Source of the DNA: Auanema rhodensis
Taxonomy: Eukaryota > Animalia > Nematoda
NCBI GenBank assembly: GCA_964057225.1
Contig: OZ059900.1
Location: forward strand, 6,572,001-6,636,000
DNA: 64,000 nucleotides
Direction: 5' to 3'
The notes under the pieces are model-generated. The model worked only from the letters and a program-made list of their open reading frames with translations. It did not search any database and was not told where the DNA came from. Each line of letters begins with the position of its first letter. Within the stretch, counting starts at the first letter, position 1. Both the position numbers and the translations under genes were made by a program. Below are positions 1 through 64,000 of this stretch, one piece after another.

Positions 1-149
1 ACCTACGCGGGCAATGCCCATTGGATTTCAAGTCCAACTCCTTAACCACTCGGACATCGCTGCTTATTTCAAGCAATCCTTTTTTAATAGAGAAAGGCAA
101 CTAGTTCATAAAAATTCCATACAATATCAACAAAAGAAACAAAAACTTA

Positions 150-231
150 CGCAGCGAGCAGGGTTCGAACCTACGCGGGCAATGCCCATTGGATTTCAAG
201 TCCAACTCCTTAACCACTCGGACATCGCTGC
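150..231 (-). tRNA. tRNA-Ser(TGA), representative first complete copy
   Basis: Reverse complement GCAGCGA TG TCC GAGTGGTTAA GGA G TTGGA CTTGAAA TCCAA TGGGCATTGCCCGC GTAGG TTCGAAC CCTGC TCGCTGC G. It has a 7-bp acceptor stem, anticodon TGA, long variable arm GGGC/GCCC, discriminator G73, no encoded CCA, and is followed by TAAGTTTTT (Pol III terminator). Confidence 0.97.
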
Positions 232-3200
232 TTATTTCAAGCAATCCTTTTTTAATAGAGAAAGGCAACTAGTTCATAAAAATTCCATACAATATCAACA
301 AATGAAACAAAAACTTACGCAGCGAGCAGGGTTCGAACCTACGCGGGAAATGCCCATTGGATTTCAAGTCCAACTCCTTAACCACTCGGACATCGCTGCT
401 TATTTCAAGCAATCCGTTTTTAATAGAGAAAGGCAACTAGTTCATAAAAGTTCCATACAATATCAACAAATGAAACAAAAACTTACGCAGCGAGCAGGGT
501 TCGAACCTACGCGGGCAATGCCCATTGGATTTCAAGTCCAACTCCTTAACCACTCGGACATCGCTGCTTATTTCAAGCAATCTTTTTTTAACAGAGAAAG
601 GCAACTAGTTCATGAAAATTCCATACAATATCAACAAATGAAACAAAAACTTACGCAGCGAGCAGGGTTCGAACCTACGCGGGCAATGCCCATTGGATTT
701 CAAGTCCAACTCCTTAACCACTCGGACATCGCTGCTTATTTCAAGCAATCTTTTTTTAGCAGAGAAAGGCAACTAGTTCAATGAAAATTCCATACAATAT
801 CAACAAATGAAACAAAAACTTACGCAGCGAGCAGGGTTCGAACCTACGCGGGCAATGCCCATTGGATTTCAAGTCCAACTCCTTAACCACTCGGACATCG
901 CTGCTTATTTCAAGCAATCCGTTTTTAATAGAGAAAGGCAACTAGTTCATAAAAGTTCCATACAATATCAACAAATGAAACAAAAACTTACGCAGCGAGC
1001 AGGGTTCGAACCTACGCGGGCAATGCCCATTGGATTTCAAGTCCAACTCCTTAACCACTCGGACATCGCTGCTTATTTCAAGCAATCCGTTTTTAATAGA
1101 GAAAGGCAACTAGTTCATAAAAGTTCCATACAATATCAACAAATGAAACAAAAACTTACGCAGCGAGCAGGGTTCGAACCTACGCGGGCAATGCCCATTG
1201 GATTTCAAGTCCAACTCCTTAACCACTCGGACATCGCTGCTTATTTCAAGCAATCCTTTTTTAATAGAGAAAGGCAACTAGTTCATGAAAATTCCATACA
1301 ATATCAACAAAAGAAACAAAAACTTACGCAGCGAGCAGGGTTCGAACCTACGCGGGCAATGCCCATTGGATTTCAAGTCCAACTCCTTAACCACTCGGAC
1401 ATCGCTGCTTATTTCAAGCAATCTTTTTTTAACAGAGAAAGGCAACTAGTTCATAAAAATTCCATACAATATCAACAAATGAAACAAAAATTTACGCAGC
1501 GAGCAGGGTTCGAACCTACGCGGGCAATGCCCATTGGATTTCAAGTCCAACTCCTTAACCACTCGGACATCGCTGCTTATTTCAAGCAATCTTTTTTTAA
1601 CAGAGAAAGGCAACTAGTTCATAAAAGTTCCATACAATATCAACAAATGAAACAAAAACTTACGCAGCGAGCAGGGTTCGAACCTACGCGGGCAATGCCC
1701 ATTGGATTTCAAGTCCAACTCCTTAACCACTCGGACATCGCTGCTTATTTCAAGCAATCCTTTTTTAATAGAGAAAGGCAACTAGTTCATAAAAGTTCCA
1801 TACAATATCAACAAATGAAACAAAAACTTACGCAGCGAGCAGGGTTCGAACCTACGCGGGCAATGCCCATTGGATTTCAAGTCCAACTCCTTAACCACTC
1901 GGACATCGCTGCTTATTTCAAGCAATCTTTTTTTAACAGAGAAAGGCAACTAGTTCATAAAAGTTCCATACAATATCAACAAAAGAAACAAAAACTTACG
2001 CAGCGAGCAGGGTTCGAACCTACGCGGGCAATGCCCATTGGATTTCAAGTCCAACTCCTTAACCACTCGGACATCGCTGCTTATTTCAAGCAATCTTTTT
2101 TTAACAGAGAAAGGCAACTAGTTCATAAAAGTTCCATACAATATCAACAAATGAAACAAAAACTTACGCAGCGAGCAGGGTTCGAACCTACGCGGGCAAT
2201 GCCCATTGCATTTCAAGTCCAACTCCTTAACCACTCGGACATCGCTGCTTATTTCAAGCAATCTTTTTTTAACAGAGAAAGGCAACTAGTTCATGAAAAT
2301 TCCATACAATATCAACAAATGAAACAAAAACTTACGCAGCGAGCAGGGTTCGAACCTACGCGGGCAATGCCCATTGGATTTCAAGTCCAACTCCTTAACC
2401 ACTCGGACATCGCTGCTTATTTCAAGCAATCTTTTTTTAACAGAGAAAGGCAACTAGTTCATGAAAATTCCATACAATATCAACAAATGAAACAAAAACT
2501 TACGCAGCGAGCAGGGTTCGAACCTACGCGGGCAATGCCCATTGGATTTCAAGTCCAACTCCTTAACCACTCGGACATCGCTGCTTATTTCAAGCAATCT
2601 TTTTTTAACAGAGAAAGGCAACTAGTTCATGAAAATTCCATACAATATCAACAAATGAAACAAAAACTTACGCAGCGAGCAGGGTTCGAACCTACGCGGG
2701 CAATGCCCATTGGATTTCAAGTCCAACTCCTTAACCACTCGGACATCGCTGCTTATTTCAAGCAATCTTTTTTTAACAGAGAAAGGCAACTAGTTCAATG
2801 AAAATTCCATACAATATCAACAAATGAAACAAAAACTTACGCAGCGAGCAGGGTTCGAACCTACGCGGGCAATGCCCATTCGATTTCAAGTCCAACTCCT
2901 TAACCACTCGGACATCGCTGCTTATTTCAAGCAATCCGTTTTTAATAGAGAAAGGCAACTAGTTCATAAAAGTTCCATACAATATCAACAAATGAAACAA
3001 AAACTTACGCAGCGAGCAGGGTTCGAACCTACGCGGGCAATGCCCATTGGATTTCAAGTCCAACTCCTTAACCACTCGGACATCGCTGCTTATTTCAAGC
3101 AATCCGTTTTTAATAGAGAAAGGCAACTAGTTCATGAAAATTCCATACAATATCAACAAATGAAACAAAAACTTACGCAGCGAGCAGGGTTCGAACCTAC

Positions 3201-6200
3201 GCGGGCAATGCCCATTGGATTTCAAGTCCAACTCCTTAACCACTCGGACATCGCTGCTTATTTCAAGCAATCTTTTTTTAACAGAGAAAGGCAACTAGTT
3301 CATGAAAATTCCATACAATATCAACAAATGAAACAAAAACTTACGCAGCGAGCAGGGTTCGAACCTACGCGGGCAATGCCCATTGGATTTCAAGTCCAAC
3401 TCCTTAACCACTCGGACATCGCTGCTTATTTCAAGCAATCTTTTTTTAACAGAGAAAGGCAACTAGTTCAATGAAAATTCCATACAATATCAACAAATGA
3501 AACAAAAACTTACGCAGCGAGCAGGGTTCGAACCTACGCGGGCAATGCCCATTGGATTTCAAGTCCAACTCCTTAACCACTCGGACATCGCTGCTTATTT
3601 CAAGCAATCCGTTTTTAATAGAGAAAGGCAACTAGTTCATAAAAGTTCCATACAATATCAACAAATGAAACAAAAACTTACGCAGCGAGCAGGGTTCGAA
3701 CCTACGCGGGCAATGCCCATTGGATTTCAAGTCCAACTCCTTAACCACTCGGACATCGCTGCTTATTTCAAGCAATCCGTTTTTAATAGAGAAAGGCAAC
3801 TAGTTCATAAAAGTTCCATACAATATCAACAAATGAAACAAAAACTTACGCAGCGAGCAGGGTTCGAACCTACGCGGGCAATGCCCATTGGATTTCAAGT
3901 CCAACTCCTTAACCACTCGGACATCGCTGCTTATTTCAAGCAATCCTTTTTTAATAGAGAAAGGCAACTAGTTCATGAAAATTCCATACAATATCAACAA
4001 AAGAAACAAAAACTTACGCAGCGAGCAGGGTTCGAACCTACGCGGGCAATGCCCATTGGATTTCAAGTCCAACTCCTTAACCACTCGGACATCGCTGCTT
4101 ATTTCAAGCAATCTTTTTTTAACAGAGAAAGGCAACTAGTTCATAAAAATTCCATACAATATCAACAAATGAAACAAAAATTTACGCAGCGAGCAGGGTT
4201 CGAACCTACGCGGGCAATGCCCATTGGATTTCAAGTCCAACTCCTTAACCACTCGGACATCGCTGCTTATTTCAAGCAATCTTTTTTTAACAGAGAAAGG
4301 CAACTAGTTCATAAAAGTTCCATACAATATCAACAAATGAAACAAAAACTTACGCAGCGAGCAGGGTTCGAACCTACGCGGGCAATGCCCATTGGATTTC
4401 AAGTCCAACTCCTTAACCACTCGGACATCGCTGCTTATTTCAAGCAATCTTTTTTTAACAGAGAAAGGCAACTAGTTCATAAAAGTTCCATACAATATCA
4501 ACAAATGAAACAAAAACTTACGCAGCGAGCAGGGTTCGAACCTACGCGGGCAATGCCCATTGCATTTCAAGTCCAACTCCTTAACCACTCGGACATCGCT
4601 GCTTATTTCAAGCAATCTTTTTTTAACAGAGAAAGGCAACTAGTTCATGAAAATTCCATACAATATCAACAAATGAAACAAAAACTTACGCAGCGAGCAG
4701 GGTTCGAACCTACGCGGGCAATGCCCATTGGATTTCAAGTCCAACTCCTTAACCACTCGGACATCGCTGCTTATTTCAAGCAATCTTTTTTTAACAGAGA
4801 AAGGCAACTAGTTCATGAAAATTCCATACAATATCAACAAATGAAACAAAAACTTACGCAGCGAGCAGGGTTCGAACCTACGCGGGCAATGCCCATTGGA
4901 TTTCAAGTCCAACTCCTTAACCACTCGGACATCGCTGCTTATTTCAAGCAATCCTTTTTTAATAGAGAAAGGCAACTAGTTCATAAAAATTCCATACAAT
5001 ATCAACAAATGAAACAAAAACTTACGCAGCGAGCAGGGTTCGAACCTACGCGGGCAATGCCCATTGGATTTCAAGTCCAACTCCTTAACCACTCGGACAT
5101 CGCTGCTTATTTCAAGCAGTCCTTTTTTAATAGAGAAAGGCAACTAGTTCATAAAAATTCCATACAATATCAACAAAAGAAACAAAAACTTACGCAGCGA
5201 GCAGGGTTCGAACCTACGCGGGCAATGCCCATTGGATTTCAAGTCCAACTCCTTAACCACTCGGACATCTCTGCTTATTTCAAGCAATCCTTTTTTAATA
5301 GAGAAAGGCAACTAGTTCATAAAAATTCCATACAATATCAACAAATGAAACAAAAACTTACGCAGCGAGCAGGGTTCGAACCTACGCGGGCAATGCCCAT
5401 TGGATTTCAAGTCCAACTCCTTAACCACTCGGACATCGCTGCTTATTTCAAGCAATCCGTTTTTAATAGAGAAAGGCAACTAGTTCATAAAAGTTCCATA
5501 CAATATCAACAAATGAAACAAAAACTTACGCAGCGAGCAGGGTTCGAACCTACGCGGGCAATGCCCATTGGATTTCAAGTCCAACTCCTTAACCACTCGG
5601 ACATCGCTGCTTATTTCAAGCAATCCGTTTTTAATAGAGAAAGGCAACTAGTTCATAAAAGTTCCATACAATATCAACAAATGAAACAAAAACTTACGCA
5701 GCGAGCAGGGTTCGAACCTACGCGGGCAATGCCCATTGGATTTCAAGTCCAACTCCTTAACCACTCGGACATCGCTGCTTATTTCAAGCAATCTTTTTTT
5801 AACAGAGAAAGGCAACTAGTTCATAAAAGTTCCATACAATATCAACAAATGAAACAAAAACTTACGCAGCGAGCAGGGTTCGAACCTACGCGGGCAATGC
5901 CCATAGGATTTCAAGTCCAACTCCTTAACCACTCGGACATCGCTGCTTATTTCAAGCAATCTTTTTTTAACAGAGAAAGGCAACTAGTTCAAAAAATTCC
6001 ATACAATATCAACAAAAGAAACAAAAACTTACGCAGCGAGCAGGGTTCGAACCTACGCGGGCAATGCCCATTGGATTTCAAGTCCAACTCCTTAACCACT
6101 CGGACATCGCTGCTTATTTCAAGCAATCCTTTTTTAATAGAGAAAGGCAACTAGTTCATAAAAGTTCCATACAATATCAACAAATGAAACAAAAACTTAC

Positions 6201-9200
6201 GCAGCGAGCAGGGTTCGAACCTACGCGGGCAATGCCCATTGGATTTCAAGTCCAACTCCTTAACCACTCGGACATCGCTGCTTATTTCAAGCAATCTTTT
6301 TTTAACAGAGAAAGGCAACTAGTTCATAAAAGTTCCATACAATATCAACAAATGAAACAAAAACTTACGCAGCGAGCAGGGTTCGAACCTACGCGGGCAA
6401 TGCCCATTGGATTTCAAGTCCAACTCCTTAACCACTCGGACATCGCTGCTTATTTCAAGCAATCTTTTTTTAACAGAGAAAGGCAACTAGTTCATAAAAA
6501 TTCCATACAATATCAACAAAAGAAACAAAAACTTACGCAGCGAGCAGGGTTCGAACCTACGCGGGCAATGCCCATTGGATTTCAAGTCCAACTCCTTAAC
6601 CACTCGGACATCGCTGCTTATTTCAAGCAATCCTTTTTTAATAGAGAAAGGCAACTAGTTCATAAAAATTCCATACAATATCAACAAAAGAAACAAAAAC
6701 TTACGCAGCGAGCAGGGTTCGAACCTACGCGGGCAATGCCCATTGGATTTCAAGTCCAACTCCTTAACCACTCGGACATCGCTGCTTATTTCAAGCAATC
6801 TTTTTTTAACAGAGAAAGGCAACTAGTTCATAAAAGTTCCATACAATATCAACAAATGAAACAAAAACTTACGCAGCGAGCAGGGTTCGAACCTACGCGG
6901 GCAATGCCCATTGGATTTCAAGTCCAACTCCTTAACCACTCGGACATCGCTGCTTATTTCAAGCAATCTTTTTTTAACAGAGAAAGGCAACTAGTTCATA
7001 AAAATTCCATACAATATCAACAAAAGAAACAAAAACTTACGCAGCGAGCAGGGTTCGAACCTACGCGGGCAATGCCCATTGGATTTCAAGTCCAACTCCT
7101 TAACCACTCGGACATCGCTGCTTATTTCAAGCAATCCTTTTTTAATAGAGAAAGGCAACTAGTTCATAAAAATTCCATACAATATCAACAAAAGAAACAA
7201 AAACTTACGCAGCGAGCAGGGTTCGAACCTACGCGGGCAATGCCCATTGGATTTCAAGTCCAACTCCTTAACCACTCGGACATCGCTGCTTATTTCAAGC
7301 AATCCTTTTTTAATAGAGAAAGGCAACTAGTTCATAAAAATTCCATACAATATCAACAAATGAAACAAAAACTTACGCAGCGAGCAGGGTTCGAACCTAC
7401 GCGGGCAATGCCCATTGGATTTCAAGTCCAACTCCTTAACCACTCGGACATCGCTGCTTATTTCAAGCAATCTTTTTTTAACAGAGAAAGGCAACTAGTT
7501 CATGAAAATTCCATACAATATCAACAAATGAAACAAAAACTTACGCAGCGAGCAGGGTTCGAACCTACGCGGGCAATGCCCATTGGATTTCAAGTCCAAC
7601 TCCTTAACCACTCGGACATCGCTGCTTATTTCAAGCAATCTTTTTTTAACAGAGAAAGGCAACTAGTTCATAAAAATTCCATACAATATCAACAAAAGAA
7701 ACAAAAACTTACGCAGCGAGCAGGGTTCGAACCTACTCGGGCAATGCCCATTGGATTTCAAGTCCAACTCCTTAACCACTCGGACATCGCTGCTTATTTC
7801 AAGCAATCCTTTTTTAATAGAGAAAGGCAACTAGTTCATAAAAATTCCATACAATATCAACAAAAGAAACAAAAACTTACGCAGCGAGCAGGGTTCGAAC
7901 CTACGCGGGCAATGCCCATTGGATTTCAAGTCCAACTCCTTAACCACTCGGACATCGCTGCTTATTTCAAGCAATCCTTTTTTAATAGAGAAAGGCAACT
8001 AGTTCATAAAAGTTCCATACAATATCAACAAATGAAACAAAAACTTACGCAGCGAGCAGGGTTCGAACCTACGCGGGCAATGCCCATTGGATTTCAAGTC
8101 CAACTCCTTAACCACTCGGACATCGCTGCTTATTTCAAGCAATCTTTTTTTAACAGAGAAAGGCAACTAGTTCATAAAAGTTCCATACAATATCAACAAA
8201 TGAAACAAAAACTTACGCAGCGAGCAGGGTTCGAACCTACGCGGGCAATGCCCATTGGATTTCAAGTCCAACTCCTTAACCACTCGGACATCGCTGCTTA
8301 TTTCAAGCAATCTTTTTTTAACAGAGAAAGGCAACTAGTTCATAAAAATTCCATACAATATCAACAAAAGAAACAAAAACTTACGCAGCGAGCAGGGTTC
8401 GAACCTACGCGGGCAATGCCCATTGGATTTCAAGTCCAACTCCTTAACCACTCGGACATCGCTGCTTATTTCAAGCAATCCTTTTTTAATAGAGAAAGGC
8501 AACTAGTTCATAAAAATTCCATACAATATCAACAAAAGAAACAAAAACTTACGCAGCGAGCAGGGTTCGAACCTACGCGGGCAATGCCCATTGGATTTCA
8601 AGTCCAACTCCTTAACCACTCGGACATCGCTGCTTATTTCAAGCAATCTTTTTTTAACAGAGAAAGGCAACTAGTTCATAAAAGTTCCATACAATATCAA
8701 CAAATGAAACAAAAACTTACGCAGCGAGCAGGGTTCGAACCTACGCGGGCAATGCCCATTGGATTTCAAGTCCAACTCCTTAACCACTCGGACATCGCTG
8801 CTTATTTCAAGCAATCTTTTTTTAACAGAGAAAGGCAACTAGTTCATAAAAATTCCATACAATATCAACAAAAGAAACAAAAACTTACGCAGCGAGCAGG
8901 GTTCGAACCTACGCGGGCAATGCCCATTGGATTTCAAGTCCAACTCCTTAACCACTCGGACATCGCTGCTTATTTCAAGCAATCCTTTTTTAATAGAGAA
9001 AGGCAACTAGTTCATAAAAATTCCATACAATATCAACAAAAGAAACAAAAACTTACGCAGCGAGCAGGGTTCGAACCTACGCGGGCAATGCCCATTGGAT
9101 TTCAAGTCCAACTCCTTAACCACTCGGACATCGCTGCTTATTTCAAGCAATCTTTTTTTAACAGAGAAAGGCAACTAGTTCAATGAAAATTCCATACAAT

Positions 9201-12200
9201 ATCAACAAATGAAACAAAAACTTACGCAGCGAGCAGGGTTCGAACCTACGCGGGCAATGCCCATTGGATTTCAAGTCCAACTCCTTAACCACTCGGACAT
9301 CGCTGCTTATTTCAAGCAATCTTTTTTTAACAGAGAAAGGCAACTAGTTCATGAAAATTCCATACAATATCAACAAATGAAACAAAAACTTACGCAGCGA
9401 GCAGGGTTCGAACCTACGCGGGCAATGCCCATTGGATTTCAAGTCCAACTCCTTAACCACTCGGACATCGCTGCTTATTTCAAGCAATCTTTTTTTAACA
9501 GAGAAAGGCAACTAGTTCATAAAAATTCCATACAATATCAACAAAAGAAACAAAAACTTACGCAGCGAGCAGGGTTCGAACCTACTCGGGCAATGCCCAT
9601 TGGATTTCAAGTCCAACTCCTTAACCACTCGGACATCGCTGCTTATTTCAAGCAATCCTTTTTTAATAGAGAAAGGCAACTAGTTCATAAAAATTCCATA
9701 CAATATCAACAAAAGAAACAAAAACTTACGCAGCGAGCAGGGTTCGAACCTACGCGGGCAATGCCCATTGGATTTCAAGTCCAACTCCTTAACCACTCGG
9801 ACATCGCTGCTTATTTCAAGCAATCTTTTTTTAACAGAGAAAGGCAACTAGTTCAATGAAAATTCCATACAATATCAACAAATGAAACAAAAACTTACGC
9901 AGCGAGCAGGGTTCGAACCTACGCGGGCAATGCCCATTGGATTTCAAGTCCAACTCCTTAACCACTCGGACATCGCTGCTTATTTCAAGCAATCTTTTTT
10001 TAACAGAGAAAGGCAACTAGTTCATGAAAATTCCATACAATATCAACAAATGAAACAAAAACTTACGCAGCGAGCAGGGTTCGAACCTACGCGGGCAATG
10101 CCCATTGGATTTCAAGTCCAACTCCTTAACCACTCGGACATCGCTGCTTATTTCAAGCAATCTTTTTTTAACAGAGAAAGGCAACTAGTTCATAAAAATT
10201 CCATACAATATCAACAAAAGAAACAAAAACTTACGCAGCGAGCAGGGTTCGAACCTACGCGGGCAATGCCCATTGGATTTCAAGTCCAACTCCTTAACCA
10301 CTCGGACATCGCTGCTTATTTCAAGCAATCCGTTTTTAATAGAGAAAGGCAACTAGTTCATAAAAGTTCCATACAATATCAACAAATGAAACAAAAACTT
10401 ACGCAGCGAGCAGGGTTCGAACCTACGCGGGCAATGCCCATTGGATTTCAAGTCCAACTCCATAACCACTCGGACATCGCTGCTTATTTCAAGCAATCTT
10501 TTTTTAACAGAGAAAGGCAACTAGTTCATAAAAATTCCATACAATATCAACAAAAGAAACAAAAACTTACGCAGCGAGCAGGGTTCGAACCTACGCGGGC
10601 AATGCCCATTGGATTTCAAGTCCAACTCCTTAACCACTCGGACATCGCTGCTTATTTCAAGCAATCTTTTTTTAACAGAGAAAGGCAACTAGTTCATAAA
10701 AGTTCCATACAATATCAACAAATGAAACAAAAACTTACGCAGCGAGCAGGGTTCGAACCTACGCGGGCAATGCCCATTGGATTTCAAGTCCAACTCCTTA
10801 ACCACTCGGACATCGCTGCTTATTTCAAGCAATCTTTTTTTAACAGAGAAAGGCAACTAGTTCATAAAAATTCCATACAATATCAACAAAAGAAACAAAA
10901 ACTTACGCAGCGAGCAGGGTTCGAACCTACGCGGGCAATGCCCATTGGATTTCAAGTCCAACTCCTTAACCACTCGGACATCGCTGCTTATTTCAAGCAA
11001 TCTTTTTTTAACAGAGAAAGGCAACTAGTTCATGAAAATTCCATACAATATCAACAAATGAAACAAAAACTTACGCAGCGAGCAGGGTTCGAACCTACGC
11101 GGGCAATGCCCATTGGATTTCAAGTCCAACTCCTTAACCACTCGGACATCGCTGCTTATTTCAAGCAATCTTTTTTTAACAGAGAAAGGCAACTAGTTCA
11201 TAAAAATTCCATACAATATCAACAAAAGAAACAAAAACTTACGCAGCGAGCAGGGTTCGAACCTACGCGGGCAATGCCCATTGGATTTCAAGTCCAACTC
11301 CTTAACCACTCGGACATCGCTGCTTATTTCAAGCAATCTTTTTTTAACAGAGAAAGGCAACTAGTTCAATGAAAATTCCATACAATATCAACAAATGAAA
11401 CAAAAACTTACGCAGCGAGCAGGGTTCGAACCTACGCGGGCAATGCCCATTGGATTTCAAGTCCAACTCCTTAACCACTCGGACATCGCTGCTTATTTCA
11501 AGCAATCTTTTTTTAACAGAGAAAGGCAACTAGTTCATGAAAATTCCATACAATATCAACAAAAGAAACAAAAACTTACGCAGCGAGCAGGGTTCGAACC
11601 TACGCGGGCAATGCCCATTGGATTTCAAGTCCAACTCCTTAACCACTCGGACATCGCTGCTTATTTCAAGCAATCTTTTTTTAACAGAGAAAGGCAACTA
11701 GTTCAATGAAAATTCCATACAATATCAACAAATGAAACAAAAACTTACGCAGCGAGCAGGGTTCGAACCTACGCGGGCAATGCCCATTGGATTTCAAGTC
11801 CAACTCCTTAACCACTCGGACATCGCTGCTTATTTCAAGCAATCTTTTTTTAACAGAGAAAGGCAACTAGTTCATAAAAATTCCATACAATATCAACAAA
11901 AGAAACAAAAACTTACGCAGCGAGCAGGGTTCGAACCTACTCGGGCAATGCCCATTGGATTTCAAGTCCAACTCCTTAACCACTCGGACATCGCTGCTTA
12001 TTTCAAGCAATCCTTTTTTAATAGAGAAAGGCAACTAGTTCATAAAAATTCCATACAATATCAACAAAAGAAACAAAAACTTACGCAGCGAGCAGGGTTC
12101 GAACCTACGCGGGCAATGCCCATTGGATTTCAAGTCCAACTCCTTAACCACTCGGACATCGCTGCTTATTTCAAGCAATCTTTTTTTAACAGAGAAAGGC

Positions 12201-15200
12201 AACTAGTTCAATGAAAATTCCATACAATATCAACAAATGAAACAAAAACTTACGCAGCGAGCAGGGTTCGAACCTACGCGGGCAATGCCCATTGGATTTC
12301 AAGTCCAACTCCTTAACCACTCGGACATCGCTGCTTATTTCAAGCAATCTTTTTTTAACAGAGAAAGGCAACTAGTTCATGAAAATTCCATACAATATCA
12401 ACAAATGAAACAAAAACTTACGCAGCGAGCAGGGTTCGAACCTACGCGGGCAATGCCCATTGGATTTCAAGTCCAACTCCTTAACCACTCGGACATCGCT
12501 GCTTATTTCAAGCAATCTTTTTTTAACAGAGAAAGGCAACTAGTTCATAAAAATTCCATACAATATCAACAAAAGAAACAAAAACTTACGCAGCGAGCAG
12601 GGTTCGAACCTACGCGGGCAATGCCCATTGGATTTCAAGTCCAACTCCTTAACCACTCGGACATCGCTGCTTATTTCAAGCAATCCGTTTTTAATAGAGA
12701 AAGGCAACTAGTTCATAAAAGTTCCATACAATATCAACAAATGAAACAAAAACTTACGCAGCGAGCAGGGTTCGAACCTACGCGGGCAATGCCCATTGGA
12801 TTTCAAGTCCAACTCCATAACCACTCGGACATCGCTGCTTATTTCAAGCAATCTTTTTTTAACAGAGAAAGGCAACTAGTTCATAAAAATTCCATACAAT
12901 ATCAACAAAAGAAACAAAAACTTACGCAGCGAGCAGGGTTCGAACCTACGCGGGCAATGCCCATTGGATTTCAAGTCCAACTCCTTAACCACTCGGACAT
13001 CGCTGCTTATTTCAAGCAATCCTTTTTTAATAGAGAAAGGCAACTAGTTCATAAAAATTCCATACAATATCAACAAAAGAAACAAAAACTTACGCAGCGA
13101 GCAGGGTTCGAACCTACGCGGGCAATGCCCATTGGATTTCAAGTCCAACTCCTTAACCACTCGGACATCGCTGCTTATTTCAAGCAATCTTTTTTTAACA
13201 GAGAAAGGCAACTAGTTCATAAAAGTTCCATACAATATCAACAAATGAAACAAAAACTTACGCAGCGAGCAGGGTTCGAACCTACGCGGGCAATGCCCAT
13301 TGGATTTCAAGTCCAACTCCTTAACCACTCGGACATCGCTGCTTATTTCAAGCAATCTTTTTTTAACAGAGAAAGGCAACTAGTTCATAAAAATTCCATA
13401 CAATATCAACAAAAGAAACAAAAACTTACGCAGCGAGCAGGGTTCGAACCTACGCGGGCAATGCCCATTGGATTTCAAGTCCAACTCCTTAACCACTCGG
13501 ACATCGCTGCTTATTTCAAGCAATCTTTTTTTAACAGAGAAAGGCAACTAGTTCATAAAAATTCCATACAATATCAACAAAAGAAACAAAAACTTACGCA
13601 GCGAGCAGGGTTCGAACCTACGCGGGCAATGCCCATTGGATTTCAAGTCCAACTCCTTAACCACTCGGACATCGCTGCTTATTTCAAGCAATCTTTTTTT
13701 AACAGAGAAAGGCAACTAGTTCATAAAAATTCCATACAATATCAACAAATGAAACAAAAACTTACGCAGCGAGCAGGGTTCGAACCTACGCGGGCAATGC
13801 CCATTGGATTTCAAGTCCAACTCCTTAACCACTCGGACATCGCTGCTTATTTCAAGCAATCTTTTTTTAACAGAGAAAGGCAACTAGTTCATAAAAATTC
13901 CATACAATATCAACAAAAGAAACAAAAACTTACGCAGCGAGCAGGGTTCGAACCTACGCGGGCAATGCCCATTGGATTTCAAGTCCAACTCCTTAACCAC
14001 TCGGACATCGCTGCTTATTTCAAGCAATCTTTTTTTAACAGAGAAAGGCAACTAGTTCATAAAAGTTCCATACAATATCAACAAATGAAACAAAAACTTA
14101 CGCAGCGAGCAGGGTTCGAACCTACGCGGGCAATGCCCATTGGATTTCAAGTCCAACTCCTTAACCACTCGGACATCGCTGCTTATTTCAAGCAATCTTT
14201 TTTTAACAGAGAAAGGCAACTAGTTCATAAAAATTCCATACAATATCAACAAAAGAAACAAAAACTTACGCAGCGAGCAGGGTTCGAACCTACGCGGGCA
14301 ATGCCCATTGGATTTCAAGTCCAACTCCTTAACCACTCGGACATCGCTGCTTATTTCAAGCAATCTTTTTTTAACAGAGAAAGGCAACTAGTTCATGAAA
14401 ATTCCATACAATATCAACAAATGAAACAAAAACTTACGCAGCGAGCAGGGTTCGAACCTACGCGGGCAATGCCCATTGGATTTCAAGTCCAACTCCTTAA
14501 CCACTCGGACATCGCTGCTTATTTCAAGCAATCTTTTTTTAACAGAGAAAGGCAACTAGTTCATAAAAATTCCATACAATATCAACAAAAGAAACAAAAA
14601 CTTACGCAGCGAGCAGGGTTCGAACCTACGCGGGCAATGCCCATTGGATTTCAAGTCCAACTCCTTAACCACTCGGACATCGCTGCTTATTTCAAGCAAT
14701 CTTTTTTTAACAGAGAAAGGCAACTAGTTCATAAAAATTCCATACAATATCAACAAAAGAAACAAAAACTTACGCAGCGAGCAGGGTTCGAACCTACGCG
14801 GGCAATGCCCATTGGATTTCAAGTCCAACTCCTTAACCACTCGGACATCGCTGCTTATTTCAAGCAATCTTTTTTTAACAGAGAAAGGCAACTAGTTCAT
14901 AAAAATTCCATACAATATCAACAAAAGAAACAAAAACTTACGCAGCGAGCAGGGTTCGAACCTACGCGGGCAATGCCCATTGGATTTCAAGTCCAACTCC
15001 TTAACCACTCGGACATCGCTGCTTATTTCAAGCAATCCTTTTTTAACAGAGAAAGGCAACTAGTTCATAAAAGTTCCATACAATATCAACAAATGAAACA
15101 AAAACTTACGCAGCGAGCAGGGTTCGAACCTACGCGGGCAATGCCCATTGGATTTCAAGTCCAACTCCTTAACCACTCGGACATCGCTGCTTATTTCAAG

Positions 15201-18200
15201 CAATCTTTTTTTAGCAGAGAAAGGCAACTAGTTCATGAAAATTCCATACAATATCAACAAATGAAACAAAAACTTACGCAGCGAGCAGGGTTCGAACCTA
15301 CGCGGGCAATGCCCATTGGATTTCAAGTCCAACTCCTTAACCACTCGGACATCGCTGCTTATTTCAAGCAATCTTTTTTTAACAGAGAAAGGCAACTAGT
15401 TCAATGAAAATTCCATACAATATCAACAAATGAAACAAAAACTTACGCAGCGAGCAGGGTTCGAACCTACGCGGGCAATGCCCATTGGATTTCAAGTCCA
15501 ACTCCTTAACCACTCGGACATCGCTGCTTATTTCAAGCAATCTTTTTTTAACAGAGAAAGGCAACTAGTTCATGAAAATTCCATACAATATCAACAAATG
15601 AAACAAAAACTTACGCAGCGAGCAGGGTTCGAACCTACGCGGGCAATGCCCATTGGATTTCAAGTCCAACTCCTTAACCACTCGGACATCGCTGCTTATT
15701 TCAAGCAATCTTTTTTTAACAGAGAAAGGCAACTAGTTCATGAAAATTCCATACAATATCAACAAATGAAACAAAAACTTACGCAGCGAGCAGGGTTCGA
15801 ACCTACGCGGGCAATGCCCATTGGATTTCAAGTCCAACTCCTTAACCACTCGGACATCGCTGCTTATTTCAAGCAATCTTTTTTTAACAGAGAAAGGCAA
15901 CTAGTTCATAAAAATTCCATACAATATCAACAAAAGAAACAAAAACTTACGCAGCGAGCAGGGTTCGAACCTACGCGGGCAATGCCCATTGGATTTCAAG
16001 TCCAACTCCTTAACCACTCGGACATCGCTGCTTATTTCAAGCAATCTTTTTTTAACAGAGAAAGGCAACTAGTTCATAAAAATTCCATACAATATCAACA
16101 AAAGAAACAAAAACTTACGCAGCGAGCAGGGTTCGAACCTACGCGGGCAATGCCCATTGGATTTCAAGTCCAACTCCTTAACCACTCGGACATCGCTGCT
16201 TATTTCAAGCAATCTTTTTTTAACAGAGAAAGGCAACTAGTTCATAAAAATTCCATACAATATCAACAAAAGAAACAAAAACTTACGCAGCGAGCAGGGT
16301 TCGAACCTACGCGGGCAATGCCCATTGGATTTCAAGTCCAACTCCTTAACCACTCGGACATCGCTGCTTATTTCAAGCAATCCTTTTTTAACAGAGAAAG
16401 GCAACTAGTTCATAAAAGTTCCATACAATATCAACAAATGAAACAAAAACTTACGCAGCGAGCAGGGTTCGAACCTACGCGGGCAATGTCCATTGGATTT
16501 CAAGTCCAACTCCTTAACCACTCGGACATCGCTGCTTATTTCAAGCAATCTTTTTTTAACAGAGAAAGGCAACTAGTTCATAAAAATTCCATACAATATC
16601 AACAAAAGAAACAAAAACTTACGCAGCGAGCAGGGTTCGAACCTACGCGGGCAATGCCCATTGGATTTCAAGTCCAACTCCTTAACCACTCGGACATCGC
16701 TGCTTATTTCAAGCAATCTTTTTTTAACAGAGAAAGGCAACTAGTTCATAAAAATTCCATACAATATCAACAAAAGAAACAAAAACTTACGCAGCGAGCA
16801 GGGTTCGAACCTACGCGGGCAATGCCCATTGGATTTCAAGTCCAACTCCTTAACCACTCGGACATCGCTGCTTATTTCAAGCAATCCGTTTTTAATAGAG
16901 AAAGGCAACTAGTTCGTGAAAATTCCATACAATATCAACAAATGAAACAAAAACTTACGCAGCGAGCAGGGTTCGAACCTACGCGGGCAATGCCCATTGG
17001 ATTTCAAGTCCAACTCCTTAACCACTCGGACATCGCTGCTTATTTCAAGCAATCTTTTTTTAACAGAGAAAGGCAACTAGTTCATGAAAATTCCATACAA
17101 TATCAACAAATGAAACAAAAACTTACGCAGCGAGCAGGGTTCGAACCTACGCGGGCAATGCCCATTGGATTTCAAGTCCAACTCCTTAACCACTCGGACA
17201 TCGCTGCTTATTTCAAGCAATCTTTTTTTAACAGAGAAAGGCAACTAGTTCATGAAAATTCCATACAATATCAACAAATGAAACAAAAACTTACGCAGCG
17301 AGCAGGGTTCGAACCTACGCGGGCAATGCCCATTGGATTTCAAGTCCAACTCCTTAACCACTCGGACATCGCTGCTTATTTCAAGCAATCTTTTTTTAAC
17401 AGAGAAAGGCAACTAGTTCATAAAAATTCCATACAATATCAACAAAAGAAACAAAAACTTACGCAGCGAGCAGGGTTCGAACCTACGCGGGCAATGCCCA
17501 TTGGATTTCAAGTCCAACTCCTTAACCACTCGGACATCGCTGCTTATTTCAAGCAATCCGTTTTTAATAGAGAAAGGCAACTAGTTCATAAAAGTTCCAT
17601 ACAATATCAACAAATGAAACAAAAACTTACGCAGCGAGCAGGGTTCGAACCTACGCGGGCAATGCCCATTGGATTTCAAGTCCAACTCCTTAACCACTCG
17701 GACATCGCTGCTTATTTCAAGCAATCTTTTTTTAACAGAGAAAGGCAACTAGTTCATAAAAATTCCATACAATATCAACAAAAGAAACAAAAACTTACGC
17801 AGCGAGCAGGGTTCGAACCTACGCGGGCAATGCCCATTGGATTTCAAGTCCAACTCCTTAACCACTCGGACATCGCTGCTTATTTCAAGCAATCTTTTTT
17901 TAACAGAGAAAGGCAACTAGTTCATAAAAGTGCCATACAATATCAACAAATGAAACAAAAACTTACGCAGCGAGCAGGGTTCGAACCTACGCGGGCAATG
18001 CCCATTGGATTTCAAGTCCAACTCCTTAACCACTCGGACATCGCTGCTTATTTCAAGCAATCCTTTTTTAATAAAGAAAGGCAACTAGTTCATAAAAATT
18101 CCATACAATATCAACAAATGAAACAAAAACTTACGCAGCGAGCAGGGTTCGAACCTACGCGGGCAATGCCCATTGGATTTCAAGTCCAACTCCTTAACCA

Positions 18201-21200
18201 CTCGGACATCGCTGCTTATTTCAAGCAATCTTTTTTTAACAGAGAAAGGCAACTAGTTCATAAAAGTGCCATACAATATCAACAAATGAAACAAAAACTT
18301 ACGCAGCGAGCAGGGTTCGAACCTACGCGGGCAATGCCCATTGGATTTCAAGTCCAACTCCTTAACCACTCGGACATCGCTGCTTATTTCAAGCAATCCT
18401 TTTTTAATAAAGAAAGGCAACTAGTTCATAAAAATTCCATACAATATCAACAAATGAAACAAAAACTTACGCAGCGAGCAGGGTTCGAACCTACGCGGGC
18501 AATGCCCATTGGATTTCAAGTCCAACTCCTTAACCACTCGGACATCGCTGCTTATTTCAAGCAATTTTTTTTTAACAGAGAAAGGCAACTAGTTCATAAA
18601 AATTCCATACAATATCAACAAATGAAACAAAAACTTACGCAGCGAGCAGGGTTCGAACCTACGCGGGCAATGCCCATTGGATTTCAAGTCCAACTCCTTA
18701 ACCACTCGGACAACGCTGCTTATTTCAAGCAATCTTTTTTTAACAGAGAAAGGCAACTAGTTCATAAAAATTCCATACAATATCAACAAATGAAAAAAAA
18801 ACTTACGCAGCGAGCAGGGTTCGAACCTACGCGGGCAATGCCCATTGGATTTCAAGTTCAACTCCTTAACCACTCGGACATCGCTGCTTATTTCAAGCAA
18901 TCCTTTTTTAATAAAGAAAGGCAACTAGTTCATAAAAATTCCATACAATATCAACAAATGAAACAAAAACTTACGCAGCGAGCAGGGTTCGAACCTACGC
19001 GGGCAATGCCCATTGGATTTCAAGTCCAACTCCTTAACCACTCGGACATCGCTGCTTATTTCAAGCAATCTTTTTTTAACAGAGAAAGGCAACTAGTTCA
19101 TGAAAATTCCATACAATATCAACAAATGAAACAAAAACTTACGCAGCGAGCAGGGTTCGAACCTACGCGGGCAATGCCCATTGGATTTCAAGTCCAACTC
19201 CTTAACCACTCGGACATCGCTGCTTATTTCAAGCAATCTTTTTTTAACAGAGAAAGGCAACTAGTTCATAAAAATTCCATACAATATCAACAAAAGAAAC
19301 AAAAACTTACGCAGCGAGCAGGGTTCGAACCTACGCGGGCAATGCCCATTGGATTTCAAGTCCAACTCCTTAACCACTCGGACATCGCTGCTTATTTCAA
19401 GCAATCTTTTTTTAACAGAGAAAGGCAACTAGTTCATGAAAATTCCATACAATATCAACAAATGAAACAAAAACTTACGCAGCGAGCAGGGTTCGAACCT
19501 ACGCGGGCAATGCCCATTGGATTTCAAGTCCAACTCCTTAACCACTCGGACATCGCTGCTTATTTCAAGCAATCTTTTTTTAACAGAGAAAGGCAACTAG
19601 TTCATGAAAATTCCACACAATATCAACAAATGAAACAAAAACTTACGCAGCGAGCAGGGTTCGAACCTACGCGGGCAATGCCCATTGGATTTCAAGTCCA
19701 ACTCCTTAACCACTCGGACATCGCTGCTTATTTCAAGCAATTTTTTTTTAACAGAGAAAGGCAACTAGTTCATAAAAATTCCATACAATATCAACAAAAG
19801 AAACAAAAACTTACGCAGCGAGCAGGGTTCGAACCTACGCGGGCAATGCCCATTGGATTTCAAGTCCAACTCCTTAACCACTCGGACATCGCTGCTTATT
19901 TCAAGCAATCCGTTTTTAATAGAGAAAGGCAACTAGTTCATAAAAGTTCCATACAATATCAACAAATGAAACAAAAACTTACGCAGCGAGCAGGGTTCGA
20001 ACCTACGCGGGCAATGCCCATTGGATTTCAAGTCCAACTCCTTAACCACTCGGACATCGCTGCTTATTTCAAGCAATCTTTTTTTAACAGAGAAAGGCAA
20101 CTAGTTCATAAAAGTTCCATACAATATCAACAAATGAAACAAAAACTTACGCAGCGAGCAGGGTTCGAACCTACGCGGGCAATGCCCATTGGATTTCAAG
20201 TCCAACTCCTTAACCACTCGGACATCGCTGCTTATTTCAAGCAATCTTTTTTTAACAGAGAAAGGCAACTAGTTCATAAAAGTTCCATACAATATCAACA
20301 AATGAAACAAAAACTTACGCAGCGAGCAGGGTTCGAACCTACGCGGGCAATGCCCATTGGATTTCAAGTCCAACTCCTTAACCACTCGGACATCGCTGCT
20401 TATTTCAAGCAATCCGTTTTTAATAGAGAAAGGCAACTAGTTCATAAAAGTTCCATACAATATCAACAAATGAAACAAAAACTTACGCAGCGAGCAGGGT
20501 TCGAACCTACGCGGGCAATGCCCATTGGATTTCAAGTCCAACTCCTTAACCACTCGGACATCGCTGCTTATTTCAAGCAATCTTTTTTTAACAGAGAAAG
20601 GCAACTAGTTCATAAAAATTCCATACAATATCAACAAAAGAAACAAAAACTTACGCAGCGAGCAGGGTTCGAACCTACGCGGGCAATGCCCATTGGATTT
20701 CAAGTCCAACTCCTTAACCACTCGGACATCGCTGCTTATTTCAAGCAATCTTTTTTTAACAGAGAAAGGCAACTAGTTCATAAAAGTTCCATACAATATC
20801 AACAAATGAAACAAAAACTTACGCAGCGAGCAGGGTTCGAACCTACGCGGGCAATGCCCATTGGATTTCAAGTCCAACTCCTTAACCACTCGGACATCGC
20901 TGCTTATTTCAAGCAATCCGTTTTTAATAGAGAAAGGCAACTAGTTCATAAAAGTTCCATACAATATCAACAAATGAAACAAAAACTTACGCAGCGAGCA
21001 GGGTTCGAACCTACGCGGGCAATGCCCATTGGATTTCAAGTCCAACTCCTTAACCACTCGGACATCGCTGCTTATTTCAAGCAATCTTTTTTTAACAGAG
21101 AAAGGCAACTAGTTCATAAAAATTCCATACAATATCAACAAAAGAAACAAAAACTTACGCAGCGAGCAGGGTTCGAACCTACGCGGGCAATGCCCATTGG

Positions 21201-22501
21201 ATTTCAAGTCCAACTCCTTAACCACTCGGACATCGCTGCTTATTTCAAGCAATCTTTTTTTAACAGAGAAAGTCAACTAGTTCATAAAAATTCCATACAA
21301 TATCAACAAATGAAACAAAAACTTACGCAGCGAGCAGGGTTCGAACCTACGCGGGCAATGCCCATTGGATTTCAAGTCCAACTCCTTAACCACTCGGACA
21401 TCGCTGCTTATTTCAAGCAATCCTTTTTTAATAGAGAAAGGCAACTAGTTCATAAAAATTCCATACAATATCAACAAATGAAACAAAAACTTACGCAGCG
21501 AGCAGGGTTCGAACCTACGCGGGCAATGCCCATTGGATTTCAAGTCCAACTCCTTAACCACTCGGACATCGCTGCTTATTTCAAGCAATCCTTTTTTAAT
21601 AGAGAAAGGCAACTAGTTCATGAAAATTCCATACAATATCAACAAATGAAACAAAAACTTACGCAGCGAGCAGGGTTCGAACCTACGCGGGCAATGCCCA
21701 TTGGATTTCAAGTCCAACTCCTTAACCACTCGGACATCGCTGCTTATTTCAAGCAATCTTTTTTTAACAGAGAAAGGCAACTAGTTCATGAAAATTCCAT
21801 ACAATATCAACAAATGAGACAAAAACTTACGCAGCGAGCAGGGTTCGAACCTGCGCGGGCAATGCCCATTGGATTTCAAGTCCAACTCCTTAACCACTCG
21901 GACATCGCTGCTTATTTCAAGCAATCTTTTTTTAATAGAGAAAGGCAACTAGTTCATAAAAACTCCATACAATATCAACAAATGAAACAAAAACTTACGC
22001 AGCGAGCAGGGTTCGAACCTACGCGGGCAATGCCCATTGGATTTCAAGTTCAACTCCTTAACCACTCGGACATCGCTGCTTATTTCAAGCAATCCTTTTT
22101 TAATAGAGAAAGGCAACTAGTTCATAAAAATTCCATACAATATCAACAAATGAAACAAAAACTTACGCAGCGAGCAGGGTTCGAACCTACGCGGGCAATG
22201 CCCATTGGATTTCAAGTCCAACTCCTTAACCACTCGGACATCGCTGCTTATTTCTAGCAATCTTTTTTTAACAGAGAAAGGCAACTAGTTCATAAAAATT
22301 CCATACAATATCAACAAATGAAACAAAAACTTACGCAGCGAGCAGGGTTCGAACCTACGCGGGCAATGCCCACTGGATTTCAAGTCCAACTCCTTAACCA
22401 CTCGGACATCGCTGCTTATTTCTAGCAATCTTTTTTTAACAGAGAAAGGCAACTAGTTCATGAAAATTCCATACAATATCAACAAATGAAACAAAAACTT
22501 A

Positions 22502-22583
22502 CCAAGCGAGCAGGTTTTGAACCTACGCGGGCAATGCCCATTGGATTTCAAGTCCAACTCCTTAACCACTCGGACATCGCTGC
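22502..22583 (-). pseudogene. Damaged tRNA-Ser(TGA) copy
   Basis: accaagcgagcaggttttga versus consensus acgcagcgagcagggttcga: acceptor-stem and T-loop/B-box substitutions. Confidence 0.7.
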
Positions 22584-25500
22584 TTATTTCAAGCAATCTT
22601 TTTTTAACAGAGAAAGGCAACTAGTTCATAAAAATTCCATACAATATCAACAAATGAAACAAAAACTTACGCAGCGAGCAGGGTTCGAACCTACGCGGGC
22701 AATGCCCATTGGATTTCAAGTCCAACTCCTTAACCACTCGGACATCGCTGCTTATTTCAAGCAATCTTTTTTTAACAGAGAAAGGCAACTAGTTCATGAA
22801 AATTCCATACAATATCAACAAATGAAACAAAAACTTACGCAGCGAGCAGGGTTCGAACCTACGCGGGCAATGCCCATTGGATTTCAAGTCCAACTCCTTA
22901 ACCACTCGGACATCGCTGCTTATTTCAAGCAATCTTTTTTTAACAGAGAAAGGCAACTAGTTCATGAAAATTCCATACAATATCAACAAATGAAACAAAA
23001 ACTTACGCAGCGAGCAGTGTTCGAACCTACGCGGGCAATGCCCATTGGATTTCAAGTCCAACTCCTTAACCACTCGGACATCGCTGCTTATTTCAAGCAA
23101 TCGTTTTTTAATGGAGAAAGGCAACTAGTTCATAAAAATTCCATACAATATCAACAAATGAAACAAAAACTTACGCAGCGAGCAGGGTTCGAACCTACGC
23201 GGGCAATGCCCATTGGATTTCAAGTCCAACTCCTTAACCACTCGGACATCGCTGCTTATTTCAAGCAATCTTTTTTTAACAGAGAAAGGCAACTAGTTCA
23301 TGAAAATTCCATACAATATCAACAAATGAAACAAAAACTTACGCAGCGAGCAGGGTTCGAACCTACGCGGGCAATGCCCATTGGATTTCAAGTCCAACTC
23401 CTTAACCACTCGGACATCGCTGCTTATTTCATGCAATCCTTTTTTAATAGAGAAAGGCAACTAGTTCATGAAAATTCCATACAATATCAACAAATGAAAC
23501 AAAAACTTACGCAGCGAGCAGGGTTCGAACCTACGCGGGCAATGCCCATTGGATTTCAAGTCCAACTCCTTAACCACTCGGACATCGCTGCTTATTTCAT
23601 GCAATCCTTTTTTAATAGAGAAAGGCAACTAGTTCATAAAAATTCCATACAATATCAACAAATGAAACAAAAACTTACGCAGCGAGCAGGGTTCGAACCT
23701 ACGCGGGCAATGCCCATTGGATTTCAAGTCCAACTCCTTAACCACTCGGACATCGCTGCTTATTTCAAGCAATCCTTTTTTAATAGAGAAAGGCAACTAG
23801 TTCATAAAAATTCCATACAATATCAACAAATGAAACAAAAACTTACGCAGCGAGCAGGGTTCGAACCTACGCGGGCAATGCCCATTGGATTTCAAGTCCA
23901 ACTCCTTAACCACTCGGACATCGCTGCTTATTTCAAGCAATCCTTTTTTAATAGAGAAAGGCAACTAGTTCATAAAAATTCCATACAATATCAACAAATG
24001 AAACAAAAACTTACGCAGCGAGCAGGGTTCGAACCTACGCGGGCAATGCCCATTGGATTTCAAGTCCAACTCCTTAACCACTCGGACATCGCTGCTTATT
24101 TCATGCAATCCTTTTTTAATAGAGAAAGGCAACTAGTTCATAAAAATTCCATACAATATCAACAAATGAAACAAAAACTTACGCAGCGAGCAGGGTTCGA
24201 ACCTACGCGGGCAATGCCCATTGGATTTCAAGTCCAACTCCTTAACCACTCGGACATCGCTGCTTATTTCAAGCAATCTTTTTTTAACAGAGAAAGGCAA
24301 CTAGTTCATGAAAATTCCATACAATATCAACAAATGAAACAAAAACTTACGCAGCGAGCAGGGTTCGAACCTACGCGGGCAATGCCCATTGGATTTCAAG
24401 TCCAACTCCTTAACCACTCGGACATCGCTGCTTATTTCATGCAATCCTTTTTTAATAGAGAAAGGCAACTAGTTCATAAAAATTCCATACAATATCAACA
24501 AATGAAACAAAAACTTACGCAGCGAGCAGGGTTCGAACCTACGCGGGCAATGCCCATTGGATTTCAAGTCCAACTCCTTAACCACTCGGACATCGCTGCT
24601 TATTTCAAGCAATCCTTTTTTAATAGAGAAAGGCAACTAGTTCATAAAAATTCCATACAATATCAACAAATGAAACAAAAACTTACGCAGCGAGCAGGGT
24701 TCGAACCTACGCGGGCAATGCCCATTGGATTTCAAGTCCAACTCCTTAACCACTCGGACATCGCTGCTTATTTCAAGCAATCCTTTTTTAATAGAGAAAG
24801 GCAACTAGTTCATAAAAATTCCATACAATATCAACAAATGAAACAAAAACTTACGCAGCGAGCAGGGTTCGAACCTACGCGGGCAATGCCCATTGGATTT
24901 CAAGTCCAACTCCTTAACCACTCGGACATCGCTGCTTATTTCATGCAATCCTTTTTTAATAGAGAAAGGCAACTAGTTCATAAAAATTCCATACAATATC
25001 AACAAATGAAACAAAAACTTACGCAGCGAGCAGGGTTCGAACCTACGCGGGCAATGCCCATTGGATTTCAAGTCCAACTCCTTAACCACTCGGACATCGC
25101 TGCTTATTTCAAGCAATCCTTTTTTAATAGAGAAAGGCAACTAGTTCATAAAAATTCCATACAATATCAACAAATGAAACAAAAACTTACGCAGCGAGCA
25201 GGGTTCGAACCTACGCGGGCAATGCCCATTGGATTTCAAGTCCAACTCCTTAACCACTCGGACATCGCTGCTTATTTCAAGCAATCCTTTTTTAATAGAG
25301 AAAGGCAACTAGTTCATAAAAATTCCATACAATATCAACAAATGAAACAAAAACTTACGCAGCGAGCAGGGTTCGAACCTACGCGGGCAATGCCCATTGG
25401 ATTTCAAGTCCAACTCCTTAACCACTCGGACATCGCTGCTTATTTCAAGCAATCTTTTTTTAACAGAGAAAGGCAACTAGTTCATGAAAATTCCATACAA

Positions 25501-28500
25501 TATCAACAAATGAAACAAAAACTTACGCAGCGAGCAGGGTTCGAACCTACGCGGGCAATGCCCATTCGATTTCAAGTCCAACTCCTTAACCACTCGGACA
25601 TCGCTGCTTATTTCAAGCAATCCTTTTTTAATAGAGAAAGGCAACTAGTTTATAAAAATTCCATACAATATCAACAAATGAAACAAAAACTTACGCAGCG
25701 AGCAGGGTTCGAATCTACGCGGGCAATGCCCATTGGATTTCAAGTCCAACTCCTTAACCACTCGGACATCGCTGCTTATTTCAAGCAATCTTTTTTTAAC
25801 AGAGAAAGGCAACTAGTTCATAAAAATTCCATACAATATCAACAAATGAAACAAAAACTTACGCAGCGAGCAGGGTTCGAACCTACGCGGGCAATGCCCA
25901 TTGGATTTCAAGTCCAACTCCTTAACCACTCGGACATCGCTGCTTATTTCAAGCAATCTTTTTTTAACAGAGAAAGGCAACTACTTCATAAAAATTCCAT
26001 ACAATATCAACAAAAGAAACAAAAACTTACGCAGCGAGCAGGGTTCGAACCTACGCGGGCAATGCCCATTGGATTTCAAGTCCAACTCCTTAACCACTCG
26101 GACATCGCTGCTTATTTCAAGCAATCCTTTTTTAATAGAGAAAGGCAACTAGTTCATAAAAATTCCATACAATATCAACAAATGAAACAAAAACTTACGC
26201 AGCGAGCAGGGTTCGAACCTACGCGGGCAATGCCCATTGGATTTCAAGTCCAACTCCTTAACCACTCGGACATCGCTGCTTATTTCAAGCAATCTTTTTT
26301 TAACAGAGAAAGGCAACTAGTTCATGAAAATTCCATACAATATCAACAAATGAAACAAAAACTTACGCAGCGAGCAGGGTTCGAACCTACGCGGGCAATG
26401 CCCATTGGATTTCAAGTCCAACTCCTTAACCACTCGGACATCGCTGCTTATTTCAAGCAATCTTTTTTTAACAGAGAAAGGCAACTAGTTCATAAAAATT
26501 CCATACAATATCAACAAATGAAACAAAAACTTACGCAGCGAGCAGGGTTCGAACCTACGCGGGCAATGCCCATTGGATTTCAAGTCCAACTCCTTAAGCA
26601 CTCGGACATCGCTGCTTATTTCAAGCAATCTTTTTTTAACAGAGAAAGGCAACTAGTTCATAAAAATTCCATACAATATCAACAAAAGAAACAAAAACTT
26701 ACGCAGCGAGCAGGGTTCGAACCTACGCGGGCAATGCCCATTGGATTTCAAGTCCAACTCCTTAACCACTCGGACATCGCTGCTTATTTCAAGCAATCCT
26801 TTTTTAATAGAGAAAGGCAACTAGTTCATAAAAATTCCATACAATATCAACAAATGAAACAAAAACTTACGCAGCGAGCAGGGTTCGAACCTACGCGGGC
26901 AATGCCCATTGGATTTCAAGTCCAACTCCTTAACCACTCGGACATCGCTGCTTATTTCAAGCAATCTTTTTTTAACAGAGAAAGGCAACTAGTTCATGAA
27001 AATTCCATACAATATCAACAAATGAAACAAAAACTTACGCAGCGAGCAGGGTTCGAACCTACGCGGGCAATGCCCATTGGATTTCAAGTCCAACTCCTTA
27101 ACCACTCGGACATCGCTGCTTATTTCAAGCAATCCTTTTTTAATAGAGAAAGGCAACTAGTTCATAAAAATTCCATACAATATCAACAAATGAAACAAAA
27201 ACTTACGCAGCGAGCATGGTTCGAACCTACGCGGGCAATGCCCATTGGATTTCAAGTCCAACTCCTTAACCACTCGGACATCGCTGCTTATTTCAAGCAA
27301 TCTTTTTTTAACAGAGAAAGGCAACTAGTTCATAAAAATTCCATACAATATCAACAAATGAAACAAAAACTTACGCAGCGAGCAGGGTTCGAACCTACGC
27401 GGGCAATGCCCATTGGATTTCAAGTCCAACTCCTTAACCACTCGGACATCGCTGCTTATTTCAAGCAATCTTTTTTTAACAGAGAAAGGCAACTAGTTCA
27501 TAAAAATTTGATACAATATCAACAAATGAAACAAAAACTTACGCAGCGAGCAGGGTTCGAACCTACGCGGGCAATGCCCATTGGATTTCAAGTCCAACTC
27601 CTTAACCACTCGGACATCGCTGCTTATTTCAAGCAATCTTTTTTTAATAGAGAAAGGCAACTAGTTCATGAAAATTCCATACAATATCAACAAATGAAAC
27701 AAAAACTTACGCAGCGAGCAGGGTTCGAACCTACGCGGGCAATGCCCATTGGATTTCAAGTCCAACTCCTTAACCACTCGGACATCGCTGCTTATTTCAA
27801 GCAATCTTTTTTTAACAGAGAAAGGCAACTAGTTCATGAAAATTCCATACAATATCAACAAATGAAACAAAAACTTACGCAGCGAGCAGGGTTCGAACCT
27901 ACGCGGGCAATGCCCATTGGATTTCAAGTCCAACTCCTTAACCACTCGGACATCGCTGCTTATTTCAAGCAATCCTTTTTTAATAGAGAAAGGCAACTAG
28001 TTCATGAAAATTCCATACAATATCAACAAATGAAACAAAAACTTACGCAGCGAGCAGGGTTCGAACCTACGCGGGCAATGCCCATTGGATTTCAAGTCCA
28101 ACTCCTTAACCACTCGGACATCGCTGCTTATTTCAAGCAATCTTTTTTTAACAGAGAAAGGCAACTAGTTCATAAAAATTCCATACAATATCAACAAATG
28201 AAACAAAAACTTACGCAGCGAGCAGGGTTCGAACCTACGCGGGCAATGCCCATTGGATTTCAAGTCCAACTCCTTAACCACTCGGACATCGCTGCTTATT
28301 TCAAGCAATCTTTTTTTAACAGAGAAAGGCAACTAGTTCATAAAAATTCCATACAATATCAACAAAAGAAACAAAAACTTACGCAGCGAGCAGGGTTCGA
28401 ACCTACGCGGGCAATGCCCATTGGATTTCAAGTCCAACTCCTTAACCACTCGGACATCGCTGCTTATTTCAAGCAATCCTTTTTTAATAGAGAAAGGCAA

Positions 28501-31500
28501 CTAGTTCATAAAAATTCCATACAATATCAACAAATGAAACAAAAACTTACGCAGCGAGCAGGGTTCGAACCTACGCGGGCAATGCCCATTGGATTTCAAG
28601 TCCAACTCCTTAACCACTCGGACATCGCTGCTTATTTCAAGCAATCTTTTTTTAACAGAGAAAGGCAACTAGTTCATAAAAATTCCATACAATATCAACA
28701 AATGAAACAAAAACTTACGCAGCGAGCAGGGTTCGAACCTACGCGGGCAATGCCCATTGGATTTCAAGTCCAACTCCTTAACCACTCGGACATCGCTGCT
28801 TATTTCAAGCAATCTTTTTTTAACAGAGAAAGGCAACTAGTTCATAAAAATTCCATACAATATCAACAAATGAAACAAAAACTTACGCAGCGAGCAGGGT
28901 TCGAACCTACGCGGGCATTGCCCATTGGATTTCAAGTCCAACTCCTTAACCACTCGGACATCGCTGCTTATTTCAAGTAATCTTTTTTTAATGGAGAAAG
29001 GCAACTAGTTCATAAAAATTCCATACAATATCAACAAATGAAACAGAAACTTACGCAGCGAGCAGGGTTCGAACCTACGCGGGCAATGCCCATTGGATTT
29101 CAAGTCCAACTCCTTAACCACTCGGACATCGCTGCTTATTTCAAGCAATCCTTTTTTAATAGAGAAAGGCAACTAGTTCATGAAAATTCCATACAATATC
29201 AACAAATGAAACAGAAACTTACGCAGCGAGCAGGGTTCGAACCTACGCGGGCAATGCCCATTGGATTTCAAGTCCAACTCCTTAACCACTCGGACATCGC
29301 TGCTTATTTCAAGCAATCCTTTTTTAATAGAGAAAGGCAACTAGTTCATGAAAATTCCATACAATATCAACAAATGAAACAAAAACTTACGCAGCGAGCA
29401 GGGTTCGAACCTACGCGGGCAATGCCCATTGGATTTCAAGTCCAACTCCTTAACCACTCGGACATCGCTGCTTATTTCAAGCAATCTTTTTTTAACAGAG
29501 AAAGGCAACTAGTTCATAAAAATTCCATACAATATCAACAAATGAAACAAAAACTTACGCAGCGAGCAGGGTTCGAACCTACGCGGGCAATGCCCATTGG
29601 ATTTCAAGTCCAACTCCTTAACCACTCGGACATCGCTGCTTATTTCAAGCAATCTTTTTTTAACAGAGAAAGGCAACTAGTTCATAAAAATTCCATACAA
29701 TATCAACAAATGAAACAAAAACTTACGCAGCGAGCAGGGTTCGAACCTACGCGGGCAATGCCCATTGGATTTCAAGTCCAACTCCTTAACCACTCGGACA
29801 TCGCTGCTTATTTCAAGCAATCTTTTTTTAACAGAGAAAGGCAACTAGTTCATAAAAATTCCATACAATATCAACAAAAGAAACAAAAACTTACGCAGCG
29901 AGCAGGGTTCGAACCTACGCGGGCAATGCCCATTGGATTTCAAGTCCAACTCCTTAACCACTCGGACATCGCTGCTTATTTCAAGCAATCCTTTTTTAAT
30001 AGAGAAAGGCAACTAGTTCATAAAAATTCCATACAATATCAACAAATGAAACAAAAACTTACGCAGCGAGCAGGGTTCGAACCTACGCGGGCAATGCCCA
30101 TTGGATTTCAAGTCCAACTCCTTAACCACTCGGACATCGCTGCTTATTTCAAGCAATCTTTTTTTAACAGAGAAAGGCAACTAGTTCATAAAAATTCCAT
30201 ACAATATCAACAAATGAAACAAAAACTTACGCAGCGAGCAGGGTTCGAACCTACGCGGGCAATGCCCATTGGATTTCAAGTCCAACTCCTTAACCACTCG
30301 GACATCGCTGCTTATTTCAAGCAATCTTTTTTTAACAGAGAAAGGCAACTAGTTCATAAAAATTCCATACAATATCAACAAATGAAACAAAAACTTACGC
30401 AGCGAGCAGGGTTCGAACCTACGCGGGCATTGCCCATTGGATTTCAAGTCCAACTCCTTAACCACTCGGACATCGCTGCTTATTTCAAGTAATCTTTTTT
30501 TAATGGAGAAAGGCAACTAGTTCATAAAAATTCCATACAATATCAACAAATGAAACAGAAACTTACGCAGCGAGCAGGGTTCGAACCTACGCGGGCAATG
30601 CCCATTGGATTTCAAGTCCAACTCCTTAACCACTCGGACATCGCTGCTTATTTCAAGCAATCCTTTTTTAATAGAGAAAGGCAACTAGTTCATGAAAATT
30701 CCATACAATATCAACAAATGAAACAAAAACTTACGCAGCGAGCAGGGTTCGAACCTACGCGGGCAATGCCCATTGGATTTCAAGTCCAACTCCTTAACCA
30801 CTCGGACATCGCTGCTTATTTCAAGCAATCTTTTTTTAACAGAGAAAGGCAACTAGTTCATAAAAATTCCATACAATATCAACAAATGAAACAAAAACTT
30901 ACGCAGCGAGCAGGGTTCGAACCTACGCGGGCAATGCCCATTGGATTTCAAGTCCAACTCCTTAACCACTCGGACATCGCTGCTTATTTCAAGCAATCTT
31001 TTTTTAACAGAGAAAGGCAACTAGTTCATAAAAATTCCATACAATATCAACAAAAGAAACAAAAACTTACGCAGCGAGCAGGGTTCGAACCTACGCGGGC
31101 AATGCCCATTGGATTTCAAGTCCAACTCCTTAACCACTCGGACATCGCTGCTTATTTCAAGCAATCCTTTTTTAATAGAGAAAGGCAACTAGTTCATAAA
31201 AATTCCATACAATATCAACAAATGAAACAAAAACTTACGCAGCGAGCAGGGTTCGAACCTACGCGGGCAATGCCCATTGGATTTCAAGTCCAACTCCTTA
31301 ACCACTCGGACATCGCTGCTTATTTCAAGCAATCTTTTTTTAACAGAGAAAGGCAACTAGTTCATAAAAATTCCATACAATATCAACAAATGAAACAAAA
31401 ACTTACGCAGCGAGCAGGGTTCGAACCTACGCGGGCAATGCCCATTGGATTTCAAGTCCAACTCCTTAACCACTCGGACATCGCTGCTTATTTCAAGCAA

Positions 31501-34500
31501 TCTTTTTTTAACAGAGAAAGGCAACTAGTTCATAAAAATTCCATACAATATCAACAAATGAAACAAAAACTTACGCAGCGAGCAGGGTTCGAACCTACGC
31601 GGGCATTGCCCATTGGATTTCAAGTCCAACTCCTTAACCACTCGGACATCGCTGCTTATTTCAAGTAATCTTTTTTTAATGGAGAAAGGCAACTAGTTCA
31701 TAAAAATTCCATACAATATCAACAAATGAAACAGAAACTTACGCAGCGAGCAGGGTTCGAACCTACGCGGGCAATGCCCATTGGATTTCAAGTCCAACTC
31801 CTTAACCACTCGGACATCGCTGCTTATTTCAAGCAATCCTTTTTTAATAGAGAAAGGCAACTAGTTCATGAAAATTCCATACAATATCAACAAATGAAAC
31901 AGAAACTTACGCAGCGAGCAGGGTTCGAACCTACGCGGGCAATGCCCATTGGATTTCAAGTCCAACTCCTTAACCACTCGGACATCGCTGCTTATTTCAA
32001 GCAATCCTTTTTTAATAGAGAAAGGCAACTAGTTCATAAAAATTCCATACAATATCAACAAATGAAACAAAAACTTACGCAGCGAGCAGGGTTCGAACCT
32101 ACGCGGGCAATGCCCATTGGATTTCAAGTCCAACTCCTTAACCACTCGGACATCGCTGCTTATTTCAAGCAATCTTTTTTTAATGGAGAAAGGCAACTAG
32201 TTCATAAAAATTCCATACAATATCAACAAATGAAACAAAAACTTACGCAGCGAGCAGGGTTCGAACCTACGCGGGCAATGCCCATTGGATTTCAAGTCCA
32301 ACTCCTTAACCACTCGGACATCGCTGCTTATTTCAAGCAATCTTTTTTTAATAGAGAAAGGCAACTAGTTCATAAAAATTCCATACAATATCAACAAATG
32401 AAACAAAAACTTACGCAGCGAGCAGGGTTCGAACCTACGCGGGCAATGCCCATTGGATTTCAAGTCCAACTCCTTAACCACTCGGACATCGCTGCTTATT
32501 TCAAGCAATCCTTTTTTAATAGAGAAAGGCAACTAGTTCATGAAAATTCCATACAATATCAACAAATGAAACAAAAACTTACGCAGCGAGCAGGGTTCGA
32601 ACCTACGCGGGCAATGCCCATTGGATTTCAAGTCCAACTCCTTAACCACTCGGACATCGCTGCTTATTTCAAGCAATCTTTTTTTAACAGAGAAAGGCAA
32701 CTAGTTCATAAAAATTCCATACAATATCAACAAATGAAACAAAAACTTACGCAGCGAGCAGGGTTCGAACCTACGCGGGCAATGCCCATTGGATTTCAAG
32801 TCCAACTCCTTAACCACTCGGACATCGCTGCTTATTTCAAGCAATCCTTTTTTAATAGAGAAAGGCAACTAGTTCATAAAAATTCCATACAATATCAACA
32901 AATGAAACAAAAACTTACGCAGCGAGCAGGGTTCGAACCTACGCGGGCAATGCCCATTGGATTTCAAGTCCAACTCCTTAACCACTCGGACATCGCTGCT
33001 TATTTCAAGCAATCTTTTTTTAATGGAGAAAGGCAACTAGTTCATAAAAATTCCATACAATATCAACAAATGAAACAAAAACTTACGCAGCGAGCAGGGT
33101 TCGAACCTACGCGGGCAATGCCCATTGGATTTCAAGTCCAACTCCTTAACCACTCGGACATCGCTGCTTATTTCAAGCAATCTTTTTTTAATAGAGAAAG
33201 GCAACTAGTTCATAAAAATTCCATACAATATCAACAAATGAAACAAAAACTTACGCAGCGAGCAGGGTTCGAACCTACGCGGGCAATGCCCATTGGATTT
33301 CAAGTCCAACTCCTTAACCACTCGGACATCGCTGCTTATTTCAAGCAATCCTTTTTTAATAGAGAAAGGCAACTAGTTCATGAAAATTCCATACAATATC
33401 AACAAATGAAACAAAAACTTACGCAGCGAGCAGGGTTCGAACCTACGCGGGCAATGCCCATTGGATTTCAAGTCCAACTCCTTAACCACTCGGACATCGC
33501 TGCTTATTTCAAGCAATCTTTTTTTAACAGAGAAAGGCAACTAGTTCATAAAAATTCCATACAATATCAACAAATGAAACAAAAACTTACGCAGCGAGCA
33601 GGGTTCGAACCTACGCGGGCAATGCCCATTGGATTTCAAGTCCAACTCCTTAACCACTCGGACATCGCTGCTTATTTCAAGCAATCTTTTTTTAACAGAG
33701 AAAGGCAACTAGTTCATAAAAATTCCATACAATATCAACAAATGAAACAAAAACTTACGCAGCGAGCAGGGTTCGAACCTACGCGGGCAATGCCCATTGG
33801 ATTTCAAGTCCAACTCCTTAACCACTCGGACATCGCTGCTTATTTCAAGCAATCTTTTTTTAACAGAGAAAGGCAACTAGTTCATGAAAATTCCATACAA
33901 TATCAACAAATGAAACAAAAACTTACGCAGCGAGCAGGGTTCGAACCTACGCGGGCAATGCCCATTGGATTTCAAGTCCAACTCCTTAACCACTCGGACA
34001 TCGCTGCTTATTTCAAGCAATCTTTTTTTAACAGAGAAAGGCAACTAGTTCATAAAAATTCCATACAATATCAACAAATGAAACAAAAACTTACGCAGCG
34101 AGCAGGGTTCGAACCTACGCGGGCAATGCCCATTGGATTTCAAGTCCAACTCCTTAACCACTCGGACATCGCTGCTTATTTCAAGCAATCTTTTTTTAAC
34201 AGAGAAAGGCAACTAGTTCATGAAAATTCCATACAATATCAACAAATGAAACAAAAACTTACGCAGCGAGCAGGGTTCGAACCTACGCGGGCAATGCCCA
34301 TTGGATTTCAAGTCCAACTCCTTAACCACTCGGACATCGCTGCTTATTTCAAGCAATCTTTTTTTAACAGAGAAAGGCAACTAGTTCATGAAAATTCCAT
34401 ACAATATCAACAAATAAAACAAAAACTTACGCAGCGAGCAGGGTTCGAACCTACGCGGGCAATGCCCATTGGATTTCAAGTCCAACTCCTTAACCACTCG

Positions 34501-35269
34501 GACATCGCTGCTTATTTCAAGCAATCTTTTTTTAACAGAGAAAGGCAACTAGTTCATGAAAATTCCATACAATATCAACAAATGAAACAAAAACTTACGC
34601 AGCGAGCAGGGTTCGAACCTACGCGGGCAATGCCCATTGGATTTCAAGTCCAACTCCTTAACCACTCGGACATCGCTGCTTATTTCAAGCAATCCTTTTT
34701 TAATAGAGAAAGGCAACTAGTTCATAAAAATTCCATACAATATCAACAAATGAAACAAAAACTTACGCAGCGAGCAGGGTTCGAACCTACGCGGGCAATG
34801 CCCATTGGATTTCAAGTCCAACTCCTTAACCACTCGGACATCGCTGCTTATTTCAAGCAATCTTTTTTTAACAGAGAAAGGCAACTAGTTCATAAAAATT
34901 CCATACAATATCAACAAATGAAACAAAAACTTACGCAGCGAGCAGGGTTCGAACCTACGCGGGCAATGCCCATTGGATTTCAAGTCCAACTCCTTAACCA
35001 CTCGGACATCGTTGCTTATTTCAAGCAATCTTTTTTTAACAGAGAAAGGCAACTAGTTCATAAAAATTCCATACAATATCAACAAATGAAACAAAAACTT
35101 ACGCAGCGAGCAGGGTTCGAACCTACGCGGGCAATGCCCATTGGATTTCAAGTCCAACTCCTTAACCACTCGGACATCGCTGCTTATTTCAAGCAATCTT
35201 TTTTTAACAGAGAAAGGCAATCAGTTCATAAAAATTCTATACAATATCAACAAATGAAACAAAAACTTA

Positions 35270-35351
35270 CGCAGCGAGCAGGGTTCGAACCTACGCGGGC
35301 AATGCCCATTGGATTTCAAGTCCAACTCTTTAACCACTCGGACATCGCTGC
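35270..35351 (-). tRNA. tRNA-Ser(TGA), last copy of the array, with a D-stem substitution
   Basis: Same cloverleaf; ctcttta instead of ctcctta near 35329. Confidence 0.88.
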
Positions 35352-35421
35352 TTATTTCAAGCAATCTTTTTTTAACAGAGAAAGGCAACTAGTTCATAAA
35401 AATTCCATACAGTATAAAAAA

Positions 35422-35877
35422 TGTTACATACATGTCTCAATCATTTCAGCAGCACTCCAACTCCTCTTTATCACAATTATCACACTCATTGAAGCCAGCT
35501 GACCATGTCAACTGCTATCATAAAACTAGTGCAGATAGTTTTTAAGACACTCTGAGAACTTTCTAGATATGAACTTTTTATACGCAGTGTAACATTTTGT
35601 ATAAATTGAGTAGGAGTCGTATGGATATATAAGCCTGAGTCTGGAAGACACAGGTATCTCATTCTCATCTCTTTTTCTTAGCTCTTCTCTTTTTTAAATA
35701 TTTATTTCATAACTTCAATAATGTAAAGAATAAACTTTTATATCTCTTATTCTCTCATTTCATATTTCACAATACAGCACACTCTATAATATACGCTCAT
35801 TTATAAATCTATACTCATTCTCTCATAGTATGTTTGGGCTTCCTTGACTTGGAACCATCGGGGATCCAAATGGAACA
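35422..35877 (+). repeat. 5' LTR (456 bp)
   Basis: Starts TGTTAC and ends GGAACA; TATATAA at 35626-35632 and AATAAA at 35729-35734; repeated at 37901-38323. Confidence 0.9.
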
Positions 35878-35895
35878 TGGAGGTTGCACCGAGAT
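35878..35895 (+). promoter_or_regulatory. Primer-binding site complementary to the 3' end of tRNA-Gln
   Basis: TGGAGGTTGCACCGAGAT directly after the LTR's CA. Its reverse complement ATCTCGGTGCAACCTCCA matches the conserved eukaryotic tRNA-Gln 3' end (ATCTCGGTGGAACCT-CCA) at 17/18. Confidence 0.85.
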
Positions 35896-36644
35896 ACTTC
35901 CTTTTGGATAGGATCTCATAAACTTAAGCGCTAGTTTCCACAACTCTTATTCATTTCGAATTCTTATCTCTTTCAAAAGTTCTGCTTATAATAGTTTTAA
36001 ACAAAAGTTCGATTAAACTCTAAAAATTTTAATAAAAAATTTTTTATCCAAACTCTTTAAAAAGCTAAAAGAAAAATTCAAACCATTTCCTTATATACTT
36101 CTATTTTCATTCAACTCCATTAAAAGAACAATTCATTTATCGTTTTTGCAGTCATTATCTTCATTTGTTTTTATGAATCTATTATACTTCTTCATTGTAC
36201 TCACATGATATTACCTAGTTATCTTTTTCTTATTACTTTCAAAATTCAAAATTTTAATGAATATATAAAAACATTATTCAAATTCAGTGAATAAATTTTC
36301 AAAATAAAATTATAAGGTTATCTTCATATTTTTTGAACAAAATGGTTAATTTTCTTTATAAAAGTATTTTTGAATTAAGGAATAAAAAGGAATATTGCTT
36401 TATATACCTCTCTATCTTAATCATTTTATCATACCGCTGACCCGATTTATAATAACGCAATAAGCGAAGAAAGATCATCAAAAACAAAAATTAAGTACAG
36501 AGAGGAAACACACCCAATCCCTCAACCAACACCATACCGAATACAATTAATCCAATTAATCCCTTAATAGCCACCACTAGAAGAAGCAATACATCAAATA
36601 CACAAAACTTACCTACGCCCGCACTTCCTTCAATCACACCCGCA

Positions 36645-37949
36645 GTGAGCTCATCCCCACCCATACGAAATTCACCTTTATCCAGTGATCATTCCACTTT
36701 TGGGCATTCTCTATCTCCATCTTTTCAATTGCAAACTAATCAAGCAAATACTTTTGTTGCAGAAAACGAGAGAATTAACCCAATGGACCCAATGGATGAA
36801 GGCGCGCCACTTACGCAAACCTCGGGAAAGTCACCAGTTCCAACACCTTCGATCCCCCAACCAGCAGCGATTCCAAGAGCCATACGCGATATAAAAGCTC
36901 CACGTTTCGATGGAAAAATACAATTCCACCGCTTTCTTCTAAACCTAGACGAATATTTCAATGCTACAAGAACAACTATGCCTGAACGTCTTCAAAGCAT
37001 ACCATTATTACTAGAAGAGGAACGAGCAAGAGAAGCATACAGAAAACTCACAACCGAAGATAAGCGACTTGGATGGGACCATGTCAAGAAGCGACTCTCA
37101 GAAATAATCACACCGAAAAAACAAAGAGAACGAGCAATGCACCGCCTACATGGCTTGAAACAATTACCAACGGAATCGGTACAAAGCTTTGCAACAAGAT
37201 GTTCTAACGAAGCCTACTCGGCTATGGACATGAACAACGAAAGTGAGCTTAACATGCTCCGATCCATCTTTACCTGGGGACTAAGACCCGAAATAAGCGA
37301 ACACGTTAGCGGTCTAGATCCATCAAATTTTGAGGAAGCTTATGAATTGGCCTTACGAAAAGAACTCTCTATACAAAATAGACCATCATCGTTTGTCAAC
37401 AATATGGAGAAGTCGTTCAATAACCTCAACATTCGAGACTCAAAGGACAACAACCAGTACAAGAGAAACGAATCTAAAGATTTCAAGGGAACCAAACCGA
37501 TATATAATGGCAAACCACACAACCAATATCCGGACAGGTATAACAATCAATATCGGCCTCATCAACACCAATACAGTAATAATAACTCACGATTCTCTCA
37601 AAATAAGGGATCAAGAGAACATCACTTCGCCAGATCACGGAACAGAAGCCAGGAAAGATCATACTATCGAAACCGCGACCAAAACTATAGCGGACACAAC
37701 AACCGGCGACAATCAAATAATCACGAACAATACCCCTCTCAATACAATGGAAGCCAATACAACAATTATGGAAGTCGCCCGCGCAGCCCCTCCAATGGAC
37801 CAAAATGGTATAGAGAACGCACACAGAGCCCAGGAGTACGTTTTCAAGTCAACAACGTCACGGAAAACGAAGTACCAAACAACAAAAGAAGATCAGCACT
37901 ACTCCAACTCCTCTTTATCACAATTATCACACTCATTGAAGCCAGCTGA
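36645..37949 (+). CDS. gag: Ty3/Gypsy-type Gag (capsid) ORF, probably 5'-degraded, reading into the 3' LTR
   Basis: Capsid motifs PRFDG, W..VK..L, LKQLPTESVQSFATR (MHR-like), FTWGLRPEI and FEEAYELA, then an N/Q/R/Y-rich tail ending RSPS..SPGVRF. The frame is open from 36495 and the first in-frame ATG is at 36783. An upstream ATA-CCG-CTG-ACC-CGA (36431) resembles a mutated MPLTR start, followed by a stop and a frameshift. Confidence 0.85.
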   Translation: MSSSPPIRNSPLSSDHSTFGHSLSPSFQLQTNQANTFVAENERINPMDPMDEGAPLTQTSGKSPVPTPSIPQPAAIPRAIRDIKAPRFDGKIQFHRFLLNLDEYFNATRTTMPERLQSIPLLLEEERAREAYRKLTTEDKRLGWDHVKKRLSEIITPKKQRERAMHRLHGLKQLPTESVQSFATRCSNEAYSAMDMNNESELNMLRSIFTWGLRPEISEHVSGLDPSNFEEAYELALRKELSIQNRPSSFVNNMEKSFNNLNIRDSKDNNQYKRNESKDFKGTKPIYNGKPHNQYPDRYNNQYRPHQHQYSNNNSRFSQNKGSREHHFARSRNRSQERSYYRNRDQNYSGHNNRRQSNNHEQYPSQYNGSQYNNYGSRPRSPSNGPKWYRERTQSPGVRFQVNNVTENEVPNNKRRSALLQLLFITIITLIEAS

Positions 37950-38324
37950 CCATGTCAACTGCTATCATAAAACTAGTGCAGATAGTTTTTAAGACACTCT
38001 GAGAACTTTCTAGATATGAACTTTTTATACGCAGTGTAACATTTTGTGTAAATTGAGTAGGAGTCGTATGGATATATAAGCCTGAGTCTGGAAGACACAG
38101 GCATCTCATTCTCATCTCTTTTTCTTAGCTCTTCTCTTTTTTAAATATTCATTTCATAACTTCAATAATGTAAAGAATAAACTTTTATATCTCTTATTCT
38201 CTCATTTCATATTTCACAATACAGCACACTCTATAATATACGCTCATTTATAAATCTATACTCATTCTCTCATAGTATGTTTGGACTTCCTTGACTTGGA
38301 ACCATCGGGGATCCAAATGGAACG
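37893..38324 (+). repeat. 3' LTR lacking its first ~25-32 bp
   Basis: tcagca(ct)actccaactcc matches 5' LTR tcagca(gc)actccaactcc; ends GGAACG versus GGAACA. Confidence 0.88.
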
Positions 38325-38344
38325 ACAAGTAAAACAATAACTTA

Positions 38345-38418
38345 CGCAGCGAGCAGGATTCGAGCCTACGCAGGCAACGCTCATTGGATTTCGAGTCCAA
38401 CATTTTAACCACTCGAAC
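38345..38418 (-). pseudogene. 5'-truncated, degenerate tRNA-Ser(CGA) with a TGA-array-type 3' flank
   Basis: CGA-type body (ggatttcgagtcc, gcaggcaacg) missing its first 8 nt; the adjacent acaagtaaaacaataactta matches the TGA spacer acaaatgaaacaaaaactta. Confidence 0.85.
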
Positions 38419-38699
38419 GATAAAAAATATCGTAACGTATCGATATTCGAGAACCACTTTTTCAAAATAGAGAATATAATTTAGGTTCCATATGTGGAAT
38501 ATTCTCAGATGAAGTTGGAAGAAGTTTAATAACTCCTAATTCAACATCATTTTGTTCCTGAGTAAGAGGTTTAAATGTGGAAAAAGAAGATATGTAAGGA
38601 ATAGTATTAGACCAGGAATTATATCGATATTGATGGAATCCTATGCGTATACAACAAACAAAGGATGCAAAATAAACAACAAAGTGGCAAAAACAATGA

Positions 38700-39360
38700 C
38701 CACATGACAAGATGAGGTGTGCAATGTGGGTTTCCAAGCAAATGTATGGATGAAAACTTTGCCTCTTCCCTTACTACAGGATTTGCAGATGCGAAGGGTA
38801 AACATATCGATAATGTTCTCGAAATTAGGATTGCAGATGCAAATGCTGATTTGATATTTTTATGCGAAGCGTATGTGATATGATCTCGTAAAGGCTACAT
38901 TGCCCAAATTAATCATTGATTTTCGATGTGCTCATATGGGATCTTATGTTCATACTTGTGAAAATATGAATCAATTGAACCATATAATTATCCAACACAA
39001 TCCAAATGTGTTCGGTCTTCCGCACATATATGACGTTGTTTGACATTTTGAGAAAACCCTCGTTTTTTCTACAAATTAGAACATGTACCTGGTTTGGACG
39101 ACATATTTGAAGTATTCAAATGTGAAGATTGGACAACATCTTCAGCACATATTGTTAATGATAAAAATATATATAATATCACAACTCCAAGATGTTTGAA
39201 AATGAATTACTCTTTTTTCAATATGACGATCGATACACAGGATATCGAGTGTACTTGTACTAAAATCAATGATGATGTTACTGGATGTGTATGTCCAGAA
39301 CATAATCAATGCGGATGCACTTTGTCCACAGTAATAGCATCCCGAGAGACTTATCAATAG
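38700..39360 (+). pseudogene. Phlebovirus Gc (G2)-like class II fusion glycoprotein/env pseudogene, as carried by nematode BEL/Pao elements
   Basis: Manual translation across stops and frameshifts gives, in collinear order, LEIRI..LIFLCEAYVI*SR, IDFRCAHMGSYVHTC (38915-38959), ESIEPYNYPTQSKCVRSSAHI*RC, RFFYKLEHVPGLDDIFEVFKCEDW (39061-39132) and IECTCTKINDDVTGCVCPEHN. These match the Gc pattern RCxHMGSC...NxxPxxxxC...CLFYR..P....YEIFxCxxW...CxC..CxC. Confidence 0.8.
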
Positions 39361-39880
39361 AAGACGACAAGGTAGAACACATGAAAACGTAAAACAGTTA
39401 TATAATCAGAATCAATAACAACTGTAGTTTCATCAGCTTGGGTACGAAATGTTAAGGGTTTATGGAGTTTATGGAGTTTATAGATTATTTCTGTATTTGA
39501 CATATGAGCAGGTAAAAAATGAGAGAAATGCGTAACATTATGTTCTGGACAAACACATCTAGTAACATCATTATTGATTTTGGTACAAGTACAATCGATA
39601 ACTGTTGTACATCTTGGAAAACTGTCAGAAGTATCTGCTCGTGTTGTACTTTGTACCATGAATGGAAAATTTGGTTTAAAAGCAAAGATTTGATTGTTCG
39701 ATGCAACAAAATCTTTTTTAACATTCAAACCTCTTACTCAGGAACAAAATGATATTGAATTAGGAGTTATTAAACTTCCTCCAACTTCATCTGAGAATAT
39801 TCCACATATGGAACCTAAATTATATTCTCCATTTTGAAAAAGTGGTTTTCGAATATCGATACGTTACAATATTTTTTATC
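39354..39880 (-). pseudogene. Second, inverted and differently deleted copy of the Gc-like env remnant
   Basis: Translation FVASNNQIFAF..MVQSTTRADTSDSFPRCTTVIDCTCTKINNDVTRCVCPEHNVTHFSHFLP fits the later Gc motif C.C...C.C..N....LP. 39721-39880 is the reverse complement of 38419-38578, and 39537-39600 of 39243-39306. Confidence 0.7.
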
Positions 39881-39954
39881 GTTCGAGTGGTTAAAGTGTT
39901 AGACTCAAAATCCAATGGGCGTTGCCTGCGTAGGTTCGAATCCTGCTCGCTGCG
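39881..39954 (+). pseudogene. 5'-truncated tRNA-Ser pseudogene with CAA anticodon
   Basis: gttcgagtggttaaagtgttagactcaaaatcc: first 8 nt missing, D and anticodon stems mutated, loop CTCAAAA. Confidence 0.85.
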
Positions 39955-40812
39955 TAATTTTTTGGGTTCTTCCAGATTTTTCTGAGAAAGCATTTTCAAA
40001 TGCCTGTATTTTTCTTCTGAAAATGAATTTGCTGAAATAAGCAGCGATGTCCGAGTGGTTAAGGAGTTGGACTCGAAATCCAATGGGCGTTGCCTGCGTA
40101 GGTTCGAATCCTGCTCGCTGCGTAATTTTTTGGGTTCTTCCAGATTTTTTTGAGAAATATTTTCAAATGCCTGTATTTTTCTTCTGAAAATGAATTTGCT
40201 GAAATAAGCAGCGATGTCCGAGTGGTTAAGGAGTTGGACTCGAAATCCAATGGGCGTTGCCTGCGTAGGTTCGAATCCTGCTCGCTGCGAAATTTTTTGG
40301 GTTCTTCCAGATTTTTTTGAGCAACATTTTCAAAAGCCTGTATTATTCTTCTGAAACGGAATTAGCTGAAATGAGCAGCGATGTCCGAGTGGTTAAGGAG
40401 TTGGACTCGAAATCCAATGGGCGTTGCCTGCGTACGTTCGAATCCTGCTCGCTGCGAAATTTTTTGGGTTCTTCCAGATTTTTCTGAGAAAGCATTTTCA
40501 AATGCCTGTATTATTCTTCTGAAACGGAATTAGCTGAAATGAGCAGCGATGTCCGAGTGGTTAAGGAGTTGGACTCGAAATCCAATGGGCGTTGCCTGCG
40601 TAGGTTCGAATCCTGCTCGCTGCGAAATTTTTTGGGTTCTTCCAGATTTTTTTGAGCAACATTTTCAAAAGCCTGTATTATTCTTCTGAAACGGAATTAG
40701 CTGAAATGAGCAGCGATGTCCGAGTGGTTAAGGAGTTGGACTCGAAATCCAATGGGCGTTGCCTGCGTAGGTTCGAATCCTGCTCGCTGCGTAATTTTTT
40801 GGGTTCTTCCAG
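39955..40812 (+). repeat. tRNA-Ser(CGA) array block 1, 5 copies
   Basis: Genes start at 40041, 40208, 40375, 40543 and 40710. Confidence 0.95.
40041..40122 (+). tRNA. tRNA-Ser(CGA), representative copy
   Basis: GCAGCGATGTCCGAGTGGTTAAGGAGTTGGACTCGAAATCCAATGGGCGTTGCCTGCGTAGGTTCGAATCCTGCTCGCTGCG; anticodon CGA, long variable arm, followed by a T6 terminator. Confidence 0.97.
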
Positions 40813-41213
40813 AGTTATCGATTGTACTTGTACCAAAATCAATAATGATGTTACTAGATGTGTTTGTCCAGAACATAATGTTACGCATTTCTCTCATTTT
40901 TTACCTGCTCATATGTCAAATACAGAAATAATCTATAAACTCCATAAACTCCATAAACCCTTAACATTTCGTACCCAAGCTGATGAAACTACAGTTGTTA
41001 TTGATTCTGATTATATAACTGTTTTACGTTTTCATGTGTTCTACCTTGTCGTCTTCTATTGATAAGTCTCTCGGGATGCTATTACTGTGGACAAAGTGCA
41101 TCCGCATTGATTATGTTCTGGACCTACACATCCAGTAACATCATCATTGATTTTAGTACAAGTACACTCGATATCCTGTGTATCGATCGTCATATTGAAA
41201 AAAGAGTAATTCA
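40813..41213. repeat. Duplicated env-remnant fragment (reverse complement of 39203-39603)
   Basis: Direct sequence match; also repeated at 44237-44637. Confidence 0.92.
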
Positions 41214-43959
41214 GCGAGCAGGATTCGAACCTACGCAGGCAACGCCCATTGGATTTCGAGTCCAACTCCTTAACCACTCGAACATCGCTGCTTATTTCAG
41301 CAAATTCATTTTCAGAAGAAAAATACAGGCATTTGAAAATGTTTCTCAAAAAAATCTGGAAGAACCCAAAAAATTTCGCAGCGAGCAGGATTCGAACCTA
41401 CGCAGGCAACGCCCATTGGATTTCGAGTCCAACTCCTTAACCACTCGGACATCGCTGCTTATTTCAGCAAATTCATTTTCAGAAGAAAAATACAGGCATT
41501 TGAAAATATTTCTCAAAAAAATCTGGAAGAACCCAAAAAATTACGCAGCGAGCAGGATTCGAACCTACGCAGGCAACGCCCATTGGATTTCGAGTCCAAC
41601 TCCTTAACCACTCGGACATCGCTGCTTATTTCAGCAAATTCATTTTCAGAAGAAAAATACAGGCATTTGAAAATATTTCTCAAAAAAATCTGGAAGAACC
41701 CAAAAAATTACGCAGCGAGCAGGATTCGAACCTACGCAGGCAACGCCCACTGGATTTCGAGTCCAACTCCTTAACCACTCGGACATCGCTGCTTATTTCA
41801 GCAAATTCATTTTCAGAAGAAAAATACAGGCATTTGAAAATATTTCTCAAAAAAATCTGGAAGAACCCAAAAAATTACGCAGCGAGCAGGATTCGAACCT
41901 ACGCAGGCAACGCCCATTGGATTTCGAGTCCAACTCCTTAACCACTCGGACATCGCTGCTTATTTCAGCAAATTCATTTTCAGAAGAAAAATACAGGCAT
42001 TTGAAAATATTTCTCAAAAAAATCTGGAAGAACCCAAAAAATTACGCAGCGAGCAGGATTCGAACCTACGCAGGCAACGCCCATTGGATTTCGAGTCCAA
42101 CTCCTTAACCACTCGGACATCGCTGATTATTTCAGCAAATTCATTTTCAGAAGAAAAATACAGGCATTTGAAAATGCTTTCTCAGAAAAATCTGGAAGAA
42201 CCCAAAAAATTACGCAGCGAGCAGGATTCGAACCTACGCAGGCAACGCCCATTGGATTTCGAGTCCAACTCCTTAACCACTCGGACATCGCTGCTCATTT
42301 CAGCTAATTCCGTTTCAGAAGAATAATACAGGCTTTTGAAAATGTTGCTCAAAAAAATCTGGAAGAACCCAAAAAATTACGCTTCAGGATTCGAACCTAC
42401 GCAGGCAACGCCCATTGGATTTCGAGTCCAACTCCTTAACCACTCGGACATCGCTGCTCATTTCAGCTAATTCCGTTTCAGAAGAACAACACAGGCATTT
42501 GAAAATGCTTTCTCAGAAAAATCTGGAAGAACCCAAAAAATTTCGCAGCGAGCAGGATTCGAACCTACGCAGGCAACGCCCATTGGATTTCGAGTCCAAC
42601 TCCTTAACCACTCGGACATCGCTGCTCATTCCAGCAAATTCATTTTCAGAAGAATAATACAGGCATTTGAAAATGCTTTCTCAGAAAAATCTGGAAGAAC
42701 CTAAAAAATTTCGCAGCGAGCAGGATTCGAACCTACGCAGGCAACGCCCATTGGATTTCGAGTCCAACTCCTTAACCACTCGGACATCGCTGCTCATTTC
42801 AGCTAATTCCGTTTCAGAAGAATAATACAGGCATTTGAAAATGCTTTCTCAGAAAAATCTGAAAGAACCCAAAAAATTTCGCAGCGAGCAGGATTCGAAC
42901 CTACGCAGGCAACGCCCATTGGATTTCGAGTCCAACTCCTTAACCACTCGGACATCGCTGCTCATTTCAGCTAATTCCGTTTCAGAAGAATAATACAGGC
43001 ATTTGAAAATGCTTTCTCAGAAAAATCTGGAAGAACCCAAAAAATTTCGCAGCGAGCAGGATTCGAACCTACGCAGGCAACGCCCATTGGATTTCGAGTC
43101 CAACTCCTTAACCACTCGAACATCGCTGCTTATTTCAGCAAATTCATTTTCAGAAGAAAAATACAGGCATTTGAAAATGTTTCTCAAAAAAATCTGGAAG
43201 AACCCAAAAAATTTCGCAGCGAGCAGGATTCGAACCTACGCAGGCAACGCCCATTGGATTTCGAGTCCAACTCCTTAACCACTCGGACATCGCTGCTTAT
43301 TTCAGCAAATTCATTTTCAGAAGAAAAATACAGGCATTTGAAAATATTTCTCAAAAAAATCTGGAAGAACCCAAAAAATTACGCAGCGAGCAGGATTCGA
43401 ACCTACGCAGGCAACGCCCATTGGATTTCGAGTCCAACTCCTTAACCACTCGGACATCGCTGCTCATTTTAGCTAATTCCGTTTCAGAAGAAAAACACAG
43501 GCATTTGAAAATGCTTTCTCAGAAAAATCTGAAAGAACCCAAAAAATTTCGCAGCGAGCAGGATTCGAACCTACGCAGGCAACGCCCATTGGATTTCGAG
43601 TCCAACTCCTTAACCACTCGGACATCGCTGCTCATTTCAGCTAATTCCGTTTCAGAAGAATAATACAGTCATTTGAAAATGCTTTCTCAGAAAAATCTGG
43701 AAGAACCCAAAAAATTACGCAGCGAGCAGGATTCGAACCTACGCAGGCAACGCCCATTGGATTTCGAGTCCAACTCCTTAACCACTCGGACATCGCTGCT
43801 TATTTCAGCAAATTCATTTTCAGAAGAAAAATACAGGCATTTGAAAATGCTTTCTCAGAAAAATCTGGAAGAACCCAAAAAATTACGCAGCGAGCAGGAT
43901 TCGAACCTACGCAGGCAACGCCCATTGGATTTTGAGTCTAACACTTTAACCACTCGAAC
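41212..43959 (-). repeat. tRNA-Ser(CGA) array block 2, 17 copies including truncated ends and one acceptor-deleted copy (42380)
   Basis: 167-168-bp periodicity of cgcagcgagcaggattcgaacc; the terminal copy 43886-43959 is the CAA pseudogene. Confidence 0.95.
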
Positions 43960-44637
43960 GATAAAAAATATTGTAACGTATCGATATTCGAAAACCACTT
44001 TTTCAAAATGGAGAATATAATTTAGGTTCCATATGTGGAATATTCTCAGATGAAGTTGGAGGAAGTTTAATAACTCCTAATTCAATATCATTTTGTTCCT
44101 GAGTAAGAGGTTTGAATGTTAAAAAAGATTTTGTTGCATCGAACAATCAAATCTTTGCTTTTAAACCAAATTTTCCATTCATGGTACAAAGTACAACACG
44201 AGCAGATACTTCTGACAGTTTTCCAAGATGTACAACAGTTATCGATTGTACTTGTACCAAAATCAATAATGATGTTACTAGATGTGTTTGTCCAGAACAT
44301 AATGTTACGCATTTCTCTCATTTTTTACCTGCTCATATGTCAAATACAGAAATAATCTATAAACTCCATAAACTCCATAAACCCTTAACATTTCGTACCC
44401 AAGCTGATGAAACTACAGTTGTTATTGATTCTGATTATATAACTGTTTTACGTTTTCATGTGTTCTACCTTGTCGTCTTCTATTGATAAGTCTCTCGGGA
44501 TGCTATTACTGTGGACAAAGTGCATCCGCATTGATTATGTTCTGGACATACACATCCAGTAACATCATCATTGATTTTAGTACAAGTACACTCGATATCC
44601 TGTGTATCGATCGTCATATTGAAAAAAGAGTAATTCA
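43960..44637. repeat. Duplicated env-remnant segment (reverse complement of 39203-39880)
   Basis: Paired coordinates sum to 83840 (39881/43959, 39203/44637); the ORF track shows identical 124-aa peptides at 39354-39728(-) and 44112-44486(+). Confidence 0.93.
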
Positions 44638-47600
44638 GCGAGCAGGATTCGAACCTACGCAGGCAACGCCCATTGGATTTCGAGTCCAACTCCTTAACCA
44701 CTCGAACATCGCTGCTTATTTCAGCAAATTCATTTTCAGAAGAAAAATACAGGCATTTGAAAATGTTTCTCAAAAAAATCTGGAAGAACCCAAAAAATTT
44801 CGCAGCGAGCAGGATTCGAACCTACGCAGGCAACGCCCATTGGATTTCGAGTCCAACTCCTTAACCACTCGGACATCGCTGCTTATTTCAGCAAATTCAT
44901 TTTCAGAAGAAAAATACAGGCATTTGAAAATATTTCTCAAAAAAATCTGGAAGAACCCAAAAAATTACGCAGCGAGCAGGATTCGAACCTACGCAGGCAA
45001 CGCCCATTGGATTTCGAGTCCAACTCCTTAACCACTCGGACATCGCTGCTTATTTCAGCAAATTCATTTTCAGAAGAAAAATACAGGCATTTGAAAATAT
45101 TTCTCAAAAAAATCTGGAAGAACCCAAAAAATTACGCAGCGAGCAGGATTCGAACCTACGCAGGCAACGCCCACTGGATTTCGAGTCCAACTCCTTAACC
45201 ACTCGGACATCGCTGCTTATTTCAGCAAATTCATTTTCAGAAGAAAAATACAGGCATTTGAAAATATTTCTCAAAAAAATCTGGAAGAACCCAAAAAATT
45301 ACGCAGCGAGCAGGATTCGAACCTACGCAGGCAACGCCCATTGGATTTCGAGTCCAACTCCTTAACCACTCGGACATCGCTGCTTATTTCAGCAAATTCA
45401 TTTTCAGAAGAAAAATACAGGCATTTGAAAATATTTCTCAAAAAAATCTGGAAGAACCCAAAAAATTACGCAGCGAGCAGGATTCGAACCTACGCAGGCA
45501 ACGCCCATTGGATTTCGAGTCCAACTCCTTAACCACTCGGACATCGCTGCTTATTTCAGCAAATTCATTTTCAGAAGAAAAATACAGGCATTTGAAAATG
45601 CTTTCTCAGAAAAATCTGGAAGAACCCAAAAAATTACGCAGCGAGCAGGATTCGAACCTACGCAGGCAACGCCCATTGGATTTCGAGTCCAACTCCTTAA
45701 CCACTCGGACATCGCTGCTTATTTCAGCAAATTCATTTTCAGAAGAAAAATACAGGCATTTGAAAATGCTTTCTCAGAAAAATCTGGAAGAACCCAAAAA
45801 ATTACGCAGCGAGCAGGATTCGAACCTACGCAGGCAACGCCCATTGGATTTCGAGTCCAACTCCTTAACCACTCGGACATCGCTGCTTATTTCTGCTAAT
45901 TCCGTATCAGAAGAATAATACAGGCTTTTGAAAATGTTGCTCAAAAAAATCTGGAAGAACCCAAAAAATTACGCTTCAGGATTCGAACCTACGCAGGCAA
46001 CGCCCATTGGATTTCGAGTCCAACTCCTTAACCACTCGGACATCGCTGCTCATTTCAGCTAATTCCGTTTCAGAAGAAAAACACAGGCATTTGAAAATGC
46101 TTTCTCAGAAAAATCTGGAAGAACCCAAAAAATTTCGCAGCGAGCAGGATTCGAACCTACGCAGGCAACGCCCATTGGATTTCGAGTCCAACTCCTTAAC
46201 CACTCGGACATCACTGCTCATTCCAGCAAATTCATTTTCAGAAGAATAATACAGGCATTTGAAAATGCTTTCTCAGAAAAATCTGGAAGAACCTAAAAAA
46301 TTTCGCAGCGAGCAGGATTCGAACCTACGCAGGCAACGCCCATTGGATTTCGAGTCCAACTCCTTAACCACTCGGACATCGCTGCTCATTTCAGCTAATT
46401 CCGTTTCAGAAGAATAATACAGGCATTTGAAAATGCTTTCTCAGAAAAATCTGAAAGAACCCAAAAAATTTCGCAGCGAGCAGGATTCGAACCTACGCAG
46501 GCAACGCCCATTGGATTTCGAGTCCAACTCCTTAACCACTCGGACATCGCTGCTTATTTCAGCAAATTCATTTTCAGAAGAAAAATACAGGCATTTGAAA
46601 ATGTTTCTCAAAAAAATCTGGAAGAACCCAAAAAATTTCGCAGCGAGCAGGATTCGAACCTACGCAGGCAACGCCCATTGGATTTCGAGTCCAACTCCTT
46701 AACCACTCGGACATCGCTGCTTATTTCAGCAAATTCATTTTCAGAAGAAAAATACAGGCATTTGAAAATATTTCTCAAAAAAATCTGGAAGAACCCAAAA
46801 AATTACGCAGCGAGCAGGATTCGAACCTACGCAGGCAACGCCCATTGGATTTCGAGTCCAACTCCTTAACCACTCGGACATCGCTGCTCATTTTAGCTAA
46901 TTCCGTTTCAGAAGAAAAACACAGGCATTTGAAAATGCTTTCTCAGAAAAATCTGAAAGAACCCAAAAAATTTCGCAGCGAGCAGGATTCGAACCTACGC
47001 AGGCAACGCCCATTGGATTTCGAGTCCAACTCCTTAACCACTCGGACATCGCTGCTCATTTCAGCTAATTCCGTTTCAGAAGAATAATACAGTCATTTGA
47101 AAATGCTTTCTCAAAAAAATCTGGAAGAACCCAAAAAATTACGCAGCGAGCAGGATTCGAACCTACGCAGGCAACGCCCATTGGATTTCGAGTCCAACTC
47201 CTTAACCACTCGGACATCGCTGCTCATTTCAGCTAATTCCGTTTCAGAAGAATAATACAGGCATTTGAAAATGCTTTCTCAGAAAAATCTGAAAGAACCC
47301 AAAAAATTTCGCAGCGAGCAGGATTCGAACCTACGCAGGCAACGCCCATTGGATTTCGAGTCCAACTCCTTAACCACTCGGACATCGCTGCTCATTCCAG
47401 CAAATTCATTTTCAGAAGAATAATACAGGCATTTGAAAATGTTTCTCAAAAAAATCTGGAAGAACCCAAAAAATTTCGCAGCGAGCAGGATTCGAACCTA
47501 CGCAGGCAACGCCCATTGGATTTCGAGTCCAACTCCTTAACCACTCGGACATCGCTGCTTATTTCAGCAAATTCATTTTCAGAAGAAAAATACAGGCATT

Positions 47601-47846
47601 TGAAAATATTTCTCAAAAAAATCTGGAAGAACCCAAAAAATTACGCAGCGAGCAGGATTCGAACCTACGCAGGCAACGCCCATTGGATTTCGAGTCCAAC
47701 TCCTTAACCACTCGGACATCGCTGCTCATTTCAGCTAATTCCGTTTCAGAAGAATAATACAGGCTTTTGAAAATGTTGCTCAAAAAAATCTGGAAGAACC
47801 CAAAAAATATCGCAGCGAGCAGGATTCGAACCTACGCAGGCAACGC
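44636..47846 (-). repeat. tRNA-Ser(CGA) array block 3, 20 copies including truncated ends
   Basis: Same unit; the last copy is cut in the variable arm at 47846. Confidence 0.95.
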
Positions 47847-50800
47847 TTTTTGGGTTCTTCCAGATTTTTCTGAGAAAGCATTTTCAAATGTATTATTCTT
47901 CTGAAAATGAATTTGCTGGAATGAGCAGCGATGTCCGAGTGGTTAAGGAGTTGGACTCGAAATCCAATGGGCGTTGCCTGCGTAGGTTCGAATCCTGCTC
48001 GCTGCGTAATTTTTTGGGTTCTTCCAGATTTTTTTGAGAAACATTTTCAAATGCCTGTGTATTTCTTCTGAAAATGAATTTGCTGAAACGAGCAGCGATG
48101 TCCGAGTGGTTAAGGAGTTGGACTCGAAATCCAATGGGCGTTGCCTGCGTAGGTTCGAATCCTGCTCGCTGCGTAATTTTTTGGGTTCTTCCAGATTTTT
48201 TTGAGAAACATTTTCGAATACCTGTGTATTTCTTCTGAAAATGAATTTGCTGGAATGAGCAGCGATGTCCGAGTGGTTAAGGAGTTGGACTCGAAATCCA
48301 ATGGGCGTTGCCTGCGTAGGTTCGAATCCTGCTCGCTGCGAAATTTTTTGGGTTCTTCCAGATTTTTTTGAGCAACATTTTCAAAAGCCTGTATTATTCT
48401 TCTGAAACGGAATTAGCTGAAATGAGCAGCGATGTCCGAGTGGTTAAGGAGTTGGACTCGAAATCCAATGGGCGTTGCCTGCGTAGGTTCGAATCCTGCT
48501 CGCTGCGTAATTTTTTGGGTTCTTCCAGATTTTTTTGAGGAATATTTTCAAATGCCTGTATTTTTCTTCTGAAAATGAATTTGCTGAAATAAGCAGCGAT
48601 GTCCGAGTGGTTAAGGAGTTGGACTCGAAATCCAATGGGCGTTGCCTGCGTAGGTTCGAATCCTGCTCGCTGCGAAATTTTTTGGGTTCTTCCAGATTTT
48701 TTTGAGAAACATTTTCAAATGCCTGTATTATTCTTCTGAAAATGAATTTGCTGGAATGAGCAGCGATGTCCGAGTGGTTAAGGAGTTGGACTCGAAATCC
48801 AATGGGCGTTGCCTGCGTAGGTTCGAATCCTGCTCGCTGCGAAATTTTTTGGGTTCTTTCAGATTTTTCTGAGAAAGCATTTTCAAATGCCTGTATTATT
48901 CTTCTGAAACGGAATTAGCTGAAATGAGCAGCGATGTCCGAGTGGTTAAGGAGTTGGACTCGAAATCCAATGGGCGTTGCCTGCGTAGGTTCGAATCCTG
49001 CTCGCTGCGTAATTTTTTGGGTTCTTCCAGATTTTTTTGAGAAAGCATTTTCAAATGCCTGTATTATTCTTCTGAAACGGAATTAGCTGAAATGAGCAGC
49101 GATGTCCGAGTGGTTAAGGAGTTGGACTCGAAATCCTATGGGCGTTGCCTGCGTAGGTTCGAATCCTGCTCGCTGCGAAATTTTTTGGGTTCTTTCAGAT
49201 TTTTCTGAGAAAGCATTTTCAAATGCCTGTGTTTTTCTTCTGAAACGGAATTAGCTAAAATGAGCAGCGATGTCCGAGTGGTTAAGGAGTTGGACTCGAA
49301 ATCCAATGGGCGTTGCCTGCGTAGGTTCGAATCCTGCTCGCTGCGTAATTTTTTGGGTTCTTCCAGATTTTTTTGAGAAATATTTTCAAATGCCTGTATT
49401 TTTCTTCTGAAAATGAATTTGCTGAAATAAGCAGCGATGTCCGAGTGGTTAAGGAGTTGGACTCGAAATCCAATGGGCGTTGCCTGCGTAGGTTCGAATC
49501 CTGCTCGCTGCGAAATTTTTTGGGTTCTTCCAGAATTTTTTGAGAAACATTTTCAAATGCCTGTATTTTTCTTCTGAAAATGAATTTGCTGAAATAAGCA
49601 GCGATGTTCGAGTGGTTAAGGAGTTGGACTCGAAATCCAATGGGCGTTGCCTGCGTAGGTTCGAATCCTGCTCGCTGCGAAATTTTTTGGGTTCTTCCAG
49701 ATTTTTCTGAGAAAGCATTTTCAAAAGCCTGTATTATTCTTCTGAAACGGAATTAGCTGAAATGAGCAGCGATGTCCGAGTGGTTAAGGAGTTGGACTCG
49801 AAATCCAATGGGCGTTGCCTGCGTAGGTTCGAATCCTGCTCGCTGCGAAATTTTTTGGGTTCTTTCAGATTTTTCTGAGAAAGCATTTTCAAATGCCTGT
49901 ATTATTCTTCTGAAACGGAATTAGCTGAAATGAGCAGCGATGTCCGAGTGGTTAAGGAGTTGGACTCGAAATCCAATGGGCGTTGCCTGCGTAGGTTCGA
50001 ATCCTGCTCGCTGCGAAATTTTTTAGGTTCTTCCAGATTTTTCTGAGAAAGCATTTTCAAATGCCTGTATTATTCTTCTGAAAATGAATTTGCTGGAATG
50101 AGCAGCGATGTCCGAGTGGTTAAGGAGTTGGACTCGAAATCCAATGGGCGTTGCCTGCGTAGGTTCGAATCCTGCTCGCTGCGAAATTTTTTGGGTTCTT
50201 CCAGATTTTTCTGAGAAAGCATTTTCAAATGCCTGTGTTTTTCTTCTGAAACGGAATTAGCTGAAATGAGCAGCGATGTCCGAGTGGTTAAGGAGTTGGA
50301 CTCGAAATCCAATGGGCGTTGCCTGCGTAGGTTCGAATCCTGAAGCGTAATTTTTTGGGTTCTTCCAGATTTTTTTGAGCAACATTTTCAAAAGCCTGTA
50401 TTATTCTTCTGATACGGAATTAGCAGAAATGAGCAGCGATGTCCGAGTGGTTAAGGAGTTGGACTCGAAATCCAATGGGCGTTGCCTGCGTAGGTTCGAA
50501 TCCTGCTCGCTGCGTAATTTTTTGGGTTCTTCCAGATTTTTTTGAGAAATATTTTCAAATGCCTGTATTATTCTTCTGAAAATGAATTTGCTGGAATGAG
50601 CAGCGATGTCCGAGTGGTTAAGGAGTTGGACTCGAAATCCAATGGGCGTTGGCTGCGTAGGTTCGAATCCTGCTCGCTGCGAAATTTTTTGGGTTCTTCC
50701 AGATTTTTCTGAGAAAGCATTTTCAAATGCCTGTGTTTTTCTTCTGAAACGGAATTAGCTAAAATGAGCAGCGATGTCCGAGTGGTTAAGGAGTTGGACT

Positions 50801-53800
50801 CGAAATCCAATGGGCGTTGCCTGCGTAGGTTCGAATCCTGCTCGCTGCGTAATTTTTTGGGTTCTTCCAGATTTTTTTGAGAAATATTTTCAAATGCCTG
50901 TATTTTTCTTCTGAAAATGAATTTGCTGAAATAAGCAGCGATGTCCGAGTGGTTAAGGAGTTGGACTCGAAATCCAATGGGCGTTGCCTGCGTAGGTTCG
51001 AATCCTGCTCGCTGCGAAATTTTTTGGGTTCTTCCAGATTTTTTTGAGAAACATTTTCAAATGCCTGTATTTTTCTTCTGAAACGGAATTAGCTGAAATG
51101 AGCAGCGATGTCCGAGTGGTTAAGGAGTTGGACTCGAAATCCAATGGGCGTTGCCTGCGTAGGTTCGAATCCTGCTCGCTGCGAAATTTTTTGGGTTCTT
51201 TCAGATTTTTCTGAGAAAGCATTTTCAAATGCCTGTATTATTCTTCTGAAACGGAATTAGCTGAAATGAGCAGCGATGTCCGAGTGGTTAAGGAGTTGGA
51301 CTCGAAATCCAATGGGCGTTGCCTGCGTAGGTTCGAATCCTGCTCGCTGCGAAATTTTTTGGGTTCTTTCAGATTTTTCTGAGAAAGCATTTTCAAATGC
51401 CTGTATTATTCTTCTGAAACGGAATTAGCTGAAATGAGCAGCGATGTCCGAGTGGTTAAGGAGTTGGACTCGAAATCCAATGGGCGTTGCCTGCGTAGGT
51501 TCGAATCCTGCTCGCTGCGAAATTTTTTAGGTTCTTCCAGATTTTTCTGAGAAAGCATTTTCAAATGCCTGTATTATTCTTCTGAAAATGAATTTGCTGG
51601 AATGAGCAGCGATGTCCGAGTGGTTAAGGAGTTGGACTCGAAATCCAATGGGCGTTGCCTGCGTAGGTTCGAATCCTGCTCGCTGCGAAATTTTTTGGGT
51701 TCTTCCAGATTTTTCTGAGAAAGCATTTTCAAATGCCTGTGTTTTTCTTCTGAAACGGAATTAGCTGAAATGAGCAGCGATGTCCGAGTGGTTAAGGAGT
51801 TGGACTCGAAATCCAATGGGCGTTGCCTGCGTAGGTTCGAATCCTGAAGCGTAATTTTTTGGGTTCTTCCAGATTTTTTTGAGCAACATTTTCAAAAGCC
51901 TGTATTATTCTTCTGATACGGAATTAGCAGAAATGAGCAGCGATGTCCGAGTGGTTAAGGAGTTGGACTCGAAATCCAATGGGCGTTGCCTGCGTAGGTT
52001 CGAATCCTGCTCGCTGCGTAATTTTTTGGGTTCTTCCAGATTTTTTTGAGAAATATTTTCAAATGCCTGTATTATTCTTCTGAAAATGAATTTGCTGGAA
52101 TGAGCAGCGATGTCCGAGTGGTTAAGGAGTTGGACTCGAAATCCAATGGGCGTTGGCTGCGTAGGTTCGAATCCTGCTCGCTGCGAAATTTTTTGGGTTC
52201 TTCCAGATTTTTCTGAGAAAGCATTTTCAAATGCCTGTGTTTTTCTTCTGAAACGGAATTAGCTAAAATGAGCAGCGATGTCCGAGTGGTTAAGGAGTTG
52301 GACTCGAAATCCAATGGGCGTTGCCTGCGTAGGTTCGAATCCTGCTCGCTGCGTAATTTTTTGGGTTCTTCCAGATTTTTTTGAGAAATATTTTCAAATG
52401 CCTGTATTTTTCTTCTGAAAATGAATTTGCTGAAATAAGCAGCGATGTCCGAGTGGTTAAGGAGTTGGACTCGAAATCCAATGGGCGTTGCCTGCGTAGG
52501 TTCGAATCCTGCTCGCTGCGAAATTTTTTGGGTTCTTCCAGATTTTTTTGAGAAACATTTTCAAATGCCTGTATTTTTCTTCTGAAAATGAATTTGCTGA
52601 AATAAGCAGCGATGTTCGAGTGGTTAAGGAGTTGGACTCGAAATCCAATGGGCGTTGCCTGCGTAGGTTCGAATCCTGCTCGCTGCGAAATTTTTTGGGT
52701 TCTTCCAGATTTTTTTGAGCAACATTTTCAAAAGCCTGTATTATTCTTCTGAAACGGAATTAGCTGAAATGAGCAGCGATGTCCGAGTGGTTAAGGAGTT
52801 GGACTCGAAATCCAATGGGCGTTGCCTGCGTAGGTTCGAATCCTGCTCGCTGCGTAATTTTTTGGGTTCTTCCAGATTTTTCTGAGAAATATTTTCAAAT
52901 GCCTGTATTTTTCTTCTGAAAATGAATTTGCTGAAATAAGCAGCGATGTCCGAGTGGTTAAGGAGTTGGACTCGAAATCCAATGGGCGTTGCCTGCGTAG
53001 GTTCGAATCCTGCTCGCTGCGTAATTTTTTGGGTTCTTCCAGATTTTTTTGAGAAATATTTTCAAATGCCTGTATTATTCTTCTGAAAATGAATTTGCTG
53101 GAATGAGCAGCGATGTCCGAGTGGTTAAGGAGTTGGACTCGAAATCCAATGGGCGTTGGCTGCGTAGGTTCGAATCCTGCTCGCTGCGAAATTTTTTGGG
53201 TTCTTCCAGATTTTTCTGAGAAAGCATTTTCAAATGCCTGTGTTTTTCTTCTGAAACGGAATTAGCTAAAATGAGCAGCGATGTCCGAGTGGTTAAGGAG
53301 TTGGACTCGAAATCCAATGGGCGTTGCCTGCGTAGGTTCGAATCCTGCTCGCTGCGTAATTTTTTGGGTTCTTCCAGATTTTTTTGAGAAATATTTTCAA
53401 ATGCCTGTATTTTTCTTCTGAAAATGAATTTGCTGAAATAAGCAGCGATGTCCGAGTGGTTAAGGAGTTGGACTCGAAATCCAATGGGCGTTGCCTGCGT
53501 AGGTTCGAATCCTGCTCGCTGCGTAATTTTTTGGGTTCTTCCAGATTTTTTTGAGAAATATTTTCAAAAGCCTGTATTATTCTTCTGAAACGGAATTAGC
53601 TGAAATGAGCAGCGATGTCCGAGTGGTTAAGGAGTTGGACTCGAAATCCAATGGGCGTTGCCTGCGTAGGTTCGAATCCTGCTCGCTGCGTAATTTTTTG
53701 GGTTCTTCCAGATTTTTCTGAGAAATATTTTCAAATGCCTGTATTTTTCTTCTGAAAATGAATTTGCTGAAATAAGCAGCGATGTCCGAGTGGTTAAGGA

Positions 53801-56800
53801 GTTGGACTCGAAATCCAATGGGCGTTGCCTGCGTAGGTTCGAATCCTGCTCGCTGCGAAATTTTTTGGGTTCTTCCAGATTTTTTTGAGAAACATTTTCG
53901 AATGCCTGTATTATTCTTCTGAAAATGAATTTGCTGGAATGAGCAGCGATGTCCGAGTGGTTAAGGAGTTGGACTCGAAATCCAATGGGCGTTGCCTGCG
54001 TAGGTTCGAATCCTGCTCGCTGCGAAATTTTTTGGGTTCTTCCAGATTTTTTTGAGAAACATTTTCGAATGCCTGTATTATTCTTCTGAAAATGAATTTG
54101 CTGGAATGAGCAGCGATGTCCGAGTGGTTAAGGAGTTGGACTCGAAATCCAATGGGCGTTGCCTGCGTAGGTTCGAATCCTGCTCGCTGCGATATTTTTT
54201 GGGTTCTTCCAGATTTTTCTGAGAAAGCATTTTCAAATGCCTGTGTTTTTCTTCTGAAACGGAATTAGCTGAAATGAGCAGCGATGTCCGAGTGGTTAAG
54301 GAGTTGGACTCGAAATCCAATGGGCGTTGCCTGCGTAGGTTCGAATCCTGCTCGCTGCGTAATTTTTTGGGTTCTTCCAGATTTTTTTGAGAAATATTTT
54401 CAAATGCCTGTATTATTCTTCTGAAACGGAATTAGCTGAAATGAGCAGCGATGTCCGAGTGGTTAAGGAGTTGGACTCGAAATCCAATGGGCGTTGCCTG
54501 CGTAGGTTCGAATCCTGCTCGCTGCGAAATTTTTTGGGTTCTTCCAGATTTTTTTGAGAAATATTTTCAAATGCCTGTATTTTTCTTCTGAAAATGAATT
54601 TGCTGAAATAAGCAGCGATGTCCGAGTGGTTAAGGAGTTGGACTCGAAATCCAATGGGCGTTGCCTGCGTAGGTTCGAATCCTGCTCGCTGCGAAATTTT
54701 TTGGGTTCTTCCAGATTTTTCTGAGAAAGCATTTTCAAATGCCTGTGTTTTTCTTCTGAAACGGAATTAGCTGAAATGAGCAGCGATGTCCGAGTGGTTA
54801 AGGAGTTGGACTCGAAATCCAATGGGCGTTGCCTGCGTAGGTTCGAATCCTGCTCGCTGCGAAATTTTTTGGGTTCTTCCAGATTTTTTTGAGAAATATT
54901 TTCAAATGCCTGTATTATTCTTCTGAAACGGAATTAGCTGAAATAAGCAGCGATGTCCGAGTGGTTAAGGAGTTGGACTCGAAATCCAATGGGCGTTGCC
55001 TGCGTAGGTTCGAATCCTGCTCGCTGCGAAATTTTTTGGGTTCTTCCAGATTTTTTTGAGAAACATTTTCGAATACCTGTGTTTTTCTTCTGAAACGGAA
55101 TTAGCTGAAATGAGCAGCGATGTCCGAGTGGTTAAGGAGTTGGACTCGAAATCCAATGGGCGTTGCCTGCGTAGGTTCGAATCCTGCTCGCTGCGTAATT
55201 TTTTGGGTTCTTCCAGATTTTTTTGAGAAATATTTTCAAATGCCTGTATTTTTCTTCTGAAAATGAATTTGCTGAAATAAGCAGCGATGTCCGAGTGGTT
55301 AAGGAGTTGGACTCGAAATCCAATGGGCGTTGCCTGCGTAGGTTCGAATCCTGCTCGCTGCGTAATTTTTTGGGTTCTTCCAGATTTTTTTGAGAAACAT
55401 TTTCGAATACCTGTGTATTTCTTCTGAAAATGAATTTGCTGGAATGAGCAGCGATGTCCGAGTGGTTAAGGAGTTGGACTCGAAATCCAATGGGCGTTGC
55501 CTGCGTAGGTTCGAATCCTGCTCGCTGCGAAATTTTTTGGGTTCTTCCAGATTTTTTTGAGCAACATTTTCAAAAGCCTGTATTATTCTTCTGAAACGGA
55601 ATTAGCTGAAATGAGCAGCGATGTCCGAGTGGTTAAGGAGTTGGACTCGAAATCCAATGGGCGTTGCCTGCGTAGGTTCGAATCCTGCTCGCTGCGAAAT
55701 TTTTTGGGTTCTTCCAGATTTTTTTGAGAAATATTTTCAAATGCCTGTATTTTTCTTCTGAAAATGAATTTGCTGAAATAAGCAGCGATGTCCGAGTGGT
55801 TAAGGAGTTGGACTCGAAATCCAATGGGCGTTGCCTGCGTAGGTTCGAATCCTGCTCGCTGCGAAATTTTTTGGGTTCTTCCAGATTTTTTTGAGAAACA
55901 TTTTCAAATGCCTGTATTATTCTTCTGAAAATGAATTTGCTGGAATGAGCAGCGATGTCCGAGTGGTTAAGGAGTTGGACTCGAAATCCAATGGGCGTTG
56001 CCTGCGTAGGTTCGAATCCTGCTCGCTGCGTAATTTTTTGGGTTCTTCCAGATTTTTTTGAGAAACATTTTCGAATACCTGTGTATTTCTTCTGAAAATG
56101 AATTTGCTGGAATGAGCAGCGATGTCCGAGTGGTTAAGGAGTTGGACTCGAAATCCAATGGGCGTTGCCTGCGTAGGTTCGAATCCTGCTCGCTGCGAAA
56201 TTTTTTGGATTCTTTCAGATTTTTCTGAGAAAGCATTTTCAAATGCATGTATTATTCTTCTGAAACGGAATTAGCTGAAATGAGCAGCGATGTCCGAGTG
56301 GTTAAGGAGTTGGACTCGAAATCCAATGGGCGTTGCCTGCGTAGGTTCGAATCCTGCTCGCTGCGAAATTTTTTGGGTTCTTCCAGATTTTTTTGAGCAA
56401 CATTTTCAAAAGCCTGTATTATTCTTCTGAAACGGAATTAGCTGAAATGAGCAGCGATGTCCGAGTGGTTAAGGAGTTGGACTCGAAATCCAATGGGCGT
56501 TGCCTGCGTAGGTTCGAATCCTGCTCGCTGCGAAATTTTTTGGGTTCTTCCAGATTTTTTTGAGAAATATTTTCAAATGCCTGTATTTTTATTCTGAAAA
56601 TGAATTTGCTGAAATAAGCAGCGATGTCCGAGTGGTTAAGGAGTTGGACTCGAAATCCAATGGGCGTTGCCTGCGTAGGTTCGAATCCTGCTCGCTGCGA
56701 AATTTTTTGGGTTCTTCCAGATTTTTTTGAGAAACATTTTCAAATGCCTGTATTATTCTTCTGAAAATGAATTTGCTGGAATGAGCAGCGATGTCCGAGT

Positions 56801-58052
56801 GGTTAAGGAGTTGGACTCGAAATCCAATGGGCGTTGCCTGCGTAGGTTCGAATCCTGCTCGCTGCGAAATTTTTTGGGTTCTTTCAGATTTTTCTGAGAA
56901 AGCATTTTCAAATGCCTGTATTATTCTTCTGAAACGGAATTAGCTGAAATGAGCAGCGATGTCCGAGTGGTTAAGGAGTTGGACTCGAAATCCAATGGGC
57001 GTTGCCTGCGTAGGTTCGAATCCTGCTCGCTGCGTAATTTTTTGGGTTCTTCCAGATTTTTTTGAGAAACATTTTCGAATACCTGTGTATTTCTTCTGAA
57101 AATGAATTTGCTGAAACGAGCAGCGATGTCCGAGTGGTTAAGGAGTTGGACTCGAAATCCAATGGGCGTTGCCTGCGTAGGTTCGAATCCTGCTCGCTGC
57201 GTAATTTTTTGGGTTCTTCCAGATTTTTTTGAGAAATATTTTCAAATGCCTGTATTTTTCTTCTGAAAATGAATTTGCTGAAATAAGCAGCGATGTCCGA
57301 GTGGTTAAGGAGTTGGACTCGAAATCCAATGGGCGTTGCCTGCGTAGGTTCGAATCCTGCTCGCTGCGAAATTTTTTGGGTTCTTCCAGATTTTTCTGAG
57401 AAGCATTTTCAAATGCCTGTATTATTCTTCTGAAACAGAATTAGCTGAAATGAGCAGCGATGTCCGAGTGGTTAAGGAGTTGGACTCGAAATCCAATGGG
57501 CGTTGCCTGCGTAGGTTCGAATCCTGCTCGCTGCGTAATTTTTTGGGTTCTTCCAGATTTTTTTGAGAAACATTTTCGAATACCTGTGTTTTTCTTCTGA
57601 AAATGAATTTGCTGAAACGAGCAGCGATGTCCGAGTGGTTAAGGAGTTGGACTCGAAATCCAATGGGCGTTGCCTGCGTAGGTTCGAATCCAGCTCGCTG
57701 CGAAATTTTTTGGGTTCTTCCAGATTTTTTTGAGAAATATTTTCAAATGCCTGTATTTTTCTTCTGAAAATGAATTTGCTGAAATAAGCAGCGATGTCCG
57801 AGTGGTTAAGGAGTTGGACTCGAAATCCAATGGGCGTTGCCTGCGTAGGTTCGAATCCTGCTCGCTGCGAAATTTTTTGGGTTCTTCCAGATTTTTTTGA
57901 GAAACATTTTCAAATGCCTGTATTATTCTTCTGAAAATGAATTTGCTGGAATGAGCAGCGATGTCCGAGTGGTTAAGGAGTTGGACTCGAAATCCAATGG
58001 GCGTTGCCTGCGTAGGTTCGAATCCTGCTCGCTGCGAAATTTTTTGGGTTCT
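47847..58052 (+). repeat. tRNA-Ser(CGA) array block 4, about 61 copies
   Basis: First gene at 47925, last at 57955-58036; ~167.3-bp spacing. Confidence 0.96.
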
Positions 58053-58699
58053 ATTGAGTTTTTGAACAAGCGAGCCCCAGTAATTCGCACAGTTTTAGGT
58101 GTAAATTTGAAAATATGCACCCGCTTGATGCAGCAGGAGTGACAGATAGGAAAAAAATTGATCGCTTGATTACTGAGTTTTCCACGATTCAGCCTATAGT
58201 AGATCATGTGAGTCAGCGAATGTTTGGTTTTGAATGCTCGGATGAATAGTTTTTTGAATATTTTGTATAATTATTCTTTGAAACGTTGTTATGAGACATT
58301 TGCATGATTAATTTCATCATAATATTTACTATCTTTCAGGATCTTTTATCTGAGAGTCTCTTATATGTACCTTGTTACCAATTTTTATGGATAATAAACG
58401 TTTATTTCTCTCTCTCGTTTTATAAGCCTAAAAATATTATTTATAAAAATATGTAATATAAATTATAGTCATTTTATTTTCATCAATGCGCTTGTGGATA
58501 AAAAAAGTAATTGAATTAAATTTATCAGATACAACGAGTGTTTATATCAATACAGTGGTGGTAACTTGTTTCTTGCGCTAATAGGCGACGCAGGACATCA
58601 ATGTATTGCATGCGTAATCCGTAGTTTGCTAAAAGTATAGAATTTGTGTATTTCTAGGTAATATCTGTGCTAAAGTTCATTATTGTAAAGAAACTCAAG

Positions 58700-59080
58700 T
58701 ATAAAATATAATATTGATCTAGTCAATATTTTAATGGTAAAATATGATAAACCTTCTTCTGCAAGATGCCATTCAACGCTCCAGTCAATTGAATGGCTGA
58801 GGAAAAAGCGTCTTTGCAATTCTCTTGTCCGTGGTCGCAAAGAAATAATGGTAGAGCTTGGTTCATCTTTTCCAACGGTTTTGAAATAAGCTGAAAGCAT
58901 ACTATGATTAAATATAAACCGAAAAAAATGCGCTTTCAAAGCAATCACATCTTTTCGAAGGGGTGAGTATTGCATTTCATTTGATGTCATTCTTACCGTG
59001 AATAGCTTATCAAAGAAGCTGAAACAGTTGAAACATGACCATTTTCCATCGTCCAGTTCTTTTCCACCACCCAGATGTCA
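58700..59080 (-). pseudogene. Possible LTR-retrotransposon RNase H relic
   Basis: ISYSR*/MTSNEMQYSPLRKDVIALK...TVGKD...RELQR...DWSVEW resembles the Ty3/Gypsy RNase H pattern AYASR.LT.AE.NYS..EKE.LA...TV.TD...RL.RW; frameshifted. Confidence 0.45.
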
Positions 59081-60431
59081 TACTGTTCAATCTATTAATA
59101 TCAGATATATTTTTGGTTAGAGTGGTAGATAATTCCTAAATTCATTTCTTGTTTCAAAAATTCAATAATACTCGAGCAAACTACGGTACATGATCGTTGT
59201 CTAGTCAATTTTTCAAAATTTTGATCATTGGTTATAGTGGAAGATATTTTCTATATTCACATCTTGTTGTAGTTTGTTGATTCAGCTATGATCGGTAATA
59301 ACTTTATATAATATTTCCCGCTTTTTGTTTTCGTATTATATTGAGATTATACATTCTCCGAGATAGTAGTATTTGTTTATTTTTCATATTTGCGTTAGTT
59401 CACAATTTTTGTTTTATTCCTTTTTTTTATTTTTAGCTGTATTAATCAATTCAATTAGAATGAGAGATTTTCAGAATTCGACAGATGTATTATACAGTAA
59501 GTATATATTTATCTTTTTACAATCTTTACATTATATTTCTCTAAGTTGGCTATTCTCTCTCTCTACAATTTTTCGATTCAAGTTAGTTTTCTCCTTTGTG
59601 TAGAATTGAATAAGTAGTTCCAAATATTTAGAACCAGGAAAACAATATCGAATGTCAAGTTTCAAAAGGCAATTTCAAGTTTGTTAATATTCTTGGAGCG
59701 AATGCAATGAAAAAATTGAAGTTGTCTATCGATGTTGATTGGAATAAAAACATGTTTAAGCTTATAAAACAATAAACATTTTTAAATAAAAATAAGTTGA
59801 AATAAAGTATCTAAAAATGTATATGTATATAATAAGTGTAATCTATATAACACAATCGTAATTTCTTTCATAATCACTCAGTTTTTTCTCCAAAAACTGT
59901 ATTCAGAATAGGTACGTTGAAAGAAATTTTAACATTATGATTTTAAAAAAAATGAAAAAATAACTTGGGCCATTAAGAGGATAAAATTAAAAAAACAATT
60001 TCCGTCCCATATTCACAAAGATTTCTCAAACTGGTCATTTTAATATTGGCTTTTTCTTTATTTAAATCTTATCATAGGATGAGTTTTCTTTCAGAAAATT
60101 CCAGAAATTTTCGAAAATTCATGAGATAATGGGCAACTTTGATCAGAAACTTGTATCCAATAACTAAAACTAGAATGTAAGCTTCTCACTATTGATATTA
60201 ATTTAAGAAAAAATTTAAATTATAAAGAAATATGTTGATAGTTCAGAACAAAATACACATACATACACACCAAATCTTTTGTGGTTTATTATCAATAAAT
60301 TGATTGTTTCATCTGAATAATATATTATATTATTTTATATATTATAGATATCATACATACTACATTCCAGTCTATTTGAAGTTTACATAGAAAACAGATC
60401 TGATATTAATAGATTGAATAGTATAACATCT

Positions 60432-60484
60432 TGGTGTAGTTGATGTGTTCCAGGTTAGTTGAAAACTTTCGTTGGTTCAAATCC
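60432..60484 (+). promoter_or_regulatory. Second A/B-box pair near the outer end of the left arm (mirror B-box at 62935-62945)
   Basis: TGGTGTAGTTG and a perfect GGTTCAAATCC at 60474-60484; the B-box is identical in both arms. Confidence 0.5.
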
Positions 60485-60761
60485 TCTCTAAGAAATTTAT
60501 AAAAACAAAAAATCTCTCTCTTTCTCTTACTCTCTCTCTCTCTCTCTCTATAAATATCTATCCTTACTTGAATCTTGAAACATCTCTAAAAAATAAATTC
60601 TAAAATACGATATCAACTTCAGAAAACTTCGATTCCAGCAAAAACTTGATAAAAGTTTACTAAATACAAATTATCCAAAAATTTCTGAAATATTCAACTT
60701 TTTAAGTTTATAACAAACATTATTCTCTATTAATCTAGAGGATATGATATAGACTACTATG

Positions 60762-60835
60762 AGCAGTATGGCCTAATGGTCTACTGCATGGATTGCAGGA
60801 TACGCTACAGGGTTCGATACCTTTCTCTGTTTTTT
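60762..60835 (+). ncRNA. tRNA-like Pol III unit (SINE-like or tRNA pseudogene) in the left arm
   Basis: A-box TGGCCTAATGG (60769-60779), B-box GGTTCGATACC (60811-60821) at tRNA spacing, T6 run at 60830; stems imperfect. Confidence 0.6.
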
Positions 60836-62579
60836 AAGAAAATCAATATCAAATCGAGAATCCAAAAAACGGTCGAATGGATTTGGACTGTGAAAAAACG
60901 TTCTTTTTCAAAGTTTTGAGCTTTGTAGCTCAGTTAGAAATTAATATTTTTCATTTTTGATTAAATGGACAAATTGTGGGAGATGAACTCTTTCATCTCA
61001 CCAAATCTTAATAGCCTATCTGGTCTAGTATAGAAGTTGTAGCCTCACAAAGATGAGATATAAAATCAAAAACGTGACTTTGAAACGTTATATCTCCTTA
61101 ACTGTTGAGTTTTTCTGAAAACTTTTTGGGAATCTGAACTCTACGTGAAAAGATCTCTTAGAAAAGCTGCTTATATTAACGATTGGAGTAGTTTGAACTT
61201 TCGGAAAATAGAAAATTCGGCCAATTTCCGGTTGGAGAAATAAAAATTGAGAGTTTTTTAAAAATTGAGGGTGCTTTCTGATAGAACTTGAAATGCTGAT
61301 TTCAAATATAACAAGCAAATAACTCCATTCTCACTTTGAAAGGAGTTATGAGACTTTATATGTTTTGATATTTCGCATTCAGAATCCATATCTACCTTCA
61401 GACGGCATTTGAGGAAATTTTAGTTAGCAGAATCGTTTTCTACGTGTCTGTTTTACTTAGTCAACTTAGTTTCAAATCATTTTGTTCGAATTTTCAATTT
61501 TCGATCAAATGGTCCAAATCCATGTACTACCCCCTTACCTACTTTTTCATCAAAGTTGACCATCATCACATGAACTTTTAAGATTTTCACAAGTTTTTTG
61601 TTGATTTCCAATTTGAAACAACTTCTAACTTGAGAGATTTGTAATGAAAGCAGTGTTCCACGAGAATCGGAATAGTCACAAGTTTTAGGTTAACAAGATT
61701 TGTTGAGCATCTGAATAATTGTTAGATGAGACAATCATTTCTTGAACTTTCAAAGTATATTCATTAATTCTTTTCTAATATCTTTAATTCTTATTTTTAT
61801 AAAATATAAGTAAAGAAAAAAACTTGTGAAAATCTTAAAATTTCATGTGATGATGGTCAACTTTGATGAAAAAGTAGGTAAGGGGGTAGTACATGGATTT
61901 GGACCATTTGATCGAAAATTGAAAATTCGAACAAAATGATTTGAAACTAAGTTGACCAAGTAAAACAGACACGTAGAAAACGATTCTGCTAACTAAAATT
62001 TTCTCAAATGTCGTCTGAAGGTAGATATGGCCTTCTGAATGCGAAATATCAAAACATATAAAGTCTCATAACTCTTTTCACAGTGAGAATAAAGAAATTT
62101 GCTTTTCATATTTGAAATCAGCATTTCAAGCTCTATCAGAAAGCACCCTCAATTTTTAAAAAACTGGAAATTTTTATTTCTCAATCCAGAAATTGGCCGA
62201 ATTCTCGATTTTTCAAAATTTCAAACTACTCCAATCTTCAATTTAGGTAGCTTTTCTAAAAGATCTTTCTGCGTAGAGTTCAGATCCGCAAAACGTTTTC
62301 AGAAAAACTCAACAGTTAAGGTGATATAGCGTTTCAAAGTCACGTTTTTAATTTTATATCTCATCTTTATGAGGCTATAACTTCTATACTAGACCTGATA
62401 GGATACCAACTTTTGATGACATCAAAGAGTTCATCTTCCACCGCCAGGCTGATTAATCAAAATTAAAAAATATTAATTTTTAACTGAGTTACGTAGCTCA
62501 AAAGTTCAAAAAAAAGGACTTTTCACAATTCAAATCTATACGACCGTTTTTTGGATTCTCGATTGATATTGATTTTCTT

Positions 62580-62653
62580 AAAAAACTGATCCTGGTATCG
62601 AACCCTGTAGCGTATCCTGCGATCCATGCAGTAGACCATTAAGCCATACTGTT
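62580..62653 (-). ncRNA. tRNA-like Pol III unit, mirror copy in the right arm
   Basis: Reverse complement TGGCTTAATGG...GGTTCGATACC...TTTTTT. Confidence 0.6.
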
Positions 62654-63551
62654 CAGAATAGTTAGGATTTCTTCTTCTAGTTCAATCAGGAATGATGTTT
62701 TTTTTTAACTTAAAAATTCAATATCAGAACCGTCCGAAAGTTTTCATATTGACAAGTTTCGTCCCGAATTTTAAGGTTTTCCTGGCAGATCTTATCAATA
62801 TGATTCGAGTTTATAGAGAAACTTTGAAGTTATAGATTTCATTTCGAGTAGAAGAGATAAGCACATAGAGTTACAGAGAGAGAGAGAGAGAGAGTGAAAG
62901 AGTTTTTTTGTTTTTTTTTCAACATTCTTAGAGAGGATTTGAACCAATGAGAGTTTTTCACTGACCTGGAACACATCAAATACACCAAGATGTTATATTA
63001 CTCAATCTATTAATATCAATTAACTTTTCAAGGCAAACTTTATTTTGTAATTTGAAAGACTTTGTGATTTGTCATTAAAAATTTTGATCACTTTGTTGTA
63101 CAAGCATTCATGCTCCAGAAATCTTGTAGAGCAAAAGGGTGCTTCACATGTTTATTCTTCAAATATTAATATGATATATGAATATATATTCAATTTATCG
63201 ACTTTTGATAAAAACAGTATATTGTAAATTCAAATTAATCGATAACGATGGTTAAATTTTTGAAAAACATTATTAGAATTTTAATAAGAAATAATACATT
63301 TTTCTTATTATTATCATTTAGTGTTTGTTCTATTCAAATATAATAAATGTTTATTCCAAAAACAAAGCAATTCACAAGTAGAGTTGAAACATGTGTTTCA
63401 GATTTGTATTTTCACTTCAACATCAACAAAATTCAAAAATAAGTTCTGTTCATGAGATGTGAAATAGTAATAAATATACATTTTATAAATAAATTTTCAG
63501 TTTATTTTGTTTTGTTTCATATGCTGTGTCCCAATTTGTATTTTATCTGTA

Positions 63552-64000
63552 TCATGCTACTTGAACATAGCTGAATGGAAATAGACCAGACTGTAATGAG
63601 GTTATTGAAATGTATATAACAATTTGTTTTACCTCTCCATTTGGTTTACGCCCAGTGCACCAACCTAAGCTATCTGGGGGTGACAACAGTTCTATTATTT
63701 CGCCTTCAAAAAAATATGTAAAGATTCATTTTGATTAAATTTTAAAAACTGATTTGAGATTAAATTTGAAGAGATTTATCAAAAATTGAAAAATAATATC
63801 ATTCAAATCAAGATAAAAACCAAAATATGTTTGTTTTCACCTTTTTCTAGAGAAATCTCATCGCTTTCTACCGACGTATAGTCGTAAAGAGCGGTTGCTG
63901 AGGAGTTTCCATTCGACTTGTTAATAGGTAATGGTGTTCTATAAGCTGGAATTTTTGTGTAGGCAAAGCAATCGTTGTAGTCGCTGTGTTTTGCTGAATC
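63552..64000 (-). CDS. sdpn-1: 3' end of an SH3-terminated protein, syndapin/PACSIN-like; exons 64000-63841, 63703-63633, 63590-63552
   Basis: Spliced translation ...NGNSSATALYDYTSVESDEISLEKGEIIELLSPPDSLGWCTGRKPNGESGLFPFSYVQVA*. GT-AG introns of 137 and 42 nt keep the frame; AATAAA at 63501-63506. The SH3 call is firm; the syndapin identity rests on the D.LGWC.GR motif and the C-terminal position. Confidence 0.85.

What the first reader, a model, noticed from the sequence alone, without database searches (positions are those of the whole stretch)
1..58052. tRNA genes as satellite DNA: over 300 tRNA-Ser genes in two adjacent single-isoacceptor tandem arrays
Seen: about 211 Ser(TGA) and about 105 Ser(CGA) genes, mostly with intact cloverleafs, A/B boxes and T-run terminators, separated by only ~86 bp. 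Known: tandem tRNA arrays occur in Entamoeba and some animals, and multicopy RNA-gene arrays are reported among germline-restricted DNA in some nematodes with programmed DNA elimination. Inference: this copy number far exceeds decoding need, so the arrays may have a structural role (heterochromatin, TFIIIC/condensin platform, germline-limited block) or supply germline tRNA or tRNA fragments.
Basis: partly seen in the sequence, partly recalled or inferred. Interest (0 to 1): 0.85.

Follow-up and report, generated by a model that had tools for sequence, protein, structure and literature searches.

The report
Twin serine tRNA gene tandem arrays
A probable roundworm genome carries over 300 mostly intact serine-tRNA genes packed head to tail in two sister arrays; such arrays are already known in nematodes and other eukaryotes, and here selection appears to protect the tRNA molecule itself rather than only the DNA repeat.

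Summary
Confirmed. There are 210 full Ser(TGA) genes plus one cut by the window edge (168-bp unit, minus strand, 1-35410) and 104 Ser(CGA)-type copies (167/168-bp unit, 38345-58052). About 89% keep the cloverleaf and boxes; 308 of 314 have a T-run of 5 or more. The array looks biological, not an assembly expansion: spacer alleles recombine and change in frequency along it, and the longest exact duplicate is 1.5 kb. The two arrays are sisters. Their spacers are homologous but ~41% diverged, while the genes differ at 4 of 82 sites, all tolerated. Common variants sit almost only in spacers, and conservation extends outside the A/B boxes, so selection has acted on the tRNA product. A broken LTR element separates the arrays; the CGA part has recent fold-back inversions. 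The host is probably a rhabditid nematode (genus unproven; not human). No elimination-site motif was found between the array and a syndapin-like gene 5.5 kb away. Best reading: a 5S-rDNA-like, concertedly evolving tRNA gene family with surplus copies. A structural or germline-limited role is unshown. Precedents exist in Auanema rhodense (19,554 tRNA loci) and A. freiburgense (307-tRNA X cluster).

The parts
1..35410 (-). Ser(TGA) array: 210 full genes plus one cut by the window start; unit 168 bp (82 gene + 86 spacer), nine 169-bp units and one 167-bp unit; continues beyond the left edge
150..231 (-). Representative tRNA-Ser(TGA) gene (consensus type, long variable arm, A and B boxes, T5 terminator at +5 to +9)
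35446..35877 (+). Left LTR-like direct repeat of an internally deleted Ty3/gypsy-like element (431 bp, 6 differences from the right copy); exact 5' end uncertain
35878..35895 (+). Primer-binding-site-like 18-mer, complementary to a tRNA 3' end with CCA (tRNA-Gln-like from memory; not Ser)
   Evidence: isotype from own knowledge
36645..37949 (+). gag-like ORF (434 aa) that runs into the right LTR; no pol
   Evidence: PF03732 E=4.6e-5, 24.0 bits versus cut-off 24.1; 74 relatives at 24-35% identity
37893..38323 (+). Right LTR-like repeat
38325..38419 (-). Relic unit: 5'-truncated gene with all four CGA-array diagnostic bases but a TGA-array-type trailer; links the two arrays
38420..39880 (.). Non-tRNA insert with broken pieces of a cysteine-rich, phlebovirus-glycoprotein-like sequence; bounded by 189-bp inverted arms (38399-38587 and 39712-39900, 95%)
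   Evidence: PF07245 E=7.5e-4, below cut-off, for piece 39052-39357
39873..40813 (+). Ser(CGA) block 1: one 5'-truncated copy and 5 full genes
40813..41213 (-). Inverted copy of 39203-39603 (99.75%)
41210..43967 (-). Ser(CGA) block 2: 15 full genes, one 5-bp-deletion copy, one 5'-truncated copy
43940..44637 (-). Inverted copy of 39203-39900 (100%; the exact inverted match is 947 bp with adjoining units)
44634..47846 (-). Ser(CGA) block 3: 18 full genes, one deletion copy, and a half gene at the inversion point
47847..58052 (+). Ser(CGA) block 4: 59 full genes and two deletion copies; its unit order partly mirrors block 3 (fold-back duplication); array ends abruptly at 58052
63552..64000 (-). 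Context: last exons of a syndapin/PACSIN-like gene (SH3 domain; exons to 63839, 63703-63633 and 63590-63552; introns 135 and 42 nt)
   Evidence: PF00018 E=2.9e-6; best PDB hits are PACSINs but weak; splice sites seen directly

Best explanation
Two sister tandem arrays of ordinary RNA polymerase III tRNA-Ser genes that evolve in concert, like 5S rDNA. Shown: each 167-168-bp unit is a complete type-2 gene (cloverleaf, internal A/B boxes, own T-run). Shown: the two arrays descend from one gene-plus-spacer unit, and one lineage changed the wobble base (T34 versus C34). Shown: units are shuffled by multi-unit duplications, recombination and, in the CGA part, fold-back inversions. Shown: gene mutations arise about as often as spacer mutations but almost never spread. 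Inferred: each unit is transcribed separately (TFIIIC on the boxes, TFIIIB in the 86-bp spacer, close to the minimum room it needs) and yields normal tRNA-Ser for UCA/UCG codons. Inferred: unequal exchange and fork stalling at dense Pol III genes drive copy number well above need, so only part of the array is probably active at a time. Inferred: the arrays were once contiguous and were split by the LTR element.
For: Intact genes 280/314 and T-runs 308/314. Diversity gene versus spacer: 0.0036 versus 0.030 (TGA) and 0.012 versus 0.071 (CGA). Rare alleles (3 copies or fewer): 31 gene, 34 spacer; common alleles (5 or more): 0 gene, 26 spacer, Fisher p=3e-6; one tolerated G-U change, C11T, reaches 5 copies when array-edge genes are counted. 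Between arrays the genes differ at 4/82 tolerated sites while spacers match at 51/87 columns, score 60 versus shuffles 28.7 +/- 7, 0/2000. Outside the boxes: 3/59 differences versus 24 expected. A relic unit joins a CGA body to a TGA trailer. Four-gamete recombination and allele gradients along the array.
Against: No expression data. Equal rare-variant load in gene and spacer, with 18 damaged TGA copies, shows that single copies are not protected; the pattern also fits recent neutral amplification from a few functional founders. Spacer alleles are linked, so the p-values are overstated. The middle of the spacer alignment alone is only marginal (68/2000). Some singletons could be sequencing errors. 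Gene conversion from dispersed Ser genes elsewhere could also keep the gene body clean.
Confidence: 0.58

Rival explanations
1. Germline-limited or germline-expressed block: the arrays lie in DNA removed from somatic cells (as tRNA tandem arrays do in Auanema rhodense) or are active mainly in oocytes (as Xenopus oocyte 5S and tRNA clusters), supplying tRNA-Ser or its fragments to the germline.
For: A. rhodense has 19,554 tRNA loci, tandem tRNA blocks in eliminated DNA and repeat units of 167-504 nt (10.64898/2026.08.27.747507), against about 500 tRNA loci in its earlier somatic assembly (PMC6469403). Three of the four best gag hits are from Auanema sp. JU1783. Broken transposon DNA at the array fits such regions.
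Against: No GGC-N3/4-GCC core in non-array DNA and no motif score above shuffles between the array and the syndapin-like gene. tRNA coverage here is 49% per 10 kb versus 'always <20%' in that paper. The gag tree does not group the window with the Auanema proteins.
Confidence: 0.15
2. Structural DNA platform: hundreds of B boxes bind TFIIIC/condensin, or the block forms a chromosome-specific heterochromatin or pairing domain; the RNA is secondary.
For: Unit length held at 167-168 bp, about one nucleosome repeat (own knowledge), despite ~41% spacer divergence. Chromosome-specific repeat blocks have been proposed as pairing aids in A. rhodense. A 307-tRNA cluster lies in the broad X-drive QTL of A. 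freiburgense.
Against: Selection covers the acceptor stem, anticodon stem and variable arm, which TFIIIC does not need. The length also fits a minimal Pol III unit. The tRNA cluster lay outside the QTL peak and is not mentioned in the published version.
Confidence: 0.1
3. Neutral, silent satellite: a small cluster of functional genes was recently amplified without benefit. Conservation is inherited from the founders and the copies are mostly silent and slowly decaying.
For: Rare variants are as dense in gene as in spacer. A damaging 5-bp deletion has spread to 4 copies. The A. freiburgense cluster was reported as strain-specific. The A. rhodense authors view repeat build-up as an epiphenomenon.
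Against: Spacer alleles show a continuous frequency range (4-8, 12-19, 31-79 copies) while gene substitutions stop at 3-5 copies. This suggests continued removal of gene variants during turnover.
Confidence: 0.14
4. Assembly artefact: a few copies were expanded or mis-joined by the assembler.
For: One 947-bp inverted copy is 100% identical. Raw reads are not available.
Against: 58 distinct TGA and 46 distinct CGA unit sequences. The longest exact duplicate is 1479 bp of 35 kb, with allele gradients and recombinant haplotypes. Duplicated blocks differ by whole-unit gains and losses.
Confidence: 0.03

Closest known systems
Auanema rhodense tandem tRNA blocks (bioRxiv 10.64898/2026.08.27.747507)
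   Same: Rhabditid nematode with a huge number of intact tRNA loci (19,554; only 215 pseudogenes) in tandem blocks; smallest repeat unit 167 nt; AT-rich genome with tiny introns (32% GC, median intron 47 nt; PMC6469403).
   Different: Those blocks are in eliminated DNA, with stated ncRNA density under 20% per 10 kb; here it is 49% and no elimination motif was found. The paper's text gives no isotype, unit structure or selection analysis (tables not readable). Species identity is not established.
Auanema freiburgense X-chromosome tRNA cluster (bioRxiv 10.1101/2023.05.16.540925)
   Same: About 300 tRNA genes in one gene-free cluster in a rhabditid genome.
   Different: 307 tRNAs over 137 kb (1 per ~450 bp) versus 315 in 58 kb here, with the array running off the window; isotype not given. 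The match of 307 to the ARAGORN count here is probably coincidence. Same locus not shown.
Entamoeba tRNA arrays (PMC2652664)
   Same: Head-to-tail tRNA gene units homogenised by concerted evolution; copy number above apparent need.
   Different: Units hold up to 5 genes, with short tandem repeats in the spacers of E. histolytica and E. dispar, and nearly all tRNA genes are arrayed. Here there is one gene per 167-168-bp unit with a simple spacer, 5.5 kb from a protein-coding gene.
5S rDNA arrays and Xenopus oocyte tRNA/5S clusters (PMC1635290)
   Same: Tandem Pol III genes with conserved gene and variable spacer; only part may be active in a tissue.
   Different: The Xenopus tRNA repeat is 3.18 kb with 8 tRNA genes of several kinds; oocyte-specific expression is shown there and untested here.
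Large tDNA clusters of Nematostella and teleost fish (PMC2888827); Arabidopsis 81-gene array (PMC2886086, abstract only)
   Same: Clusters of 50 or more tRNA genes made by local duplication.
   Different: Mostly mixed-isotype clusters or triplet units; not single-isoacceptor minimal units in sister arrays.

Membership tests
Eukaryotic type-2 Pol III tRNA-Ser gene | Cloverleaf with long variable arm and Ser anticodon | tested here: met
   280/314 copies intact
Eukaryotic type-2 Pol III tRNA-Ser gene | Internal A and B boxes and a downstream T-run terminator | tested here: met
Eukaryotic type-2 Pol III tRNA-Ser gene | Transcribed, processed and charged | not testable with these tools
   no RNA or ChIP data
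Concertedly evolving tandem RNA-gene array (5S-rDNA-like) | Head-to-tail units more alike within than between arrays, with recombination among units | tested here: met
   mean 3.0 and 7.5 differences per unit within arrays, about 40 between; four gametes seen
Concertedly evolving tandem RNA-gene array (5S-rDNA-like) | Gene conserved, spacer variable | tested here: met
Entamoeba-type tRNA array | Short tandem repeats in spacers and multi-gene units | tested here: not met
   single-gene units; no short-period repeat reported in the arrays
Entamoeba-type tRNA array | Nearly all isoacceptors of the genome arrayed | not testable with these tools
   only one window
Germline-restricted tandem repeat of a nematode with programmed DNA elimination | Palindromic elimination motif between the repeat block and retained genes | tested here: not met
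   motif rebuilt only approximately from PMC13060919; Caenorhabditis-type motifs not tested
Germline-restricted tandem repeat of a nematode with programmed DNA elimination | Lower somatic read depth and telomere addition at the border | not testable with these tools
   no reads; no telomere repeat run in the window
Auanema rhodense locus | Sequence assignable to that species | tested here: inconclusive
   best gag hits Auanema sp. JU1783 at 29-32% but no grouping in the tree; four published FISH probes of other repeat families do not match; syndapin exon searches blank
tRNA-derived satellite or SINE (decayed) | Degenerate tRNA body evolving as fast as its flanks | tested here: not met
Centromeric satellite | CENP-A occupancy | not testable with these tools
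   only the 167-168-bp unit length is suggestive; no regular higher-order repeat

The most novel reading that the evidence does not exclude
The arrays are a soma-retained, chromosome-specific Pol III domain whose copy number matters for chromosome behaviour or germline translation. One version: they are, or are homologous to, the strain-specific tRNA cluster in the broad X-chromosome drive QTL of Auanema freiburgense, so that a tRNA-gene satellite helps bias X segregation.
Probability: 0.07. Interest if true: 0.85.

Novelty: new variant of a known kind. Interest (0 to 1): 0.42.

Why it matters
Tandem tRNA arrays are known, including thousands of loci in Auanema rhodense, so the basic finding is not new in kind. 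This locus adds three things. The unit is about the smallest a Pol III gene can be. Two sister arrays capture an anticodon switch together with a junction relic. A within-array test indicates that selection acts on the tRNA molecule rather than on the promoter boxes alone. Array-specific leaders and trailers make it directly testable whether such surplus tRNA genes are expressed, an open question for these arrays generally.

Tried and rejected
Species identification failed. The gag search in the 90% database was blank and the exact look-up was blank. Relatives in the 50% library were only 24-35% identical, and the tree left the window's gag unplaced on a long branch (quick search only). The syndapin exon and an ORF at 58673-59077 found nothing; these length-limited blanks say nothing about full-length kin. 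The spliced syndapin model was searched exon by exon and the joined search was left out, as the operators instruct. DNA pattern scans of metagenome, genome and viral contigs were blank. The long plus-strand ORF through the TGA array (1258 aa) was rejected: it is the antisense reading of a 168-bp (56-codon) unit and ten units of other length break the frame. The GGC-N3-GCC in each gene's variable arm was rejected as an elimination motif, because the outer arms score 0/14 on the CGA unit and the unit scores no better than shuffles of other regions. A regular higher-order repeat was not found. Free-energy folding does not give the full cloverleaf for unmodified tRNA and was not used as evidence; the covariance model and pair counts were. 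The glycoprotein-like pieces were only scanned separately and were not joined. The first fuzzy-regex script timed out. Supplements of the Auanema papers held no tRNA table.
Full report
Observation. ARAGORN finds 307 tRNA-Ser genes, 210 with anticodon TGA on the minus strand between 150 and 35351 and 97 with CGA between 40041 and 58036. TRF gives periods of 168 and 167/168. A direct scan finds 211 TGA copies (one cut by the window start) and 104 CGA-type copies. Of the full-length positions, 192/210 and 88/104 keep all stems and invariant bases, and 308/314 have a run of five or more T just downstream. Both gene types score about 60 bits on the Rfam tRNA model. Two details need correcting: about 4.5 kb of other DNA separates the arrays, and the CGA part is four blocks in two orientations.

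Is it real? The TGA array has 58 distinct unit sequences and the CGA array 46. Common spacer alleles occur in all four combinations at most site pairs and change in frequency along the array; for example the allele at unit position 118 occurs 18, 8, 11, 0 and 0 times in successive fifths. The longest exact duplicate is 1479 bp. Duplicated blocks differ by whole units. This is what unequal exchange leaves, not what an assembler makes by copying. Raw reads were not available, so single junctions, especially the 947-bp perfect inverted copy, remain unverified.

Selection. Diversity is about 8-fold (TGA) and 6-fold (CGA) lower in the gene than in the spacer. Rare alleles are equally dense in both (31 versus 34), but alleles at five or more copies number 0 versus 26. 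The single exception, when array-edge genes are counted, is C11T at five copies, a tolerated G-U pair. Between the arrays the genes differ at four sites: the wobble base 34, two variable-arm bases and T-loop position 69, all compatible with the structure. The spacers align almost without gaps at 59% identity, well above shuffles, so the arrays share an ancestral unit. Outside the A and B boxes only 3 of 59 gene sites differ where about 24 would at the spacer rate. A DNA platform for TFIIIC would need only the boxes, so the constraint points to the tRNA molecule. Limits: spacer alleles are linked, so p-values are inflated. The same pattern could partly come from recent amplification of a few functional founders or from conversion by dispersed genes. 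The continuous range of spacer allele frequencies against a ceiling of 3-5 copies for gene substitutions favours some ongoing selection.

History of the locus. Upstream of the last TGA gene the spacer decays and is followed by an internally deleted LTR element: two 431-bp repeats with six differences, a primer-binding-site-like 18-mer and a gag-like ORF without pol. Directly after it lies a 5'-truncated gene with all four CGA diagnostic bases but a TGA-type trailer. I infer that the two arrays were once contiguous and in one orientation, and that the element landed in a spacer at the switch point; no clean target-site duplication is visible. Next comes 1.4 kb with broken glycoprotein-like pieces inside 95%-identical inverted arms. 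Parts of it recur inverted at 40813-41213 and 43940-44637, and the unit order of block 4 partly mirrors block 3 around 47847. These fold-back duplications fit fork stalling at dense tRNA genes, which PMC2888827 discusses; that cause is inference.

Host. The flank is 29.5% GC. The right end holds the last exons of an SH3 protein whose best, though weak, structural-database matches are PACSINs, with introns of 135 and 42 nt. Three of the four best gag matches are from Auanema sp. JU1783 and another is from Caenorhabditis brenneri, but at about 30% identity, and the tree does not place the window's gag with them. Phlebovirus-like env genes in LTR elements are a nematode feature (own knowledge). 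A rhabditid nematode is likely and Auanema is plausible but unproven; I do not take the sequence for human. The syndapin model was searched exon by exon only; the joined search was left out.

Elimination. In O. tipulae and A. rhodense, breaks occur at a 29-bp palindrome with a GGC-N3-GCC core. No such core occurs in any non-array DNA, and an approximate motif scores no better than shuffles between 58040 and 63560. If the host uses this motif, the array's right end shares the fate of the syndapin-like gene, most likely retention in the soma. The test is weak if the motif differs, as in Caenorhabditis.

Mechanism. Most likely (0.58) this is a concertedly evolving family of ordinary tRNA-Ser genes. 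Shown: gene anatomy, common ancestry, turnover and constraint on the tRNA body. Inferred: separate transcription of each unit, partial activity, and surplus copy number as a by-product of tandem amplification. Rivals: germline-limited or germline-expressed block (0.15), neutral silent satellite (0.14), structural platform (0.10), assembly artefact (0.03).

Comparison and novelty. Tandem tRNA arrays are described in Entamoeba, Xenopus, Nematostella and fish. In nematodes, A. rhodense has 19,554 tRNA loci and tandem tRNA blocks in eliminated DNA. An A. freiburgense preprint reports 307 strain-specific tRNAs clustered in the broad X-drive QTL; this lay outside the peak and is absent from the published version. 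The kind is therefore known. In the papers I could read I found no description of single-isoacceptor minimal-unit sister arrays or of this selection pattern, but their supplementary tables were not readable. Verdict: real, a variant of a known kind, interest 0.42.

Noticed in passing
window 63552-64000 (-): Last three exons of a syndapin/PACSIN-like gene (SH3 domain split by introns of 135 and 42 nt); the gene continues beyond the window.
   Followed up: partly
window 60379-63040: A 2.66-kb palindromic (fold-back or MITE-like) element with about 1.2-kb arms, 83% alike overall and 98% near the centre; no coding capacity seen.
   Followed up: no
window 35446-38323: gag-only LTR element with a primer-binding site that looks like tRNA-Gln, not Ser, lying about 95 bp upstream of the last TGA gene; no relative above 35% identity in 1.8 billion protein clusters.
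   Followed up: partly
window 38420-39880 (partial copies at 40813-41213 and 43940-44637): Broken pieces of a cysteine-rich, phlebovirus-glycoprotein-like sequence, probably a decayed retroelement env; pieces scanned separately only.
   Followed up: partly
window 58673-59077 (-) and 58058-58246 (+): Stop-free stretches of 135 and 63 aa that look like coding exons but have no Pfam match; the longer one also had no database match.
   Followed up: partly
window 39873-39954 and 43886-43967: Two 5'-truncated copies read CAA (Leu) at the anticodon; both lack the 5' acceptor strand, so they are unlikely to make a mistranslating tRNA.
   Followed up: yes
every gene, unit positions 46-54: The variable arm contains GGC-N3-GCC, the core of the Oscheius elimination motif (309 hits), but the outer arms do not match; probably coincidence.
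   Followed up: yes
both arrays: Unit length stays 167-168 bp despite ~41% spacer divergence; A. rhodense repeat units are reported as 167-504 nt (504 = 3 x 168). Nucleosome spacing or a minimal Pol III footprint could explain it.
   Followed up: no
window 58768-58797: A short imperfect palindrome with 9-bp arms inside the unexplained stop-free stretch.
   Followed up: no
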